Shown here: piece after piece, positions 1 through 55,998 of the stretch | How positions within the stretch are numbered: position 1 is the first letter of the stretch | Layout: every line of letters begins with the position of its first letter | The notes under the pieces: model-generated | Seen by the model: only the letters and a program-made list of their open reading frames with translations | What the model was told of the DNA's origin: nothing | The model's database searches: none | Assembly (NCBI GenBank): GCA_045863315.1 | Contig: BTUX01000002.1 | Location: 1-55,998 of the forward strand | Origin: Candidatus Hydrogenedentota bacterium | GTDB taxonomy: Bacteria; Hydrogenedentota; Hydrogenedentia; Hydrogenedentales; SLHB01 | Direction of reading: 5' to 3' | DNA length: 55,998 bases | Position numbers and translations under genes: made by a program

Positions 1-1507
1 CGCGCACTTCGAGTGAATGTGCCATGCTCATGCGATCCACCTTGGTCAGGATGTCGTCGGGAAGGTACACCGAGAAGTCCTGGTAGAGCATTCTCTGAAG
101 CGGCGGTAGATTGGGGGCCGCGTCAAAATGCTCTTGATACCGGTCAACGCCTTCCTGTGCGATGCGGCCCGCGAGTTCCGGGCTGTACAGCGCATTGCGT
201 GTTTCGCGGTCCATGCAGGTTTGCCGGCGGCGGAAGATCGCTTCTGCGCCCAGAAACGAATCGCGGTTGAACCTCCTCATCTTTTCGATACGGGGCGTAC
301 GAGGAAGCAGGCGCAACGGGCCGTCCGCCAGATGCCGCACGATTGCCGGTACGCGCTGGTACCGCATGACGCGGCGGGTCATATGCAGCCAAGTGTAGCC
401 GGCGAACAGTTCGTCGCCTCCGTCGCCGGACAGGGCGACCGTCACCTCGCGGCGGGCAAGCTGCGACACCAGCCACAGGGGCAGCGCGGAGGAATCGGCG
501 AACGGCTCGCCGAAGAACTGCGCGAGGTAGGCCGCGGTGTCCACCATATCCGGCTTGAGAATTTCCTCGGTGTGGTCGGCGCCGAAGTGCTCCGCCGCGG
601 CGCGGGCATACTTGAGCTCGTCCACGTGGGCATCGTCGAAGCCGATCGTGAATGTCTTGACCGGGGCCGAACTGGTGACGTGCATCATCGCGACCACGGA
701 GCTCGAGTCGATTCCCCCGCTCAGGAACGCGCCAAGGGGGACGTCGCTGATGCATTGCATGCGCACGGCGTCCGCGAGTAGTTCCGCGTACCGTTCCTTC
801 GCCGATTCGACGGTCCAGGTCGGGTCCTGGACCATCTCGAGCCGCCAGTAGGGCTCGATGTGCATCTCGCCGCGCTGGAGGACAAGTTTGTGTCCGGCAG
901 GCAGTTTGTACACGTCTCGCCACACGGTGTCGGGCCCCGGGACGTACAGGAACGAGAAGTACGCCTCGATCGCGGAGGGGTTGAGGGCGCCGCGGATCAG
1001 GCCGGAATGCAGGAGTGAATCCAGTTCCGAAGCGAAAGCGAATACGCCGTTCTTCAAGGTGTAGAAAAGGGGCTTAATGCCGGCGCGGTCGCGTGCAAGC
1101 AGGAGGCGGTCGTGCCGGGCGTCGTACAGGGCGAATGCAAACATCCCGTTCAGGCGCAGCAGCGCGTCGTCGCCGTGTTCCTCGTATGCACGGAGGACGA
1201 CCTCGGTGTCGCTAAGGGTATGAAACACGTGGCCGCGCCGTTCGAGGTCGTCCCGCAACTCCTGAAAGTTATAGATTTCACCGTTGTAGACGAGGACGAC
1301 GGCGCCCTCTTCGTTCAGGATCGGTTGCTTGCCTCGGAAGAGGTCGATGACGCTGAGGCGCCGCATCGCGAACGCGACGTGGCCGCCGTTCCACGCGCCC
1401 GAGTCGTCGGGCCCTCGGTGTTTCAACGCGCGATTCATTGCGCGGAGCCTGGCGACATCGACAGTGCGCGAGCGATCGCTATGGGCCAATCCACAAATCC
1501 CACACAT
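1..1507 (-). CDS. asnB: asparagine synthase (glutamine-hydrolysing); C-terminal end lies beyond the left window edge
   Basis: Missing from the ORF track because no stop codon lies in the window. Reverse complement from ATG at 1507-1505 reads MCGICGLAHSDRSRTVDVARLRAMNRALKHRGPDDSGAW...VLVYNGEIYNFQELRDDLERRGH (class-II amidotransferase, Cys2). Further on come SGGIDSSSVVAMM (PP-loop) and ALSGDGGDELFAGY. Confidence 0.9.
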   Translation of the reverse strand, partial: MCGICGLAHSDRSRTVDVARLRAMNRALKHRGPDDSGAWNGGHVAFAMRRLSVIDLFRGKQPILNEEGAVVLVYNGEIYNFQELRDDLERRGHVFHTLSDTEVVLRAYEEHGDDALLRLNGMFAFALYDARHDRLLLARDRAGIKPLFYTLKNGVFAFASELDSLLHSGLIRGALNPSAIEAYFSFLYVPGPDTVWRDVYKLPAGHKLVLQRGEMHIEPYWRLEMVQDPTWTVESAKERYAELLADAVRMQCISDVPLGAFLSGGIDSSSVVAMMHVTSSAPVKTFTIGFDDAHVDELKYARAAAEHFGADHTEEILKPDMVDTAAYLAQFFGEPFADSSALPLWLVSQLARREVTVALSGDGGDELFAGYTWLHMTRRVMRYQRVPAIVRHLADGPLRLLPRTPRIEKMRRFNRDSFLGAEAIFRRRQTCMDRETRNALYSPELAGRIAQEGVDRYQEHFDAAPNLPPLQRMLYQDFSVYLPDDILTKVDRMSMAHSLEVR

Positions 1508-1510
1508 GGT

Positions 1511-1711
1511 CTAACCCGGAGCTTTCACGCACACGTGCGTTGGGGGATACACCATCGTACGCCTCGTAGCGTCACGCGTTGTCACGACGCGGCACGGCAA
1601 GACCTGTTGCGGGCGTGATGAATCCTCAATGCTTTCACTCACCAGCGTTCTCCATACCGTTTCTCATCAGTCGCCCGCGTCTACGCGGGCGACTGATGAG
1701 AAACGGTCTAG
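1511..1711 (+). mobile_element. diverged copy (I) of the ~192-nt structured MITE-like repeat
   Basis: CTAACCCGGAGCTTTCACGC...GGGGGATACACCATCGTACGCC...GCGTGATGAATCCTCA...CCGTTTCTCATCAGTCGCCCGCG-TCTA-CGCGGGCGACTGATGAGAAACGG-TCTAG aligns block by block with the copies at 36769, 38351 and 45701. The terminal hairpin is a perfect 23 bp. The P2 helix is partly decayed. Confidence 0.6.
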
Positions 1712-2850
1712 GCGCCCCGCCGCGCGCAACGCGCCAAGAGCTCCGCATACAGCGCGCGGTAGGCGTCAACCATGCGATCCACCGTCAGGTGCTCGCGCAC
1801 GTACGCGCTCGCGCGTCCTGCAAGGCGTGTCCGTTCGGCGGCGTCATCGAGCAAGCCCGCGATCGCATCGGCAAACACCTCGGGCCGGCGCGTTTCCACC
1901 AATCGGCCCGTGACGCCGTCCTGGATGAGTTCCGGGATTCCGCCCACAGCCCCGGCCACGACCGGCGTGCCGGCGGCCATGGCCTCGATGAGCGCGTTTG
2001 GGAACCCCTCGCGCTTCGAGCATAGCACGCACACGTCCATCAGTGCGTATACGTCCGCCAGTTCCGCAATGGCCCATGTGATCGTGAACCGGCCCTCCCA
2101 GTTGCGCGCGTACACTTTTTGCACAACCGACTCTCGCAACGGGCCTTTTCCCGCGAGCAGGAAGTGCAGGTCTGAGCGTCGGCGCATCAGTTCCTCCGCG
2201 ACTGACAGAAACAGCTCATGGTCTTTAACGGGGCTGAAGTTGGCGACCATTCCGACGACGTGGCGGCTCTTCGGCAAGTTGTACCGTTGTCGTAGCGCCT
2301 CGGGACCCATCCGGCTGACAAAGGAATCTGCATCCACGCCGTTGTGTATGACCCGAACCAACTCGGGATCGATTCCCTCCCGTTCGCGAGCGAACTCCGC
2401 CACGGCGCTGCTGTTCGCCACGATGCAGTCGACGTACCGATTCGCCATGCGCTGCATGCGCAGGTGCCGCGGCCGCATCCAATCCGCGAGTTCGCGTCTG
2501 CCCGAAACCAGCACGGGGACTCCCGTTTCGCGGGCCGCGCGGTTGACCGGCAAATCGAATCCGAACAGGAACGTATGCAGAATGTCGGGCCGGTGCGAGC
2601 AAAACACTTGGCGAACCCGCCTGCGGACGGTGAAGTCCCAACCGCCCCATCCCGGCAATTCGCGTACCACGACACCGAGTCGACGTATTTCACCGGCGAG
2701 ATCCCCTGCGGTCCGGGTACATACCACACTCAGCTCGTGATCGTGTACAAGTCCCTTCAAGAGATACACCAGTTGACGCTCGGTCCCGCCCGCGTTCAAC
2801 GTCGGAATCACGTAGCTGATTCGGCGAAGCGAACGGACCTCGGCGCTCAT
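1708..2850 (-). CDS. glycosyltransferase family 4 (GT-B fold)
   Basis: 380-aa ORF. N-terminus ISYVIPTLNAGGTERQ and C-terminal SKREGFPNALIEAMAAGTPVVAGAVGGIPELIQDGVTGRLV (EX7E-type region) are typical of GT4. Confidence 0.85.
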   Translation of the reverse strand: MSAEVRSLRRISYVIPTLNAGGTERQLVYLLKGLVHDHELSVVCTRTAGDLAGEIRRLGVVVRELPGWGGWDFTVRRRVRQVFCSHRPDILHTFLFGFDLPVNRAARETGVPVLVSGRRELADWMRPRHLRMQRMANRYVDCIVANSSAVAEFAREREGIDPELVRVIHNGVDADSFVSRMGPEALRQRYNLPKSRHVVGMVANFSPVKDHELFLSVAEELMRRRSDLHFLLAGKGPLRESVVQKVYARNWEGRFTITWAIAELADVYALMDVCVLCSKREGFPNALIEAMAAGTPVVAGAVGGIPELIQDGVTGRLVETRRPEVFADAIAGLLDDAAERTRLAGRASAYVREHLTVDRMVDAYRALYAELLARCARRGA

Positions 2851-3911
2851 GGCACGGATTCCAGCAACTCGAACAGCCGAGGCGCCGCTTGCCGCAGCGA
2901 GAAGCGCGACTCGATCGTAGCGCGCGCGAATTCGCCCATACGTCGGCGTTCAGCGGGATCGCGTAAGCGGTCGACGGCATCGCGCCACTCGCCCGGCGAG
3001 TCGGCGAACAAACCGTTTTCGCCATGCGAGATGATGTCCAGCACGGCGCCGAACGGCGTCGATATGCAGGGGACCCCGCAGGCCATGTACAGCAGCGCTT
3101 TCAAAGCGCATTTTCCCCGCGACCAATCGTCCTTGGGAAGCGGCATGATTCCGACGCTGAATCGTTGTATCTCGGAGACTTCACCCTCGAGCGTCCAGGG
3201 GCGTATTTCCGCGCTTGCGATAGGTACACGGGCCGGGTCCGCGCCGACGAGGCGGATCGTCGCGTTGGGCAGCCCGCTCAAACCGTCGGCCGCTACTGCA
3301 AGGTGCGGGGTGGTGCTCGGCCCGCCTATCCAGCCCACGCAGAACGCGGTCGGGGCGTCCGCGGCAGGAACGAAGCGGTCCGTGTCCACAACAGTTGGAA
3401 ACAGATGCGCATCGCGGACGTGCGCGCGCGATTCGTCCAAGAGCCAAGCGTTTCCCGCGAGGACAAGGCTCGCCCGCCGCATGATGCGCCGCACCTGATT
3501 GCGGTCTTCGAGAACTGTCCACATACCGCGCAGGGGATGCGGAGGGGCGCGATGGACCGCGTCGTCGAAGTCATAGACCAGCGCCCGCGCCCGCGCGTAC
3601 AACAGCCGGTCCGCACCTCTGAGGTATGCCGTCATGACAGCTTTCTGCACGAAGACTGCATCAAAGGAACCGGCTCCCAGCATTTGGACGATACGCCGCG
3701 GCGTTTCTTTCGCGTGGTACCAGAACGGTCGCCCGGCGCGATTCGGGCCCGAAAGCGATTTCCACTGGGCCTCCGTCACGGCGCTCGCGAAGGTACAGTC
3801 TATCCCGTGGTCTCTCAGGTAGGGAAAGAACTGCGTCACGCGGTACCGCGAACTCGCCGCTCCTTCCGGGTACAAGGTCAGAAACAAGATTTTACGCGCG
3901 CCTGCTCTCAC
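2847..3911 (-). CDS. glycosyltransferase (GT-B, GT1/GT4-like)
   Basis: 354-aa ORF. KCALKALLYMACGVPCISTPFGAVLDIISHGENGLF resembles the nucleotide-sugar-binding C-terminal domain. 4-nt overlap with the downstream GT4 gene. Confidence 0.7.
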   Translation of the reverse strand: MRAGARKILFLTLYPEGAASSRYRVTQFFPYLRDHGIDCTFASAVTEAQWKSLSGPNRAGRPFWYHAKETPRRIVQMLGAGSFDAVFVQKAVMTAYLRGADRLLYARARALVYDFDDAVHRAPPHPLRGMWTVLEDRNQVRRIMRRASLVLAGNAWLLDESRAHVRDAHLFPTVVDTDRFVPAADAPTAFCVGWIGGPSTTPHLAVAADGLSGLPNATIRLVGADPARVPIASAEIRPWTLEGEVSEIQRFSVGIMPLPKDDWSRGKCALKALLYMACGVPCISTPFGAVLDIISHGENGLFADSPGEWRDAVDRLRDPAERRRMGEFARATIESRFSLRQAAPRLFELLESVP

Positions 3912-4893
3912 GGCCCAGGATCTCCCGAGCGCGTCGAAGGACCGCCTCCGTCGAGAGCGATCCCATGCACGACGAGATGTCGAGCGGACACACTCCCTCC
4001 TTTTTCATGGTCAGGCGGTTCCAGCATCCCTGGCATGGGCGGCCATTGGTCATCACGGTCAGCGCGCCGCGGTCTCGGATGAGTATAGTGGGGTCCGTAG
4101 GGCCGAACAACGCAAGCACCGGCGCGCCGACGGCGAGCGCGAGATGCATCAGCCCCGAATCGCAGGTCACGAGCAACCGGGCCGCGCGAAGCAGGGATGC
4201 GGCCTCGCTCACCGTGGTTGCGTTGACCAGCGAATCGACACCGGGAATCTCCTCATCGCCACTGCCCAACTGGACCAGCCGCCGCCCGTCCCGCGCCAGC
4301 CCCACACAAAGTTCCCTCCAGTTTTCGATGGGCCACCGCTTCGTTTCCCAAGTACCGCCGGTGCATACGGCCACGAAACCAGACGGGTCGTCGGCGAAAC
4401 GCTCGAGGTATGCGGATGCCCCCTCGTCGTCGTACACGCGAGGCGGATTGAGTGGGAGCGGAATGCCCGCCACTCGGGCGTAATGTTCGTGGCGGTATAC
4501 GTCGCGAGGCGCGCCTCGCAGCAGAATGTACCGGTCGCACGGCGCCCGCGTCGGCAGGTCGTCCGGTCCGATTACCTGATCCACGCAAGGATTCCCCCGG
4601 ATCAAGTCGGGGTAACTGCACCATACGGACAGGTGGCTATTCGGGTAACGGCGTTTCAAACCCTCGTAAACCGGGATTGCGAGAATCTCGTCGCCCAACC
4701 GCCATCGCACCTCGACGAGAAGCGCCGGCGGTCTGCGCGCGATTCGCTTCCAGGACCATCGGACCGCGCGGACGGCCCGCATCAAACGTCCCACAACCGG
4801 TCCGCGCAATTGATCGTAACTGTCGGCTCTCATGAATACCGGGTCCGTTTTCCTGGCCTTCATGGTAGCGGTAATGAAAAATGTAGTCGACAA
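3892..4893 (-). CDS. glycosyltransferase family 9 (heptosyltransferase-like)
   Basis: 333-aa ORF. LVQLGSGDEEIPGVDSLVNATTVSEAASLLRAARLLVTCDSGLMHLALAVGAPVLALFGPTDP is the GT9 signature region. Confidence 0.8.
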   Translation of the reverse strand: MSTTFFITATMKARKTDPVFMRADSYDQLRGPVVGRLMRAVRAVRWSWKRIARRPPALLVEVRWRLGDEILAIPVYEGLKRRYPNSHLSVWCSYPDLIRGNPCVDQVIGPDDLPTRAPCDRYILLRGAPRDVYRHEHYARVAGIPLPLNPPRVYDDEGASAYLERFADDPSGFVAVCTGGTWETKRWPIENWRELCVGLARDGRRLVQLGSGDEEIPGVDSLVNATTVSEAASLLRAARLLVTCDSGLMHLALAVGAPVLALFGPTDPTILIRDRGALTVMTNGRPCQGCWNRLTMKKEGVCPLDISSCMGSLSTEAVLRRAREILGRESRRA

Positions 4894-4976
4894 AGGCAGG
4901 GGCGGATACCGGAACCTTCACGTCGGCCGCCCGGCACTCATGGAGCGCCGGAATGCGCAGGGCGCTTGGATAGGAG

Positions 4977-5708
4977 TCACCCGCTGAAAGATAGCCGACG
5001 ACGCCAAAGGGTGCGGCGCGCGATCAGAAACAGCGAGGCAAGAAGCGCGGCGATGCCCCCGAATTGAAGCGCAGGCAATGCCTTGCCATTGCTGTTCGGG
5101 TCGTTCGCGGCTTCCATGAACTCGTCGATGCCTCCGCCGGCGGCCTGACCGGTTTCGAATTCTTCGAGGTTCGTGTATCCGTCGCCGTCGATATCGCCTT
5201 GGGCGGAAGAGGGCTCGTCTGTTGTTTTTGAGATGACAAAGGGAGAGTAGCTGCCGGCGAGGGAGAAGTACGCAGTCCAGTAGTCGGTCATGGCTTGCGA
5301 GGTGATCATCAGGGCCGCCGCGGCGTGATGGTAAGGGGCAATTTGCGCGGCATAATTCGGTTCGGCCTGTAACTGGGCGATGGCGGACGTGTAAAGCGCG
5401 TGCACGAGGTTGGAGTAGGGGTGCGTTTCCACACTGAGCACATATGCGACCAGACCGACTTGAAAGTAGTCCGGCAATCCGTCCGCATCCAAATCGGCGG
5501 CGAGGTAATCCTCCCCAAGAAGTCCATACAGGGCCTGCATTTCGGCCTGGAACAGGCCGAGGTAGTGAACGGTGATGGTACCGGGCAGGATCATGACCAT
5601 GTACGATTCGCCCGTGCTTACGCCGTCACCTCCAAAAACGGTGTCCGCCGCGCCTGGAGTGGTTTCGAAATCGCTCGACATGGTGCGGCCCGCGAGCAGA
5701 AATTGCAT
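4977..5708 (-). CDS. hypothetical protein with Ca-binding-like DxDxDG motif and C-terminal TM plus Arg-rich tail
   Basis: 243-aa ORF. Contains DIDGDGYTNLEEFETG. The C-terminus LPALQFGGIAALLASLFLIARRTLWRRR looks like a sorting-signal-type anchor. No N-terminal signal peptide is visible. Confidence 0.5.
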   Translation of the reverse strand: MQFLLAGRTMSSDFETTPGAADTVFGGDGVSTGESYMVMILPGTITVHYLGLFQAEMQALYGLLGEDYLAADLDADGLPDYFQVGLVAYVLSVETHPYSNLVHALYTSAIAQLQAEPNYAAQIAPYHHAAAALMITSQAMTDYWTAYFSLAGSYSPFVISKTTDEPSSAQGDIDGDGYTNLEEFETGQAAGGGIDEFMEAANDPNSNGKALPALQFGGIAALLASLFLIARRTLWRRRLSFSG

Positions 5709-5827
5709 TTCCCCATGGCGCCCTTAATTCCGCCAGTGGACTGCCCCCGGTGGTCTCGTCGAACTGCCGTTATGCGATTGAAACAAAAGCTGATAGTATG
5801 AGAAAACCGGGATGGAGGTAGTCGTGT

Positions 5828-6493
5828 ATGCCGAAAAAAAAGCAGCCGCCCGCGCTGAACCAACTGGTTTTGGAGCGGCTGATGCATTACTACCACCTCG
5901 TGGCGGAGCAAATTCAAGAGGAAAGCCATGGCTGGGTGTCGAGCGCGCAGATTGCGCGGCTGTTGGATATGGACGACACCCTCGTGCGAAAAGACCTGGC
6001 CTCAATCGGTGTGCGGGGACGGCCGCGCGTCGGCTTCAGCGCTCCGGACCTGATGGAAGCGATTCGCGAAACCCTGGGCTTCAACGAAGCGTACAAGGCC
6101 GTCATCGTGGGCGCGGGGCGGCTGGGCGGCGCGATCGCCTCGTACGGGGGCTTTTCCAAGTACGGGCTGGACGTCGTCGCGCTTTTCGACGCGGATCCCG
6201 GGCGGGTGGGTTCGATCCTGGGTGGCGTGGCTGTTCGCCCGCTGGAGGAATTGGAGTCGGTCGTATCCGAACATCGAGTGCATTTGGCCGTGTTGACGGT
6301 TCCGGCGGAAGCCGCGCAGCCGCTGGCCAACCGCCTCGTCGAGGCCGGCATCCGCGCAATCTGGAATTTTGCTCCCACCAGCCTCGTGCTGCCGGGCAAC
6401 GTGTTTGTCCGCCATGAGCACATCTCGGTGGGTCTGGCGGAACTCGCCTACTTCCTCAAGCGCAATCGGTTGACCATTGCATCCTCGGGCTGA
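5828..6493 (+). CDS. rex: redox-sensing transcriptional repressor Rex
   Basis: 221 aa. LERLMHYYHLV...SSAQIARLLDMDDTLVRKDLASIG (winged helix) followed by the Rossmann motif VIVGAGRLGGAIASY. GGAGG lies 10 nt upstream of the ATG. Confidence 0.9.
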   Translation: MPKKKQPPALNQLVLERLMHYYHLVAEQIQEESHGWVSSAQIARLLDMDDTLVRKDLASIGVRGRPRVGFSAPDLMEAIRETLGFNEAYKAVIVGAGRLGGAIASYGGFSKYGLDVVALFDADPGRVGSILGGVAVRPLEELESVVSEHRVHLAVLTVPAEAAQPLANRLVEAGIRAIWNFAPTSLVLPGNVFVRHEHISVGLAELAYFLKRNRLTIASSG

Positions 6494-6804
6494 TGAAACC
6501 TCGTTCGAGCCGTGGTGCGTCTGGCACATCGGCCCGTACAACCCGCACTGTTTGACAATCCGTCCGCACGCGCGATTCGCATGAATGGGCTGAAATAGCC
6601 GTTTATCCTGGCTCACGGAAAGGAATCCGTCGCCCGCCGGTGCGCGATCCCGTTTGGGCAGATCGTTCGCGCCGGGCATACTTGCCGCCGCTGCCGCAGT
6701 CGGTCCCGAACTCGGGGTCTCGATCGTCGCCGCATTCCGGAACGCGTCGACGAGTGCTCGAAACTGCCGATATCACCGTTGGGAATGGCGTTACCCCTAT
6801 TGAG

Positions 6805-9000
6805 TTATTGTTCGCCTCCGACCTCGATCCGGCGCGCACTGGTCGTCACGACCTCCCATGCCGCTGCCTCGGCCTTCACGATGTCGCCGTCATTTGATGT
6901 GACGGCGACCGCCATTTTTTTCTCGGGAATGATCGCCACCAGCGCGTACCACATCGTGTTCGAACCGTTATGCCAGTAGTATGCGTGCGGAATGGTTCCG
7001 GTGGGGCCGTAGAGCACCCAACCGCACGCATAGTTGTCGAGGTCAGGTGTGTGCAGAAATTTGTAGGTCTCGCTGGAGAGCAGTTTGCCCTCGCCATGTT
7101 CGCCGCGCAGGTGTTCCGTCGCATACGTACAGAGATCGCTCAATGTCATATGCACGATGCCGGCGGGGCCAATGATAGGGGTATTGTCGTCTTCGTCGCC
7201 CGCCGCGACTTTCCAGCCCAATATCGAACTGTGCCCGCGCGGCTGTTCGAAGGTCTTGTTCGGGCTTTTCGGCGGACCAAACCCCGCGCTCTGAAGTTCC
7301 AGCGGGGCGAAAACTTCCCGTTGCACAAGATCCTCCCACGTTTCGCCGGTCGTCTTTTCAACCATTGCACCCGCAATGGTGTAGCCGGCGTTGGAATAGA
7401 CCATTTTCTCGCCCGACGGGTAGGCCGGTTTCCTGGCGAGCACCTTCAACGCCGCGTCCTGGCGCGCGCGCGTGCGCTCGGGGCCGCGCGGGGGCCTGTT
7501 TCGCGGGGTCAGGAACGAAAAGTTCGCCGGGGCGCCCGCCGTATGCGTCAGCAGGTGTCTGATTGTGACCGGTTTCCAATCTTCGTGGATGGTTGCGTCC
7601 GGAAAGCACTCGCCGATTGTGGTCGACCATTGCATCCGCCCCGCCTCGATTAAGCGCGCGATCATCGTGGCCGTGATTGACTTCGTGATTGACCCGAGGT
7701 GCCATCGATCGCCTATCTCAAGCCGTACTCCGCTTCCCTTCTTCCGCTCGCCGTCAACCGCGGACGCGATGACCTGCCCGTCGACCATCACCATCGCGGC
7801 AAGGCCAACGAGCTTCTTCTCTTCGCGTAGCCGGGGGATCAATTCCTCGATCACAGCGTCAGCCTCCTCGATGGAAATGGAGTTGTGGGTTTCTTCCCGT
7901 TGTTCGCGGCGCTCACGATCCTGGTTCAGGTTGCGGATGGCTCGACGGTTGGCCTCTGTCATGGGGACGTCCTCGAGGGTACGCGGCGTAGTTGACCCGA
8001 ACGGAAGCACAACGAGCGTGACGGAATCCTTCGGTTGGTGTCCCATCTGCGCCAAAACCTCGACCAGATCTTCCTCGAACCGCTTCCGCCACTTGTCTCC
8101 ATAGGTTTTCCTACAGAATGCGACGATCTCGGATGCGGGAATACCGTCCAGCGAAATAAGCCTGTGCCACTCGTCGCCGACTTTGACTTCCGGTTGGGCT
8201 GCCTCCCATCGCACCGCGGCGAACGGCGATTTCTTCGGAAAATCCTGTTCCCGTCCGGCAAACAGAAAAATGCCCCCTACACCAACAAACAGGAGCGCCG
8301 CGGCGCACAGGCTCGCAATCATCGTTCGCCGGCGCGAGTACACGCTCGTTGCACCCAGGAGCATAGGATACTCGTCGCTCGCTTCGCTCCCCGTTTCATC
8401 GCCAAGACGTGTGAGCAGCGCGAGCAGTTCCTGGCGTTTCGGTTCCTGCCGCTTACGTACCACGAGAAGATCCACGAAATAAATGAAAGAATAGAGGGCC
8501 AAAACAAAGAAGCATAGAGCCGACGCGGACCCGAGGATCTCTCCCCGGTTATCCGACTTCAGCCAGGAAACATGGACAAAAAACGCCGCCATCGCAAGCG
8601 CCATCGGCAGATGGTACCACCAAATACAATTCCGTTGGAACCAGATTTGATGTTCCACCAGGGCCAATGAGTCCTTTACGGAGTCAAGCAGCGGCTTACC
8701 TGAATCGCGCAACGCCGGCTTGCGGCGCATTCGAACCACGACAACGAAGCCGACGCCCCACATAATGGCCGGCACCATGAGCCACCACGACCACGGCGAC
8801 CCGGTCGCAACGCCAAGATAAATCCACAACGGCAGCAACACCAGCGATATGCCCATTACACCGAAATCGTTGAACGAGATTGCCACCCGAGATTCTTGCC
8901 GTGAACGCCGCACCGCTTTCAGCAGCAAGTCGGCATTGACCGTGACCCGTGTCTTTGAGGATTCCGACTTCCAGGCCCGCTGAAATTCGTCAGGGGACAT
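6805..9000 (-). CDS. membrane-anchored anti-sigma-like protein with C-terminal serine beta-lactamase/PBP-like hydrolase domain
   Basis: 731 aa. The start overlaps the sigma gene stop by 11 nt. About five hydrophobic TM stretches are present (VMGISLVLLPLWIYLGV, WWLMVPAIMWGVGFVVVV, LPMALAMAAFFVHV, ALCFFVLALYSFIYFVDLLVV, IASLCAAALLFVGVGGIFLFA). The C-terminal domain carries SITK (SxxK) and YSNAGY (YxN) motifs of the class-C beta-lactamase/DD-peptidase fold. Confidence 0.8.
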   Translation of the reverse strand: MSPDEFQRAWKSESSKTRVTVNADLLLKAVRRSRQESRVAISFNDFGVMGISLVLLPLWIYLGVATGSPWSWWLMVPAIMWGVGFVVVVRMRRKPALRDSGKPLLDSVKDSLALVEHQIWFQRNCIWWYHLPMALAMAAFFVHVSWLKSDNRGEILGSASALCFFVLALYSFIYFVDLLVVRKRQEPKRQELLALLTRLGDETGSEASDEYPMLLGATSVYSRRRTMIASLCAAALLFVGVGGIFLFAGREQDFPKKSPFAAVRWEAAQPEVKVGDEWHRLISLDGIPASEIVAFCRKTYGDKWRKRFEEDLVEVLAQMGHQPKDSVTLVVLPFGSTTPRTLEDVPMTEANRRAIRNLNQDRERREQREETHNSISIEEADAVIEELIPRLREEKKLVGLAAMVMVDGQVIASAVDGERKKGSGVRLEIGDRWHLGSITKSITATMIARLIEAGRMQWSTTIGECFPDATIHEDWKPVTIRHLLTHTAGAPANFSFLTPRNRPPRGPERTRARQDAALKVLARKPAYPSGEKMVYSNAGYTIAGAMVEKTTGETWEDLVQREVFAPLELQSAGFGPPKSPNKTFEQPRGHSSILGWKVAAGDEDDNTPIIGPAGIVHMTLSDLCTYATEHLRGEHGEGKLLSSETYKFLHTPDLDNYACGWVLYGPTGTIPHAYYWHNGSNTMWYALVAIIPEKKMAVAVTSNDGDIVKAEAAAWEVVTTSARRIEVGGEQ

Positions 9001-9511
9001 GCGACTTCTCCCTCATCCATTCGCGCAGCGCTTTTTTTGCGCGATTCAGCTTCACGCCCACGTTGCCGTCCGAAATGCCCAGCACCTCTGCCATCTCCCG
9101 ATAACTCAGTCCGTCCAGGTACAGCAGCACTAACGCCGCATCGGCCTTTGGCAGGTGCTGAATCGCTTTGTAGAGTTGTTCCACCGTGTCTCGATGTTGA
9201 ATTTGCTCGGCGCTGTTCGGCACCTCCTCCGCCAAGTGCGCCTCCAGCAGCGGTTGTTGGCTTAATCGCCGAGGTCTGTCTTTTCTGTGCCAATTCATCG
9301 CGGTATTCAACGCCACTCGGTAAAACCAAGTCGCCGCATTCGCCTTATGCTCGAACTTCGCCAGCGACTGCCAAGCCTGAAGCAGAATCTCCTGCGCGAG
9401 ATCTTGGCATTCCTCGCTGGTGAGGGTGTAAGCACGCGCTACTTTTAGCACTGAAGAGCCATGCTCGCCGAGCCAACTCAAGAACAGCGACTCGTGATCG
9501 TCATCGCGCAA
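8990..9511 (-). CDS. ECF-type RNA polymerase sigma-70 factor
   Basis: 173 aa. Region 2 (DLAQEILLQAWQSLAKFEHKANAATWFYRVALNTAMNWHRK) and region 4 (LVLLYLDGLSYREMAEVLGISDGNVGVKLNRAKKAL) are both present. Confidence 0.85.
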   Translation of the reverse strand: MRDDDHESLFLSWLGEHGSSVLKVARAYTLTSEECQDLAQEILLQAWQSLAKFEHKANAATWFYRVALNTAMNWHRKDRPRRLSQQPLLEAHLAEEVPNSAEQIQHRDTVEQLYKAIQHLPKADAALVLLYLDGLSYREMAEVLGISDGNVGVKLNRAKKALREWMREKSHVP

Positions 9512-9669
9512 TGTGTGGACCTCGCTCCTAACGTATTGGTAACTCGAACAAACGTCTTCTTACACAAAAATCCGCAGAAGATTATGGAAGCAGCGGCGGC
9601 GCGGGGCGTATGGCCGTTGTGAGATGGGCCCCCATATCTTTGGTGAACTTGCGAAATGAACGGCTCCAA

Positions 9670-9757
9670 GGCATGCCGGGTTGTGACGAGGCATGACGGT
9701 TTGCGTTGTACGACGTTGAATCCTCCAATGCGCGCGGGCAGGAAGAATACGGGTTAG
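9670..9757 (-). mobile_element. partial, diverged 5' half of the MITE-like repeat (copy A'), head-to-head with copy A
   Basis: Minus strand reads CTAACCCGTATTCTTCCTGCCCGCGCGCATTGGAGGATTCAACGTCGTACAACGCAAACCGTCATGCC. This aligns with CTAGCCCGGATTTTTCACACCCGCGGGCAATGAAGGATACAACTTCGTGCGGCACATACCTTTATGC. No matching 3' half was found. Confidence 0.45.
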
Positions 9758-9948
9758 CCCGGATTCTTCCTTGCCGCGCGCCCGGTGGGATACAACTTCG
9801 TGCGGCACATACCTTTATGCAGCGACAGGGAAAACGGGCTGTTGGTGTGAAAAATCCTCAACCGATTGACTTGTATGCTATCTCCTGAGCATTTCTCACC
9901 AGTTGCTCCCCGTCAACGGGGGGGCGACTGGTGAGAAATGCGGGTTAG
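9754..9948 (+). mobile_element. MITE-like structured repeat, copy A (chimeric 5' end)
   Basis: TTAG...TTAG flanks. From GGATACAACTTCGTGCGGCAC onward it matches the main family, including the terminal hairpin (apex variant TTGCTCCCCG-TCAA-CGGGGGGGCGA). The 5' P2 strand is the variant GGATTCTTCCTTGCC. Confidence 0.75.
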
Positions 9949-9990
9949 CCTGCATTTCGACGGGAGCGACCGGTGAGAAATGCGGGTCAG
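9949..9990 (+). repeat. extra truncated hairpin arm of the same repeat family
   Basis: CCTGCATTTC-GACGGGAGCGACCGGTGAGAAATGCGGGTCAG repeats the 3' arm of the hairpin directly after copy A. Most of the 5' arm is missing. Confidence 0.5.
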
Positions 9991-10184
9991 TGACAATGCG
10001 GTTTGTCGTTGCGTGCAAGTCATCCTTGCACTCAAGGGTTTTGGGACAACTTCTTGATCACGGGCGGATTTCCCTGCCTGCCGACGCTGCGGCAGGGTCA
10101 ACAAGGCAAGTGCAATTCAAGCGCCATTGCTTTTTCCGGCGTCCTGTTATGCGACGCAGGGGAGAACCGCGCGAAGCTCCCCGC

Positions 10185-10895
10185 TCAGATTTCCCCGTGG
10201 CCTTCGTAAACCATTCCGAACATCAGGTCGATTTTCTCGCCGTCCTGGGTTGAGCCCGGCAGTTTGAGGAAGATCGCTTTCCACTCGTCGCTCAGTTTGC
10301 CCGCGCGCGGAAATTCCCCTGTCTCGTCGCCGGCGGGAAGCGGTTGAAGGCTGAGGATGTTCGGATGATCGGTGGCCGTATCTTCTGCGCTCAACTCGGC
10401 AAGCTGCTTGTGGCTTGTGATGCCGTCTAACGCCTTGTCGTGGTGCGCCGGCGTGAGGATAACGAACCAGGGATGGGGGGAGGTGCCCAGGTGGTTGCCG
10501 TCCGTCGGCTGGATGCCGATGCGCATCGTATATACGCCGGGGATGACTTCGTCGTTCTTGAAGTCCTTCATGTCCTTATGCACTTTGGCGATCCCGACGA
10601 ACGTGATTTCCGCGATCGAGTCGAGCGATTCGGATGCCGATCCCGGTTTCTTGGACAGCGGAATTTCCTTGCAGAACCAGTACTCGGCAAGCAACCCCGC
10701 GTCGTTGGAAAGTTGTACCGCCTCGGGAGCGACAAGCTCGCGAAACTCCGCCGCGGCCTCCGCCGGTACAGGAGATTCCGCCAGTTTGACCGTAACGCCG
10801 TTCGCGGCAATGGTTCTGCCGGGCAGCGCCGCAATAACGACTGCCATGCCGGCCGCAGCGATAAGGGTAAGGATGCACTTGGAAACGATCTGCAT
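10185..10895 (-). CDS. hypothetical exported protein
   Basis: 236-aa ORF with signal-peptide-like N-terminus MQIVSKCILTLIAAAGMAVVIAALPG. No family recognised. Confidence 0.6.
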   Translation of the reverse strand: MQIVSKCILTLIAAAGMAVVIAALPGRTIAANGVTVKLAESPVPAEAAAEFRELVAPEAVQLSNDAGLLAEYWFCKEIPLSKKPGSASESLDSIAEITFVGIAKVHKDMKDFKNDEVIPGVYTMRIGIQPTDGNHLGTSPHPWFVILTPAHHDKALDGITSHKQLAELSAEDTATDHPNILSLQPLPAGDETGEFPRAGKLSDEWKAIFLKLPGSTQDGEKIDLMFGMVYEGHGEI

Positions 10896-11088
10896 GATGA
10901 CAGGGTCCCTTAGATTCGCTTCGGGCGCTTCCCGCAGACACCAATCCCGCGGAGATCGACACCCATCTCCCGATAGACGACGAGATCAGTATTTCATTCA
11001 GCGGTACGGTCGTTCAAAAGGACACCCCCAGCGGTCCGCGAAGCGCGGATGCTCGGGGATGTCAGGCCAAAAACGGGTTGATCCGTCC

Positions 11089-11772
11089 TCAGGATTTCGA
11101 GAATGAGCCGATGAACGCGCTGCGCCGATCGACATTCTGCCAAGTCGCGCCCAGGGCATCGCCCCGATAGCTTGACACGATCGTGTACGCCGGCGTGGCG
11201 TTTTCGATCTCGGTGAGCGGCTGGTAAAACACGAACTCATTGCCGCCGCACTTGTGGTCGCCTTCCTTCAGGCAACGCGTCGAGATTTCGACCATGCCCT
11301 CGACTTCGATGTGCGCGCAACCGGATTCCGCGCACTCGCCGATGCGCGCCGTAATCGGGGCGGACTTTACATCGACGATTTCGGTGACGAGCTTGCCGGC
11401 GTTCGACTTCACCAGGTCGAGCAACGCTTCGCGTTGTTTCGCGTCGGCTTTCGCATCGACGATAACGACGGCCTTCGCGGGATAGGGGTTGTGGTATTCG
11501 CTGCCGAGCGTGTTGCTCGCAAGCACCACCGTGACCACCTTGAGTCCATCGATGGCGACCCCCTTCCACTCGCCCCGGTCGACGGCCCATGTGAGAATGG
11601 CTTCGCTGCCCGTCAGACCCATCTCGCCGTTGGCGAAACAAGGTCCCGTGAACACGTCGCACGAGCGGGTTTCCACGTAGCGGCCAGTCACCGAACTGTT
11701 CGTGGGCGCGGCAAAGGCCGTTACGCCGACAACCATCACTGCAAGCAATAGGAGAGTGCACGCATGTTTCAT
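11089..11772 (-). CDS. hypothetical exported Cys-containing protein
   Basis: Start placed at MKHACTLLLLAVMVVGVTAFA (ATG 11772, GGAGG upstream) rather than the ORF-track ATG at 11814. A signal peptide is present. No family recognised with confidence. Confidence 0.6.
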   Translation of the reverse strand: MKHACTLLLLAVMVVGVTAFAAPTNSSVTGRYVETRSCDVFTGPCFANGEMGLTGSEAILTWAVDRGEWKGVAIDGLKVVTVVLASNTLGSEYHNPYPAKAVVIVDAKADAKQREALLDLVKSNAGKLVTEIVDVKSAPITARIGECAESGCAHIEVEGMVEISTRCLKEGDHKCGGNEFVFYQPLTEIENATPAYTIVSSYRGDALGATWQNVDRRSAFIGSFSKS

Positions 11773-11859
11773 ACCGTAGCCTCCACCTGCGCGGGAACCG
11801 CGCACCTTTGTCACCCAGCCAGCGTATCACGCTGCAGCATGTTTTGAAAAGAGAAGTGA

Positions 11860-11922
11860 CTAACCCGCATTTCTCGCCAGTCGCTCCCGTCATCGGGAGC
11901 GACTGGCGAGAAATGCGGCTAA
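11860..11922. repeat. solo hairpin module (copy B) of the MITE-like repeat family
   Basis: CTAACCCGCATTTCTCGCCAGTCGCTCCCG-TCAT-CGGGAGCGACTGGCGAGAAATGCGGCTAA forms a hairpin of about 27 bp. It is flanked by direct CTAA. The right CTA is the complement of the TAG stop of the ORF at 11919-12122. Confidence 0.75.
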
Positions 11923-12122
11923 TCCTCAAAACACGAGCGGCCCGCCTTGCATTCCTGTCGCTCGACGGCCTGTCCGTCCGGCCCGAAGGTTTCGTTGGTC
12001 CGGGCACACCAGTACATGCCGCTGGAGAACTCGTCGCCGCCACCCGCCGACGCCTCATAGTACATCTCCTTGGAGCGTATATGCTTACAAGGAAAGACGA
12101 ACCCAGTCTTCTCTTCCGACAT
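11919..12122 (-). CDS. small Cys-rich hypothetical protein (67 aa)
   Basis: Start placed at MSEEKTGFVFPCKH (ATG 12122, GGGAGGGG 8 nt upstream). Four Cys residues. Same strand as and immediately downstream of the molybdoenzyme operon. Confidence 0.5.
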   Translation of the reverse strand: MSEEKTGFVFPCKHIRSKEMYYEASAGGGDEFSSGMYWCARTNETFGPDGQAVERQECKAGRSCFED

Positions 12123-12210
12123 TCCTGCCCCTCCCGATGCAGATGGGCACCCTGCCATGTTCAAAAAGCGCGCCCCCGAAATCCGATTCCACCGGGGTGC
12201 CGTGCAGTCG

Positions 12211-13188
12211 CTACGCCTTCGCCGCCGTGAGGATCGCGCGCTTCACCGCGACCTTCACCAGCTTTGTCTTATATCCGTTTCGGCTCAGCGGATTCGCCCC
12301 ACTCACAGCGGCTTCGCCGGCCTCGGCAGCCGATGCTTCGTTCACGGCCTTGCCCTCGAGCGCCTTGGCCGCCTCCGACGCCACCCAAGGCGTCGGCGCG
12401 ACGTGGCCGAGCACCACGCGAACAGTCTTCGCGCTTCCACCTGCGTCGTCGAACGCCACCGCCGCCGCAACCAGAGGCCAGTCAAGCCCTTGTCGCGGTT
12501 GAATGTCGTAGGAGGCGTTTTTCGTCGATCCGACGGGCACGCTGATATGCGTGACGATTTCGTTCGGCGCCAGCGTGGTGTTTCCCTCTTCGGGCGACGT
12601 GGGGCTGTGGAACAGTTCCTCGAGGGGAAGGTCGCGCGACGTGCCGCCCGGCCCGCGAACGGTCACGGTGGCCTTCAGGGCAATAAGAGACGGTGCGAGA
12701 CGCGAGGCGTTCACAAACTTGGCCGGTCCGTCGTTGCCGAAGATCGCGTGGTAGCGGTTGTCGCCTTCCGCCACCAGATCCCGATTGCCGTCCCGCGCGA
12801 TCAGCCCGAACCCGTTTCGGAAATACCAGTCGCGCGGGAGCTGGCAGAGGTCTCCGCCGACGGTCCCCATGCAGGCGATCTGTTTGCTTCCGATTGCGTT
12901 CACGGCGGTAACCAGCGACGGGAAACTCTTTTGTACCTCATCGTGCTTGCTGAGTTCATCGAGTGAGGTCATCGCGCCGATGCGCAGGGAGCCGCCGGAT
13001 ACGTCGATGCCTTTGATGTCCTCGATGTGCCGTATGCTCACGATCCGCCTGGGAGCGACGATCCCCTGCTTCAATGCGGTCACGAGATCGGTGCCGCCGG
13101 CCATCACCTGCGTTTCGCCCGCGGTCGCGCTCAATTGGGACAGGGCCTCGTCGAGACTGGTGGGCATGGCATATTCAAACGCGTTCAT
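12211..13188 (-). CDS. xanthine dehydrogenase family FAD-binding subunit (CoxM/PaoB-like)
   Basis: MNAFEYAMPTSLDEALSQLS...QVMAGGTDLV. ATGA start/stop overlap with the large subunit. The 392-aa ORF-track version adds an implausible Arg-rich N-terminal extension. Confidence 0.85.
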   Translation of the reverse strand: MNAFEYAMPTSLDEALSQLSATAGETQVMAGGTDLVTALKQGIVAPRRIVSIRHIEDIKGIDVSGGSLRIGAMTSLDELSKHDEVQKSFPSLVTAVNAIGSKQIACMGTVGGDLCQLPRDWYFRNGFGLIARDGNRDLVAEGDNRYHAIFGNDGPAKFVNASRLAPSLIALKATVTVRGPGGTSRDLPLEELFHSPTSPEEGNTTLAPNEIVTHISVPVGSTKNASYDIQPRQGLDWPLVAAAVAFDDAGGSAKTVRVVLGHVAPTPWVASEAAKALEGKAVNEASAAEAGEAAVSGANPLSRNGYKTKLVKVAVKRAILTAAKA

Positions 13189-15326
13189 GCGAGTTCTCCT
13201 TCTTTTTCGAGTGCCGCGAGGACCTTGTCCGGCGTCAACGGAATGGTCGGCACGCGCACGCCGATCGCGTTGGCAACCGCGTTCGAGATGGCCGCGCCCG
13301 GTGAAATGACCGGCGGTTCGCCCAGGCCGATTACGCCGCGCTCGTCGTACCCCGGACCTGTCATCATATGGACTTTCAGCGTGCCGCAATCGCCAAGCGT
13401 GGCCAGCCGATAGAATTCCATGTCGGCATTGAGCAAGCGGCCCGTGATCGGGTCATACACACACTCCTCAAACAGTGAATACGTGATGCCCATGATGACC
13501 GCTCCGTAGACCTGGCTTTCCGCGGTCTTCAGATCGACGATGAGCCCGCAATCCTGCACGGCCACAAACTCGTTGATGGTGACCTGTCCGGTCTCGATGT
13601 CGACGCTCACGTCCGCCATCTGCACGCCGCCCGCGCCGGCATCGTCCAGCTTCGTCCCGTCTGACGTGGGCTTGCTTCCCTGCCCCGTGATGGGCATCTG
13701 ACCCAACAGGCTGCACGCCTTCTTCCACGGCAGGGATTTCGAGGGATTACCAAGAACTTGGATCTTGCCGTCGCGCGCTTCGAGCTGCTCGGGCTTGGCG
13801 TCCAGCGCGGGCGCCACCTTCTCGAACAGCGCGTTCAGCGCGTTCGTCGCCGCGTCCCGTGCGGACGAAGAGACCCCGCCGACGGTCGTGCTGCCGCCGG
13901 ACGCGCCGGACTGCGGGTAGGTGTTCCGCCCGATGTTGACCGTGACTTGATCCAGCGGCAGGCCCAGCGTTTCGGCCGTCACGATGCCAATCACCGTGCG
14001 CGTCCCCGTGCCGAGGTCCTGCGAGCCGATACTCGCGCTCACGGAACCATCCGGGTTGATGACGGTTTCGCACTTCGAATTATGGCCGCCGCCGCCCCAC
14101 GTATGCAGCGAAATGCCGATTCCCCGTTTGATCGGGCCTTCGGTAAGGTCGGGGCGGAGGTGCGCCTTGTCGCGGTATCCGATGAGGTCGGCCGCGATCT
14201 TCAGCTCCTGACTGTACACGTCCGGCCGGTCCGTCAATCCGATGTTCTTGAGATAGAAGTCCAGCGTATCCATCTTCAGCTTAGCCGCGAGGTCTTCGAG
14301 GGCGGCCATCGTGACGAGGCACGACTGCGGGTGGGACGGCGCGCGCCATGCGCGCGCGCTGCCCCGGTTCGTACGGACCCCTTTGAAAATCGTCCGCTTG
14401 TTCGGGATGTTCCCGAAAATGTAGGGCACGCGCAGTCCGCCGGCGCTGCCCATGCCTCCCGAGCCCCAGCCCTGCGACTCGAATACCGTGATATTTCCGT
14501 CCTTGGTCGCGCCGGTTTTCACATACGCATACGCCGAAGGCCGTGCACCCGCGGACATGAGCTCCTGATCGCGTTCGAGCATAAGTTTTACCGGTTTGCC
14601 GGTTTCCTTCGCGATGCGCACGGCAATCTTGCCCCACTGGTCGGAATCGAACTTCGATCCGAACCCGCCGCCCATATATTGGCAATCCACCTTGATCTGC
14701 GCCGCCGGTATGCCCGCCGCGTCGGCCAGTCCGCCCGCATACGCCGATACGTTCTGCGTGGACGGCCAGACCATCAATCCGTCGCCGGTGAATTCGCAGG
14801 TTTGGCCGTGGGCCTCCATGCAGCAGTGGGTGATGGCTGCCAATCCATAGAATCCTTCCGACAGGACCTCCGCGTCCTTGAGTGCGGCGTCAACCGCCTC
14901 CGCGCTGGGTTTGTCGTCGCGATCTTCCTTGGCGTCGCTCTTCGAGGGGTCCGTATCGTCCACGAGATGCGGCTGCACTTCGTACGACACCTTGACCTTG
15001 CGAACCGCTTCGTTCGCGGCCTCCTCCGTTTGCGCCGCGACCGATGCGATGACCTGTCCCGCGTAGCGGACCTCCGCGCCCGGTTCGACTTCCGGCCACG
15101 CACCCACCACCCCTTTTACCTCCTTCGCCGCGCTCAGGTCTACGTTGACGACCTTCGCGGCTGCGTGGGGCGACCAGACCAGCTTGGCATAGAGAAGCCC
15201 CGGTCGATTGATGTCGTAGGCATATCGGGCGTGCCCCGTCGCTTTGACGGGGCCGTCCAAGCGGCTGATTCGCTTACCGATCAGATCGCGTTGGTCGGCC
15301 GGGGGCCATGCATTCTTGGCCATCAT
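13185..15326 (-). CDS. xanthine dehydrogenase/aldehyde oxidase family molybdopterin-binding large subunit
   Basis: 713 aa. N-terminal a/b-hammerhead region (GKRISRLDGPVKATGHARYAYD) and QYMGGGFGSKFD motif. 4-nt overlap with the Fe-S subunit gene. Confidence 0.9.
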   Translation of the reverse strand: MMAKNAWPPADQRDLIGKRISRLDGPVKATGHARYAYDINRPGLLYAKLVWSPHAAAKVVNVDLSAAKEVKGVVGAWPEVEPGAEVRYAGQVIASVAAQTEEAANEAVRKVKVSYEVQPHLVDDTDPSKSDAKEDRDDKPSAEAVDAALKDAEVLSEGFYGLAAITHCCMEAHGQTCEFTGDGLMVWPSTQNVSAYAGGLADAAGIPAAQIKVDCQYMGGGFGSKFDSDQWGKIAVRIAKETGKPVKLMLERDQELMSAGARPSAYAYVKTGATKDGNITVFESQGWGSGGMGSAGGLRVPYIFGNIPNKRTIFKGVRTNRGSARAWRAPSHPQSCLVTMAALEDLAAKLKMDTLDFYLKNIGLTDRPDVYSQELKIAADLIGYRDKAHLRPDLTEGPIKRGIGISLHTWGGGGHNSKCETVINPDGSVSASIGSQDLGTGTRTVIGIVTAETLGLPLDQVTVNIGRNTYPQSGASGGSTTVGGVSSSARDAATNALNALFEKVAPALDAKPEQLEARDGKIQVLGNPSKSLPWKKACSLLGQMPITGQGSKPTSDGTKLDDAGAGGVQMADVSVDIETGQVTINEFVAVQDCGLIVDLKTAESQVYGAVIMGITYSLFEECVYDPITGRLLNADMEFYRLATLGDCGTLKVHMMTGPGYDERGVIGLGEPPVISPGAAISNAVANAIGVRVPTIPLTPDKVLAALEKEGELA

Positions 15327-15943
15327 GCACCTCCCTTCACGACCTGAAGCACTGCCTCAGTGATGCCGTGATACGTCCCGCAACGGCACAGATTGCCACC
15401 GAGTCCCGCGCGCACGTCTTCCAGCGTCGCCTTCGGGTTTTCCTTGATGAATGCCGCGCAGGCCACGACGAAACCGGGCGTGCAGAACCCGCACTGTTGC
15501 GCGTCATGCTCAACGAACGCCGCCTGAATCGGCGCCAGTTTCTCCGGTGAACCCAGACCTTCAATCGTCGTGATCTTGTGTCCCTGCGCTTCGATGGCGA
15601 GCATCGAACACGAGTACATCGGCTTGTCATCGACCAACACCGTGCAGGCCCCGCAGGTGCCTCGATCACACACCTTCTTGCTGCCGGTGAGATCGAGTTG
15701 ATTGCGCAACGCGTCCAGGAGCGTCACCCGCGGTTCGACCTCCAACGATTTGGTCTCGCCGTTTATGGAGAGTTTGATGGATACGGCGCCGGGTCCAAGC
15801 ACTCGTTCGCCCTGCGCGGCTGCCGTCGGCGTCTCGACGGCTTCGTTGATGAGGCCCGTCGCCACCGTGCCGGCGCTGACGGTCTTGAGAAACCCGCGGC
15901 GGGACAGGCCCGTTCGCGTGGTCTCCTGTTCATCTCTGGGCAT
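15323..15943 (-). CDS. (2Fe-2S)-binding small subunit with twin-arginine signal (PaoA-like)
   Basis: 206 aa. Tat motif SRRGFLKTVSAG. Cluster motifs CDRGTCGACTV and QCGFCTPG...CRCGTY. Confidence 0.9.
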   Translation of the reverse strand: MPRDEQETTRTGLSRRGFLKTVSAGTVATGLINEAVETPTAAAQGERVLGPGAVSIKLSINGETKSLEVEPRVTLLDALRNQLDLTGSKKVCDRGTCGACTVLVDDKPMYSCSMLAIEAQGHKITTIEGLGSPEKLAPIQAAFVEHDAQQCGFCTPGFVVACAAFIKENPKATLEDVRAGLGGNLCRCGTYHGITEAVLQVVKGGA

Positions 15944-16206
15944 AGATCCAATCCTCCCGTAGTTGGTCGAGATTCACAGCACATGGAACGGGTCTCGGCC
16001 TTCCGCCGGCAGCAGGTGACGCCGCCGATCCAGCACGAAGGCGACCGCACCCAATCAAGGTAACATTCGCCCGAATAGAGTGCAAGACCAAGATGACGCT
16101 GGCCGAGAATCCGGGGGACATCCCTCGCGGTTTTTGACCGCGCGCCATTCGGCCCTTAGAATTGGATTTGCGTAAGAACCCGTTCAAGCCAAGGAGCCTT
16201 TCCTCC

Positions 16207-17277
16207 GTGAACATTTTCTCGAAGGTTGTGTCGTCGATTGTCGAGGGAAAAACTTTTGCCCTCGCGACCGTCATACGCGCCTCGGGTTCCACTCCGCAAA
16301 AGACCGGCGCGAGAGCAATTTTTGAACCCGGCGGCGCCATTCACGGCACCTTGGGCGGCGGTTGCCTCGAGGCGGAGTCGCGCCGGCGCGCACTGCGTGC
16401 GCTCGACGACAAACGCCCGCTCCTCTTCGACCTCAACCTGGATGATGACTACGGTTGGGACGACGGCCTCATCTGCGGGGGCAAGGTCCGAGTGTTCATC
16501 GAGCCCGACGCGGGCAAGCACCGCGCCGCGTTTCAGGCCGCCGCCACCGCCCTTGAGCGAGGCAGGCGCGGCGTTCTCGTTACGCGCATCGTCGCCGCGG
16601 AAAACTTCGTGCAGGTCACATGGCTCGCCGAAGACGTTATCGCGACACATCGGTCGTTTCCGGGCGGCGACGTGCTCATGAAGTGCCTTAACGAGTCGAA
16701 ACCCGCGCTTCATCTCGAAAAAGATTCCGCTGAACACACACTTGCCGAGGTCTATGTGGAACCTGTGGAGCCGTCGCCGGTCTTGCTGATTGCGGGAGGC
16801 GGTCACGTCGGCCAGGCTGTCGCTCGTCTTGGCGCATGGCTCGGATTCGATGTGGTTGTCATCGACGACCGCCCGGCGTTTACCAGATCCGAGTTGTATC
16901 CCGAACAGGTCCGGACCATTTGCGGAGACATCCCCAGGGAAGTCGCGGCGTTTCCCATAACCCCGTCCACCTACATTGTGATCGTCACACGCGGACACCG
17001 CCACGACGGCGTCGTACTCAAGGAATGCATCCACTCCGACGCGGCGTACCTCGGCATGATCGGCAGCAAACGCAAGGCGCACATGATCCGCAAGGGCCTG
17101 ATCGAAGACGGTTTCGCGGCGGAATCCGACTTCGATCGCGTGAAATCCCCCATCGGACTCGACATCGGCGCGCTCACGATTGAGGAAATCGCGGTGAGTA
17201 TCGTGTCCGAACTGGTCGCGGTCAGGCGAAAGCGCAGCGGCGCGGCCGAACCCCTCAGCGTCTACACCCCCGCATGA
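16207..17277 (+). CDS. xdhC: XdhC/CoxI family molybdoenzyme maturation factor
   Basis: VNIFSKVVSSIVEGKTFALATVIRASGSTPQKTGARAIF plus the Rossmann part LLIAGGGHVGQAVARLG. GTG at 16207 follows AAGGAG. The ORF track begins at TTG 16162, which remains an alternative start. Confidence 0.85.
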   Translation: MNIFSKVVSSIVEGKTFALATVIRASGSTPQKTGARAIFEPGGAIHGTLGGGCLEAESRRRALRALDDKRPLLFDLNLDDDYGWDDGLICGGKVRVFIEPDAGKHRAAFQAAATALERGRRGVLVTRIVAAENFVQVTWLAEDVIATHRSFPGGDVLMKCLNESKPALHLEKDSAEHTLAEVYVEPVEPSPVLLIAGGGHVGQAVARLGAWLGFDVVVIDDRPAFTRSELYPEQVRTICGDIPREVAAFPITPSTYIVIVTRGHRHDGVVLKECIHSDAAYLGMIGSKRKAHMIRKGLIEDGFAAESDFDRVKSPIGLDIGALTIEEIAVSIVSELVAVRRKRSGAAEPLSVYTPA

Positions 17278-17906
17278 AAATCGCGGCGATCATCCTGGCG
17301 GCGGGGGAGTCCCGTCGCATGGGGAAACAGAAACTGCTTTTGCCATACGCGGGCAAACCCGTCATCGAGCACATCGTCGATGAGGTCACGGCGAGCAAGG
17401 TTGCCCAGACCATTGTCGTCACGGGGCACGACACCGCGGCCATCCACTCGATACTGCGGGAAAAGCCGGTTGTCCTCGTCGAGAACGCGCGCTACAAAGA
17501 GGGCATGTTGTCCTCGGTGCGTTGCGGATTGAACGCCGTGCCCCGGCGCTTTCGCGCGTTCATGGTGGTGCTCGGCGATCAGCCCGGAATTCGCGCCGAA
17601 ATCGTGGACTTTCTTATCGACGGCTTCCAGAAATCGGACCGCGGAATCGTCGTGCCGCTGTACAACGACGATACCGGCCACCCCATTATCATTTCGATGA
17701 AGTACCGCGACGAGGTCCTCACGAAATTCGACGACACCGGTCTGCGCGGCCTCATCTACGGTCGGCCCGACGAGGTCCTTCGCCTGCCCGTCCCTTTTGA
17801 ATCGGTGTTGCGGGATATGGATACTCCAGAGGATTACGCGCGCGAACTCGCCGCGTTGAGTGACCACGAGCTGCGGACCCAGCGACCCGTGAGGAAGAAA
17901 AAATGA
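17274..17906 (+). CDS. mocA: molybdenum cofactor cytidylyltransferase (MobA-like NTP transferase)
   Basis: MKIAAIILAAGESRRMGKQKLLLPYAGKPVIEHIV. ATGA overlap with xdhC. Confidence 0.85.
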   Translation: MKIAAIILAAGESRRMGKQKLLLPYAGKPVIEHIVDEVTASKVAQTIVVTGHDTAAIHSILREKPVVLVENARYKEGMLSSVRCGLNAVPRRFRAFMVVLGDQPGIRAEIVDFLIDGFQKSDRGIVVPLYNDDTGHPIIISMKYRDEVLTKFDDTGLRGLIYGRPDEVLRLPVPFESVLRDMDTPEDYARELAALSDHELRTQRPVRKKK

Positions 17907-19006
17907 GAACTTGTATTCTGCTCGCTCTATGCCTGACCGTAATTCCGTTCGCCTTCGGACAAGACCCCCCGAAGAATCCCGAGCGCGACAACATCGAAAC
18001 GTACCGGATTTTCGGGCCGGAACATCCGGGCGTGTACAAACACCCCGCGGCGCTCACGGAACTCGACAACGGCGACCTCTACCTCGCGTACTACGGCGGC
18101 CTCGGCGAATACGACGAAGACACGGCCGTGTACGGGTCGCGCCTGAAGAAAGGCGATACCCAATGGACCTTCCCCGAGATCATCGCGGACACGCCGGACA
18201 TCGGCGACGGCAACCCGGTCGTGTGGCAGGGCCCCGACGGCCGGGTCTGGCTTTTCTACAATTGCCGCTACGGCGAATCGAAGACGTGGTCCGACGGCCG
18301 CGTGCTGGGCAAGGTCTCGAAGGACGGCGCGCAGACGTGGTCGGACTCGTTTGTCGTGAACTTCGAGGCGGGTTCGATGGTCCGCGGCCGCCCCGAGGCC
18401 TTGTCGAACGGCGATTATCTTCTGCCGTTCTACCACGAAACCGGACACGACCCCGAACGCACCGCGCCGGACACCGCGTCGTATTTCATGCGGTATGACC
18501 CGAAGACGAAGAAGTGGTCGGAAACCGAGCGCATCGTGTCGCCCAACGGCAATCTCCAGCCGCAAATCGCCGAGCTTGAACCCGGCCATGTCGTCGCCTA
18601 CTGCCGGCGCGGCGGCGGGTTTGGTCGCGAAGAGCGCGGCTACATCATCCGGTCGGAATCGAAGGACTATGGCCAGACCTGGACGCCTGGAGTCGACACC
18701 GAGTTTCCCAACCCGAATTCCGCGGTCGATTTTTTGAAGCTCAAGAATGGCCACCTGCTGCTCGTCTACAACGACAGCTACAACGAGCGCACACCGTTGA
18801 CCGTCGCCATTTCGACCGACAACGACAAGACCTACCCCTACCGCCGCCACATCCTCGGCGGGCAGAACACGTACGCGTATCCCTATGCGATTCAGACCAA
18901 GGACGAGAAGATTCACATTATTTGCACGACGAACTCGCGCACGACGATTCTGCATAGCGTGTTCAACGAAACCGCGATCACCGAATCGCCGTGGATAAAC
19001 GAGTAG
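17903..19006 (+). CDS. BNR/Asp-box repeat exo-alpha-sialidase-like exported protein
   Basis: 367 aa. Signal peptide MRTCILLALCLTVIPFAFG. Asp-box motifs SKDGAQTWSD, SKDYGQTWTP and STDNDKTY. ATGA overlap with mocA. Confidence 0.8.
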   Translation: MRTCILLALCLTVIPFAFGQDPPKNPERDNIETYRIFGPEHPGVYKHPAALTELDNGDLYLAYYGGLGEYDEDTAVYGSRLKKGDTQWTFPEIIADTPDIGDGNPVVWQGPDGRVWLFYNCRYGESKTWSDGRVLGKVSKDGAQTWSDSFVVNFEAGSMVRGRPEALSNGDYLLPFYHETGHDPERTAPDTASYFMRYDPKTKKWSETERIVSPNGNLQPQIAELEPGHVVAYCRRGGGFGREERGYIIRSESKDYGQTWTPGVDTEFPNPNSAVDFLKLKNGHLLLVYNDSYNERTPLTVAISTDNDKTYPYRRHILGGQNTYAYPYAIQTKDEKIHIICTTNSRTTILHSVFNETAITESPWINE

Positions 19007-19047
19007 GGCCGGCTTCGCTGCGGTTGTGCGGAAAGCGCGGAGGGAAC

Positions 19048-20193
19048 ATGGCGATTCGGACCATCGGCATCATCATGAACGGCGTGACCGGGCGCATGGG
19101 GACCAACCAACACCTCGAACGCTCGATCCTCGCCATTCGCGATCAAGGCGGGGTGACGGGGCCGGATGGAACGGTCGTTATGCCGGAGCCGCTACTCGTC
19201 GGCCGGAATGAAGCGAAACTCCGCAAACTCTCCGAAGACCACGGCGGCCTCAACTTCACCACGGACCTTCAGTCCGCATTGAACGATGCAAACTGTCCCG
19301 TCTACTTCGACGCTCAAACCACCCTGCGCCGCTACGAAGACGTAAGGCACGCGATTGCGGCGGGCAAACACGTCTATTGCGAAAAGCCCGTCGCCACCGC
19401 TTCCGCCGAAGGACTCGATCTCTACCAACGAGCGAAGGCCGCCGGGGTCAAACACGGCGTCGTGCAGGACAAGCTCTGGCTGCCCGGCCTGCGCAAACTC
19501 AAGTCGTTCATCGACTCGGGGTTCTTCGGCGAAATTCTGAGCGTGCGCGGTGACTTCGGCTACTGGGTGTTCACCGGCGAAGATCAGCCCGCGCAACGCC
19601 CCTCCTGGAACTACCGCGCCAAGGACGGCGGCGGCATCATCCTCGACATGTTCTGCCACTGGCGATACGTCATCGACAACCTGTTCGGCAACGTCAACGG
19701 CGTGTTCGCCCTCGGCGCCACCCATATCAAAAAGCGCTGGGACGAACAGGGCAGTCCCTTCGATTGCGACACCGACGACGCCGCCTACGCCATCTTCACC
19801 ACCGACACCGGCGTCATCTGCCAGTTTAACTCCTCCTGGTGTACGCGCGTGAGACGCGACGACCTCGTGACCTTTCAGGTTGACGGCACGAAAGGCTCCG
19901 TTGTTGCGGGCCTGCGCGAATGCTGGTTTCAAAGCGCGGACATGACGCCCCGCCCCGTGTGGAATCCCGACATCGAGAACCCGATCGACTTCCGCGCCGG
20001 TTGGAGTCAGGCCCCCGGACAGGCGGAGTACGACAACGCCTTCAAATTGCAATGGGAACTCTTCCTGCGCCACGTCGCCTTCAACGAACCCTTTCGCTGG
20101 GACCTCAAAGAAGGCGCCAAAGGAGTGCAACTCGCGGAACTGGGGTTGAAATCCTGGCACGAACGCAGGTGGATCGACGTCCCCGCCATTTGA
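19048..20193 (+). CDS. Gfo/Idh/MocA family oxidoreductase
   Basis: Start at MAIRTIGIIMNGVTGRMG (ATG 19048 after GGAGGGA). Rossmann N-terminus and central GFFGEILSVRGDFGYW region. Confidence 0.85.
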   Translation: MAIRTIGIIMNGVTGRMGTNQHLERSILAIRDQGGVTGPDGTVVMPEPLLVGRNEAKLRKLSEDHGGLNFTTDLQSALNDANCPVYFDAQTTLRRYEDVRHAIAAGKHVYCEKPVATASAEGLDLYQRAKAAGVKHGVVQDKLWLPGLRKLKSFIDSGFFGEILSVRGDFGYWVFTGEDQPAQRPSWNYRAKDGGGIILDMFCHWRYVIDNLFGNVNGVFALGATHIKKRWDEQGSPFDCDTDDAAYAIFTTDTGVICQFNSSWCTRVRRDDLVTFQVDGTKGSVVAGLRECWFQSADMTPRPVWNPDIENPIDFRAGWSQAPGQAEYDNAFKLQWELFLRHVAFNEPFRWDLKEGAKGVQLAELGLKSWHERRWIDVPAI

Positions 20194-20205
20194 ACCCATT
20201 CACAC

Positions 20206-20256
20206 CACCGATGCACACCGATACGGAACCTACCGAAATCATCGGTGTGTGCCGGT
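20206..20256 (+). terminator. possible terminator-like hairpin after the oxidoreductase gene
   Basis: CACCG-ATG-CACACCGAT...ATCGGTGTG-TGC-CGGTG gives 9+5 bp starting 13 nt after the stop. There is no U-tract, so this is weak. Confidence 0.3.
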
Positions 20257-20391
20257 GGCCAAGTACGCACTCCCCGTGACTCCATGGTTGATTTCGGCCA
20301 ATATCATGCGAGGGTCACCGCGTCGGACGGCGCCGCTCGGTCGCCATGCGCGTTGATAACGCCCCCATCCACGCGGCATAATTTTGTTATC

Positions 20392-20468
20392 GGGCGGCTA
20401 GCTCAGTTGGTTAGAGCATCTGCTTTACACGCAGGGGGCCGGGGGTTCGAGTCCCTCGCCGCCCACCA
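20392..20468 (+). tRNA. tRNA-Val (anticodon UAC), CCA encoded
   Basis: GGGCGGC-TA-GCTC-AGTTGGTTA-GAGC-A-TCTGC-TTTACAC-GCAGG-GGGCC-GGGGG-TTCGAGT-CCCTC-GCCGCCC-A-CCA folds as a cloverleaf by eye. The anticodon loop is TT-TAC-AC. Confidence 0.9.
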
Positions 20469-20524
20469 ATCGCTTTTCGAGTATCGCCCTTTCCTACCCG
20501 CCCGGCGCTTGGGATTGCGCCCTG

Positions 20525-21586
20525 TCAGTTATAGCGTTCCCGCAGGCGATTGGCGGCGGCGGCTTCGTTGGTGAGTTTGGCGTAGGCTTCGTCGATGGGG
20601 ATGTCGGCGGCGTTGCCGGGCGCGAAGCCGCAGTCGGGGTTGAGGAGAATGCGGTCGGGGGGCAGATGACGCAGCGCTTTTTCGACGCGCTCGACGATGG
20701 CATCGACGGAGTCGATGGTTTCGCCGCGGCAGTCCACACAGCCGAGTCCCACCTTGGAGTTTTCGGGCAGTTCCTTGAGCACGGCCAAATCGCCTGCGAC
20801 GGGTATGGTGAACTCCATGACGTACTGGTTGACGTTCAGCCGTTTCAGCGCGGGTAGGATGGGGTCGTATCCGCCTTCCCCGACCCAACCGGCGCGCGCT
20901 TTGTTGCGGCGGCACAAATGGATGGCGGTGGTGACGCCGTCCACGCCGTCCATAATCCGATTGAGCATGTCGACGCAAAGGTCGATTTCGCGGTGGGGAT
21001 GGTCGAACGATTCGCGCACCCGCGCGTCGACGAACAGGCACAGGTGTGGATCGTCGAACTGGACGATGTCCGCGCCTGCGTCGCGCAGCGCGATCAGTTC
21101 GCCCCGCAGTATCGGAACGAGCGCGTCCATGAACGCCTCGCGAGTGGGGTAGGCGCGCGCCGAGCGGTCTGGGTCCCACATGCGCTGGCCCAGCAGGTAG
21201 GGAGACGGCAGCGCGACTTTGACGAGCCGGTCCGTTCGGGCGCGGAGGTAGGCGGCTTCCTGTGCGGCAAGACCCGGGCGGGTGTAGCGCAGCGGCTCGA
21301 CGACCGTGTGCCACCAAACGCCGTCCCGCCGTTCGAGCAGGAACCCCTCGCACACGTCCGCGATGATGCCGATGTACGAGCGGCGGCGGTATTCGCCGTC
21401 GGACACGATGTCGAGACCGGCCGCCTCCTGCAACGCGAGAATGTAATCCACGGCGGCATTCATCCGCTTTTCGAAGTCGGCGGGTTCTTTGGGGGCCCGC
21501 GCGGGGTCGAGGAGGTCGCGCACGAACTGCGTGCGCGGCATGCTGCCGACGATGCCCGCGGCGAAACGGGGGATATCGCGGGTCAT
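20525..21586 (-). CDS. cobalamin-independent methionine synthase (MetE C-terminal domain-like) family protein
   Basis: Start at MTRDIPRFAAGIVGSMPRTQFVRDLL (ATG 21586, ATGA overlap with the upstream gene). The 482-aa ORF-track form carries an Arg-rich antisense-like extension. The remaining sequence looks like a MetE/URO-D-like TIM barrel. Confidence 0.75.
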   Translation of the reverse strand: MTRDIPRFAAGIVGSMPRTQFVRDLLDPARAPKEPADFEKRMNAAVDYILALQEAAGLDIVSDGEYRRRSYIGIIADVCEGFLLERRDGVWWHTVVEPLRYTRPGLAAQEAAYLRARTDRLVKVALPSPYLLGQRMWDPDRSARAYPTREAFMDALVPILRGELIALRDAGADIVQFDDPHLCLFVDARVRESFDHPHREIDLCVDMLNRIMDGVDGVTTAIHLCRRNKARAGWVGEGGYDPILPALKRLNVNQYVMEFTIPVAGDLAVLKELPENSKVGLGCVDCRGETIDSVDAIVERVEKALRHLPPDRILLNPDCGFAPGNAADIPIDEAYAKLTNEAAAANRLRERYN

Positions 21587-22338
21587 ATCTTCCACTCCTC
21601 GCGCGCGATCTGGAAGTCCTGGTTTGTATCGATCTCCATGTAGCCGCCGCGGGTCGGCATGGCGTGGAACTCTTCTCCTGCGTCGATCATGTGTTGGAAC
21701 AGGTCGATGAGATAGGCCTTGCGAAACGACTTGGCCGCCTGGAACGGTCCATCGCCGTGCTCGGCCTTGCTCTCGTGGTAGTGACGGCGAAGGGCGGCAG
21801 CCGCCTTGGGCGTGAACCGCGCCACGCCGATGTACTCGCCGTGGGCTTCTTCGGACTGCATCGTGCGGTTTACGGCGCGGATGCGCGTGCCGCCGTCGAG
21901 CCGAATCTTCTCGCCGTCGTGCTCGGGGTGCTCGGTGCGCTGCAGGTACCGCGTCCGCCAGTCCGTGTCGCACACCAGGGTGGCGTCATGCGGACTTTGC
22001 ACGAGCCGCTGAATGATGCCGGGCGTGTACAGGATGTCGCTGTATGCGCACACGAAGCCGTCGTCCATGTGCGGTTCGGCGTGCATCAGCGATTCCATGA
22101 TGTTGTTGTTCTGCCAATCCGCGTTGTGGCAGAACGTGAACTGCGGGTAGGCCTGCCGCACCATGTCGATCCGGTAGCCGCCGATGAATACGACGTCGTC
22201 GAGACCGCCGGCCGCAAGGGCCTCAAGACCCCAATCGAGGATTCGTTTGCCCTTCACCTCGGCGAAGCACTTGGGCGCGTCGGCGGTATGCGGCATCAGG
22301 CGCGCGCCGCGCCCTGCCCCGATAATGATGGCTTTCAT
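21583..22338 (-). CDS. NTP-transferase domain protein (sugar/phospho-alcohol nucleotidyltransferase family)
   Basis: MKAIIIGAGRGARLMPHTADAPKCFAEVKGKRILDWGLEAL is the canonical GxGxR nucleotidyltransferase N-terminus. Confidence 0.75.
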   Translation of the reverse strand: MKAIIIGAGRGARLMPHTADAPKCFAEVKGKRILDWGLEALAAGGLDDVVFIGGYRIDMVRQAYPQFTFCHNADWQNNNIMESLMHAEPHMDDGFVCAYSDILYTPGIIQRLVQSPHDATLVCDTDWRTRYLQRTEHPEHDGEKIRLDGGTRIRAVNRTMQSEEAHGEYIGVARFTPKAAAALRRHYHESKAEHGDGPFQAAKSFRKAYLIDLFQHMIDAGEEFHAMPTRGGYMEIDTNQDFQIAREEWKI

Positions 22339-22374
22339 AAGCGGGATTATAAAGAATGAAAAGGAAAGATGGTA

Positions 22375-23265
22375 TCAGCGGCGCGGCGGCGGCAACAGTC
22401 GGGGCCGCTGGCGTAAACCGCCGGAAGCGGCAGGGTCTGACTTTGACTCGGGCGCGCCGCCCCGATCCTCGACCATGGGCAGGCCCGGGCCGTCCGTATT
22501 CAAGGCTTCCGCGGCGGGCTGCAGTTGTTGGATGAGCGCGAGGGTGCGCGAGCGCACGTCCTGCCACTGCGAGATCAGATTGGGCGTGTTGGGGTTGCGC
22601 AAGATGTTGTTGATGCCGTCAATGCCGACGTTGACGAGGAGAATGATCTGTTCCAGGTCCTCCAATTTTCCGGGTTCGAGTCCGAACGCGTTCACGTCGA
22701 TGGCGGCCTGGGTAAACAACACCCAGCTATCGCGAAAACTCTGGAACGAAGTCTTGAGCGCGCTGATGTCAGCGGTTGTAAGTTGACCCGCATGAAGTCC
22801 CGCGATGGACTTCTGCAACGCCTCGGTGTCGGTCTGCAGTTTTTCGAGCGCTCCACGTATATCCGTGATTCCATTGCGCGAACGCAGTCCTTTCAAGGTA
22901 GACACGGCGAAGTCGATTTGCGCCTTGGCGCCCGGAACGCTTTTCCCCGGCGTCAGCGCATTCACCGCATTCAAGAGGGCGTTATTGATCGCGTCGAAAT
23001 CCCTGCGCCACCCCGCGTCGTTGCTGGGCCACTCGCGGTATCGGCCGTAGCAGTCCGCCCAGGCTTCGTTGGCTTTATTGAGGGAGTCGCGCAAGGCGGT
23101 GGCGTCGCCGTCCGCGGCATCCTGCTGGGCGTTCGAGAAGGCGGTGGTGGCGCGGTCGAGAGCGCGGGTCAATTCCGCGTTTTGGGCGGACTGGCCGCTC
23201 GGAGCGACCTGTGCCAATGCCGCGTGCGCCACGTAACACATGATAAATAAAAGACTTCTGCTCAT
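22375..23265 (-). CDS. hypothetical exported, helix-rich protein
   Basis: 296-aa ORF. Signal peptide MSRSLLFIMCYVAHAALAQ. No family recognised. Confidence 0.55.
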   Translation of the reverse strand: MSRSLLFIMCYVAHAALAQVAPSGQSAQNAELTRALDRATTAFSNAQQDAADGDATALRDSLNKANEAWADCYGRYREWPSNDAGWRRDFDAINNALLNAVNALTPGKSVPGAKAQIDFAVSTLKGLRSRNGITDIRGALEKLQTDTEALQKSIAGLHAGQLTTADISALKTSFQSFRDSWVLFTQAAIDVNAFGLEPGKLEDLEQIILLVNVGIDGINNILRNPNTPNLISQWQDVRSRTLALIQQLQPAAEALNTDGPGLPMVEDRGGAPESKSDPAASGGLRQRPRLLPPPRR

Positions 23266-23568
23266 AGACGATGCAACCCCTCTTCCGACGTATATCCCTT
23301 CCTGCGGGCCGAAGTTCCCTCACGAAATTCTCGACTGCACGGCCGTGATGCGAACCATTCCCAGCGTCAATACGGGTTTGCGCAGACCGCGTTATGCTGC
23401 TATACTGCCGTTGATTTCCTGGCGCTGCAACCCGTGCCGTTTTATGCGTTCCCGGGAAGGGGACCCCGGGAGAGGATACGCTAAGGCCGGGCCATGCGCG
23501 GTTGCTCTGTGCGGAGTCGGCGTTACAGTGGTCGGGCCATGCGCCCAAAGCATGTGGGGAGGTGTGCT

Positions 23569-24435
23569 GTGAGCAAAAGACGAGGGTTCACGCTTATCGA
23601 ATTGCTTGTGGTGATCGCAATCATCGGCATACTGGCGGCGATCCTGCTTCCGGCGCTCGCGCGCGCCCGCGAAGCGGCACGACGCGCGTCTTGTCAAAAC
23701 AATCTGAAGCAAATGGGCATCATTTACAAAATGTATGCAGGAGAGGCCAAGCGGGAACTCCTTCCCCCCAAGACCATCCTGGGATACGATGACGACGTTC
23801 CCTATCCGACGGGCTGCCTGCCATGGCCAAGTCTGAACCCCTCGGACGATGCTCCCAGTTTCGCGATCGAGTCCGTCCACGTGTATCCCGAGTATATGAC
23901 GGACGCGAACATTCTCATTTGTCCCTCGGACCCGACGGGCGCATTGGTCATGCAGAAGGGGGTGAACGAGAACTGGGTGGATGACATCACGGGCAACATT
24001 GACATCACGAAGCTGTCCTGCCAGGGCGACGAATCCTATGGATACTTCGGTTTTGCCATCCCCTCCAACGAGTGGCTGAAGGGTTGGGGATCGCCCCTCA
24101 TCGTTGCCGCGCAACTGCTGCCCATCTTCGACAATCCCGACGAAGATTTCGAGATTACCCATCCGAACTTGGGCGTGCTTCAGGTCCACCGCCTGCGCGA
24201 GGGCATCGAACGGTTCTTCATTACCGATATCAACGACCCCAGTCGGACGTCGCAGGCGCAATCGGAGTTGTCCACCATGTTCGACGTGGTCAGCCCGATC
24301 ATCGAGAATTTCAACCATGTTCCGGGCGGATCGAACGTGCTGTATCTTGACGGGCACGTCGAGTATATCCGCTATCCGTCGGACCGGTTCCCCGTTTCCA
24401 AGGAATTCGCGGAGATGGCCGGCTACTTCGGTTGA
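23569..24435 (+). CDS. DUF1559 protein with prepilin-type N-terminal cleavage/methylation domain
   Basis: GTG 23569 follows [51 protein letters not shown] and C-terminal [17 protein letters not shown] (H-X9-DG). Confidence 0.85.
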
Positions 24436-24458
24436 TTCCAGCCCGTTGCGAACAAATC

Positions 24459-24490
24459 AAGGCGCCCTCGAACTCAATCGAGGGCGCCTT
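24459..24490. terminator. bidirectional terminator-like hairpin between convergent genes
   Basis: AAGGCGCCCTCGA-ACTCAA-TCGAGGGCGCCTT forms a perfect 13-bp stem. It lies between the stops at 24435 (+) and 24520 (-). Confidence 0.55.
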
Positions 24491-24519
24491 CTATCATGAT
24501 CGATAAGCCCGAAGGAATG

Positions 24520-25236
24520 CTACGGTTTGGCTTCAGGTTGGGGCTTGTCGGGCGAGCCGGACTTCGGCCTTCCCTCGTTTCGATCCAGACCGGCCTCTTC
24601 CAGTAAGCGCTTCATTCCTTCCGGATCCTTCGACATTTCAATGGCGCGCTGAATCAGTCTGCGCATGTGCCATTCAAACTCCTGAAGGAACACGTAGAGC
24701 TTGGCTCGTTGCTTCACGCTCAGGCCCGCGGCCATTTGCTTGAAATAGTCCCAGCGCAGTTGATTGCGTTCCTGATCAACCCGGATCATCGCGTCCAGCT
24801 TCTGTTCGAGGTCGGCGTCGGGCGCGTCGTTTTTCAAGGCTTCCCGCAGTTCATCGCCCGCTGCCTCTCGCTGTCGCCACAGCCCTCCCATCTTTTCGCG
24901 CATTTCCTGCATCTGCCGGATCATGACGACGGTCTGTTCGTCTGTCAGCTCCAGTTCGCGCGAGACTCGGGCCATCAATACGGAACTCACCAACTCGCGG
25001 ATTTCCGCTTCCCGTTCTTCGCTGATTGGCGGACGGCGGGGCCCCCCTTCTCGGGGCGGTCCCGGAGAGTCCAAGCCGCGATGCGGGGGCCCGTCGCCGG
25101 GCTTTTTGGGGCCGAACACCGGAGGCTCATGGCCAGGCGCGCCGGGCTTGTCTTCTCCCGCTCGCGCCGCCGGCAGCAGAACACTTGCCCCAATCAGGAA
25201 CGCGAGCGTTGCGGTTCTCCTCGAAAAAAGACTCAT
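24520..25236 (-). CDS. periplasmic Spy/CpxP-like (LTxxQ motif) protein
   Basis: 238 aa. Signal peptide MSLFSRRTATLAFLIGASVLLPAARA, ELELTDEQTVVM motif, helical and charged. Overlaps the anti-sigma gene by 4 nt. Confidence 0.55.
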   Translation of the reverse strand: MSLFSRRTATLAFLIGASVLLPAARAGEDKPGAPGHEPPVFGPKKPGDGPPHRGLDSPGPPREGGPRRPPISEEREAEIRELVSSVLMARVSRELELTDEQTVVMIRQMQEMREKMGGLWRQREAAGDELREALKNDAPDADLEQKLDAMIRVDQERNQLRWDYFKQMAAGLSVKQRAKLYVFLQEFEWHMRRLIQRAIEMSKDPEGMKRLLEEAGLDRNEGRPKSGSPDKPQPEAKP

Positions 25237-25877
25237 AGGATTTCTGTTCCCCGTTCGGCGTATTGATCGAGCAGCGACTTCAAGGTATTCAATTCGTTGT
25301 CGGTGAGCAGACCCATTTCGATATCGACCGATCCCTCGTATTCGAATTGCCCGGGATCGTCGCGAAGAAACGCGACGCTGGCCAGAACCGTCGTATAGTC
25401 GTCAACGGATTCCGAAGCAAGTTCGAGGCTCTCGTCCACAACGGCGTCCCAGTCCTCCGGCATCCGTTCATCCAGTACAGAGGCCAGGGACTCGATCGTC
25501 TCGCCCGATTGTTCGCGCGACTCGAGGACCTGCGCAACGCGCGGGTCAAGCGCGGGAACGGCGGACTCTTGCCGGAACGCCCACGGCGCCACAATGACGG
25601 CGAACAACGCGGCCGCCGCGAGGCCGTACAGCCATGCCAGGCGGGGCGGCCTGTGCGGCGCGCTCGATTCACGCGCCAGGGCAACGACGCGCGTGGCAAA
25701 AGCCGGATGCACCTGGGGCGGCGGCAAGGCTCGTAAATGCGCCGATAGCTTGGACCATTCCATGTACCGCCGCGCGGCATCCGCGTCTTTTTGAAGGAGC
25801 CGCGCCACGGCTTCGGGGTCGTCCGATTCCCCGTCCAGGTAGGCGGACAACTCTTCGTCGAACCGTTTTCTATTCAC
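25233..25877 (-). CDS. anti-sigma factor (zf-HC2-like N-terminus, single TM)
   Basis: 214 aa. MNRKRFDEELSAYLDGESD...YMEWSKLSAHLRAL followed by the TM segment LAWLYGLAAAALFAVIVAPWAF. 4-nt overlap with the sigma gene. Confidence 0.7.
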   Translation of the reverse strand: MNRKRFDEELSAYLDGESDDPEAVARLLQKDADAARRYMEWSKLSAHLRALPPPQVHPAFATRVVALARESSAPHRPPRLAWLYGLAAAALFAVIVAPWAFRQESAVPALDPRVAQVLESREQSGETIESLASVLDERMPEDWDAVVDESLELASESVDDYTTVLASVAFLRDDPGQFEYEGSVDIEMGLLTDNELNTLKSLLDQYAERGTEIL

Positions 25878-26452
25878 AACAAATCGCCTCCCAGCTCGGT
25901 CATCTTGAGCCGGAGCTGTTCTCGGGCCCGCGCGAGCCGGCTTTTCACCGTGCCCTCACGGCACCGAGTCACTTGTGCAATCGTCTCGTAGTCCATGCAT
26001 TGAATCTCGCGCAAGACCAGCACCTCCCGGTGTTCCGGCGATAGCATGGCCAACGCGGTTTCAACCAATCCTTCAATTTCTCGGAGCCTGGCCTCTCGGT
26101 CCGGCCGTCGCGCCTCGTCCTCGATGTGGTGCTCGCTTTCGTCTTCGCGCGTAATCGAGTGGGTTTTCCCCCTTCCACGGCGCCCGGAATCACGAAGGAA
26201 GTTCAGCGTGAGGTTCCGCGCCATACCGAACAGCACGGTCGAGAACTTCGCCTCGGGTTTGAGCCGACCGAGGTAGCGGTACACTCTCACGAAACTGTCC
26301 TGCGCCAGGTCTTGTGCGTCCTCGAACGAACCGACCATGCGCATGCAAAAGTGGACGACAGGCGTCTCGTATCGCCGGACCAGTGCGGCGAACGCTTCCA
26401 TATCGCCGGAGCGTGCGCGCGCGACAAGATCCCAGTCCGCATCGTCGCTCAT
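25874..26452 (-). CDS. ECF-type RNA polymerase sigma-70 factor
   Basis: Start taken at MSDDADWDLVARARSGDMEAFAALVRRYETPV (ATG 26452). Region 4 is EVLVLREIQCMDYETIAQVTRCREGTVKSRLARAREQL. The ORF-track start at 26575 is possible but less likely. Confidence 0.85.
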   Translation of the reverse strand: MSDDADWDLVARARSGDMEAFAALVRRYETPVVHFCMRMVGSFEDAQDLAQDSFVRVYRYLGRLKPEAKFSTVLFGMARNLTLNFLRDSGRRGRGKTHSITREDESEHHIEDEARRPDREARLREIEGLVETALAMLSPEHREVLVLREIQCMDYETIAQVTRCREGTVKSRLARAREQLRLKMTELGGDLL

Positions 26453-26558
26453 GCGCGCCGTTTCCTCGACCACATTGCGTTCAACACCCCCGTTGTCGAG
26501 AAGTTCCGGTATACCTCCGGTTGCTCCCGGGTACGCGATCAGCGCATAACCCCATGTC

Positions 26559-26924
26559 TTATTTTGATTTGCCAATCTCGATCCGTTGTTTCGCGCGCAC
26601 GCTCAGCAACTTTAATCCACGCGCCAAATGCTCGATTTCCTGGAGCAGGGGAGCGATGCTCTCGGACTGCGATTCCTCCGCCGTCGCTATGATTCGCAGC
26701 CAGTACGCGGTCTGACGGCAGGCCCGCCGACCCGCGGAATAACTCTCGACCTGACTGGCCGAGCCGGCATGCCGGGCCTCGACCAATTCGGCCCCGATGC
26801 CGACTCCACTCCGAACCAATTCGTTGATCACGGGCTCGGGCAAGTCCGGTTTCAGTCGTTGCGCTAGTTTCAGGATCGCCACCCCAAACTCGAAAGTCCG
26901 CTCCTCGAGTTCCTGAGGCTCCAT
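26559..26924 (-). CDS. four-helix-bundle protein (23S rRNA intervening-sequence protein family)
   Basis: MEPQELEERTFEFGVAILKLAQRLK...ELVRSGVGIGAELVEARHAGS...RRACRQTAYWLRII matches the TIGR02436-type pattern as I recall it. An alternative start lies at 26957. Confidence 0.7.
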   Translation of the reverse strand: MEPQELEERTFEFGVAILKLAQRLKPDLPEPVINELVRSGVGIGAELVEARHAGSASQVESYSAGRRACRQTAYWLRIIATAEESQSESIAPLLQEIEHLARGLKLLSVRAKQRIEIGKSK

Positions 26925-27111
26925 TTCCCTTACCGGATGCAGTCGAGAAACGCGCATGACCGTCCCTTTCCCCGTGCCGTCGTACTTCGAAGCGTGCTTC
27001 GCGAGTATAGCACTGCGGACCAAGCAGCAGAAGCGGGAAAAACCCAGTAAGTCGCAAGCGGTCCCCAAAGCAATGCAGATTACCGTTGGACAGCGTGACA
27101 AAGCGACAGTT

Positions 27112-27306
27112 CTAACCCGCATTTCTCACCAGTCGCTCCCGATGACGGGAGCGACTGGTGAGAAATGCTCAGGAGATAGCATAGAAGTCAATCGGGTGAG
27201 GATTTTTCACACCAACAGCCCGTTTTTTGCCCTGTCGCTGCATAATGGCATGTGCTGTACGAAGTTGTATCCTTCTTTGCCCGAGGGTGTGAAAAACCCG
27301 GGTTAG
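27112..27306 (-). mobile_element. MITE-like structured repeat, copy C (only full-length copy on the minus strand)
   Basis: The plus strand reads CTAACCCGCATTTCTCACCAGTCGCTCCCG-ATGA-CGGGAGCGACTGGTGAGAAATGC...GGATTTTTCACACC...GGTGTGAAAAACCCGGGTTAG. This is the reverse complement of the family consensus with about a dozen substitutions. Confidence 0.8.
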
Positions 27307-27371
27307 CTTCGTCGCTAAGCGACGATAACGCCGGGTCGATGAGCTGCGGGGATAGAAGGCGACCGTCCGCT

Positions 27372-27791
27372 TCATCGGCTAGTACCGCGACCGCGTCGGA
27401 TGGATGCATTCGGTGTCTCGCCGGTCTCCGAGTAGGTCCCATCGTCAACGGCTTGCTGAAGCCGGCGCACTTCCTCGAGTATCCCCACGAAGCGGCGGCC
27501 GAAAGGTGTCAGCAGGTACTCCACCTGGACTGGGGGCTTCTCGCCGAACACGGTGCGACGGACAATGCCGAAGCGGATCATCTTCCGCAACCGCTCGTTC
27601 ATGACCTTCGCAGACAGGCCCGGGCAGGCCCGAAGGAAGGCGCTGGGCCGGGTCTGACCGTCGACGCAAAGCTCGAGCAGGCGGAGCGACCATTTACAAC
27701 CGACTATGCTCTCGACCATGGAGGCGACGGGGATGGGGCTGCCATCCTTCGCCTTGAGTGGCCCGCTGACTGAGGCGTCGTTCTGAACCAT
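27372..27791 (-). CDS. HxlR family transcriptional regulator
   Basis: 139 aa. CKWSLRLLELCVDGQTRPSAFLRACPGLSAKVMNERLRKMIRFGIVRRTVFGEKPPVQVEYLLTPFG. Confidence 0.85.
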   Translation of the reverse strand: MVQNDASVSGPLKAKDGSPIPVASMVESIVGCKWSLRLLELCVDGQTRPSAFLRACPGLSAKVMNERLRKMIRFGIVRRTVFGEKPPVQVEYLLTPFGRRFVGILEEVRRLQQAVDDGTYSETGETPNASIRRGRGTSR

Positions 27792-27909
27792 GACGTAACT
27801 ACCTTACCGAAAAGTACCTTCTTGGCACGAGTCGGATCCCGATGTAGGATACACGCCGATGGAGCATACCCGAGTGCTCAGAACCCGATGACACGAAAGG
27901 AGCCAACCC

Positions 27910-28506
27910 ATGAAAGAAGCGCTGGGCATTCCCGGCTATACGTATGGCACCGCCGAGGTGGCGCAGTCCCCCGTGACGCCTGCCGACTTCGAGTTGATGA
28001 AGAAGAGTGTTCTGTTCGGCCCTGAGGACGTCAAGTACTTGCGGCTCTCGCATGACGTGCTCAAGGACCAAGTCGAGGCCATCCTGGATGTCTGGTACGG
28101 GTTCGTCGGTTCGAACCCCCACCTGCTCGCGTCGTTCACCGGCAAGAACGACGGCAAGCCGCTCAGCACCTATTTGGGCGCGGTTCGCAAGCGCTTCGGC
28201 CAGTGGATCCTCGACACCGCACGCGCCGAGTACGACCAGCAGTGGCTTGATTACCAGCACGAGATCGGCCTCCGCCATCATCGCACGAAGAAGAACCGCA
28301 CCGACGGCGTGGCCTCGACGGACCATGTCCCGTTTCGCGACCTCTTCGCACTCGTGTTTCCGGTGACGTTTACGCTGAAGCCCTTCCTCGCCAAGAAGGG
28401 CCACTCGGCCGAGGACGTCGAGAAGATGTACGCCGCGTGGGTCAAGTCGAGTCTCCTTCAGGTAACGCTTTGGAGCTACCCGTACGTGAAGGCCGGCGAT
28501 TTCTGA
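27910..28506 (+). CDS. single-domain protoglobin-like haem protein
   Basis: 198 aa. FELMKKSVLFGPEDVKYLRLSHDVLKDQVEAILDVWYGFV...WLDYQHEIGLRHH resembles the protoglobin / globin-coupled-sensor globin domain. No output domain follows. AAGGAG lies upstream. Confidence 0.7.
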   Translation: MKEALGIPGYTYGTAEVAQSPVTPADFELMKKSVLFGPEDVKYLRLSHDVLKDQVEAILDVWYGFVGSNPHLLASFTGKNDGKPLSTYLGAVRKRFGQWILDTARAEYDQQWLDYQHEIGLRHHRTKKNRTDGVASTDHVPFRDLFALVFPVTFTLKPFLAKKGHSAEDVEKMYAAWVKSSLLQVTLWSYPYVKAGDF

Positions 28507-28527
28507 TCGGGGCGGGCCCCTGGAGGA

Positions 28528-28726
28528 TTACCCCGGATTCTTCACGCCCACGCGCGTCCAAGGATACAACGTTGTTCAATGCATACCCTCATGTCTCGCC
28601 GGCGCGCGGCCCGGCAAAACTGGTTGTGGGCGTGAAGAATCCTCATCCAACGCGCTCCCATGCGTTATCCAGAACATGTCTCGCCACACCCCCCTCCACG
28701 GGGGAGTGGCGAGTAACGCGGGGTAT
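28528..28726 (+). mobile_element. diverged subfamily copy (D) of the MITE-like repeat
   Basis: TTACCCCGGATTCTTCACGCCCAC...AAGGATACAACGTTG...GTGGGCGTGAAGAATCC...TCTCGCCACACCCCC-CTCCAC-GGGGGAGTGGCGAG...CGGGGTA has the same order of helices with different sequence. Confidence 0.6.
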
Positions 28727-28900
28727 AACCCAGCGCCCACCCCCCACACTGGCGTAGGCGTAACCCACGACAGGCCCACCGACCTCGGCCGCCGGCCACA
28801 GCAGTGAGACTGAGCGGACCACCTTGATCCGCTCGGCCATCGGTGACGGAGGAAAGGCCTCTTACTTGAAGGCCACCGCCGTTTGCGTCACGTAGTGGTT

Positions 28901-29092
28901 GTAGCCCGGATTTTTCATACCCGCGGGCAATGAAGGATTCAACTTCGTGAGGCACATACCTTTATGCAGCGACAGGGAAATCGGGCTGTTGGTGTGAAAA
29001 ATCCTCACCCGATTGACTTCTCTGCCATCACCTGAGCATTTCTCACCAGTCGCTCCCGTCATCGGGAGCGACTGGTGAGAAATGCGGGGTAG
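28901..29092 (+). mobile_element. MITE-like structured repeat, copy E
   Basis: GTAG...GTAG flanks. About 11 differences from copy G by eye. P1, P2 (one G-T wobble) and P3 are all intact. Confidence 0.85.
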
Positions 29093-29325
29093 ACCACCAT
29101 AACAGCGTCGGCATCCGCAATCCTCCCGTATCGAATCGTCCTCGGGACAGCGTGGAATGGTGAAAAGTCCGTAAACGTCCGGTGAATAGCATCGTATCAA
29201 TTCGGTGACGTCCTGCGAGAGTATGTCCTCGACCGCGAGGAAATTCTCATGAGGAAGTCGAGCAGGGGCGGCTTCCGCGCGCGAAAAAGGGGAACGACGG
29301 CGGAAAGCACGGCGATTGCCCGGGT

Positions 29326-30150
29326 TTACGTCTTGGAGACGAAGGCCCGTTTGATCCGTTCGACGACGTCCGACTGCTCGTACCCCCACAGCTCGTCGGA
29401 AAAGATTTCGACCTCGACGTACCCTTCGAACCCAGCGGACTCGACCCACCCTCGAATCTGGGGGATGTTGATGCAACCGTCTCCCATGATGGCGCGGTCG
29501 TTGAGTATGTCGCGTGTCGGCACGCGCCAGTCGCAGACGTGAAACGAGAAAATGGACTTGCCGGCGCGCGCGATTTCGTTCTGGAGATAAGGGTCCCACC
29601 ACACGTGATACACATCGAGAGTCACCCCCACCCACGCGCTCTGCAACGCGGTCACCATGTTGTTCGCCTGTTCGAGCGTGTTCACCGCCGATCGCGAGTC
29701 GGCGTACATCGGGTGTAAGGGTTCAATGCCGAGTTTTACCTTCGCCTGTTGCGCGTGTTCGAGCACCTGCGCGATGCCGTCGATGATTTGCTTTCGCGCC
29801 TCCGCCAACGGCATACCCGGCACTGCGCCGCACACCAGAACCACCAGCGGTGCGCCGATGGCGTCTGCGTCGTCGATAGCGCGCTTGTTGTCGTCGATGG
29901 CGGCGCGCCGCTTGGCGTGCGTCTCCGCGGGGAAGAAGCCGCCCCGGCACAGGCTGACCACCGTCAGTTCGGCATCGCGCAACATCTTGGCCGCCTCCTT
30001 CGTGCCCAGGGGGTCGAGATGCCGGCGCCACACCGTAATGCCGGGCACGCCCGCGCGCACGTAGCCGTCGATGGCTTCGCGCAAGGACCACGGCTTGGTA
30101 GTCATCGTATGAACGCACAGCCGGGAGAGATTCAAAGAACCGGAAGACAT
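29326..30150 (-). CDS. sugar phosphate isomerase/epimerase (xylose isomerase-like TIM barrel)
   Basis: 274-aa ORF. ...GAPLVVLVCGAVPG...KLGIEPLHPMYADSRSAVNTLEQA...HVCDW are typical AP-endonuclease-2/xylose-isomerase-like barrel features. Confidence 0.75.
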   Translation of the reverse strand: MSSGSLNLSRLCVHTMTTKPWSLREAIDGYVRAGVPGITVWRRHLDPLGTKEAAKMLRDAELTVVSLCRGGFFPAETHAKRRAAIDDNKRAIDDADAIGAPLVVLVCGAVPGMPLAEARKQIIDGIAQVLEHAQQAKVKLGIEPLHPMYADSRSAVNTLEQANNMVTALQSAWVGVTLDVYHVWWDPYLQNEIARAGKSIFSFHVCDWRVPTRDILNDRAIMGDGCINIPQIRGWVESAGFEGYVEVEIFSDELWGYEQSDVVERIKRAFVSKT

Positions 30151-30178
30151 TGATCTGGCTTCCCCCGAAGGTATGCCG

Positions 30179-31273
30179 TCAATTCCGCGACTTCGCTTCT
30201 TCCATCATTTTGACGAAGCGGGCGAAGAGGTAGCGGCTGTCGTGGGGACCCGGCGACGATTCGGGATGGTACTGCACGCTGAAGATCGGCAGCTCCTTAT
30301 GCTCCATCCCCTCGACCGAGCCGTCGTTGAGATTGGTGTGCGTGATGCGCACTTGGGACTCGTCGAGCGATTTCGGGTCGACCGCGAAGCCATGGTTTTG
30401 CGCGCTGATCTCGACTTGCCGGGTGAGGTGGTTCATCACCGGCTGGTTTCCCCCCCGGTGGCCGAACTTGAGTTTGTATGTGGCGCCGCCGAACGCGTGG
30501 CCAAGGATTTGATGACCAAGGCATATCCCGAAGATCGGCTTCTTTCCAAACAACGCTTCGACGGTCGGGTAGATGTACGGCAGCGCCGCCGGATCGCCGG
30601 GACCGTTGGATAGAAAGATGCCGTCGGGCTTCTGCGCGAGCGCTTCCTCCGCCGTCGCGGTGGCGGGCATGACGACGACGTTGCAGTCGTGCGCTTCGAG
30701 CAAACGCAGGATGTTGTATTTGATCCCGTAATCAAAGGCGACGACGCGGTACTTCCCATTGAAGTTCGGGTTCCACTCGTACGGTTCGGTGATGGACACG
30801 GCCTTCACGTAGTCGCTGCCGGCCATGTCCGGCGAATCGACGGCCTTCCGGATGAGCGTGTCGCGATCGAATTCGACCGTGCTGATCACGGCCTTCTTCG
30901 CGCCCTCGGTGCGAAGCATCTTTGTGATTTTGCGCGTATCGACGCCGTCGATGGCAACGATGTGGTGCTGCTTGAGGTATTCCGGCAGGGACATCTTCGC
31001 CCGCCAATTGCTCGGCGTATGGCAGCACTCCCGCATGACGAAGCCCTCGACAAAGGGCCGGCGCGATTCCACATCCTCGGGGTTCACCCCGTAATTGCCG
31101 ATGTGCGGGTACGTCATGGTGACGATCTGGCCGGCGTAGGAGGGATCCGTAAGGATTTCCTGGTAGCCGGTCATGCTCGTGTTGAACACGAGTTCGCCGG
31201 TGGTTTCGCCGTCCGCGCCCACGGCGTTTCCTTCGAACACCACCCCGTTTTCCAGCGCGAGTACAGCTTTCAC
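30179..31273 (-). CDS. carA: carbamoyl-phosphate synthase small (glutaminase) subunit
   Basis: 364 aa. VFNTSMTGYQEILTDPSYAGQIVTMTYPHIGNYG and GICLGHQILG...VQYHPES (triad GATase). Confidence 0.95.
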   Translation of the reverse strand: MKAVLALENGVVFEGNAVGADGETTGELVFNTSMTGYQEILTDPSYAGQIVTMTYPHIGNYGVNPEDVESRRPFVEGFVMRECCHTPSNWRAKMSLPEYLKQHHIVAIDGVDTRKITKMLRTEGAKKAVISTVEFDRDTLIRKAVDSPDMAGSDYVKAVSITEPYEWNPNFNGKYRVVAFDYGIKYNILRLLEAHDCNVVVMPATATAEEALAQKPDGIFLSNGPGDPAALPYIYPTVEALFGKKPIFGICLGHQILGHAFGGATYKLKFGHRGGNQPVMNHLTRQVEISAQNHGFAVDPKSLDESQVRITHTNLNDGSVEGMEHKELPIFSVQYHPESSPGPHDSRYLFARFVKMMEEAKSRN

Positions 31274-31489
31274 CGCAGATTCCTTCAGCCGTGTAAGACC
31301 CGATTTCAGAGTGTGTGATACCGAAAGGGTTGGAGAGCTGTGAATAGGGTCGCAATCAGGCGCAAAATTTACCGAAACGCCGGGAGATTTTCAAGTTTTG
31401 CGGGGTCATCGACCCGCACATCGCCTGATTCTCCGCAGCCCGGTTGTCCGTGGCCATGCGCGCCGCTGCGCGCGCGTGAATACGTCGGG

Positions 31490-32659
31490 CTAAGGGGAGG
31501 AAATCCCGCCGGCATGGAGAGCGATCGCTTCGTCGTACGTTTCGCACACGCGTTCCACCATGCGCCCCAGCGTGAAGTGTTCCCGAATCCACGCACGGCC
31601 CGCCGCGCCCATCTTTTTCCTGCCCGGTCCATCCAGGACGAGCGACTCGATCGCTCGGGCCAAGGCGTCGACATCTCCAGGCGGGACGAGCACGCCGGTG
31701 CGCCCGTTGTCGAGGGCCTCGCCCGTGCCGCCAATGTCGGACGCCACGACCGGCAAGCCGGCCGCCTGAGCCTCGAGTACAGAGGTGGGCAGGCCCTCCT
31801 GTTGCACGGACGGTTGTGCGAAGATGTCGAATGACGCCAGTGCGCTCGCGAGATCGTCCCAGAACCCGGTGAATGTCGCTCGATCATGAATGCCGAGCTT
31901 GGCCGCCTTGGCCTCGAGCGCGCGTTTCGCCGGGCCGTCTCCGACGATGACCGCGCGCAGATGGGGATATGCCGGCGCGAGCTTGAATAGGGCATCGAGC
32001 AAATGCGTGTGGCCCTTTTCGATCGATACGCGGCTGCACGTGCCCACGACCAGCGCGTCCTCGGGTATATCGAACTTCGCGCGAAGCTCCATCCGATTGC
32101 GGTTGTGATCCGCCGCCTCGAGGTCGAGGCCCGTATAGATTACGCGAATCCGGTCTTCGCGGGTGGGGCCTTTCAGAATGCGCTCCTTCATGTGGTTCGA
32201 TACCGTGATGACGAGATCGCAGTGGGGCAGGGCGAAATCCCGTTCAATCCATTGATAGACGAACCGCCGGAAGGGAAGGAACCCGTCCCACCAGCCGTAC
32301 GCGCTCGCGACGACCGCGCAGGGCCACTTGCGGCGGCCGATCCCGATCATCGTGTTCGAGTGCGGGTCATGGGTGTGGACGATATCGACATCGTACTTCT
32401 TGATCAGCTCAAGCACCTTCGCGCGAGCGAGGCCCCAGTTGGAGCGCGATTTCCACGGGATGCGCTCGTTCGAAGGCGGGAGCCCGCGTCTGCGCGCTTG
32501 CTCGATAAACAGTTCATCGCTTCCCGAAAAGGTGTCGTAGGGAACGAGGATGACGCGGTAGCGCTCTTTCGGCAGGTGCTTCATGAGGGTGAGCAGGATG
32601 GTATGCGAGCCGCCGAACGCCCAACTGCGAATCAGGAAAAGTACGTTGCGCGGTTTCAC
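31490..32659 (-). CDS. glycosyltransferase family 4
   Basis: GTG 32659 (VKPRNVLFLIRSWAFGGSHT) overlaps the upstream stop as GTGA. C-terminal QPSVQQEGLPTSVLEAQAAGLPVVASDIGGTGEALDNGRTGVLV. The 687-aa ORF-track version is an artefactual extension through the upstream gene. Confidence 0.85.
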   Translation of the reverse strand: MKPRNVLFLIRSWAFGGSHTILLTLMKHLPKERYRVILVPYDTFSGSDELFIEQARRRGLPPSNERIPWKSRSNWGLARAKVLELIKKYDVDIVHTHDPHSNTMIGIGRRKWPCAVVASAYGWWDGFLPFRRFVYQWIERDFALPHCDLVITVSNHMKERILKGPTREDRIRVIYTGLDLEAADHNRNRMELRAKFDIPEDALVVGTCSRVSIEKGHTHLLDALFKLAPAYPHLRAVIVGDGPAKRALEAKAAKLGIHDRATFTGFWDDLASALASFDIFAQPSVQQEGLPTSVLEAQAAGLPVVASDIGGTGEALDNGRTGVLVPPGDVDALARAIESLVLDGPGRKKMGAAGRAWIREHFTLGRMVERVCETYDEAIALHAGGISSP

Positions 32660-34575
32660 AACTTCCACTTTCGTATCAACGAAGCGATTCGATTGAAAAC
32701 CGGCTTCGGCCGTCCATCGGCGTCGCATAGCCCGCCGCTTACGACGGAAGATTTCGCGTCGGTGATGTCCCACCACGTGATCGAGCGCACGGCCGGATTC
32801 GCGTAGGCAATCGTATACACGGCTTCCGCGTAGTCGGCCTGGATGGTTTCGTCCCAGGGCGCGCGCCAGTAGCCGGCGGTCCAGTGGGGCGCGTAGGACG
32901 ACGGCGCCGAAAACTCCGTGATGTGAATCGGTTTGCCGAATTTCGCGTACCGTTCGAGCATGTCGACAAGCCAGGAAGGCGTTGTGGCGGGGCCCTGCAG
33001 TCCGCCGAAGGACTCGTTGAAATGGAACCCGGGATAGTATTGAAGGCCAATCGCGTCCACGCTGGCCAAAACGCCTTCGTCCTTCGCGCGGGCGAGAAAG
33101 GCCGCGTAGGTCATTGTGTGCGTGTCGACGGGGTTGTTGTCCGGCCCGTACACGAAGAACCTCCTGCCGTAATCCCCTTCGTGCGCGCCATTCACCAAGC
33201 CGGTGAGCGGCTTGCGATCCGATACGAGCTTCGCGGAATTCGCCACCAGTTCGAAAACCATCGGCTGAGGCATGCGCACCACGTTCGTGCTGTTCGGCTC
33301 GTTCATGATCTCCCATACGCTGAAACGGACGGCGAACGCATCCAACAGCGCGCGCTGCTGCGCGAGCATCGCGTCGCGGAGGGCATCGTGCGGCAAATCG
33401 CGCGCGCGGTCGGGGAGTATGCCATAGTCCTGCAGCCAGACGCTGCCATGCGACTTCAGCCGGTACCCCAATTCTTCCAGCGCGGTGATTCCAAATGTAG
33501 CATCCACGGCGCCGACGTCCACGTCGCCGCCCTTGGCATCGGTCCAGTTCCATCCCAGCAGCAGCGTCGCGAGATCGAAACCCGCCGAACGCGCCAACTC
33601 GAACGCCCCGGCCTTGTACGGACTGCCTTCAAACACGCCAAACGAGAAATCCGCGCGCGGCGCGGGTATCGCCGAGCGCGCTCTCTCCAGTTCCAGCCGG
33701 TCCCGTAGGCGCAGCGCATCGGCGAGCACCCCATCCGCCGCCGCGGCGCGCGCGACGGGAGAGCCTTTCAGCACGGCTTCGTCGAGCGCGCGCTTCAGCG
33801 GCCGCGACTGTTCATGGAACTGTCGGCGTTCGAGATCGTGCACGGCGGTGCGGGCAAGTTCGATATTAAGCTCGATCACACGCGCGCTGCCGGCGACCTC
33901 GACATCGAAACCGTGTCCCGCGTTGTCCGCCCGAAGGAGCAATTTGCCGTAATCCGCGGTCTCCCAGAAGAGCGCTTGCACCACACAGCCTGGTCTCGGC
34001 GGGAGGACGAGCGCGGGCAGCCCCTTCTCCCTCGGCTGGCCGCGCTCGCGCGCGAACTCATCGAAGACGGGCCAGCAGGTCGCTTCGAGCGCGCAATCCT
34101 CGAGATCGGTGGCGTACATGAATTGATTTCCGACGACGCCGCGCGCCTGAAAGTCTTCCCATCGCATGAGGTGCCCCTGCCGGTTATAGGCCAGTATGAC
34201 AAGGCACCCGGCGGGCGGGAGACTCAGCGCGAGACGCGTTTCGCCGCGATAGGCATAAATCCGCGGCGTGTTTCGATAGACGCCGATCCCGTCCTGGTTC
34301 TCGACCGCAGGCGGTTGCACGCTGAGGTAACCGCGTTCGATGGGTCGTTGCAACGCGATCGTGAATGCGCCGGTTGCGTCGGTCGAGGACTGTCCCCGCA
34401 GTTGGAAAGAAGTGTCGGACAGTCCGACAAACGCATGCGCCAGCGGCCGGCCTGTGTCCGCCGCATAGACCTTTCCGCCTACCACCACTGCGGTCTCCGC
34501 ACGGACCGGACACGGAAGCAGGAAGAGGAGACTGGCCATGATTGTCCAAGTCGGTTTGTGCGTTGCCTCGTTCAT
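32656..34575 (-). CDS. exported clan GH-A (GH5/GH10-like) glycoside hydrolase with N-terminal carboxypeptidase-regulatory-like domain
   Basis: Start at MNEATHKPTWTIMASLLFLLPCPVRA (ATG 34575). VVGGKVYAADTGRPLAHAFVGLSD matches a CarboxypepD_reg-like domain. WEIMNEP is a candidate acid/base and IHITEFS a candidate nucleophile in a TIM-barrel context. Confidence 0.65.
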   Translation of the reverse strand: MNEATHKPTWTIMASLLFLLPCPVRAETAVVVGGKVYAADTGRPLAHAFVGLSDTSFQLRGQSSTDATGAFTIALQRPIERGYLSVQPPAVENQDGIGVYRNTPRIYAYRGETRLALSLPPAGCLVILAYNRQGHLMRWEDFQARGVVGNQFMYATDLEDCALEATCWPVFDEFARERGQPREKGLPALVLPPRPGCVVQALFWETADYGKLLLRADNAGHGFDVEVAGSARVIELNIELARTAVHDLERRQFHEQSRPLKRALDEAVLKGSPVARAAAADGVLADALRLRDRLELERARSAIPAPRADFSFGVFEGSPYKAGAFELARSAGFDLATLLLGWNWTDAKGGDVDVGAVDATFGITALEELGYRLKSHGSVWLQDYGILPDRARDLPHDALRDAMLAQQRALLDAFAVRFSVWEIMNEPNSTNVVRMPQPMVFELVANSAKLVSDRKPLTGLVNGAHEGDYGRRFFVYGPDNNPVDTHTMTYAAFLARAKDEGVLASVDAIGLQYYPGFHFNESFGGLQGPATTPSWLVDMLERYAKFGKPIHITEFSAPSSYAPHWTAGYWRAPWDETIQADYAEAVYTIAYANPAVRSITWWDITDAKSSVVSGGLCDADGRPKPVFNRIASLIRKWKL

Positions 34576-34946
34576 CGCGAAGTCACGGACTCCCGGGTCA
34601 GCGTGGGAATGGGATGGGCTGGATTTGTGGAGAATGCGGATTCGGCGTCGCCATACGCTCGCCGTGCGTCGCGGCAAAAAGGACAGCCGGTAGAAACGTC
34701 GTCGAAAGTGCTACAAGGCACTAGGGGCACACTCGCTGATCGTGCTGATGTCCATAACCGGACACAGGCTCTAGCAACTTTCGCTACGCCGTTCCTACCG
34801 GCAATTGAATTATACCACGGAACCGGCGATTCCGCCACTGAATACCATGACAACTTCGACGATTCAAAATCGTGCCGCCGGCCGGGCGCGCCTTTGATTT
34901 GAATGGGCTGAACCATTACAACAGAATGCCGAAGCGGAGAGGTGCC

Positions 34947-36299
34947 ATGCGAATTCATATAGGTTGCGCGCTTGTTTTACTCGGGGGAATGGTCATGCCC
35001 GCATTTGGCGAGGAAGCGAAATACGAACCCAACTGGGCCTCACTCGATACGCGATCCACGCCGCAATGGTTTACCGACGCCAAATTCGGAATCTTCATCC
35101 ACTGGGGCGTGTACTCGGTGCCTTCCTGGGGGCCAAAGGACCGCTACGCCGAATGGTATTGGCACGACATGAACAACAAGGACGGGGAGACCTGGAAGTT
35201 CCACGAAAAAACGTACGGCGCGGACTTCAAGTACCAGGACTTCGCGTCCATGTTCAAGGCGGAGTTGTTCAATCCCGACGAGTGGGCAGACATCTTCAAG
35301 CGGTCCGGCGCGAAATACGTGGTGCTCACTTCCAAGCATCACGAAGGGTTTTGCCTGTGGCCCAGCGCGGAAAGCTGGAACTGGAATGCGGTCGACGTGG
35401 GGCCGCACCGCGATCTTGCAGGCGATCTGATCGAGAGCGTACACCAGGCGGGACTCCGCATGGGTTTCTACTACTCAATCTACGAGTGGTACAACCCGCT
35501 GTACCAGAGCGACGTGGCCCGTTACGTCGACACGCACATGCTTCCCCAATTGAAAGATCTCGTGCAACGATACAAACCCGACATTGTGTGGCCCGACGGC
35601 GAATGGGACCACCCGAGTGCCACATGGCGCAGCGAGGAATTCCTCGCGTGGCTCTATAACGAATCGAACGCGCCCAAGGACGTCGTCGTGAACGATCGGT
35701 GGGGCAAGGACTGCCGGAACGTCCACGGCGGGTTTGCTACACCGGAGTATGGGCACATTCCCGAAGGCCGGTTGATCCAGGAGGGCCGTTGGGAGGAGTG
35801 CCAGGGCATGGGCCGGTCGTTCGGATACAACCGGAACGAGAACGCGGACAACTACCGCTCGGCGACCCAACTGCTTCACCTGCTCATCGACTGCGCCAGC
35901 CGCGGCGGCAATCTCCTGCTGGACATCGGCCCGACGGCCGACGGCCGAATTCCCGTCATCATGCAGCAGCGGTTGCTGGACATGGGGCGGTGGCTCGATG
36001 TCAACGGAGAAGCGATTTACGGCACCCGTGCATGGCGTGAACACAAGGACGGCGACCATATCCGCTACACGGCCAAAGACGGCGTAGTGTACGCGATTAT
36101 CCTGAACTGGCAGAGCGGGCCCATTCCGCTCCATGCGATTAAACTGGACAGCCCGATCGAGGTAACGATGCTCGGCACCAACGAGCCCGTCAAACGAAAC
36201 ATCGACGGGGCCTTCCTGTTGGTCGAGCTGCCGCTACTCACGCCGGACAAGTTGCCGTGTCAACATGCGTGGGTGCTGAAGATTACGGGAGCGAAGTAG
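34947..36299 (+). CDS. alpha-L-fucosidase (GH29)
   Basis: Start at MRIHIGCALVLLGGMVMPAFG (ATG 34947 after GGAGAGG). WFTDAKFGIFIHWGVYSVPSWG...KYVVLTSKHHEGFCLWPS. Confidence 0.9.
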   Translation: MRIHIGCALVLLGGMVMPAFGEEAKYEPNWASLDTRSTPQWFTDAKFGIFIHWGVYSVPSWGPKDRYAEWYWHDMNNKDGETWKFHEKTYGADFKYQDFASMFKAELFNPDEWADIFKRSGAKYVVLTSKHHEGFCLWPSAESWNWNAVDVGPHRDLAGDLIESVHQAGLRMGFYYSIYEWYNPLYQSDVARYVDTHMLPQLKDLVQRYKPDIVWPDGEWDHPSATWRSEEFLAWLYNESNAPKDVVVNDRWGKDCRNVHGGFATPEYGHIPEGRLIQEGRWEECQGMGRSFGYNRNENADNYRSATQLLHLLIDCASRGGNLLLDIGPTADGRIPVIMQQRLLDMGRWLDVNGEAIYGTRAWREHKDGDHIRYTAKDGVVYAIILNWQSGPIPLHAIKLDSPIEVTMLGTNEPVKRNIDGAFLLVELPLLTPDKLPCQHAWVLKITGAK

Positions 36300-36346
36300 A
36301 GTCCACACCGAAACCATCGCGGCCCGGCCGGGGGCGACCAGATCGT

Positions 36347-36717
36347 TTATGCGATATACCGCTCGGGGCGTTTGCCGTCGTTGAAGTAGTACATCGTCAC
36401 GCGCTTGCCGTCGGACCGTTGGACGGTTCGGCGGTAACCGAGGTCCCGGCCGCCGCCGCGCAGGACGAACTCCTCGCCTGCATGGGGCCGGACGGCCGAT
36501 TCCGGTCGATGGGATGGCCGTTCACTTTGTCCGGATCGAAATATCCCAGCGTGAATCCAACGACGATCTCGTCGCCCCACGACCACAGGCCGTTGTTGGC
36601 GGGCCAACCCGCAAAGCGGCCGTTCTCGTAGAAGACCCTCCCATGCTCGACGCCCTCCAATTCGGCTTGAGAAATATCTGCGCAGAGCAAAACAAGTCCG
36701 ATCGCACCGGCCATCAC
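36347..36717 (-). pseudogene. frameshifted or internally deleted relic of an exported (BNR/sialidase-like?) gene
   Basis: Frame 1 gives MMAGAIGLVLLCADISQAELEGVEHGRVFYENGRFAGWPANNGLWSWGDEIVVGF...NGHPIDRNRPS and then degenerates. A second frame continues as EEFVLRGGGRDLGYRRTVQRSDGKRVTMYYFNDGKRPERYIA to a stop at 36347. The total is far shorter than intact homologues. Confidence 0.4.
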
Positions 36718-36768
36718 AGCGGCAACACTCCTTCCGCGGCGTTGGCGACGCCATTGGCGATTGACGCG

Positions 36769-36960
36769 CTAGCCCGGATTTTTCACACCCGCGGGCAATG
36801 AAGGATACAACTTCGTGCGGCACATACCTTTATGCAGCGACAGGAAAAACGGGCTGTTGGTGTGAAAAATCCTCACCCGATTGACTTCTATGCTATCTCC
36901 TGAGCATTTCTCACCAATCGCTCCCGTCATCGGGAGCGACTGGTGAGAAATGCGGGCTAG
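36769..36960 (+). mobile_element. MITE-like structured repeat, copy F
   Basis: CTAG...CTAG flanks. Differs from copy G at 4 of 192 positions. The right-hand CTA (36957-36959) is the complement of the phosphoesterase TAG stop. Confidence 0.85.
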
Positions 36961-38171
36961 TTCAGCGAGAACTGATCGATCGTCGCGCCTTTGTCGTCGA
37001 TGGCCTTGAATTCGAGGCCCGATTTCGACACGTTCACCACCCAGAAGTGCGCGGCGCTTTTCTCTTTCTCATTGTACCAGCGGGGCTGCGGATCGATAGT
37101 CCGAGGTCCCCGCCCGAAACAGCCGTCGCCGACGTACACCGTGCCGCCCTCTGCGACCTGATTGCCTTTCAGCGGTTTGGACCGTTTGAACACGTGATCG
37201 TGGTTCTCGAAGGCGACGGTGAGACCGTACTGGTCGAATAGGGGACCCCAATGCGTGCGGCCCAGCGCCGAGCCTGCGCCGTCAAAGGGCCGGTGCGCCG
37301 GATACAAGGGAACGTGGTACACCGCGAACTTGTATTTGACGTCTTTGTGTTTCTCGAGTTGCGCCTTTAGCCACTCCGTCTGGGCGCCGTTATGCGGGAC
37401 CAGGTGTCCCGAATCGAGAACGAAAAACGCGGCCAGATTTCCGAATTGCCGGCTATAGAAAAGGTTGTCGCCCTGCCGGCCGAACAGGCCGATATACCAA
37501 GGCGCGCGCAGTTCCAGATTGTCGCTCTGATACTGGTTCGTTTCGTGATTGCCGATGGCTGTCATGATCGGCACCATGCGACCGTCGGAGGTCACCATCA
37601 ATTCGTCCCAATTTTTCAGCCACTTGTCCCACGTCGCAAAGTCCCCGAGCAGACCGTTCACATACGCCAGGTCGCCGCCAATCACGCCGAAATCGGGGTC
37701 TTGTTTCCCGGCGAGTTTCAGCAATGGGATGACCAGTCCGTCCGCGCCCATGTCGCCGCCGCTGACGAACCGAAACGGCTCATCGCCGCCTGCCAGCGTG
37801 CGGAAGCGCCGCTCCTTCGACATGCCGTACTTCTGTTCGCCGGCGACGAAATAGTATGTCTTTCCCGGTTCGAGGTTTTTGAGTGCGGCGACGTAAAGCG
37901 TGCGCCGGTCGCTGATCTGCATCACAGCCTTGTGGTATTCCGCCTTCGCGCGATACTTGTACGCGCCGGTATTGCCTCCCCGCGACACCGTGTCGTAGTA
38001 GACATCGGCGGACTCGACGCGGTCGGGGAGAATGACGTTGATATCGATCGACCGCTCCGGCGCTCCCGAGTACGTGAGGTAAATATGCGACGGTTCGGCC
38101 GGCGCCGACACCGCCGCCAACACTGCGAACAAGGCAACCTGTGCGCGCACCATACAATAGACAGTTTTCAT
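36957..38171 (-). CDS. purple-acid-phosphatase-like metallophosphoesterase, exported
   Basis: 404 aa. Signal peptide, N-terminal FN3-like part, then GGDMGADG, GGDLAYVNG, GNHE and VYHVPLYP metallophosphatase motifs. Confidence 0.85.
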   Translation of the reverse strand: MKTVYCMVRAQVALFAVLAAVSAPAEPSHIYLTYSGAPERSIDINVILPDRVESADVYYDTVSRGGNTGAYKYRAKAEYHKAVMQISDRRTLYVAALKNLEPGKTYYFVAGEQKYGMSKERRFRTLAGGDEPFRFVSGGDMGADGLVIPLLKLAGKQDPDFGVIGGDLAYVNGLLGDFATWDKWLKNWDELMVTSDGRMVPIMTAIGNHETNQYQSDNLELRAPWYIGLFGRQGDNLFYSRQFGNLAAFFVLDSGHLVPHNGAQTEWLKAQLEKHKDVKYKFAVYHVPLYPAHRPFDGAGSALGRTHWGPLFDQYGLTVAFENHDHVFKRSKPLKGNQVAEGGTVYVGDGCFGRGPRTIDPQPRWYNEKEKSAAHFWVVNVSKSGLEFKAIDDKGATIDQFSLN

Positions 38172-38350
38172 TGTCGATTGGACCCCTTTCTAATTTAGCC
38201 CCGTTCCGCCGTTTCGTGGGAAGCGGCACCACACTATAAAACGAAGCCGACGCTTCGCGCCACCCAATCCGATCAGACGATTTTCGGCGCGGACCCCTTG
38301 CGCATGGCGTCGGCAGTCCCGCGCACGCGGGTCAAGGTGTTCACGCCGGC

Positions 38351-38542
38351 CTAGCCCGGATTTTTCACACCCGCGGGCAATGAAGGATACCACTTCGTGC
38401 GGCACATCCCTTTATGCAGCGACAGGGAAAACGGGCTGTTGGTGTGAAAAATCCTCACCCGATTGACTTCTATGCTATCTCCTGAGCATTTCTCACCAGT
38501 CGCTCCCGTCATCGGGAGCGACTGGTGAGAAATGCGGGCTAG
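38351..38542 (+). mobile_element. MITE-like structured repeat, copy G (used as reference)
   Basis: CTAGCCC / GGATTTTTCACACC / 69-nt loop / GGTGTGAAAAATCC / 31-nt linker / GCATTTCTCACCAGTCGCTCCCG-TCAT-CGGGAGCGACTGGTGAGAAATGC / GGGCTAG. Confidence 0.85.
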
Positions 38543-38834
38543 CCGGAACTCAACCAGATACTCCAAAAAAAGGCGGTCCGAATCCTGTTGAACGTCATCC
38601 ACGTGCTGGGCGAGCGCCTTGAGGCCGCCAATCTCCATATCGTCGAACACAAACTGGTCAGGGTCGAGTAGGCATCGGACAGTCATCTCGGGGTTTCGCC
38701 GAGGACGAGTGGGACTTCGTTCCCTGGCGGCGCGACCCGCGTCAGGGGAAGCGGAGTTTCGTTTCGACCCCGTCAAACGCTTATAATTCGGTCTTCCACG
38801 GCGAATCTTTTCAACTTGTCTCCAGGGGCATTTC

Positions 38835-40787
38835 ATGCGGTCTTGTGGAAGGTGGATCCGCACGCGACGGGCTGCGGCAGTTGTAATACTGTGCGGACGG
38901 GCTTGGGCGGATGCGCCGATCCTGCCCGCAGGAGTTTCCGAACGCCTCGCGCACCGGCAGGCCGACCTCGTGGTGGATCTGGGCGTGGGCCTGTGGGCCT
39001 ATCCGCTTCCCATGGACTTCGACGGCGACGGCGACCACGACCTGGTCGTCGCAACGCCGAACAAGCCGTCCAACGGCGTCTTTTTTTTCGAGAACAAGGA
39101 AGGCGACGTCAAGTTCCCCGTGTTCGAACGTTCTGTTCGCGTGAGCGACGCCGTCTTCGACCTCACCGTATCGTTTCCCCGAGGGGAGGCCGTGGTGCTC
39201 AGTCCCGAAACAAGGTATCCGCGGTTTTCGGAAACGGGCACAGCGGAAGGGCGACCCCTTGGAACCGAGGGGCCGCAGCTTGACGGCAAACTGCGCGGAC
39301 GGCAGTGGATGATGACCGACTACAATGGCGACGGCCGCGATGACCTTGTTGTAGGGATCGGGGTATGGACCGAATACGGATGGGACGACGCCTACAACGA
39401 GAAAGGCGAGTGGACGAACGGCCCGCTCCGGGGCTTTGTGTACGTATGCTTGAACGAGGGAGACGACGCGAGCCCCCGATATGCGGCGCCGGAGCAGGTC
39501 ATGACCGAAGACGGACCTGTCGACGTGTATGGCGCGCCGTCGCCCAACTTCGCGGATTTCGACGGCGACGGCGATCTTGATCTCGTATGCGGCGAATTTC
39601 TCGATCGGTTGACCTACTTCGAAAACATCGGTTCGCGAACGGGGCCGCGCTATGCCAAGGGCCGATGCCTCCAACACCAGGGCGAGGACATTCGCATGGA
39701 CCTTGAAATGCTCCAGGTCATCGCCATGGACTGGGACAAAGACGGCGACGTCGATCTTATCGTCGGGCAGGAAGACGGCCGCGTGGCCCTTGTCGAACAT
39801 GCGGGAGGCGTGGCGGACGGAATGCCGGTCTTTCTGTCTCCGCGTTTTTTTGAGCAGCGCGCCGACTTGCTCAAAGTCGGAGCGCTCAATACTCCGTCTG
39901 CATGCGATTGGGACGGCGACGGCGACGAGGACTTCATCGTCGGAGACACCGCAGGCTACATCAGCTTCGTCGAGAACTTGGACGGAGGCGATCCACCGGC
40001 GTGGGCAAAACCGGTCTATCTCGAGGCGGACGGGAAACGCATACGCATCCAAGCCGGGCCGAATGGTTCAATCCAGGGACCAGCGGAAGCGAAGTGGGGA
40101 TACACGGTGCCGTGTGTTGCTGACTGGAACCATGACGGTCTGCTTGATATCGTGATCAATTCCATCTGGGGCGAAGTGCTTTGGTACGAAAACGTCGGGT
40201 CCAGGACCGTCCCACGGCTCGCCGCCGCTCAGCCGCTCGAAGTGGAATGGGATGGATCGGCGCCGAAGCCGGAATGGAACTGGTGGGACCCCAAAGGCAA
40301 GCAATTGGTGACGCAATGGCGCACGAGCCCCGTCGTGCTGGACCTCGATCGCGACGGCCTGAACGATCTCGTGATGCTCGACCACGAAGGTTTTCTCGCG
40401 TTTTTTCAACGGCAACAAGGCGGCGCCGCTCTTCTGCTGCTTCCCGGAAAGCGCATATTCAAAGACGATGCCGGCAACTTGCTTCACCTTAATCCACACC
40501 GGGCGGGCAAGAGCGGTCGGCGAAAACTGACATTCGCGGATTGGGACGGGGACGGCAAACTCGATATCCTGATCAATGGGGACAGCATCGACCTGATGTT
40601 GAATGTCAGCTCGTCGCCGGACGAGTTCAATTTCCGCATGATGGGGTCCCTCGACGCGCGCAAGGTCGGCGGCCACACCACCTGCCCCACCACTGTCGAT
40701 TGGGATCGCGACGGCATCCCTGACCTGGTGTACGGTGCGGAGGACGGATACTTCTACTACCTGAAGAATCTCCGGTCCGCGAGGTAA
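38835..40787 (+). CDS. FG-GAP/VCBS repeat beta-propeller protein, exported
   Basis: 650 aa. Nine or more D-x-D/N-x-DG-x-x-D repeats (DFDGDGDHDLVV, DYNGDGRDDLVVG, DFDGDGDLDLVCG, DWDKDGDVDLIVG, DWDGDGDEDFIVG, DLDRDGLNDLVM, DWDGDGKLDILI, DWDRDGIPDLVY). Confidence 0.85.
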   Translation: MRSCGRWIRTRRAAAVVILCGRAWADAPILPAGVSERLAHRQADLVVDLGVGLWAYPLPMDFDGDGDHDLVVATPNKPSNGVFFFENKEGDVKFPVFERSVRVSDAVFDLTVSFPRGEAVVLSPETRYPRFSETGTAEGRPLGTEGPQLDGKLRGRQWMMTDYNGDGRDDLVVGIGVWTEYGWDDAYNEKGEWTNGPLRGFVYVCLNEGDDASPRYAAPEQVMTEDGPVDVYGAPSPNFADFDGDGDLDLVCGEFLDRLTYFENIGSRTGPRYAKGRCLQHQGEDIRMDLEMLQVIAMDWDKDGDVDLIVGQEDGRVALVEHAGGVADGMPVFLSPRFFEQRADLLKVGALNTPSACDWDGDGDEDFIVGDTAGYISFVENLDGGDPPAWAKPVYLEADGKRIRIQAGPNGSIQGPAEAKWGYTVPCVADWNHDGLLDIVINSIWGEVLWYENVGSRTVPRLAAAQPLEVEWDGSAPKPEWNWWDPKGKQLVTQWRTSPVVLDLDRDGLNDLVMLDHEGFLAFFQRQQGGAALLLLPGKRIFKDDAGNLLHLNPHRAGKSGRRKLTFADWDGDGKLDILINGDSIDLMLNVSSSPDEFNFRMMGSLDARKVGGHTTCPTTVDWDRDGIPDLVYGAEDGYFYYLKNLRSAR

Positions 40788-40809
40788 TCGGAGCGGTAAG
40801 GGCGCGGTC

Positions 40810-43140
40810 TTGGCAAAGAAAAAGAGAAGAGCGGCGACTTCCCCTTCCATTCCGGCTCCCGTATGGTCGCCCACTTCGCGCCAGGTGGCGCTGGGGTTGC
40901 TCGTACTCGTTCTCGTTGTTTTCGGCGACGTCTTCATCACCGCCAAGGACCTTGTGGCATCCAGCGTCGAGTTCGATGCGAAGATCTACTTCGCGCCTGT
41001 CCGCGAGTTCGCGTATGCCGAAATACTCAGTGGAAACCTTCCGCTGTGGAACCCTTATATTTTCTCCGGCGCGCCGTTTCTCGCAGGCATGCAATCGGCC
41101 CTGCTTTATCCGCTGAACCTGCACTACCTGATATTGCCCCTTGCGAAGTCCTTGAATGTCGAAATAACCCTGCACGTTTTCCTGCTGGGTTTGTTCATGT
41201 TTGCTTGGGCGCGAGACCGCGGCCTATCGACTACCGCTTCGGCGTTTTCCGCTACGGCCCTGATGTTCTCCGGCCCTTACTTCCTTCACGTGATGGCGGG
41301 CCACCTCACGCTCCTGGCCGCACTGGCCTGGACGCCGCTCGCGTTTCTCGCCGTAGACCGTCTGCTCGATACGGAGAGACCGAAGTGGATGTACGTGGGT
41401 GCGCTTGCGTTGACGATGTCCATTCTCGCCGGACACCCGCAAGGCGTGTTCTACACCATGGCGGTCCTAATCCCCTACGCGGTGCTTCGCTCGCTTCGCC
41501 GTTCCGGCAGCGGCAGGGTGATGGTCCCATTGGCCGGCTTGTTCGTCGCACCGCTGTTCCTGGCTGCGGCGCAGCTTTGGCCCGCCCTTGCGTTTTCGGG
41601 CGAGAGCGTCCGCGCCGGCGGCATCTCCTACGCCGCGGCAACGAGTTATTCGTTCCCACCCGAGAACCTGCTCACGCTGATAGTGCCCGCTTTTTTCGGA
41701 GATCATGTCCACACCTCCTATTGGGGGCGATGGGCCTACTGGGAAATGTCCGTCTTTTTGAGTGTCAGCGCCCTCTCGCTTGCCATGTACGCGATATTTG
41801 CCGGCGATAGTCGAACGCGATGGATGTGGCTGGGGTTCGCTGTCGCCTCGTTCCTAGTCGGACTCGGACGGTATACGCCGCTTTCATACCTGCTTTACTA
41901 CTTTATGCCGGGATTTGCTTCCTTCCGCAGCCCGTCCAAGGTCATCTTTTTCACCGTACTGTTCTTGTGTTTGCTTGCCGGTCACGGTTTGGATTCGCTC
42001 GTGCGCCGTCCGGGTCGGGCCCGAATTTTTGCCGCCGGCTCGGCCGTCCTGGGAGGAGGTCTGTTTGCCACGGCAATGGTGATTTACGTCATAACGCGCG
42101 GTGATGGCGAGCTGTGGCGCGGTGTGCTTAACCGAATGTATGTGCCCGGCGACGTATGGTGGGAGTTCTCCGATACGCTCGTGCAGGAATCTGCGGCGAA
42201 CGCCGTCCGATCCCTGATGGTGTCGGCCTTGACCCTGGCGCTTCTGGGAGGCCTGTATTGGGCGCGCGGGAAGACCCCATGGGCGGCGTATGGCGTCGCC
42301 GCCGTAGGTCTTATTGAGTTATTGGTGTTTGCGCGGGCATCGCGTCCCGTTTTTGACCTCGCCTCGACCCGGGTGGAACGGTACGACGCGATGCTGCGCG
42401 AACGGAAGGGAGACGGACGGGTCTTGGATGTGGCGACCGGCAATTATCTCATGCCGATGCGCGTGCCGGGGATGTGGGGATATGACCCCGCGGGCCTGCG
42501 GCGGTACCGTGAATTGCTCGCGCACACACAGGGGCCCCAACCCCTCTACGCAATCAACGAGGTCCGGTTCAATTCGTTTCATCCCTTGTTCGCCATGTTT
42601 CGATGCTACCTCGCGATTCAGTCGTCCGAACCTGACGAACGCACCTTTCCGCAAGACAACCCGCTGCCGCGGTTTCTCGTGTTGAACCGGTACCGAATCA
42701 TCGACGACGCGCACGAACGAATCGCCGCCGTCTGCGATCCCTCGTTCGACCCGCGCCAGGAAGTCATTCTGGAATCTCAACCCGACCCCCTGCCGGACGC
42801 CTCCGGTGCGACCGGGAGTGTGACGGTATTGGCGGAAACAACGGACTGCGTCGAAATCGAGGCCGAAATGTCAGGCGCGGGCATCCTCTTGATGACGGAC
42901 ACGTACGCATCCGACTGGCGGGCCGTGCCGTTACACGCGGGACCGCAGGCGGGCTACGCCGTCATGCCCGCCAACCATGCCCTGCGCGCCATTCCCTTGA
43001 GTCCGGGCAAACACCGGATTCGACTCGAATACGACCCGCCGGCGTTTCGGTACGGTATGTGGGTATCGGTGGCGTCGTTTGTCGCATGGAGTGGAGGGTG
43101 GGCGTACCATGTTCAGCGCAGGGCCCGGCCCAAGCCATGA
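40810..43140 (+). CDS. YfhO-family polytopic membrane protein (GT-C-like)
   Basis: 776 aa and multi-TM. N-terminal FAPVREFAYAEILSGNLPLWNPYIFSGAPFLAGMQSALLYPLNLHYL is the conserved YfhO-type region as I recall it. Confidence 0.75.
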   Translation: MAKKKRRAATSPSIPAPVWSPTSRQVALGLLVLVLVVFGDVFITAKDLVASSVEFDAKIYFAPVREFAYAEILSGNLPLWNPYIFSGAPFLAGMQSALLYPLNLHYLILPLAKSLNVEITLHVFLLGLFMFAWARDRGLSTTASAFSATALMFSGPYFLHVMAGHLTLLAALAWTPLAFLAVDRLLDTERPKWMYVGALALTMSILAGHPQGVFYTMAVLIPYAVLRSLRRSGSGRVMVPLAGLFVAPLFLAAAQLWPALAFSGESVRAGGISYAAATSYSFPPENLLTLIVPAFFGDHVHTSYWGRWAYWEMSVFLSVSALSLAMYAIFAGDSRTRWMWLGFAVASFLVGLGRYTPLSYLLYYFMPGFASFRSPSKVIFFTVLFLCLLAGHGLDSLVRRPGRARIFAAGSAVLGGGLFATAMVIYVITRGDGELWRGVLNRMYVPGDVWWEFSDTLVQESAANAVRSLMVSALTLALLGGLYWARGKTPWAAYGVAAVGLIELLVFARASRPVFDLASTRVERYDAMLRERKGDGRVLDVATGNYLMPMRVPGMWGYDPAGLRRYRELLAHTQGPQPLYAINEVRFNSFHPLFAMFRCYLAIQSSEPDERTFPQDNPLPRFLVLNRYRIIDDAHERIAAVCDPSFDPRQEVILESQPDPLPDASGATGSVTVLAETTDCVEIEAEMSGAGILLMTDTYASDWRAVPLHAGPQAGYAVMPANHALRAIPLSPGKHRIRLEYDPPAFRYGMWVSVASFVAWSGGWAYHVQRRARPKP

Positions 43141-43183
43141 TTCGATTCGTCCATACGTGGCCGGACGGCGTCGCCCAAGCACG

Positions 43184-45568
43184 ATGGCAAGCCACGCCAA
43201 ACCAGACGTCGTGCGCACGGGGCGGGAGCGCAAGCCCATGGCAATGAGGTCGACGCTCCACAGCCGCATCGCGTGGGCGCAATCGTATTCACGCACAGTC
43301 GCGTGTCTAATACTAATGGCGCTCGTGCTTCTCATGTTTGGCGATGTTTTATTCACGGCGCGCGATATCGTCGCGTCCCATAATCAGTACGACGCCAAGT
43401 GCTATTTCGCCGCCGTGCGCAGCTTCGGTTTCGACGAGATTCGCAACGGCAACCTCCCGTTGTGGAACCCGTACATTTATTCGGGTGCGCCCTTTGTCGC
43501 GGGTTTTCAGTCGGCGCTGTTTTACCCGTTGAATTTGCACTATCTCGTCCTACCGCTCGCCAAATCGCTCAACCTGGAAATCGTGCTGCACGTGGGTCTC
43601 GTTGGCGTGTTGATGTTCATGTGGGCGTGCGACCGCGGTCTGTCGACCAAGGCCGCGCTTTTCGCCGCCATCGTCCCCACGTTCTCCGCCCCGTTCTTCC
43701 TCCATGTGATGCCGGGGCACCTCACTATGCTGGGCGCCATGTCGTGGACCCCGCTTGCGTTTATGGCCGTTGACCGAGTTCTAGAGACGCGCCGTGTCTA
43801 CTGGGCCTTCGTGGGGGCGACGGCGCTCACCATGACCATTCTCGCCGGTCATCCGCAGGTTGTATTCTGTTTGCTCGTTGCTCTCGGACCCTACGCGGCG
43901 ATTCGCTGGATGCAGAACCCGCATCGGGCAACCGCCGCGGCACGGCTGGCCTTCCTGTTCGGTGCGCCCGTCTTTCTCGCGGCCGCGCAACTTTGGCCCG
44001 GCATCGCGTCAACAGATGAGAGCATCCGGGCCGGCGGCATGGATTACGCTGTCGCATCGAGCCTGTCGTTTCCGCCCGAGAATCTACTGACATTCTTCGC
44101 GCCCACATTCTTTGGCGATTCCGAAGCGACGACGTATTGGGGCCGCTGGGTCTACTGGGAGTCCTGTGCGTTCATCGGCGTGACCGCATTGTCGCTGGCT
44201 ATGTATGGAGTGGTCGCGGGCCGGCAGCGCGCCCGATACCTGTGGCTGGGCATGGCGCTCGGCGTGATTGCCGTGTCCCTTGGCCGGTACACGCCGTTGC
44301 ACCGCGCGCTGTACGCGGCGGTCCCCGGTTTCGACGCGTTCCGATGTCCGACCAGGCATTTGTTTCTGGCCGTGCCGTTTCTGGCGTTGCTGGCGGGCCA
44401 CGGTATCGATACGCTTTCACAACGCCCCAGGCGTGTGCCCGTATTGGTTTTCACCACGTTTGCCTGCGCAATTGCGATGTTCGTGGCGGCAGGTCTTGTC
44501 GTGTGGGCCGGTGGACAAGGAGATGCGGCGAGCGCATGGGCGCGCCTGTTGGCCTGGATGCACACGCCCGGCGAAAGCCGCTGGAAGTACAGCGACGCAT
44601 GGGTCGCGGCTTCGGCAAACCACGCTGTACGTTCCTTGATTGCAGCGGCGACCACAAGCACTTTGCTTGCCGTCCTGTATCTCGCCGCGCGTCGCCGGAC
44701 TTGGCCCGTCTACGCCATGATCGCCTTGGGAACGCTGGAGCTCATGGTATTCGCGCGAATCTCCCGGCCTTCATTTGATCTCGCGTCCCTCCGGCGGCCC
44801 GAACTCGAATCGTTTTTGCATTCGCAGGGCGGCGATTTCCGCGTGTTCGATCAGACGATCGAGAACTATCCCCTTGAGATCCGCGTTCACGACATGTGGG
44901 GATACGATCCCGCCGCCCGCCGCCGGTACACGCAACTCGTCGCGTATACTCAAGATGCTCGGGCGGAAACCGACTTGAACGAGTTCGGGTTCAAGCAATT
45001 TCATCCGCTGTACGCGATGTTTCGCTGCGAATACGTGATCATGTCGCGGTACAATCCCGACAACGTGGCCCGGCTTGCGAACGTGCTGCCACGGGCCCTG
45101 CTGATAGGCCGGTTCCGTGTGATCGAAGACGAGGACGAGCGCATCCGCGCCGTCGCGGATCATTCGTTTGACCCGAGGGACATTGTCATACTGGAATCCC
45201 AGCCCGATCCGGCGCCCGAGCCCGACGGAGCGGGGGGAGTCATACGATGTATAGACGAATCGACCGACCGCTTCATCGTCGAGGTCGAGGCAACGCGCCC
45301 CTCGATTCTGCTTATCACGGACTCCTACTCGAAGGACTGGCGGGCGACCCCGCTGTCGCAGGGACCTCAATCGCAGTACGAGATTCTACCCGCAAACCAT
45401 GCGCTGCGCGCGATACCGCTCGCCGCGGGGTCTCATCGGATCCGGTTCGAGTATGCGCCCCCCTCGTTCGCGTGGGGCATCCGGACGTCGATCGTCTCGT
45501 TGACCGTGTTCAACGCGGCCTGGATCGGTTGCCTTGTGTTCACGCCGCGACTACGGAAGCCGTCATAG
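43184..45568 (+). CDS. YfhO-family polytopic membrane protein, tandem paralogue
   Basis: Colinear with the preceding gene (FAAVRSFGFDEIRNGNLPLWNPYIYSGAPFVAGFQSALFYPLNLHYL). The start is uncertain: 43184 (MASHAK) or 43238 (MAMRS). The ORF-track start at 43079 overlaps the upstream gene. Confidence 0.75.
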   Translation: MASHAKPDVVRTGRERKPMAMRSTLHSRIAWAQSYSRTVACLILMALVLLMFGDVLFTARDIVASHNQYDAKCYFAAVRSFGFDEIRNGNLPLWNPYIYSGAPFVAGFQSALFYPLNLHYLVLPLAKSLNLEIVLHVGLVGVLMFMWACDRGLSTKAALFAAIVPTFSAPFFLHVMPGHLTMLGAMSWTPLAFMAVDRVLETRRVYWAFVGATALTMTILAGHPQVVFCLLVALGPYAAIRWMQNPHRATAAARLAFLFGAPVFLAAAQLWPGIASTDESIRAGGMDYAVASSLSFPPENLLTFFAPTFFGDSEATTYWGRWVYWESCAFIGVTALSLAMYGVVAGRQRARYLWLGMALGVIAVSLGRYTPLHRALYAAVPGFDAFRCPTRHLFLAVPFLALLAGHGIDTLSQRPRRVPVLVFTTFACAIAMFVAAGLVVWAGGQGDAASAWARLLAWMHTPGESRWKYSDAWVAASANHAVRSLIAAATTSTLLAVLYLAARRRTWPVYAMIALGTLELMVFARISRPSFDLASLRRPELESFLHSQGGDFRVFDQTIENYPLEIRVHDMWGYDPAARRRYTQLVAYTQDARAETDLNEFGFKQFHPLYAMFRCEYVIMSRYNPDNVARLANVLPRALLIGRFRVIEDEDERIRAVADHSFDPRDIVILESQPDPAPEPDGAGGVIRCIDESTDRFIVEVEATRPSILLITDSYSKDWRATPLSQGPQSQYEILPANHALRAIPLAAGSHRIRFEYAPPSFAWGIRTSIVSLTVFNAAWIGCLVFTPRLRKPS

Positions 45569-45588
45569 CAAGAAGGGACCCAAGGACG

Positions 45589-45700
45589 CCGGTCCCGGGC
45601 GCCGAAGGACAGCCACACACGACGATTGCAGGGGCCGGCCATTTCCTCCAAGAGGACAAGGGCGAGGAATTCGCGCGAATCGTAGTTGACTTTATGACGG
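45589..45700 (+). pseudogene. 3'-terminal relic of an alpha/beta-hydrolase (haloalkane-dehalogenase-like) gene
   Basis: PVPGAEGQPHTTIAGAGHFLQEDKGEEFARIVVDFMTA is a typical C-terminal catalytic-His region (GHFxQED). It has no upstream body and is wedged between the YfhO stop (45568) and MITE copy H (45701). Confidence 0.5.
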
Positions 45701-45892
45701 CTGCCCCGGATTTTTCACACCCGCGGGCAATGAAGGATACCACTTCGTGCGGCACATACCCTTATGCAGCGACAGGGAAAACGGGCTGTTGGTGTGAAAA
45801 ATCCTCACCCGATTGACTTCCATGCTATCTCCTGAGCATATCTCACCAGTCGCTCCCGTCATCGGGAGCGACTGGTGAGAAATGCGGGCTAC
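45701..45892 (+). mobile_element. MITE-like structured repeat, copy H
   Basis: CTGC...CTAC flanks. About 7 differences from copy G. The right-hand CTA (45889-45891) is the complement of the pgeF TAG stop. Confidence 0.85.
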
Positions 45893-46569
45893 AGCATAAT
45901 CAGGGCGAGGTTTCGCGCACCATTGGCGTCCGCGCGGTGGGAGTGAAACCGGCCCGTCGTGATGGTGCATATGCCGCTGACCTCGATGTTCGCGCGCGGC
46001 ACCCCTGCCGCTACGAGTTGGATTGCATTTGCTTCCCAAAGATCGAGGAGTCGACCGCGCACGGGAAGGCCCGCCCCCGCAAAATCATCCGCCAGTTCCT
46101 GGGACACCTCGTAGGCGGAGGGCCCGGCCGAAGGACCGACGACCGCGCGAACGGTGGACGGGGAGACTTCGTACTCGCGGACCATTGTGGCGACGGCCTG
46201 CGCGGCGATGTTGCCGCGGGTGCCGGCACGGCCGGCATGCACGATACCCACCACGCGGCGGACGGGATCGAACAGATACAAAGGCACGCAATCGGCCACG
46301 CTCACCACGAGCGGCAATCCGGACACATCGGTAATCAAACCATCCGTATTCGAGTACGGAAAGGCATCGCCTTTCCGAGCGGGGCGGACACAAGTCCCGT
46401 GGATTTGTTGACCGTGCGCGACGCGTTCCGGGCCGACGCCGCACGCCGCGAAGAATTGCGATTGCGCCTCCCGGCCGCAATCCCCGTTCAAACGGCAGTC
46501 CCCATCGCTCTTGTCCGACATCACGGCAAGAGAAGCGCCAAGCGACTCCAGGAACTCAAAATGGACCAT
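45889..46569 (-). CDS. pgeF: YfiH/PgeF family (laccase-domain, peptidoglycan-editing/purine nucleoside phosphorylase-like) protein
   Basis: Start taken at MVHFEFLESLG (46569). QIHGTCV...ADCVPLYLFDPVRRVVGIVHAGRAGT...CTITTGRFHSHRAD are family motifs. The ORF-track start at 46644 is possible. Confidence 0.8.
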   Translation of the reverse strand: MVHFEFLESLGASLAVMSDKSDGDCRLNGDCGREAQSQFFAACGVGPERVAHGQQIHGTCVRPARKGDAFPYSNTDGLITDVSGLPLVVSVADCVPLYLFDPVRRVVGIVHAGRAGTRGNIAAQAVATMVREYEVSPSTVRAVVGPSAGPSAYEVSQELADDFAGAGLPVRGRLLDLWEANAIQLVAAGVPRANIEVSGICTITTGRFHSHRADANGARNLALIML

Positions 46570-46771
46570 TGGAGGAATTATGTCGAATCTCGCCACCCGT
46601 TTCACGCGCCTTACGGGAGCGGCCGGAGGGCGACTTGTATTCAAAGACCCTTGCGCTTGACGACCATCGGAGGAGTCCGCCGGTATCGTCGGTCATGTTC
46701 GACTTCAGGCGTCGGCCACACCGACGAAAGGCCGCGAATTGGCGCCGACTGTTTCGTCGATCGGTCTGAAA

Positions 46772-48160
46772 CTAAAGAATGTAGCGGGACAGGTCCCGAT
46801 CCTCGATGATGCCCTGCAGGCGTTCCTCCACGTCCTGCGCATCGAAGCGGTGGGTTTTCGACTCCAGCGTGGAGGCGGAAAACGAAAGGTCCTCGAGCAG
46901 ATACTCCATCACGGTGTGGAGGCGCCGGGCGCCGATGTTTTCGGTTTGCTCGTTCACCTGCTGCGCGATCGCCGCGATTCGCTCGATCGCGGCATCCGTA
47001 AATTCGAGCTTGACGCCCTCCGTTTCCAGCATGGCCTGATACTGTTTGATCAGCGAATTCTTCGGCTCCCGCAGTATCCGGACAAAGTCGCCCGCTTCGA
47101 GACTTTTCAGTTCGACGCGAATCGGAAACCGCCCCTGCAACTCGGGGATCAGGTCGGACACCTTGGTCATGTGAAACGCCCCTGCGGCGATAAACAAAAT
47201 ATGGTCGGTTTTGACGGGGCCATACTTCGTAATGACGGTGCTTCCCTCGACGATGGGAAGGATGTCGCGCTGAACGCCTTCCCGGGACACGTCCGGCCCG
47301 TGCCCGCGCGATCCCCGGCCAGCAATTTTGTCGATCTCGTCGAGAAACACGATGCCTGCGTTTTCCGTACGCTCGACGGCGCGCTTCACGACGACGTCCA
47401 TATCGATCAAATTCTCGATTTCCTCCGACTCCAGGATGCGGCGCGCGTCCGCGACCGTAGACTTGCGACGTTTCGTTCGCTGCGGCATCATCCGCCCGAA
47501 CATCTCCTGGATATTGACGCCCAATTCTTCAAGGCCGGTGTTCGAGAACACCTGCATCATCGCGGTCTTCGACGATTCCTGCACGTCAATCTCAATTTCA
47601 CGGTCGTCGAGTTCGCCCGCGCGCAGCTTCTTCAACAAAACGGCCCGCGTGCGCGCTTCGCCGTCGTCGGCCGGGCCCGTGGGAGCGGGCGCCTCATCGC
47701 CGGCATTCGGATCGCCGGGCCGATACACTCGCTGCGGTTTGGGCTGAGGCGGCAGAAGCAAATCCAGGAGCCGCCGTTCCGCGGCGTCCCGGGCCTTGCT
47801 CTCGATTTCCTTGGTCATTTCAGCGCGCATCATGGAAACCGCGACTTCGATCAGCTCGCGAATCATGGATTCGCAGTCCCGGCCCACGTAGCCCACTTCC
47901 GTGAACTTGGACGCCTCGACCTTGATGAACGGGGCGTCGGCCAACTTGGAGAGTCGACGCGCGATCTCGGTCTTTCCCACCCCCGTCGGGCCGATCATGA
48001 TGATGTTCTTCGGCGCGACTTCATCGCGCAACGATTCTGGAAGCTGCTGCCTGCGCCAACGGTTGCGCAGCGCAATTGCTACCTTTCGTTTTGCTTCGCG
48101 CTGGCCGATGATGTACTTGTCCAGCTCCTCGACAATCTCGTGTGGGGTCAATACGCTCAT
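46772..48160 (-). CDS. hslU: ATP-dependent protease ATPase subunit HslU
   Basis: [40 protein letters not shown]...[20 protein letters not shown]. Start at ATG 48160, because the ORF-track N-terminal extension is not HslU-like. Confidence 0.95.
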
Positions 48161-48197
48161 GAAATCGCTCCGCGCCGCGATAGAAGGACGAGGCCGT

Positions 48198-48641
48198 TCA
48201 ACCCAGTTTCTCGATGCGGCGCTGATGGCGGGCATGGCCGTCGAAGGGTGTCTCCAGCCAGACGTCAATCAGTTCCAAACATTCCTCGAGCGTCGAAATG
48301 CGCCGCCCGAGACAGATGACGTTCGAGTCGTTATGCTGGCGGCCAAGGCGCGCCATGGCCGCGTTTGCGCATGGCGTCGCGCGAATTCCCTTGAACCGGT
48401 TCGCTGCAATGCAGATGCCGATTCCCGTGCCGCACACGAGCACGCCGCGATCGGCGCGGCCTTCGAGTATGGCCGTGCAGACCCGTTGGGCGAAGTCCGG
48501 GTAGTCCACGGACTCCGGGCCGTGTGTCCCACAGTCCATCACGTCATGCCCGCGGCTTTCCAGGTGCTTGATGATTTCCGGTTTATAATGAGGAGGAGGG
48601 TCCTCGAATCCTGCGTGATCGCTTCCAACCGCAATTCTCAT
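48198..48641 (-). CDS. rpiB: ribose-5-phosphate isomerase B (RpiB/LacA/LacB family)
   Basis: [13 protein letters not shown]...[23 protein letters not shown]...[12 protein letters not shown]. Confidence 0.9.
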
Positions 48642-48838
48642 TGCATCCTCATTGTCATCCGCTCCGCATCGCTGCTCATTGTAGGAGGTCGGGGGGACGC
48701 ATCACAAGGGGACCTTGCGCGACATGGATAGCGCCTTGGCCGCATTCCTCACGCGCCGCTCCGCGTCTTGAGAGTAGATAAGCGCATGTGTTGTACGACG
48801 GTGTATCCCCCAATGCGCATGTGGGCGAGGTATGGGGG

Positions 48839-49462
48839 TCAAGGATGGAGCGACAAGCCGAGGGTTTCCGCAACCCTGCGGAGCATTTCGCGGTTTATCG
48901 CGCCTTCCCGGAGGATTTCGCCCGAATCGGGATCGAACACGGTCGAGGGGAGGCTTGGCTCCAGTTTTCCACCGTCGATGCAGGCCTCTACCCCGCACAA
49001 TTTGATCTCGTCGGACATGCGAGCGGGTGCCTCGCCCGATCGGTTGGCCGAGGTCGACGTGATCGGCACGCCGCAAAGGCGGCACAAGGTCCGGGCCGTC
49101 TCGCACGCGGGAATACGCACGCAAACCTTGGGCAGCCCCGCGCACAGTTCGTCCGGAAGCGCCGGGGTCTTTGGCAGGGCCAGGCTGAGAGGTCCCGGCC
49201 AAAACGCGCGCATGAACGCCGCCGCCGCCGCCGAAACGTTCGGCGCAACGCGCCTCACTTGCTTCTCATCGGCCGCTACAAGGAGGACAGGCTGGTTCTC
49301 CGCTCGCCCCTTGATCTCGAACAGAGCGCCAATCGCGTCGCGCGAGAACGGGTCCACGCCCAGACCGTATACCGTCTCGGTTGGATATGCCACGACGCAT
49401 CCCGAACGGATCAGGCGGGCGGCCTCCTCGAGTCCGGCATGGGTCGCGGGGAGAAGGCGCAT
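48839..49462 (-). CDS. tsaC: L-threonylcarbamoyladenylate synthase (YrdC/TsaC domain)
   Basis: Start at MRLLPATHAGLEEAARLIRSGCVVAYPTETVYGLGVDPF (ATG 49462, 2 nt after the rdgB stop). PITSTSANRSGEAP. The 380-aa ORF-track form is an upstream extension. Confidence 0.85.
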   Translation of the reverse strand: MRLLPATHAGLEEAARLIRSGCVVAYPTETVYGLGVDPFSRDAIGALFEIKGRAENQPVLLVAADEKQVRRVAPNVSAAAAAFMRAFWPGPLSLALPKTPALPDELCAGLPKVCVRIPACETARTLCRLCGVPITSTSANRSGEAPARMSDEIKLCGVEACIDGGKLEPSLPSTVFDPDSGEILREGAINREMLRRVAETLGLSLHP

Positions 49463-49464
49463 GG

Positions 49465-50058
49465 CTACTTCCCTTCGAGGTAGGCGCGCAACTTTTCGAA
49501 CGCGCGGGCGCGGTGGCTGATGGCGGCCTTGACCTCGGGAGCAAGTTCCCCGAAGGTCCTCGTATGACCGTCTGGAATGAACAGGGGATCGTACCCGAAC
49601 CCGTGGGTCCCGCGGCACGCTCGGGCGATTCGGCCTTCGACGACGCCCGTTTCGATATGCGGCGATGATCCCGGAACGACCAACGCGCAACAGCAGACAA
49701 ATCGTGCCGTGCGCTCGTCGTCCGGCACCAGGCGCAGGTCCTCCAGGAGTTTCGCGTTGTTGTCCGCGTCGGTACAGGCCTCGCCCGCATAGCGCGCGGA
49801 GTAAACCCCCGGTGCGCCGCCGAGCGCATCCACAACAATTCCCGAGTCGTCGGCTACGCAAGGAATGCCGAACCGGGCCGCGTACGACGTGGCTTTGATG
49901 GTTGCGTTGGCCTCGAAAGTCGCGCCGATTTCCTCCGGCGCGTCGCAGGGAGGAAAATCGCGCAGGCCAAGTAGTTTCCACGGGACGCCATCGAGAAACG
50001 AGCGAATCTCGGAGAACTTGTGGGCGTTCCCGGTCGCGATGAGAAGGGCGTTCTGCAT
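49465..50058 (-). CDS. rdgB: non-canonical purine NTP pyrophosphatase (RdgB/HAM1)
   Basis: Start at MQNALLIATGNAHKFSEIRSFL (ATG 50058). GATFEANA...DDSGIVVDALGGAPGVYSARY...GTHGFGYDPLF. Confidence 0.9.
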   Translation of the reverse strand: MQNALLIATGNAHKFSEIRSFLDGVPWKLLGLRDFPPCDAPEEIGATFEANATIKATSYAARFGIPCVADDSGIVVDALGGAPGVYSARYAGEACTDADNNAKLLEDLRLVPDDERTARFVCCCALVVPGSSPHIETGVVEGRIARACRGTHGFGYDPLFIPDGHTRTFGELAPEVKAAISHRARAFEKLRAYLEGK

Positions 50059-50101
50059 ATCGGTTGCCGCGGGGCGTGGATCCCTGAGGTCGGCCCTACG
50101 C

Positions 50102-50812
50102 TCACCGGTCGGCGAGCGACGCCCGTTGCAGCGCAAACAGTTCGCGAATGCCTTTTTCGCCGAGTTCGAACAGGCGATCCATCGTGCCGCGATCAAACGA
50201 CGCGCGCTCGGCCGACCCCTGCACCTCGATGAAAGTCCCGTCGTCCCGCATGACGAGGTTCATGTCCACCTCCGCGGCCGAATCTTCGGCATAGCACAGA
50301 TCGAGTCTGGGCTCGCCGTCCACGACGCCGACGCTGACGGCGGCGCACTGGCCGGTCAAGGGAGACGCGTTGAGTGCGCCGCGCCGAAGAAGCGAATCGA
50401 TGGCGTCGTGCAGCGCCACGTAGGCGCCGGTGATGGAAGCGGTCCGGGTGCCGCCGTCCGCCTGGATGACGTCGCAGTCCAGAATGATTTGCCGCTCGCC
50501 GAGGGCGGCCAAGTCGACTACGCATCGAAGGGAGCGGCCGATGAGCCGGCTGATTTCGAGGGCCCTGCCCTTTTTGACGGAATCGCGCTGAATGCGCTCT
50601 TGAGAGCATCTCGGCAGCATGCCGTACTCGGCCGTCACCCAACCCGACCCGGTGTCTTTCAAGAACGGGGGCACTCGCGGCTCCACCGTGGCCGTGCACA
50701 ACACCTTCGTGTCGCCGAACACGACGTAGGCGGCGCCTTCCGCGAACTTGGTGTAGTTACGCTCGATTGAGACGGGCCGCAGTGCGTCGGGCGCCCGATG
50801 GTCGGGCCGCAT
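50102..50812 (-). CDS. rph: ribonuclease PH
   Basis: Start at [41 protein letters not shown] (ATG 50812). [23 protein letters not shown]. Confidence 0.95.
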
Positions 50813-50931
50813 GCCGTCTACCCCGCCTTTTTCACACGCTTGGTTGTGGGAGGATGCAACACCGAACGTCCTCTCTGCCCGTATTGCCGCGCGACTCTTG
50901 TTCAATGCAGGTTGAGCGTGCGAAATGCGGT

Positions 50932-52386
50932 TTACAGCGCCCTTCCCGACTGGGGCGCCGCGACTTCCTGGTCGGGCTTGGGTTCCGTGGGCGCCACGTC
51001 CGGGGGTGCGTCCGCGGCCGCAACCTGGGTGATCTTGACGTCCTTGTGGTAGCGGTTGATGAGGGTGTCCCATACCGACTCTTCTTTCAGGATGTCGACG
51101 GCCCGTTTGAGCTGCACGTCCTCGACCATCCCTTCCTCAAGTTTGTTGCCGGTGACGGTGCCGTGATTCTGTTCATGCTGCTTGGACGGATCGCTCTCGA
51201 ACGAATCCCGCATCTGCCGGAAGAATGCGGGCCACTGTTCCATCGGGAACGGGACCTCGACGTCCGGCAGGATTCCATGCTTGTTGATGGTAACGTCCGC
51301 CGGTGTGTAATACAGGGCGGTGGTGAGCCGCAGCGCGCTTTGGGGCGGGCTCTTGAGCGGGATGATCGTTTGCACGCTGCCCTTGCCGAACGTCTTCATG
51401 CCGACGATCAGCGCGCGCTTGTGGAATTGGAGGGCGCCCGTCACGATCTCCGACGAACTTGCCGTATGCTCGTTGACGAGCACCACCATCGGAAAGTCGA
51501 GCGGAAGGACGGGCTTGCCCTTGGTATACAGGGTCATGTCCTCCGATACGCTGCCGTCGGGATGCTTGCGTCCTCGGGTGTAGGTGACGAGCGTCTTGTC
51601 CTTGAGGAACAATTGCGCTACCTCTTGCGAGGCGCTCAAGAGGCCGCCGGGGTTCCAGCGCAGGTCGAGCACGAGCGATTTCATGCCCTTATCCTGCAGG
51701 TCTTTCAAGTGCCGCGCGATTTCCTGCGCGGTCGTCTGTTTGAAATCGCTGACGCGGATGTAGCCGATCGAGCCGTCGATCACGCGGCTCTCGATGACGC
51801 TCTCCATCGGAATGCGGCCGCGCGTGACGGGGATGTCAAGGAATTCCGGCCGCTTGTCGGAGTCTTCAAACGCCCGAAACACCGTCAGCGTTACCACCGT
51901 GCCCGACTCGCCGCGAATCCGCTCCTTTGCCGCGTCGATGCTCATGCCTTGAGTTGTTTCGCCGTCGATTTTCACGATAATGTCGCCCGCCATCAAACCT
52001 GCTTTCGCGGCGGGCGATCCAAGAATCGGCTGAAAGATGACGATGTTCTTGTCGTCGTCCAATTTGATCTGCACGCCGATGCCCGAGAATTCACCTTCCG
52101 TTTCCTCGCGAAGCTCCTTGTACACGCGCGCCGAAACGAAGGAACTGTGGTCGTCAAGCGAGTTCATCATGCCGGTGAGGGCGCCCTCGACCAATTTGTC
52201 GGTGTCGGGCTCCTCCACGTAGTTGCGGAGCACTTCGTGCAGCACGACCCCGATCGGCTCGATCTTCAGGATGAGGTCTTCATCTTCCTGCGCGGAAATC
52301 CGTGCGACGAAACCGTTGGACAGGACCAGGACCACAGCGGCGAGAAACAGGAACAGGCCCATGAATTGCGAACGCACATTACGCAT
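50932..52386 (-). CDS. ctpA: carboxy-terminal processing (S41) peptidase with PDZ domain
   Basis: Start at [22 protein letters not shown] (ATG 52386 after GGAGG). [10 protein letters not shown]...GDIIVKIDG is the PDZ region. [13 protein letters not shown]...[14 protein letters not shown]...GKGSVQ is the S41 catalytic region. Confidence 0.9.
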
Positions 52387-52594
52387 GACTACCTCCGGAC
52401 AGCACAGGGCCGCGCTTGGGATACCGGCGCGCGCCGCGCCGCTTTCCCCTTCCCGCAACTATAACAGATGACCACAAAAAATACTAACGCGACGCCCCTC
52501 GCCGGGCCCGGCGGCGGCAACGCGGCAGTATCCAAAGACTCACTCCGCGCGTTTCCGTTTACAAGTGCGCCGCCTCCCTTTGCACAAACCCGTC

Positions 52595-54178
52595 CTACTG
52601 GGCGGCCATCGTCTTTCCCTGCTCCGTCGCCAGTTTTCTCAGCTCGGTTTTCAGAATTTTGCCGGTCGGGCCGAGCGGCAGGCTCTTTACGAACTCGATG
52701 TGGCGCGGATACTTGTACGCGGCCATCTCTTTTTTCGCCCACGCAATGAGTTCTTGCTCGGTAATCCGTGCTCCCGTCTGGGGTATCACGTAGGCCATCA
52801 CTTCTTCCCCGTATTCCTCGTGCGGCACGCCCACCACCGCGGCCAGAGAGACGTCGGGATGCATCATGAGCACTTCCTCGACCTCGCGGGGATACACATT
52901 GAACCCGCCTCGGATGATCATGTCTTTGACCCGGTCCACAATGTAGTAATAGCCGTCTTCGTCCTTGTAGCCGATGTCGCCGCTATGGAACCAGCCGCCG
53001 CGGAAGGCCTCGTCGTTCGCTTCGTCGCGCTTGTAGTACCCCTTCATGATGTTGTGCCCGCGAATGACGATCTCGCCGGGTTGGCCCACGGGAAGCTCGT
53101 TCATGTGTTCGTCGACCACTTTCATCTCGACGCCCCACACCGGCGTGCCGATGGAGCCCGGTTTGCGCTGCTTTTCGAGCTGATTGAAACTGGCCACCGG
53201 CGACGTCTCCGATAGACCGTACCCCTCGAGAATGGGGACATTGAACTTTTCCTCGAAACGCTTCATCACTTCGACCGGCATTGCCGCGCCGCCGGAGTTG
53301 CAGATGCGAAGGGTCTTCGCGATCTTCTCGACGTTGAATTTGTCGAGTTCGGGATAGTTGAGCAGGTCCCAGTACATGGTGGGGACTCCGGAAAACATGG
53401 TGATGCCGTCGTCCTGGAAGGAGCGCAGGACGGCCCCCGGTTCGAACCGCGCGTGCAGGACCAGCGTGGCCCCCGCCAGGATGCCCGCCATCATCTGGCA
53501 GGTGAATCCGAACGAATGGAACAACGGAAGGACCACCAAGAGAATGTCGTCTTTTGTCGCCCGTCCCAGGTCACGCACCACCATGGTATTGATGGTGATG
53601 TTCGAATGGGTCAACTCCGCGCCTTTGGGCCGGCCGGTGGTGCCCGAGGTGTAAATGATCAAACAGGTGTCGTCCGGCCTGCACTGGACCGTCTCGAACG
53701 TATAGGCCTGGTTATGCATCAGGTCCGAAAGGGTCGGGACGCCCTCGAGCGGCGAATCCGCGCCGGGAATGGTCGGAATCACCCACAGGTTCTTGCACGT
53801 GCCGGCCTCCTTGAATCCGGCATACCCCTCGTCCAGCACGCGCAGTTGTTCGGTCCCCTGGAAGCAGATGAAGCCCACCGAGTCGGAATCGGACAGGTGG
53901 TAGGCGAACTCGCGGTGTTTGAGCAGCGGGTTCAGCGGCACCACGACCGCGCCCGCCTTCAGAATCCCGAACACGACGATAGGAAAGTACGGCAGATTGG
54001 GACAACACAGCGCGACCTTGTCGCCCTTACGCACCCCCTTGGCGTACAGGCCGTTCGCGACCTGATTGGCCATCGCGTTGACCTGCGCGTAGCTGAGTTC
54101 GATGTGGTCGAACTTCACCGCCACCTTGTTCGGATACGCCTTTGCGCTTTCTTCCAGCAATGTCGCAAGGTTCATCAT
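52595..54178 (-). CDS. AMP-dependent synthetase/ligase (long-chain-fatty-acid--CoA ligase-like)
   Basis: 527 aa. IIYTSGTTGRPKGAELTH (A3/P-loop), GYGLSETSP, WFHSGDIGYKDEDGYYYIVDRVKDMIIRGGFNVYPREVEE. Confidence 0.9.
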   Translation of the reverse strand: MMNLATLLEESAKAYPNKVAVKFDHIELSYAQVNAMANQVANGLYAKGVRKGDKVALCCPNLPYFPIVVFGILKAGAVVVPLNPLLKHREFAYHLSDSDSVGFICFQGTEQLRVLDEGYAGFKEAGTCKNLWVIPTIPGADSPLEGVPTLSDLMHNQAYTFETVQCRPDDTCLIIYTSGTTGRPKGAELTHSNITINTMVVRDLGRATKDDILLVVLPLFHSFGFTCQMMAGILAGATLVLHARFEPGAVLRSFQDDGITMFSGVPTMYWDLLNYPELDKFNVEKIAKTLRICNSGGAAMPVEVMKRFEEKFNVPILEGYGLSETSPVASFNQLEKQRKPGSIGTPVWGVEMKVVDEHMNELPVGQPGEIVIRGHNIMKGYYKRDEANDEAFRGGWFHSGDIGYKDEDGYYYIVDRVKDMIIRGGFNVYPREVEEVLMMHPDVSLAAVVGVPHEEYGEEVMAYVIPQTGARITEQELIAWAKKEMAAYKYPRHIEFVKSLPLGPTGKILKTELRKLATEQGKTMAAQ

Positions 54179-54238
54179 GGTCCGTTCACTCCCATGGCGA
54201 TAGGCCCCGACAACCCCGGGGGCCGCCGATTTTCTTCC

Positions 54239-55813
54239 TCATTTCACGCCGGCGCCTTGGAGCGCCAACTTGCGCAACTCCGTCTTCAGGATTTTTCCGG
54301 TCGGCCCGATGGGCAGGCTGTTCACGATCTCGACCATCCGCGGATACTTGTACCCCGCAAGCTGCGTCTTACCCCACGCGATGATGTCCTCCGGCGTCAA
54401 GGTCGATCCGTCTTGGAGGATAACGTACGCCTTGACCTCCTCGCCGTATTCCTCGTGAGGGACCCCGACCGCCGCGGCGAGGGATATCTCGGGGTGCGAC
54501 ATCAGCACTTCCTCGATCTCGCGCGGGTACACGTTGAACCCGCCGCGAATGATCATGTCCTTGATCCGGTCCACGATGAAGAAGTATCCGTCCTCGTCCT
54601 TGTACCCCACATCGCCGCTGTGAAACCAGCCGCCGCGAAACGCCTCTTCGTTGGCTTCGTCGTGCTTGTAGTAGCCCTTCATGACGTTATGGCCCCGAAT
54701 GACGATCTCGCCGGGTTGGCCCACGGGCATCTCGTTCATGTTCTCGTCCACCACTTTCATTTCGACGCCCCAAATCGGAACGCCGATCGATCCGACCTTC
54801 TGCGGCATGTCGATCCGGGTGAAACTGGCGGACGGCGAAGTCTCGCTCAGCCCGTAGCCCTCGAGGATTTTGATGCCGAACTTCTCCTGAAACCGCGTCA
54901 TGACATCCACCGGCATCGCGGCGCCGCCCGACACGCCCAATCGCAAGCGGCCCCGGATCTTCTCGAGGTCGAACTTGTCGGCCTCGGGATAGTTCAACAA
55001 GTCCCAATACATCGTCGGAACGCCGGCAAAAAGCGAAACGCCCTCGGCCTCGAAGATGCGCCATACCTCGCCCGCCTCGAAGCGAGGCAGCAAGACGACC
55101 GTCGCCCCGCCCAAAGTGACGGAATTGAGCAATGCCGAAAGGCCGAACGAGTGGAACAGCGGGAGGACCGCCAAGGTCACGTCATCGGGTCTCCCATCGA
55201 TCAGATGGCGAGACACCAGGCAGTTCATCAACATATTCGAGTGCGTGAGCTCGGCGCCCTTGGGCCGGCCTGTCGTGCCGGACGTGTAAATGATCACGCA
55301 GGTGTCGTCCGGCCGACATTGGACCGTCTCGAACGTGGTCGGCTGATCGCGCATGAGATCGCCGAGGGTGGGAACGCCGGGGATCGGCGAATCGCCCCCG
55401 GGAATCGTCGGGATGATCCAGAACTTCTCGCAGGTCTTGGTCTGCTTGAATCCCTCGTAAGCCGTCTTGCCGATGGGCAGGTCTTCGCGTCCTTCGAATG
55501 CGATGCAGGCCACGGAGTCCGAATCGGACAGGTGGAACGCGACCTCCCGCTCGCGCAGCAGCACGTTGAGCGGCACGAATACGGCCCCGGTCTTCAGAAT
55601 TCCGAAGTAGACAATGGGGAAATAGGGCAGGTTCGGGCAGGACAAGGCGACCTTGTCTCCCTTCTGGATACCTGCCGCTGTTAATCCATTGGCGACCTGG
55701 TTCGCCATGTCATTGACGGTCCGGTAGTTCAACCGGAAGTGGTTGAACACGACGGCGTCGTGATCCGGTTTTTCGCGCGCGCTGTTCTCGAGAATGACCG
55801 CCAGGTTCATCAT
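54239..55813 (-). CDS. AMP-dependent synthetase/ligase, tandem paralogue
   Basis: Start at MMNLAVILENSAREKPD (ATG 55813 after GGGAGGG), colinear with the neighbour (MMNLATLLEESAKAYPN). The same adenylation motifs are present. Confidence 0.9.
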   Translation of the reverse strand: MMNLAVILENSAREKPDHDAVVFNHFRLNYRTVNDMANQVANGLTAAGIQKGDKVALSCPNLPYFPIVYFGILKTGAVFVPLNVLLREREVAFHLSDSDSVACIAFEGREDLPIGKTAYEGFKQTKTCEKFWIIPTIPGGDSPIPGVPTLGDLMRDQPTTFETVQCRPDDTCVIIYTSGTTGRPKGAELTHSNMLMNCLVSRHLIDGRPDDVTLAVLPLFHSFGLSALLNSVTLGGATVVLLPRFEAGEVWRIFEAEGVSLFAGVPTMYWDLLNYPEADKFDLEKIRGRLRLGVSGGAAMPVDVMTRFQEKFGIKILEGYGLSETSPSASFTRIDMPQKVGSIGVPIWGVEMKVVDENMNEMPVGQPGEIVIRGHNVMKGYYKHDEANEEAFRGGWFHSGDVGYKDEDGYFFIVDRIKDMIIRGGFNVYPREIEEVLMSHPEISLAAAVGVPHEEYGEEVKAYVILQDGSTLTPEDIIAWGKTQLAGYKYPRMVEIVNSLPIGPTGKILKTELRKLALQGAGVK

Positions 55814-55998
55814 GAGACAGGACCCTCCCACTTGATATGCTATGCCTCCACCATGACCCGCGGCCCGAGACCCGCCGCGATATCAACACAACGATCCAGC
55901 CAGACCGTTGATACACACAGCACCGATCATGCGAAGGGGGCGCGCCCGCGAAAAGGAACGCGAACCCGGACACCCGGGGTGTCGCCTCATTCCCCGCC

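Follow-up and report, generated by a model that had tools for sequence, protein, structure and literature searches.

What are the repeats that lie so densely in the intergenic gaps of the 55,998-nt stretch of Hydrogenedentota DNA analysed here (the window), and how did they come to be there? To our knowledge this phylum has no cultured members. The initial annotation, made from the letters alone, read the repeats as MITE-like, non-autonomous, structured, TIR-bearing and recently spread, a reading that our analysis upheld on all points. The repeats are genuine non-coding miniature transposons on the chromosome of an uncultured Hydrogenedentota bacterium, and we consider it likely that they form a MITE family with IS1380-family termini, mobilised in trans by an IS1380-family transposase from elsewhere.

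The full unit of about 192 nt is a composite of two modules, the first of about 115 nt (module 1) and the second a 55-nt hairpin in which two termini stand back to back (module 2), each of which is also found alone in the window. All eight full-length copies listed initially (192–201 nt) were recovered by repeat search, MAFFT and nhmmer (E 1e-44 to 3e-66), as were the solo hairpin, the half hairpin and the partial inverted copy, the last being better placed at 9683–9757. Two decayed relics (about 48738–48838 and 50818–50935) were absent from that list, and the share of the window, first put at about 3 %, comes to 1,991 nt or 3.6 % when they are included. The 13 copies and fragments are dispersed over the 56 kb, with flanks that do not align with each other:

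Copy A, 1511..1711, plus strand: full copy with both modules; belongs to a diverged subfamily with about 62 % identity to F; flanks CTAA / CTAG.
Partial module-1 copy, 9683..9757, minus strand: right end missing; nhmmer E 3e-13.
Copy B, 9754..9948, plus strand: full element; flanks TTAG / TTAG, direct and non-palindromic.
Truncated hairpin-only element, 9945..9990, plus strand: left arm internally deleted; inserted at the right-hand TTAG of B.
Solo hairpin-only element (module 2), 11860..11922, plus strand: two back-to-back termini with a 4-nt loop between them.
Copy C, 27112..27306, minus strand: full element, the sole full copy on this strand; flanks CTAA / TTAG.
Copy D, 28528..28726, plus strand: full element; represents a second diverged subfamily, with about 61 % identity to F; flanks TTAC / GTAT.
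Copy E, 28901..29092, plus strand: young subfamily; flanks GTAG / GTAG, direct and non-palindromic.
Copy F, 36769..36960, plus strand: young subfamily, the reference copy; flanks CTAG / CTAG.
Copy G, 38351..38542, plus strand: young subfamily; flanks CTAG / CTAG.
Copy H, 45701..45892, plus strand: young subfamily; flanks CTGC / CTAC.
Decayed relic, about 48738..48838, minus strand: module 1 only, with a subfamily-A-like interior and right terminus GTGAGGAATGCGG; nhmmer E 3e-6.
Decayed relic, about 50818..50935, plus strand: module 1 only, its termini directly bounded by CTAC before CCCGCCTTTTTCACACGC and by TTAC after GCGTGCGAAATGCGG.

Between copies F and G, 4 of 192 positions are different (97.9 % identity), as first noted, while the identity among E to H, judged by eye to be 94–98 %, spans 92–98 % once aligned; these near-identical copies lie at unrelated loci amid core genes. 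Copy C is 90–93 % and copy B 85–88 % identical to other copies, and A and D are indeed far more diverged, at 60–63 % identity to the rest and to each other. Searches of the window with a 20-nt core of the element gave 15 matches against 0.12 expected, and two patterns built from invariant columns gave 8 matches each against 0 expected. Elements measure 55–200 nt and have no coding capacity: the sole open frame, of 63 codons on the minus strand, matches only the window's own spurious ORF.

The ends of the elements carry the argument for their identity. The agreement of the two ends at 16 of 18 positions, previously taken as the terminal inverted repeat, is correct, but the outer CTAG lies outside the inverted repeat and is a 4-bp target-site duplication. 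The element proper starts with 5'-CCCG, more fully 5'-CCCG(G/C)ATTT(T/C)TCAC, and ends with CGGG, the other end being the inverted complement; its terminus reads CCCGCATTTCTCACC, and the left and right repeats, CCCGGATTTTTCAC and GTGAGAAATGCGGG, agree at 12 of 14 positions. Both the outer stem and the two hairpins are conserved among copies. Flanks of the window copies are CTAG or one-off variants of it, giving a target of the form NTAN, mostly CTAG, and the informative non-palindromic ones are direct rather than inverted (B TTAG/TTAG, E GTAG/GTAG and, with three of four positions matching, H CTGC/CTAC). The solo hairpin, flanked by CTAA / CTAA provided that its right terminus has lost one G, probably represents a further direct duplication. 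Older copies (A, C, D and the relic at 50818) have non-identical flanks that match at two to three of four positions.

Insertions have also accumulated at the duplicated TTAG of copy B, both in tandem (the truncated hairpin) and head-to-head (the partial copy at 9683..9757, which has the TTAG/CTAA tetranucleotide in common with B), a pattern that fits a site-specific inserter re-using a regenerated target. The first 35 nt or so of B are closer to the abutting partial copy than to the consensus, which indicates that B is chimeric. In three or four copies the right-hand duplication coincides with the stop codon of the neighbouring gene. The right-hand tetranucleotide of A contains the stop codon of a glycosyltransferase gene (1708-2850, minus strand), the CTAG of F the TAG stop of a metallophosphoesterase gene (36957-38171, minus), that of H the TAG stop of gene 45889-46644 (minus) and that of the relic at 50818..50935 the TAA stop of an S41 peptidase gene (50932-52458, minus). 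Copy G sits between the divergent genes 36957-38171 (minus) and 38835-40787 (plus).

In order to place these ends, we read IS1380-family termini directly from annotated elements in plasmid records and compared 12 of them. ISBdi2 has CTAG followed by CCCGTCTTATTCGT on both sides; ISSp1 has CTAG followed by CCCGCCTTATTCACC and by CCTCTCTTATTCACG; and a Bradyrhizobium barranii element of the family has CTAG followed by CCCGCCTTATTCGC and by CCCGATCTATTCAC. A Microvirga element of the family ends in CCCGCATTTCCCAAA and IS1247 in CCCACATTTCCCAAG. All five transposases tested score 389–431 bits on the IS1380-family model NCBIfam NF033539. Aligned from the terminus, the window ends are identical to the Microvirga, ISSp1 and B. 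barranii termini at 12–13 of 15 positions, a level of at least 12 of 15 that random 15-mers from the window reach with a frequency of about 2e-4, and the relic at 50818..50935 agrees with the left terminus of ISSp1 at 13 of 15. The four positions invariant in the 12 IS termini (C1, C2, T8 and C12) are all present in the window ends. The ends and the duplicated 4-base target thus both correspond to the IS1380 family, which is related to piggyBac, and the window repeats add a new case to a familiar kind of mobile DNA rather than forming an orphan class; the earlier remark that no named family was recognised holds for named MITEs and Rfam entries, but not at the level of the IS1380 family, in which termini and target duplication place them.

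The window itself contains no transposase, integrase or reverse transcriptase gene, as first reported, judging from Pfam scans of its roughly 40 ORFs and from tblastn with nine IS1380 transposases; the same nine queries found no IS1380 transposase in the host contig L027 or in the relatives' loci. No autonomous IS1380-type element with these termini occurs in the window plus 8.3 kb of extra host DNA (64 kb in total), nor, at an identity of at least 19 nt, in plasmid and phage collections, whose annotated records showed no sequence similarity to the element; no autonomous element adjoins the single-terminus matches L006-L008. Neither empty sites nor presence/absence polymorphism were seen, every copy checked being fixed in six samples, and so the mobility of the window elements is deduced from their anatomy rather than observed. 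The closest other genomes have only about 70 % protein identity, and orthologous empty sites are therefore not alignable.

From this anatomy we infer trans mobilisation, the kind of transposase that acts and a composite origin for the window MITEs. An IS1380-family DDE transposase whose gene lies in another part of the Hydrogenedentota genome would bind the outer pair of termini, excise the element and paste it into a new CTAG-like site via a 4-bp staggered cut. In this genome of 61 % GC such sites would often be TAG stop codons, and the duplication would restore the stop. The 192-nt unit may have arisen as a composite of two smaller foldback elements; as the inner termini of the composite have no terminal CCCG, the outer pair alone would be usable and the whole unit would move together.

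Another CTAG-targeting DDE family could in principle have produced such MITEs, either the IS5 group, with its 4-bp YTAR duplication and termini starting GG/GA, or IS630/Tc1-mariner, which, like Correia-type elements, duplicates the TA within CTAG. The duplicated CTAG, TTAG and CTAA do fit YTAR, and the central TA of the tetranucleotide is nearly invariant, as in IS630 targets. However, positions 1 and 4 co-vary in direct orientation (GTAG/GTAG in E, TTAG/TTAG in B, CTNC/CTAC in H), so that the duplication is of 4 bp and not 2 bp, which argues against IS630, and the window termini start with CC rather than with the GG/GA given for the IS5 group. Given moreover that the window termini match those of the IS1380 family base for base, we regard an origin from either group as quite unlikely.

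The hairpins raise a separate question. They are long and near-perfect, and the element has a predicted fold of -91.5 kcal/mol (z -9.8 and -8.1 for the two strands). In both hairpins, changes in the internal arms go together with changes in the outer termini (11 compensatory pairs against 3.2 +/- 1.3 in shuffles, above both controls), the compensatory changes are nearly all Watson-Crick, and the internal arms pair perfectly with the outer termini across about 40 % sequence divergence. Such covariation of the arms is not called for by a simple model that assigns a role to the outer termini alone, and a cut-and-paste transposase should have no use for the internal arms. Some columns of the module-1 loop are invariant even in copies that are 60 % identical. 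That the hairpins are themselves functional, and not incidental, seems to us doubtful; if they are, an IS1380-type transposase could act on folded (hairpin or cruciform) ends, or the host could have co-opted them as 3'-end RNA hairpins exactly at TAG stop codons. Under either reading, the repeats could be an early case in bacteria of a MITE family that can be traced to the IS1380 lineage, related to piggyBac, its terminus spanning at least two phyla.

The stable fold, the covariation and the invariant loop columns would also suit functional structured RNAs, be it a small RNA present in many copies or hairpins at the 3' ends of neighbouring transcripts that stabilise or terminate them, and several copies do lie at convergent gene ends or directly 3' of stop codons. 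Yet the two strands fold equally well, the copies do not keep one orientation with respect to the transcription around them (A and B antisense, C sense), and promoter or intrinsic-terminator consensus sequences are absent inside the copies. An Rfam scan of the window returned only a tRNA-Val, with no match to the element at the gathering threshold, and a sensitive scan of copy F gave only generic hairpin matches of 9–23 bits against thresholds of 35–150. The element is also absent from the roughly 170 kb of related Hydrogenedentota sequence searched. An RNA function as the explanation for the family is, on this evidence, very unlikely.

Long, near-perfect hairpins with almost exclusively Watson-Crick compensation, a high intergenic density and a strand common to seven of the eight full copies also call to mind REPINs, doublets of REP sequences that fold as ssDNA hairpins and are spread by a single-copy RAYT (HUH/Y1) recognising hairpin and tetranucleotide; REP sequences carry the tetranucleotide GTAG, which the flanking tetranucleotide of the window copies resembles. 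In a REPIN the tetranucleotides would be inverted, whereas the informative ones in the window are direct; the termini agree with those of a DDE family, the excess of copies on one strand falls short of significance (two-sided p ~0.07) and there is no Y1/RAYT gene among the roughly 40 window ORFs. We therefore hold a REPIN-like origin to be highly improbable.

In six other samples, Logan short-read contigs extend up to or across the same element/flank junctions at 99–100 % identity, in a check covering A, B, the truncated hairpin, the solo hairpin, C, D, E, F and G (all full copies save H). Copy A is spanned whole by L027-L029, D by L025 and the truncated hairpin by L042; junctions of B are found in L027 and L042, that of C in L025/L026, the left one of E in L025 and those of F and G in L001/L002. 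The chance that the copies are assembly artefacts, collapsed or mis-joined repeats is practically negligible. Short-read contigs from this species do end at young copies, but they end 26–110 nt inside the elements, and six independent samples show the junctions seen in the window. Contigs read right through the diverged copies A and D and through the truncated hairpin, and both substitutions and flanks are particular to each copy. The copies tested are thus not products of assembly.

The finding places a family of non-autonomous transposons, densely spaced at roughly one unit every 4–6 kb, in the Hydrogenedentota, and if the window is representative there would be many hundreds of copies genome-wide. 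Young copies fragment every short-read assembly of this species into pieces of 1–2 kb. They also give rise to false gene predictions, an example being a 'protein' of 111 aa whose frame runs through copy G. Binning, scaffolding and annotation of Hydrogenedentota genomes would benefit from recognition of the family. By landing in TAG stop codons and regenerating the stop, the elements would show a choice of target that spares genes in a GC-rich genome. Knowledge of how MITEs work is unchanged by these findings. The family is linked to the IS1380/piggyBac lineage, and its 21-nt terminus recurs in a second phylum; the best-known member of the IS1380 lineage is ISEcp1, which mobilises blaCTX-M genes.

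Among known systems, the IS1380 family itself (ISBdi2, ISSp1, IS1247, IS1380A, ISEcp1) has in common with the window elements the termini CC(C)G and the motif CCCGC.TT.TTCAC, and the ISBdi2/ISSp1 group also the 4-bp CTAG duplication, within a family range of 4 to 5 bp. The insertion sequences are 1.6–1.7 kb long and carry a transposase gene, whereas the window elements are 55–200 nt long without one; these in turn contain additional copies of the terminus, in inverted orientation, which fold into long hairpins, such subterminal copies being absent from genuine IS1380 members. A Gemmatimonadales MAG (DATNOH010000125.1; L005 1574-1756) contains an element of about 175 nt with CTAG at either end; its 21-nt terminus, CCCGCATTTCTCACCAGTCGC, is identical and its length similar to those of the window family, but it comes from a different phylum and has an unrelated interior, nhmmer matching the terminus only; this pattern is expected where related transposases create MITEs independently. 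IS1380-family DDE transposases are prokaryotic relatives of piggyBac, which is regarded as the eukaryotic relative of IS1380 and has a TTAA target, a 4-bp duplication and CCC...GGG termini. Eukaryotic piggyBac-derived MITEs resemble the window elements, as far as their description goes, in their TA-centred 4-bp duplication, CCC start and nature as non-autonomous deletion derivatives; the window host is bacterial and its target CTAG-like rather than TTAA. The Correia elements of Neisseria, RUP, Nezha and ERIC are similar in size (100–200 nt), inverted-repeat termini, hairpins, intergenic density and a TA-containing target, but Correia termini are unrelated and those elements duplicate TA only. 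Finally, REPINs and BIMEs (RAYT) are likewise hairpin doublets of a short repeat with a mosaic, modular build and a flanking tetranucleotide, whereas in the window, which has no RAYT gene, the tetranucleotide is a direct duplication and the termini are of DDE-family type.

A repeat search of the window recovered both the 192-nt family and a 57-nt hairpin family. We aligned the eight full copies with MAFFT, and an nhmmer profile built from these scored each of them at E 1e-44 to 3e-66, so that the repeat family is present as the initial annotation, made from the sequence alone, had described it. The same profile recovered the fragments claimed there, placing the partial inverted copy (claimed at about 9670-9757) at 9683-9757 and finding the half hairpin (claimed at 9949-9990) as a truncated hairpin at 9945-9990. 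With two decayed relics added, the family units make up 3.6 % of the window.

Family units in the window.
1511-1711, plus strand, full copy A
9754-9948, plus strand, full copy B
27112-27306, minus strand, full copy C
28528-28726, plus strand, full copy D
28901-29092, plus strand, full copy E
36769-36960, plus strand, full copy F (reference copy)
38351-38542, plus strand, full copy G
45701-45892, plus strand, full copy H
11860-11922, solo hairpin
9683-9757, minus strand, partial inverted copy
9945-9990, truncated hairpin
about 48738-48838, minus strand, decayed relic found with the nhmmer profile, absent from the initial list
50818-50935, plus strand, decayed relic found with the nhmmer profile, absent from the initial list

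Copies E, F, G and H are mutually 92-98 % identical, followed by C (90-93 %) and B (85-88 %), while A and D share just 60-63 % identity with the remaining copies and with one another; these tiers therefore define one young and at least two old subfamilies. Seven of the eight full copies lie on the plus strand (8 versus 3 when module-1 fragments are counted), a bias that one would not expect of a symmetric cut-and-paste element but that is not significant (two-sided binomial p about 0.07).

The copies are genuine multi-copy repeats and not an assembly artefact, judging from their behaviour in independent assemblies. The same species was found in Logan short-read assemblies from six runs, in which the junctions of full copies A to G were checked. 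Contigs stop 26-110 nt within the young copies, with the same junctions as in the window, and cross the diverged copies A and D and the truncated hairpin whole, at 99-100 % identity, as expected of genuine repeats. Since the junctions are the same in six runs, the insertions have reached fixation in every population sampled; a search of the Logan contigs for polymorphic empty sites found none. The host belongs to Candidatus Hydrogenedentota, and the window spans a complete contig of 55,998 nt. Among public sequences, the closest ortholog of its metallophosphoesterase gene (36957-38171) is found in Hydrogenedentes MAGs, at 70 % identity.

The 192-nt unit is predicted to fold alike on both strands (-91.5 and -92.7 kcal/mol, z -9.8 and -8.1), into three parts.

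Predicted fold of the 192-nt unit.
Outer stem: CTAGCCC/GGGCTAG
Module 1: long stem-loop with arms GGATTTTTCACACC
Module 2: near-perfect 23-bp hairpin with arms GCATTTCTCACCAGTCGCTCCCG

Each unit contains four occurrences of the motif G(G/C)ATTT(T/C)TCAC, arranged -> <- -> <-. Each module is also found alone, module 2 as the solo hairpin, with full termini at its bounds, and as the truncated copy at 9945, and module 1 as the relics at 50818 and 48738, which argues that the unit is composite, made up of two smaller foldback elements. The inner termini of the unit have TGAG in place of the outer CCCG and presumably no longer function. A cluster has formed around copy B, in which the partial copy abuts it head-to-head at a common TTAG and a truncated hairpin element is inserted at its right-hand TTAG. 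The left ~35 nt of copy B (CCCGGATTCTTCCTTGCC...) are unlike those of every other copy and mirror the abutting partial copy, together with which they form a large palindrome centred on TTAG (9725-9785); this arrangement suggests that the head-to-head ends have recombined or undergone templated repair.

The initial annotation had counted the outer CTAG within the inverted repeat, a reading that the direct, non-palindromic flank pairs argue against: TTAG/TTAG for B, where an inverted repeat would predict TTAG/CTAA, GTAG/GTAG for E, CTGC/CTAC for H and probably CTAA/CTAA for the solo hairpin. Where the left tetranucleotide of a young copy varies, at position 1 in E and at position 4 in H, the right one mirrors it directly. 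Such pairs fit a 4-bp target duplication and do not fit a 2-bp TA duplication, and the element proper therefore spans CCCG to CGGG. At A, F, H and the relic at 50818, the neighbouring minus-strand gene has its stop codon within the right-hand tetranucleotide; in this genome of 61 % GC, CTAG-like sites outside coding sequence are available at stop codons.

In ISfinder, the IS1380 family, which comprises the prokaryotic relatives of piggyBac, is marked by termini starting with CC together with a duplication of 4-5 bp. Having located ISEcp1 via blaCTX-M-15, we used the ISEcp1 and IS1247 transposases as tblastn queries against 72,556 plasmids, retrieved nine members of the family and located their ends. 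Five of the IS transposases were tested on NCBIfam NF033539 ('IS1380 family transposase') and scored 389-431 bits.

Element ends, left end first, right end as reverse complement.
ISBdi2: CTAG-CCCGTCTTATTCGT; CTAG-CCCGTCCTATTCGT
ISSp1: CTAG-CCCGCCTTATTCACC; CTAG-CCTCTCTTATTCACG
B. barranii element: CTAG-CCCGCCTTATTCGC; CTAG-CCCGATCTATTCAC
Microvirga element: CCCGCATTTCCCAAA; CCGACATTCCCCAGA
IS1247: CCCACATTTCCCAAG; CCTGCATTCCCCAAG
ISEcp1: CCTAGATTCTACGT; CCTAAATTCCACGT
Termini of the window's repeats: CTAG-CCCGCATTTCTCACC and CTAG-CCCGGATTTTTCACA

Aligned from the terminus, the window's repeats agree with these ends in up to 12-13 of 15 positions, whereas random 15-mers of the window reach at least 12 at a frequency of about 2e-4, and the positions invariant in 12 IS termini (C1, C2, T8 and C12) are all present. 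The end match, the shared invariant positions and the CTAG flanks together indicate that the repeats have ends and a target of IS1380-family type. The IS1247 copy on plasmid pTK5 of Sphingobium sp. TKS (501-2183 of the fetched locus) is flanked by a perfect palindrome, TGTGAT-IS-ATCACA, with no obvious 4-bp direct repeat, and the flanks of an Enterobacter IS1247 copy are unrelated (TTAA and ATAT); the target duplication of the IS1247 branch may therefore differ from that of the CTAG group.

The hairpins themselves are conserved. In the eight-copy alignment 93 % of cells pair, and 11 of 57 pairs have changed on both sides; shuffles give 3.2 +/- 1.3 such pairs (none of 500 reaching 11) and slid registers 1-6. 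Within the terminal hairpin, 7 of 23 pairs were swapped from one Watson-Crick pair to another and one shows a one-sided change. The internal arms therefore track the outer termini across subfamilies, which a transposase needing the outer ends alone does not explain. Weighed on eight sequences, five of them close relatives, the possible causes are that intrastrand templating homogenises the palindromes, that the ends have to be folded, or that the hairpin has an RNA-level or DNA-level role. That the elements are RNA genes or structured RNAs, as the paired changes would allow, is unlikely: the two strands fold alike, the copies show no consistent orientation relative to the transcription around them and contain no promoter or terminator consensus, and Rfam, a check proposed at the outset, returned no family in a gathering scan of the window or a sensitive scan of copy F. 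A hammerhead-like CUGAUGA...GAAA in copy A was rejected, having no stem II and no Rfam match.

Pfam scans covering some 40 ORFs in the window found ordinary chromosomal genes, including carA, RNase PH, rdgB, rpiB, a ctpA-like peptidase, a xanthine-dehydrogenase cluster, glycosyltransferases, a fucosidase, ECF sigma factors and acyl-CoA synthetases, and, in agreement with the initial annotation, no transposase, integrase or reverse transcriptase. Nine IS1380 transposases used as tblastn queries matched neither the window nor a further 8.3 kb of host DNA, nor the loci from relatives. The family is thus non-autonomous in the available sequence. Two tandem AMP-binding (acyl-CoA synthetase-like) paralogues on the minus strand (52595-54178 and 54239-55831) share 73-82 % DNA identity in several blocks with a 1,635-nt spacing, and adjacent large membrane-protein paralogues on the plus strand (40810-43140 and 43079-45568), with weakly YfhO-like C-termini, have a common 59-nt block of 76 % identity. 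An 89-nt tRNA-Gly called by ARAGORN (8204-8292, minus strand) within a 731-aa beta-lactamase-family ORF (6805-9000) is probably a false positive, the Rfam tRNA model being silent at its gathering threshold. The minus-strand gene at 26559-27122 matches the 23S rRNA intervening-sequence protein family weakly, at 24.8 bits against a cutoff of 33.8. The longest ORF of this gene begins 11 nt inside copy C, and the true start is probably further downstream. One minus-strand frame is open across the whole element and stops at the TAG of the terminal CTAG (approximately 38351-38686). The 111-aa 'protein' read through copy G occurs in a public protein collection and is almost certainly spurious; a search of 5.8 billion proteins with the pseudo-peptide from this frame returned only the window's own ORF.

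Scanning reference genomes with a 20-nt hairpin/terminus pattern gave at least six loci, with about four chance matches expected; in the six listed, the nhmmer profile sees only the seed. In a Gemmatimonadales MAG (DATNOH010000125.1, 1574-1756 of locus L005) lies a ~175-nt element, CTAG-CCCGCATTTCTCACCAGTCGCC ... CCCGGTGAGAATTGCGGG-CTAG, with the same 21-nt terminus as the window's repeats (CCCGCATTTCTCACCAGTCGC) and CTAG at both ends, whereas its GC-rich, palindromic interior is unrelated to theirs. On these features it is a true relative, and looks like an independent MITE (miniature inverted-repeat transposable element) of the same transposase lineage in another phylum. A short imperfect hairpin with the same left terminus in Pseudoxanthomonas sp. 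3HH-4 (L008, 6511-6572) is a probable relative, and single intergenic termini occur in a Singulisphaera MAG (L006, 916-936) and a betaproteobacterial MAG (L007, 6569-6589). These three, with no recognisable partner end and no transposase nearby, might represent copies in decay, one-ended events or coincidence; L003 and L004, both within genes, were rejected as chance. In JGI metagenomes an exact 25-mer had no matches, and an invariant-column pattern had two, both rejected as chance, in 32 % GC contigs. Viral contigs gave no match to the family, and copy F at E <= 10 found nothing in plasmid and phage collections beyond 23-28-nt chance matches. The closest Hydrogenedentota orthologous loci (about 170 kb, L009-L024) contain no element, and their synteny is too weak to compare empty sites.

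We conclude that the repeats are most plausibly a genuine, dense, lineage-restricted MITE family whose termini are of IS1380 type and whose target duplication is 4 bp long and CTAG-like; a transposase of the IS1380 family encoded elsewhere in the genome presumably moved it. In practice, the family matters for assembling and annotating genomes of this candidate phylum. The window's repeats have subterminal inverted copies of the terminus that genuine IS1380 elements lack, and we therefore rejected the modules as inherited IS end structures. One terminus common to independent MITEs across phyla suggests that a widespread subgroup of IS1380 carries this end sequence, and the evolutionary value of the family, a modest one, is that of an apparent IS1380/piggyBac-lineage MITE whose terminus recurs across phyla.

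Follow-up and report, generated by a model that had tools for sequence, protein, structure and literature searches.

The Correia elements of Neisseria and the REP/BIME and REPIN sequences of proteobacteria are small palindromic repeats that abound in extragenic DNA, frequently at the 3' ends of genes, and place stable stem-loops in transcripts. Correia elements duplicate TA; REP and REPIN sequences rely on RAYT and give rise to no duplication. The repeat family described here, carried by an uncultured member of the Hydrogenedentota, is likewise a small palindromic extragenic repeat but has no sequence similarity to any of these.

Among insertion sequences, IS5 of E. coli generates a 4-bp duplication of YTAR, and its insertions are biased to non-coding DNA (PMC5009759). 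IS711 of Brucella, which belongs to the IS427 group, is reported to duplicate the TA within YTAR and to prefer insertion into palindromic repeats (PMC2266754), and a fixed 4-bp duplication is also found in the IS701 family (PMC2266710). MITEPsy1 of Pseudomonas syringae is a 100-nt element with 18-nt inverted repeats that derives from ISPsy2 and generates a 4-nt CTAG/YTAA duplication (PMC3189936). The family shares with IS5 an apparent 4-bp target duplication, with YTAR among its targets, and mostly non-coding sites; however, IS5 is an autonomous 1.2-kb element that encodes a DDE transposase, while no transposase accompanies the family in the region analyzed and its termini are unrelated to those of IS5. 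The likeness to the IS5-family MITE represented by MITEPsy1/ISPsy2 extends to the short, non-coding, multicopy nature of the element, its inverted termini, the 4-nt duplication and, as we propose, mobilization in trans. Nevertheless, the MITEPsy1 ends, GGAAGGTCTGAAAAAGCC, are common to a known insertion sequence, whereas the ends of the family, CCCGSATTTYTCAC, have no known partner IS, and the family differs further from the 100-nt MITEPsy1 in its size of about 190 nt, its two hairpin modules, its additional use of GTAR and its host. With IS711 it has the YTAR target in common but, where IS711 is reported to duplicate TA only, the family appears to duplicate all four bases. A literature search found no earlier account of a mobile repeat family in Hydrogenedentota, and the present one is the first description that we have found.

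The window, that is, the whole 55,998-nucleotide stretch of DNA that was analyzed, was searched for copies by repeat finding, BLAST self-comparison and a profile HMM (nhmmer). Eight full copies (I, A, C, D, E, F, G and H), the hairpin-only copy B and several fragments were located, which amounts to at least ten dispersed copies plus fragments in 56 kb, or about one copy per 5 kb. The length between flanks is about 184-196 bp in the full copies and about 55 bp in the hairpin-only derivative. Fragment A', the unit that follows copy A, and the degraded copies J and K are additions to the original prediction, in which the other copies had been recognized. The features are as follows, with flanks given left/right in element orientation.

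1511-1711, plus strand: copy I, of a diverged subfamily, flanks CTAA/CTAG, at the stop codon of a GT4 glycosyltransferase gene
9667-9753, minus strand: fragment A', a left end from another subfamily in head-to-head arrangement with A
9754-9948, plus strand: copy A, flanks TTAG/TTAG, the middle one of a three-element cluster, upstream of a sigma-factor gene
9949-9990, plus strand: internally deleted hairpin-2 unit directly after the right TTAG of A, with its own right flank TCAG
11860-11922, plus strand: copy B, hairpin-only mini element, flanks CTAA/CTAA, at the stop codon of an 81-aa ORF
27112-27306, minus strand: copy C, flanks CTAA/TTAG, between HxlR and 23S-IVP-like genes
28528-28726, plus strand: copy D, of a diverged subfamily, flanks TTAC/GTAT, starting 21 nt past the TGA stop of a protoglobin gene
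28901-29092, plus strand: intergenic copy E, whose flanks GTAG/GTAG form a perfect direct repeat that is not a palindrome
31470-31493, no strand assigned: possible element-end relic that reads CCCGACGTATTCACGC on the gene strand, immediately past the TAG stop of a second GT4 gene
36769-36960, plus strand: copy F, the reference copy, about 192 nt, flanks CTAG/CTAG, at the stop codon of a metallophosphoesterase gene
38351-38542, plus strand: copy G, flanks CTAG/CTAG, in a divergent intergenic region between the start of the same phosphoesterase gene and the start of an FG-GAP gene, with no stop codon there
45701-45892, plus strand: copy H, flanks CTGC/CTAC, at the stop codon of a pgeF-like gene
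48736-48842, minus strand: copy K, short and degraded, degenerate flanks TTGA/CCAA
50818-50935, plus strand: copy J, short and degraded, flanks CTAC/TTAC

The young group, with 91-98% identity among its members, is composed of F, G, H, E and C, and A is 87-90% identical to it. Copies I and D are each only about 65% identical to the remaining copies (about 66% to F), and A'/K and J represent further diverged types, so that at least three subfamilies are present in the window. This divergence indicates that the family is old and has several subfamilies. Nine of the 12 copies and fragments have the same orientation.

A full copy consists, in this order, of a tetranucleotide, CCCGGATTTTTCACACC, hairpin 1, a spacer of about 30 nt, hairpin 2, GGG and a second tetranucleotide. 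In copy F the layout is CTAG, CCCGGATTTTTCAC..., hairpin 1, hairpin 2, ...GAAATGCGGG, CTAG, and the reconstructed pre-insertion site would read ...CAGTTCTCGCTGAACTAGCGCGTCAATCGCC.... Hairpin 1 has a 14-bp stem (GGATTTTTCACACC/GGTGTGAAAAATCC) and a loop of about 70 nt, and hairpin 2 has a 23-bp stem (GCATTTCTCACCAGTCGCTCCCG-TCAT-CGGGAGCGACTGGTGAGAAATGC); copy B is the right hairpin alone, with a perfect stem of 25 bp. The stems at the two ends resemble each other. The element begins with CCCGG and ends with GCGGG, and the termini, CCCGGATTTTTCACAC and CCCGCATTTCTCACCA, are inverted-identical at 13 of 16 positions in the main subfamily and more weakly so in I and D. The CCCGG termini fit none of the IS5-type ends with which they were compared. 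An internal motif, GGATAC(A/C)AC..TCGT, is conserved throughout the subfamilies.

The fold of the element is far more stable than that of shuffled sequence (z = -8.3, on either strand), and both hairpins have survived the divergence of subfamilies I and D through compensatory substitutions, with 11 pairs changed on both sides. Column shuffles gave 3.2 such pairs, with none of 500 shuffles reaching the observed value, and register-shift controls gave one to six. Conservation of this kind was unexpected. A transposase needs only the terminal arm. That the internal arms are conserved as well suggests that the hairpin may matter in itself, at the DNA or the RNA level, or else that the mobile module may ancestrally have been a hairpin-only unit of the type of B, with both arms serving as functional ends. 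Rfam includes no family for the element at the gathering threshold, and the matches obtained at a permissive E-value were exclusively miRNA-like hairpins that were judged spurious. The one open frame of the element, of 62 codons, has no protein homologue, and none of the ORFs that overlap the element has a Pfam match.

The family is thus short and non-coding, it has many dispersed copies and terminal inverted repeats, and it is flanked by a target-site duplication that is recognized statistically. We consider it probable, as the best explanation of the whole, that it is a MITE that duplicates a 4-bp TA-centered target and often lands on stop codons, which it rebuilds. It is a new MITE family, and the kind of element is already known.

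The flanks carry the main evidence for the duplication. All nine flank pairs that had been listed in the original prediction were read exactly so, including the perfect direct repeats at A, B and E and the inverted appearance of C alone, and J adds a tenth pair. The dinucleotide TA is present in 19 of the 20 flanks. The true left and right flanks were compared with 20,000 random re-pairings among the copies, a small sample of ten. Direct matching at the variable positions 1 and 4 was observed in 14 of 20 cases (permutation p = 0.002), with both positions matching in six copies (p = 0.001). Taken separately, position 1, at which the left outer base equals the right inner base, matches in 7 of the 10 copies (p = 0.04), and position 4, at which the left inner base equals the right outer base, matches in the same number (p = 0.01). 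The excess persists when the palindromic and hence uninformative copies F and G are dropped (p = 0.012), whereas inverted, reverse-complement matching stays at chance level (8 of 20, p = 0.5-0.6). The direct-repeat excess on which the original prediction depended was therefore borne out within the window. Since both bases flanking TA co-vary as direct repeats, the data favor a duplicated block that comprises all four bases, NTAN, in the order of preference CTAG, YTAR and GTAR. They argue against a tetranucleotide that belongs to the inverted repeat, since the pairs TTAG/TTAG, CTAA/CTAA and GTAG/GTAG would each need parallel mutation on two sides.

The 4-bp model requires later mutation in five of the ten copies, at one base each in I, H and J and at two each in C and D; the flanks of C are perfectly inverted and are not accounted for by duplication, and those of D are mismatched at two of four positions. 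These two copies fit better with another reading of the flanks, according to which TA alone would be duplicated at YTAR/CTAG, as by IS630/Tc1-mariner elements or the IS427-group element IS711, and the inner base on each side would belong to the inverted repeat. Such a duplication has its precedent in IS711, which is reported to duplicate TA within YTAR (PMC2266754), and it agrees with the complementary inner bases of F, G, C and D (G/C, G/C, A/T and C/G, respectively) and with a reconstructed CTAG target in 4 of the 10 copies (I, C, F and G). However, complementary inner bases in only four of ten copies are what chance provides, and a TA-only duplication does not predict the direct matches at positions 1 and 4. 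We regard it as unlikely.

With regard to the target, the consensus CTAG, and then YTAR, is found in 6 of the 10 copies, and the other four have GTAR/YTAC-type flanks (GTAG in E, CTAC in H, TTAC in J and GTAT in D). The original prediction of a 3-4-bp duplication at (Y)TAR is hence upheld as far as a 4-bp direct co-variation is concerned, but the target is looser than YTAR. The cluster at 9667-9990 consists of three elements side by side with shared junction TTAGs, the TTAG at 9754-9757 being common to A' and A. This arrangement fits a target-specific duplicating element, of which each duplication would offer a fresh target.

The strong hairpins at both ends, alike in their stems and kept by compensatory changes, are also reminiscent of REP/REPIN-like sequences or of IS200/IS605-derived PATEs, which a Y1 HUH transposase would mobilize in single-stranded form; the flanking four bases would then be a cleavage or target motif, and no duplication would take place. 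The REP motif GTAG is seen as GTAG/CTAC at E, H and J, the predominance of one orientation noted above would agree with such an origin, and the elements are extragenic and often lie just past stop codons, like REPs. Nevertheless, REP and IS200/IS605-derived families have neither terminal inverted repeats nor target duplication (PMC3119063), while the termini of the family are inverted repeats and its flanks co-vary directly. In addition, a REP doublet predicts inverted GTAG...CTAC, but inverted matching is at chance here, and a Pfam search identified no Y1 transposase in the window. An origin of this kind is in our opinion very unlikely, and the flanks continue to favor a MITE with a 4-bp duplication.

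Several element ends coincide with stop codons of neighboring genes, and the codons concerned are the following.

1708-1710: TAG stop of the minus-strand GT4 gene; its complement is the right CTA of I
11919-11921: TAG stop of the minus-strand 81-aa ORF, which has four cysteines; its complement is the right CTA of B
31490-31492: TAG stop of the second GT4 gene (minus strand), adjoining the possible relic
36957-36959: TAG stop of the metallophosphoesterase gene (minus strand); its complement is the right CTA of F
45889-45891: TAG stop of the Cu-oxidase_4/pgeF-like gene (minus strand); its complement is the right CTA of H
48839-48841: TGA stop of a Sua5/YrdC gene, directly preceding the left end of K
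50932-50934: TAA stop of an S41 peptidase gene; its complement is the right TTA, in the right flank of J

The overlaps at I, B, F and H had been predicted at precisely these coordinates. The stop at 31490-31492 had been put forward as a fifth case adjoining a relic; the TAG stop is real, but the relic is a resemblance of 16 nt (E = 2.7) that is not significant, and a search for relics in 20 intergenic regions found none that was. The window has 19 TAG/TAA stops, and element termini adjoin five of them (six including the relic) plus one TGA stop; 13 of its stops are TAG, and the family accounts for five or six of these.

In an alignment with more than 40 orthologues the phosphoesterase (...IDQFSLN*) ends where they do, and the Pfam match of the pgeF-like protein reaches position 237 of a 238-position model and is two residues short of the stop. 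As these C-termini are conserved, comparison of the protein sequences supports the view that the native stop codon was the insertion target and was regenerated, the coding sequence remaining intact, as had been anticipated. The original prediction also placed a hairpin of 23-27 bp immediately 3' of the coding region. A hairpin is indeed located there, although it is of 22-25 bp and starts 3-4 nt past the stop in I, B, F and H.

The frequency of insertions at stop codons depends on the sites to which it is compared. Five of ten insertions are on TAR stops, whereas the non-coding TA sites lead one to expect about 10% (p = 0.0016); when only YTAR is considered, three of six are at stops versus 21% (5 of 24 pre-insertion non-coding sites), a difference that is not significant (p = 0.11). 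The enrichment at stop codons that was expected from the original prediction is consequently seen against the first of these backgrounds but not against the second. YTAR is about tenfold depleted in the window, which has a G+C content of 61%, with 52 occurrences versus 522 expected from base composition. Thirty of the 52 are non-coding, and element flanks constitute 12 of those 30, from which it follows that about a quarter of the usable non-coding YTAR targets are occupied. The scarcity of YTAR probably explains most of the stop-codon enrichment: about half of the copies are on stop codons because targets are very rare outside TAG and TAA stops in a GC-rich genome. The simplest reading is target specificity together with the loss of disruptive insertions, with no dedicated stop-codon-seeking mechanism.

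The same positions could be explained if the repeat were a 3'-end RNA module selected by the host, a terminator or an mRNA-stabilizing stem-loop, whose location at stop codons would reflect selection for function. The distance of the hairpin from the stop in I, B, F and H is in agreement with this, it is hairpin 2 that points toward the gene in I, F, H and J, with K the only oriented stop-adjacent copy that is reversed, and the fold stability on both strands, the covariation and the internal motif common to all subfamilies could be those of a functional RNA. On the other hand, the orientation bias is not significant, the association with stops is within expectation for a YTAR target, copy G lies between divergent gene starts and copy A upstream of a sigma-factor gene, and the direct-repeat flanks are left unexplained. 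A terminator scan called none of the element copies, and no T run follows hairpin 2 on either strand; since there is no T tract after the hairpin, an intrinsic (Rho-independent) terminator was rejected. Selection as an RNA module is highly improbable as the whole explanation, and it could do no more than supplement the MITE explanation.

A possible mechanism for the MITE can be outlined from the above. The enzyme would be a transposase, most likely a DDE one, with its gene at another place in the genome; it would recognize the imperfect terminal inverted repeats and act in trans, making 4-nt staggered cuts at a TA-centered NTAN target with preference for CTAG, then YTAR and then GTAR. Repair of the gaps would duplicate the tetranucleotide. 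A good part of the sites where insertion does no harm would be TAG and TAA stop codons and, because YTAR is under-represented otherwise, many of the surviving insertions would be located exactly on stops. The protein would be unchanged because one copy of the duplication stays as the stop, and the terminal 22-25-bp hairpin would come to lie 3-4 nt downstream, where it may affect the 3' end of the mRNA.

Compensatory changes in the internal hairpin arms are not required by a simple model in which the transposase binds the element ends, and in this respect they run against the main view of the family as a MITE. A combined reading, which we regard as rather unlikely, is that the mover belongs to a transposase lineage that is new to NTAN/CTAG targets and that the hairpins are selected as structures. 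The selected hairpins could then be single-stranded or cruciform transposition intermediates, or 3'-end stem-loops at stops that were co-opted by the host, and the depletion of YTAR could in part be the result of long-term avoidance of the target of the element.

The proposal of a MITE was followed in related DNA. Empty sites, which the original prediction expected to show a single (Y)TAR, were sought in strains and relatives, and none was found. Logan contigs of the same species were identified via the flanking proteins in five to six samples and belong to strains 99-100% identical; all of them carry the same insertions, with no empty site or presence-absence polymorphism among them, and one flanking-protein query gave no match. 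A Logan contig that reaches 8.3 kb beyond the window includes no further copy. The nearest other relatives have 68-70% protein identity, the best phosphoesterase homologues being at most 70% identical, and their orthologous loci (L008-L011) show no element and no synteny, the stops being TAA and TGA.

About 50 ORFs of the window were scanned with Pfam; they are ordinary cellular genes, with no transposase among them. No autonomous partner or full-length element was found in genome, metagenome and viral-contig scans or by plasmid BLAST, the viral-contig scan and plasmid BLAST yielding no related sequence at all, and a protein search with the 62-codon open frame for other copies gave no candidate. 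A genome-contig scan with a hairpin 20-mer gave two chance-like matches of 20-21 nt, in Butyrivibrio and Kangiellaceae. A metagenome-contig scan with a 22-mer gave three matches (L005, L006 and L007), none of them with a full element; L007 was discarded as a chance match within a coding region. L005 and L006 have in common a 36-nt stretch that ends at the element terminus. In L006 an rfaE-like kinase gene ends with a TAG stop, and CCCGCATTTCTCACCAGTCGCTC, the terminal 23 nt of the element, comes directly after it with no second arm; judging from this sequence L006 is possibly a related half-site.

The original prediction pointed to the IS5 group as the source of the mobilizing enzyme. This assignment is a guess from the duplication. 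The termini were compared with the ends of MITEPsy1 (PMC3189936), against the background of the ISfinder families; those ends exemplify the GGAAGG/GA type of the IS5 group, a type not matched by the CCCGG.../...GCGGG ends of the family. These ends, the looser target and the alternative of an IS701-type enzyme make membership in the IS5 group uncertain.

The family illustrates how an element with a specific target can become dense in a genome at small cost, stop codons being a source of the motif that it uses; this principle is already known for TA- and YTAR-targeting elements. The host phylum is little studied. The copies also have practical effects on sequence data from the host: they create spurious ORFs, and short-read assemblies break at them, many Logan contigs ending inside copies.

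When the stretches of the reference copy F that form the two hairpins of the element (36776-36872 and 36904-36953) were compared with the matching parts of the diverged copies I (1511-1711) and D (28528-28726), compensatory substitutions were found to preserve both hairpins, with 11 double-sided pair changes as opposed to 3.2 in shuffled sequences. The arms kept in this way include internal ones that should be dispensable to a transposase. An internal motif, GGATAC(A/C)AC..TCGT(A/G)C, lies in the loop of hairpin 1 and is conserved across all subfamilies; even K, A' and J, which are degraded, carry it. Examples of the motif are:

36802-36820, internal motif
1545-1563, internal motif
28561-28578, internal motif
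48785-48805, minus strand, internal motif

This sequence conservation suggests a constrained site beyond the element termini, acting either in protein binding or at the RNA level.

The minus strand of the element is open throughout its length in a frame of 62 codons, the stop of which is the TAG of the left flank. This frame is found in the following copies:

36769-36960, minus strand, open frame through the whole element
38351-38542, minus strand, open frame through the whole element
45701-45892, minus strand, open frame through the whole element
28901-29092, minus strand, open frame through the whole element

A database of 5.8 billion sequences contained no protein sharing words with this frame, which gives rise to spurious ORFs such as that at 38351-38863.

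The tetranucleotide YTAR that flanks the elements is scarce in the window, with 52 occurrences against the 522 expected from base composition, a depletion of about tenfold; the dinucleotide TA occurs 1137 times against 2089 expected. Avoidance of the target sequence of the element might contribute to the scarcity of YTAR. Element flanks account for 12 of the 30 non-coding YTAR sites. Among the 43 gene stops of the window TGA is used 24 times, TAG 13 times and TAA 6 times. Of these TAG codons, five or six adjoin elements, and the stops of the two orthologues checked are TAA and TGA. Apparent TAG usage may thus be inflated by the elements.

Sequence differences among strains 99-100% identical concentrate within or beside the elements. 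The left end of copy A (window 9739-9790) differs at 7 positions in the strain contig L014 (20-70), and as a consequence the left ends of A and of the fragmentary copy A' are identical in L014 over 24 nt, in inverted orientation across TTAG. Copy D has fewer hairpin mismatches in the strain contigs L012 and L013 than in the window (28654-28794 compared with L012). These clustered differences could be the product of gene conversion, or could have arisen as artefacts of assembly where contigs end.

A stretch of 36 nt, closing with the terminal 22-26 nt of the element, is common to two contigs of other metagenomes, L006 (2137-2165) and L005 (185-221). In L006 an rfaE-like sugar kinase gene terminates in TAG immediately before this stretch (TTAG followed by CCCGCATTTCTCACCAGTCGCTC), and the second hairpin arm is absent. 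A 39-nt inverted repeat built of CGGNAT hexamers lies beside the stretch (L006 2212-2308).

Some 620 nt (50197-50817) separate the Ham1 gene from copy J; they include neither a Pfam-supported gene nor a significant element relic. An 81-codon ORF (11919-12164, minus strand), a putative gene flanked by a CO-dehydrogenase-flavoprotein-like and a DUF1326 gene, has no Pfam match; its product would include four cysteines, with the core CKHIRSKEMYY...GMYWC...C...C. The window also harbors two tandem paralogue pairs (at 52595-55831 and 40810-45568), the first consisting of AMP-binding (acyl-CoA synthetase-like) genes with a DNA identity of 72-82% and a period of 1635 nt and the second of genes for large YfhO-like membrane proteins.

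Follow-up and report, generated by a model that had tools for sequence, protein, structure and literature searches.

Several small palindromic elements described from bacteria come close to the repeats reported here, among them the MITEs derived from IS5-family insertion sequences. IS5 makes 4-bp YTAR duplications (PMC5009759), and its derived bacterial MITEs are small and non-coding, have terminal inverted repeats, lie in many dispersed intergenic copies, carry a 4-bp duplication of the CTAG/CTAA/TTAG type (PMC5009759) and are polymorphic for presence or absence between strains; our element resembles them in all of these respects. It differs in its nested foldbacks, in which each end has an internal inverted copy, and in the targets GTAG and CTAC, which depart from strict YTAR, and the family link is one that we infer. 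The Brucella repeats Bru-RS1 and Bru-RS2 are similar palindromic intergenic sequences of ~100 nt, linked with IS711, an IS5-family element that has YTAR as its target and is found in association with palindromic repeats (PMC2266754). IS711 duplicates only TA, however, and the Bru-RS repeats are described as insertion hot spots, whereas here the elements themselves are inserted, with a 4-bp duplication.

REPINs and REP-BIME elements, with their RAYT, are likewise extragenic palindromes with long ssDNA or RNA hairpins that occur as singlets, doublets and clusters, and compensatory changes in REPIN hairpins have been reported as common (PMC3116915). REPINs leave their target site unduplicated and go with a tyrosine transposase present in single copy, whereas the element described here has a variable 4-bp duplication and no RAYT in the window. 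The PATEs derived from IS200/IS605 are also small and non-coding with subterminal hairpins at both ends, but are without inverted terminal repeats or target duplication, both of which are present here. Correia elements of Neisseria, ERIC and RUP are 100-200 nt long, with inverted ends and a TA-centred target, and are co-transcribed with neighbouring genes, folding there into long hairpins. They form one long hairpin from both ends, whereas the two ends of our element pair separately, each with an internal copy of itself, and so produce a three-way junction; nor do they have sequence similarity to it (no Rfam, plasmid or phage match).

The window analysed here is a 56-kb stretch (55,998 nt) of a Candidatus Hydrogenedentota contig, an assignment to Candidatus Hydrogenedentes/Hydrogenedentota that the homologues of its HslU and CarA support. 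It holds the 192-nt feature under study, copy G, for which the preliminary description had proposed a three-helix RNA or ssDNA fold under selection. On the evidence below, copy G most probably belongs to a family of non-autonomous foldback transposons, MITE-like in kind, whose insertion duplicates 4 bp of CTAG-like target.

Copies of the element in the 56-kb window

Repeat finding, a pattern search and an nhmmer profile recovered eight full copies and at least six partial, solo or decayed ones, which together occupy 3.1% of the window; nearly all of its long inverted repeats are members of this family. Every copy is intergenic with respect to the predicted genes or sits on the stop codon of a gene. 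The copies are listed with their flanking tetramers (left/right).

1511..1711, plus strand: copy A (copy I of the preliminary description), old subfamily; P3 a perfect 25-nt palindrome, P2 and P1 decayed; flanks CTAA/CTAG
9682..9757, minus strand: B2, the left part of a further copy that faces B head-to-head, the two having TTAG in common
9754..9948, plus strand: copy B, a chimera with the left arm of another subfamily; P2 broken; flanks TTAG/TTAG
9945..9991, no strand: B3, internally deleted solo P3-type hairpin inserted in the right-hand TTAG of B; flanks TTAG/TCAG
11860..11922, no strand: X, solo P3-type hairpin with 25-bp perfect arms and loop TCAT; flanks CTAA/CTAA
27112..27306, minus strand: copy C27, the sole reverse-oriented full copy; flanks CTAA/TTAG
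28528..28726, plus strand: copy D, diverged subfamily; perfect 17-bp P2, P3 hairpin polymorphic at 28688, 28694 and 28697; flanks TTAC/GTAT
28901..29092, plus strand: copy E; flanks GTAG/GTAG
36769..36960, plus strand: copy F, recent insertion, absent from a strain ~98.9% identical; flanks CTAG/CTAG
38351..38542, plus strand: copy G, full element including both 4-bp flanking duplications; flanks CTAG/CTAG
45701..45892, plus strand: copy H, an insertion at the yfiH stop codon (gene at 45889-46644, minus strand), the site being empty in contig L005; flanks CTGC/CTAC
48745..48829, minus strand: decayed A-like remnant
50813..50924, plus strand: weak, decayed remnant

The P3 module alone (~55 nt) is a mobile unit too, with X as its intact and B3 as its decayed form. 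The clusters, B2-B-B3 and D adjoining E, arose as new copies inserted into a target that the duplication had regenerated. Of the nine oriented full copies, eight lie on the plus strand, but most neighbouring genes are encoded on the minus strand; the GC skew of the window is too weak to tie this 8:1 bias to replication.

Anatomy and fold of copy G

Read from the sequence, the three helices of copy G lie exactly where the preliminary description had placed them and have the sequences it gave. P1 pairs CTAGCCC at 38351-38357 with GGGCTAG at 38536-38542. P2 pairs GGATTTTTCACACC at 38358-38371 with GGTGTGAAAAATCC at 38441-38454 and encloses a 69-nt loop; a 31-nt linker separates it from P3, a perfect 23-bp helix (38486-38508 with 38513-38535) closed by the loop TCAT. 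The parts of the element are as follows.

38351..38354, no strand: left target-site duplication CTAG, the outer 4 bp of P1, identified from the orthologous empty sites of F and H and the flanks listed above
38355..38371, plus strand: left terminal inverted repeat CCCGGATTTTTCACACC, comprising inner P1 and the P2 5' arm
38385..38398, plus strand: unpaired motif GGATACCACTTCGT in the P2 loop, in columns invariant in all subfamilies, decayed remnants included
38441..38454, plus strand: P2 3' arm, an internal inverted copy of the left end
38486..38535, plus strand: P3 foldback module, its 3' arm the right terminal repeat; found alone as X
38539..38542, no strand: right target-site duplication CTAG

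The minimum-energy fold of copy G is exactly the P1/P2/P3 three-way junction, at -99.1 kcal/mol when folded as RNA (z = -9.4 against shuffles) and -56.3 kcal/mol as DNA (z = -9.4). The opposite strand folds equally well or better (-102.5 kcal/mol, z = -10.8). The helices of copy G are real and beyond chance, yet they single out neither strand.

Without its 4-bp duplication the element measures 184 nt. Set against CCCGCATTTCTCACCAG, which is the reverse complement of the right end, the left end CCCGGATTTTTCACACC agrees at 13 of 17 positions, including 12 of the first 14, and the two ends are imperfect terminal inverted repeats. A motif G-S-ATTT-Y-TCAC is present four times per element in alternating orientation (-> <- -> <-). 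Since the P2 5' arm and the P3 3' arm are the terminal repeats, and P3 is mobile alone, the three-way junction is a composite of foldback modules. Outside the helices, the alignment columns show that the unpaired motif GGATAC..C.TCGT is kept across all subfamilies. One minus-strand frame is open through the element; in a search of 5.8 billion proteins the sole homologue of its translation was the window's own ORF.

Target-site duplication and empty sites

Two of the insertions could be compared with orthologous empty sites. For copy F, the Logan contig L013, ~98.9% identical over 9.1 kb, reads GATTGACGCG-CTAG-TTCAGCGAG with one CTAG (GACGCG CTAG TTCAGC right around the site), where the window has GATTGACGCG-CTAG-[CCCGG...184 nt...GCGGG]-CTAG-TTCAGCGAG. 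For copy H, the JGI contig L005 comes from a relative whose HslU is 92% identical; there the convergent yfiH and yfhO-like genes abut at a single CTG-TAG-CCG, with one GTAG (CTAC in the orientation of the element), and the filled site in the window has the flanks CTGC and CTAC in element orientation. These exact insertion polymorphisms, of F against a strain ~98.9% identical and of H against a relative, indicate that the family has recently been mobile.

At the two informative outer flank positions, left and right agree in 13 of 18 cases, against 4.5 expected by chance. The non-palindromic flanks of E, B, X and H are direct rather than inverted repeats, while those of C27 (CTAA/TTAG) and D (TTAC/GTAT) are inverted rather than direct. 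The element duplicates a 4-bp NTAN target with the consensus CTAG, which is YTAR-like: CTAG (twice), TTAG and CTAA fit YTAR, GTAG and CTAC are off by one position, and the flanks of C27 and D are unequal. Given the empty sites of F and H and the direct-repeat flanks, the outer 4 bp of P1 are to be read as a target duplication and not as a selected helix. A duplication of TA only, of the IS630/IS711 kind, was considered and rejected, as it would demand one more terminal mutation, by chance equal to the flank, in every one of E, B, X and H.

The target is rare, with 12 occurrences of CTAG in the window against ~196 expected, and five of the 12 are flanks of the element. In A, F and H the right-hand tetramer includes the TAG stop of the adjacent minus-strand gene: the CTAG of A holds the stop codon of a glycosyltransferase gene (1708-2850, minus strand), and that of F the TAG of a phosphoesterase gene (36957-38171, minus strand). 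At the empty sites this TAG is the native stop codon of the gene. The element thus lands on C/G-TAG stops, and its duplication keeps the stop intact.

Pairing and covariation among the copies

Covariation was assessed over 44 pairs in the eight full copies, with 500 shuffles and partner-slid alignments as controls. Paired cells make up 93.6% of the eight-copy alignment. Both sides have changed in 10 of the 44 pairs (P3 has seven of these, P2 two and P1 one), compared with 3.4 +/- 1.4 in the shuffles, none of which reached 10, and with at most 4 in the slid controls. The earlier suggestion that pairing is kept rather than sequence is right, above all for P3. The signal stems from ~3 lineages, namely the main family, D and A. 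The three helices also come out of RNAalifold, but with a covariation term of +0.74, which is slightly unfavourable. In the main family, four substitutions fall in 80 paired columns and 18 in 104 unpaired ones (Fisher p = 0.016), and the arms are under some constraint or homogenisation.

The variants cited in the preliminary description all exist: copy D has its perfect 17-bp P2, C27 has P1 as CTAACCCG / CGGGTTAG, and copy E carries a C-to-T change that leaves a wobble pair. The perfect P3 of copy A is also there and differs from the main family at five pairs. For D, the P3 that had been quoted contains an A.A mismatch. The broader statement that diverged copies keep the helices holds only in part, and fails for P2 in A and B, for outer P3 in D and for outer P1 in E, H and D.

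In copy A, P2 has four internal mismatches and one terminal mismatch, and P1 is broken. Five positions of P2 in copy B are not Watson-Crick pairs, since the left arm of this copy is that of a different subfamily, common to B2. Four of the six outer P3 pairs of copy D are broken in addition to the A.A mismatch, and P3 has an uncompensated A.C in F and an uncompensated A.A in H. Outer P1 pairing is lost to G.G in E, to C.C in H and to T.T in D, and in B amounts to wobble pairs only. Five mismatches are of the G.T type, which the plus strand tolerates, and 4 of the A.C type, which the minus strand tolerates, without the strand asymmetry that an RNA would be expected to leave. A perfect P3 is present in 5 of 10 hairpins, among them that of the otherwise decayed copy A, where a perfect 25-nt P3 beside a decayed P2 hints at a maintenance of pairing beyond the needs of a plain MITE.

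Strain alleles of the D hairpin

Two contigs, L016 (99.8% identical) and L015 (99.1%), take in C27 and D together with part of E. Over 1515 nt, L016 departs from the window at three positions only (28688, 28694 and 28697), and all three differences lie within 10 nt in the left arm and loop of D P3. The hairpin is the perfect palindrome CTCGCCACTCCCCCGTCGACGGGGGAGTGGCGAG in both L015 and L016 and CTCGCCACACCCCCCTCCACGGGGGAGTGGCGAG in the window; L015 has a further, uncompensated stem change at 28683. The L016 differences amount to a single block event on one arm, since it is implausible that three point mutations arose independently within 10 nt while the remaining 1505 nt stayed unchanged.

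Hairpin-templated mutation, by the quasipalindrome or template-switch route, makes clustered one-arm changes of this kind. Parsimony would make the perfect form ancestral, whereas the mechanism predicts a change from imperfect to perfect, and the change in D could have run either way. Whichever its direction, palindrome symmetry at this site was gained or lost through a mutational process at the level of DNA. As a block change within otherwise identical sequence, these strain alleles offer material for further study.

Searches for an RNA gene and for a transposase

At the gathering score copy G had no match in Rfam, and at a permissive E-value it matched only chance miRNA hairpin models. A consensus scan found no sigma-70-like promoter and no intrinsic terminator in or beside copy G, and in its sequence no T-run follows P3 on either strand. 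With no strand asymmetry, promoter, terminator or Rfam match, these sequence-based searches gave no sign of an RNA gene.

Pfam models identified no transposase, RAYT, integrase or Y1 transposase among 40 ORFs of the window, which argues that the elements are non-autonomous. No copy was present in plasmids or phages (blastn) or in viral contigs (scan), and nhmmer found none over ~100 kb from relatives with HslU 82-92% or CarA 85-87% identical. A 22-mer scan of the JGI metagenomes returned only a 23-nt fragment (L004), and among the matches listed in a gapped-pattern scan of a genome collection there was only an unrelated chance palindrome (L001). A look-up of the exact YfiH protein gave no entry. 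Same-species short-read (Logan) contigs, 98.8-100% identical, stop inside copies, as expected of repeats, and the element family accounts for assembly breaks every few kilobases in this organism.

Proposed mechanism and alternative explanations

We propose that an element of ~184 nt with the ends CCCG-S-ATTT-Y-TCAC inserts at NTAN (consensus CTAG) and duplicates 4 bp. The left end and its internal partner form P2, a partner and the right end form P3, and P1 consists of the two duplicated target tetramers plus the terminal CCC/GGG. Mobilisation would probably occur in trans through an IS5-like, YTAR-targeting DDE transposase encoded elsewhere in the genome. The symmetry of the arms may reflect a need of transposing lineages for intact, matching ends, and long palindromes with short loops may be re-symmetrised or block-changed by hairpin-templated replication or repair. 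Through such processes subfamilies would come to differ in a "compensatory" way with no RNA function involved. Any influence on nearby genes, for instance of a very stable hairpin right after the targeted TAG stop, would be by-products. We know of no established role for internal partner arms in DDE transposition, and simple protein-binding terminal repeats leave these arms unexplained, as the preliminary description had pointed out.

Its central proposal, that the three-way junction is a functional folded single strand (a small or cis RNA, or an ssDNA intermediate) kept by compensatory substitutions, we regard as unlikely. It would account for covariation above the shuffled and slid controls, for the recovery of the same three helices by RNAalifold, for main-family stems that are more conserved than loops, and for a P3 that is perfect in half of the hairpins, that of decayed copy A included; a similar claim exists for REPIN hairpins (PMC3116915). 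The outer part of P1, however, is target duplication, copies A and B have lost P2 and D the outer part of P3, and stem changes stand uncompensated in F, H and the L015 allele of D. Both strands fold alike, with G.T and A.C mismatches at 5 to 4, promoter and terminator consensus and Rfam matches are lacking, and the covariation, drawn from only ~3 independent lineages, carries an RNAalifold term of +0.74. The one-arm block change in D provides a mutational route to such symmetry, and this DNA-level change, together with the compensatory changes already described for REPINs (PMC3116915), weakens the inference of a selected fold. A selected three-helix RNA or ssDNA fold is unsupported as it was stated, with P1 a duplication, the helices foldback modules and no sign of a transcript. 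There is a similarly small chance that a folded single-stranded form serves mobility or upkeep, with an enzyme that reads the three-way junction by its shape. In that case active upkeep would preserve perfect P3 palindromes locus by locus, and the element would be a long-lived intragenomic replicator like the REPINs, yet one that makes target-site duplications, in a candidate phylum from which, to our knowledge, no mobile elements of that kind have been described.

Movement as ssDNA through P2 and P3, as a REP/REPIN-like element served by a RAYT or another tyrosine (HUH) transposase of the IS200/IS605 type, would fit the hairpin beside each end, the solo palindromes and clusters (B2-B-B3, and D beside E), the extragenic position of all copies, the conserved tetranucleotide NTAG that adjoins the palindrome and the presence of old and young subfamilies in one lineage. 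We nevertheless think it very improbable: those systems make no target duplication and use a fixed tetra- or pentanucleotide, whereas here the tetramer varies, is duplicated and is single in the empty sites; the ends are true inverted repeats; and no Y1 transposase is found among the window ORFs. Hardly any weight can be given to the view that recombination or duplication, and not transposition, spread the copies as a palindromic intergenic motif that serves the host, for instance as a protein-binding site. The unpaired GGATAC..C.TCGT, conserved in all subfamilies, is in its favour, but the exact insertions with target duplication at unrelated loci, the presence/absence differences between strains ~98.9% identical and the copies on stop codons of unrelated genes all speak against it. 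Retrons, integron attC sites and omega or bridge RNAs were rejected because of copy number, target duplication and missing partner genes.

Significance

We are thus fairly confident that copy G represents a new family of an ordinary transposon kind and not a new structured RNA. The MITE-like reading puts on record, for the uncultured phylum Hydrogenedentota, a family of active miniature transposons with rare CTAG/TAG targets that are often the stop codons of genes and a duplication that restores the stop. The family is also a cautionary case, as covariation in palindromic mobile DNA is no proof of an RNA gene: target duplications, inverted ends and hairpin-templated block mutations can mimic compensatory evolution and leave covariation without value as evidence for one.

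The site of copy G itself has a different appearance in the L013 strain, where an R-type end, CCCGCATTTCTCACCAGTCGCCC, lies beside the left flank in place of the L-type end. This arrangement could have arisen either from a second event or from an insertion in the other orientation at the same CTAG.

Target tetramers and native stop codons

The tetramer CTAG occurs 12 times in the whole window, against approximately 196 occurrences expected from base composition, and CTAA, TTAG and TTAA are also depleted, by 6- to 12-fold. The flanks of the elements account for five of the 12 CTAG sites. In three copies of the foldback family of about 184 nt (A, F and H), the right-hand flanking tetramer contains the stop codon of a minus-strand gene:

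1708-1710, minus strand: TAG stop of a GT4 glycosyltransferase gene, at copy A
36957-36959, minus strand: TAG stop of a purple-acid-phosphatase-like phosphoesterase gene, at copy F
45889-45891, minus strand: TAG stop of the YfiH gene, at copy H

The TAG in the element flanks is the native stop codon, as the empty sites show.

Variation between strains

In a strain around 98.9% identical to the window, represented by the short-read contig L013, right-end type sequence (CCCGCATTTCTCACCAGTCGCCC) adjoins the left flank of the G site (L013 positions 1-45 compared with window 38345-38375). This arrangement suggests that the same CTAG is occupied there by an inverted or a different element.

The hairpin of copy D differs from that of two strains (contigs L015 and L016; 99.1-99.8% identical to the window) at three clustered positions in one arm, 28688, 28694 and 28697; in both strains the hairpin is a perfect 34-nt palindrome. 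Across the 1515 nt compared between L016 and the window, these three positions are the only differences. They look like one block mutation of the template-switch type.

Conserved unpaired motifs

An unpaired motif in the P2 loop, GGATAC(A/C)(A/C)C.TCGT, is the segment best conserved over all subfamilies and remnants. A second conserved stretch, AATCCTCA, lies directly 3' of P2. Both are candidate sites that may be bound by protein. The loop motif is found at:

38385-38398: copy G, with equivalent positions in every copy
48790-48805, minus strand: a further occurrence

An exact 23-nt match to the P2 3' arm region, CTGTTGGTGTGAAAAATCCTCAC, is present at positions 395-417 of an unrelated soil metagenome contig (L004; JGI Ga0105241_10417293). 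Beyond this stretch the contig has no further similarity to the element, and the match could represent either a remnant or some related end sequence.

Genomic context of the copies

Eight of the nine oriented full copies in the window (1-55998) lie on the plus strand, a bias explained within the window neither by GC skew, which is weak, nor by the orientation of neighboring genes. In the interval 38351-38863, a minus-strand reading frame stays open across the entirety of element G, and the gene-caller ORF P0001 (111 aa, minus strand) extends into this copy. P0001 is probably either a spurious call or a small gene that had its C-terminus replaced when the element inserted.

The window also holds two tandem paralogue pairs, of which the AMP-binding genes are 1635 nt apart with 73-82% DNA identity, and two tRNA calls:

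52595-54238 and 54239-55882, minus strand: AMP-binding (acyl-CoA synthetase-like) gene pair
40810-43140 and 43079-45568, plus strand: YfhO-like membrane protein gene pair
8204-8292, minus strand: ARAGORN tRNA-Gly call within a beta-lactamase-family gene, probably false
20392-20468, plus strand: tRNA-Val(TAC), confirmed by Rfam as well as ARAGORN
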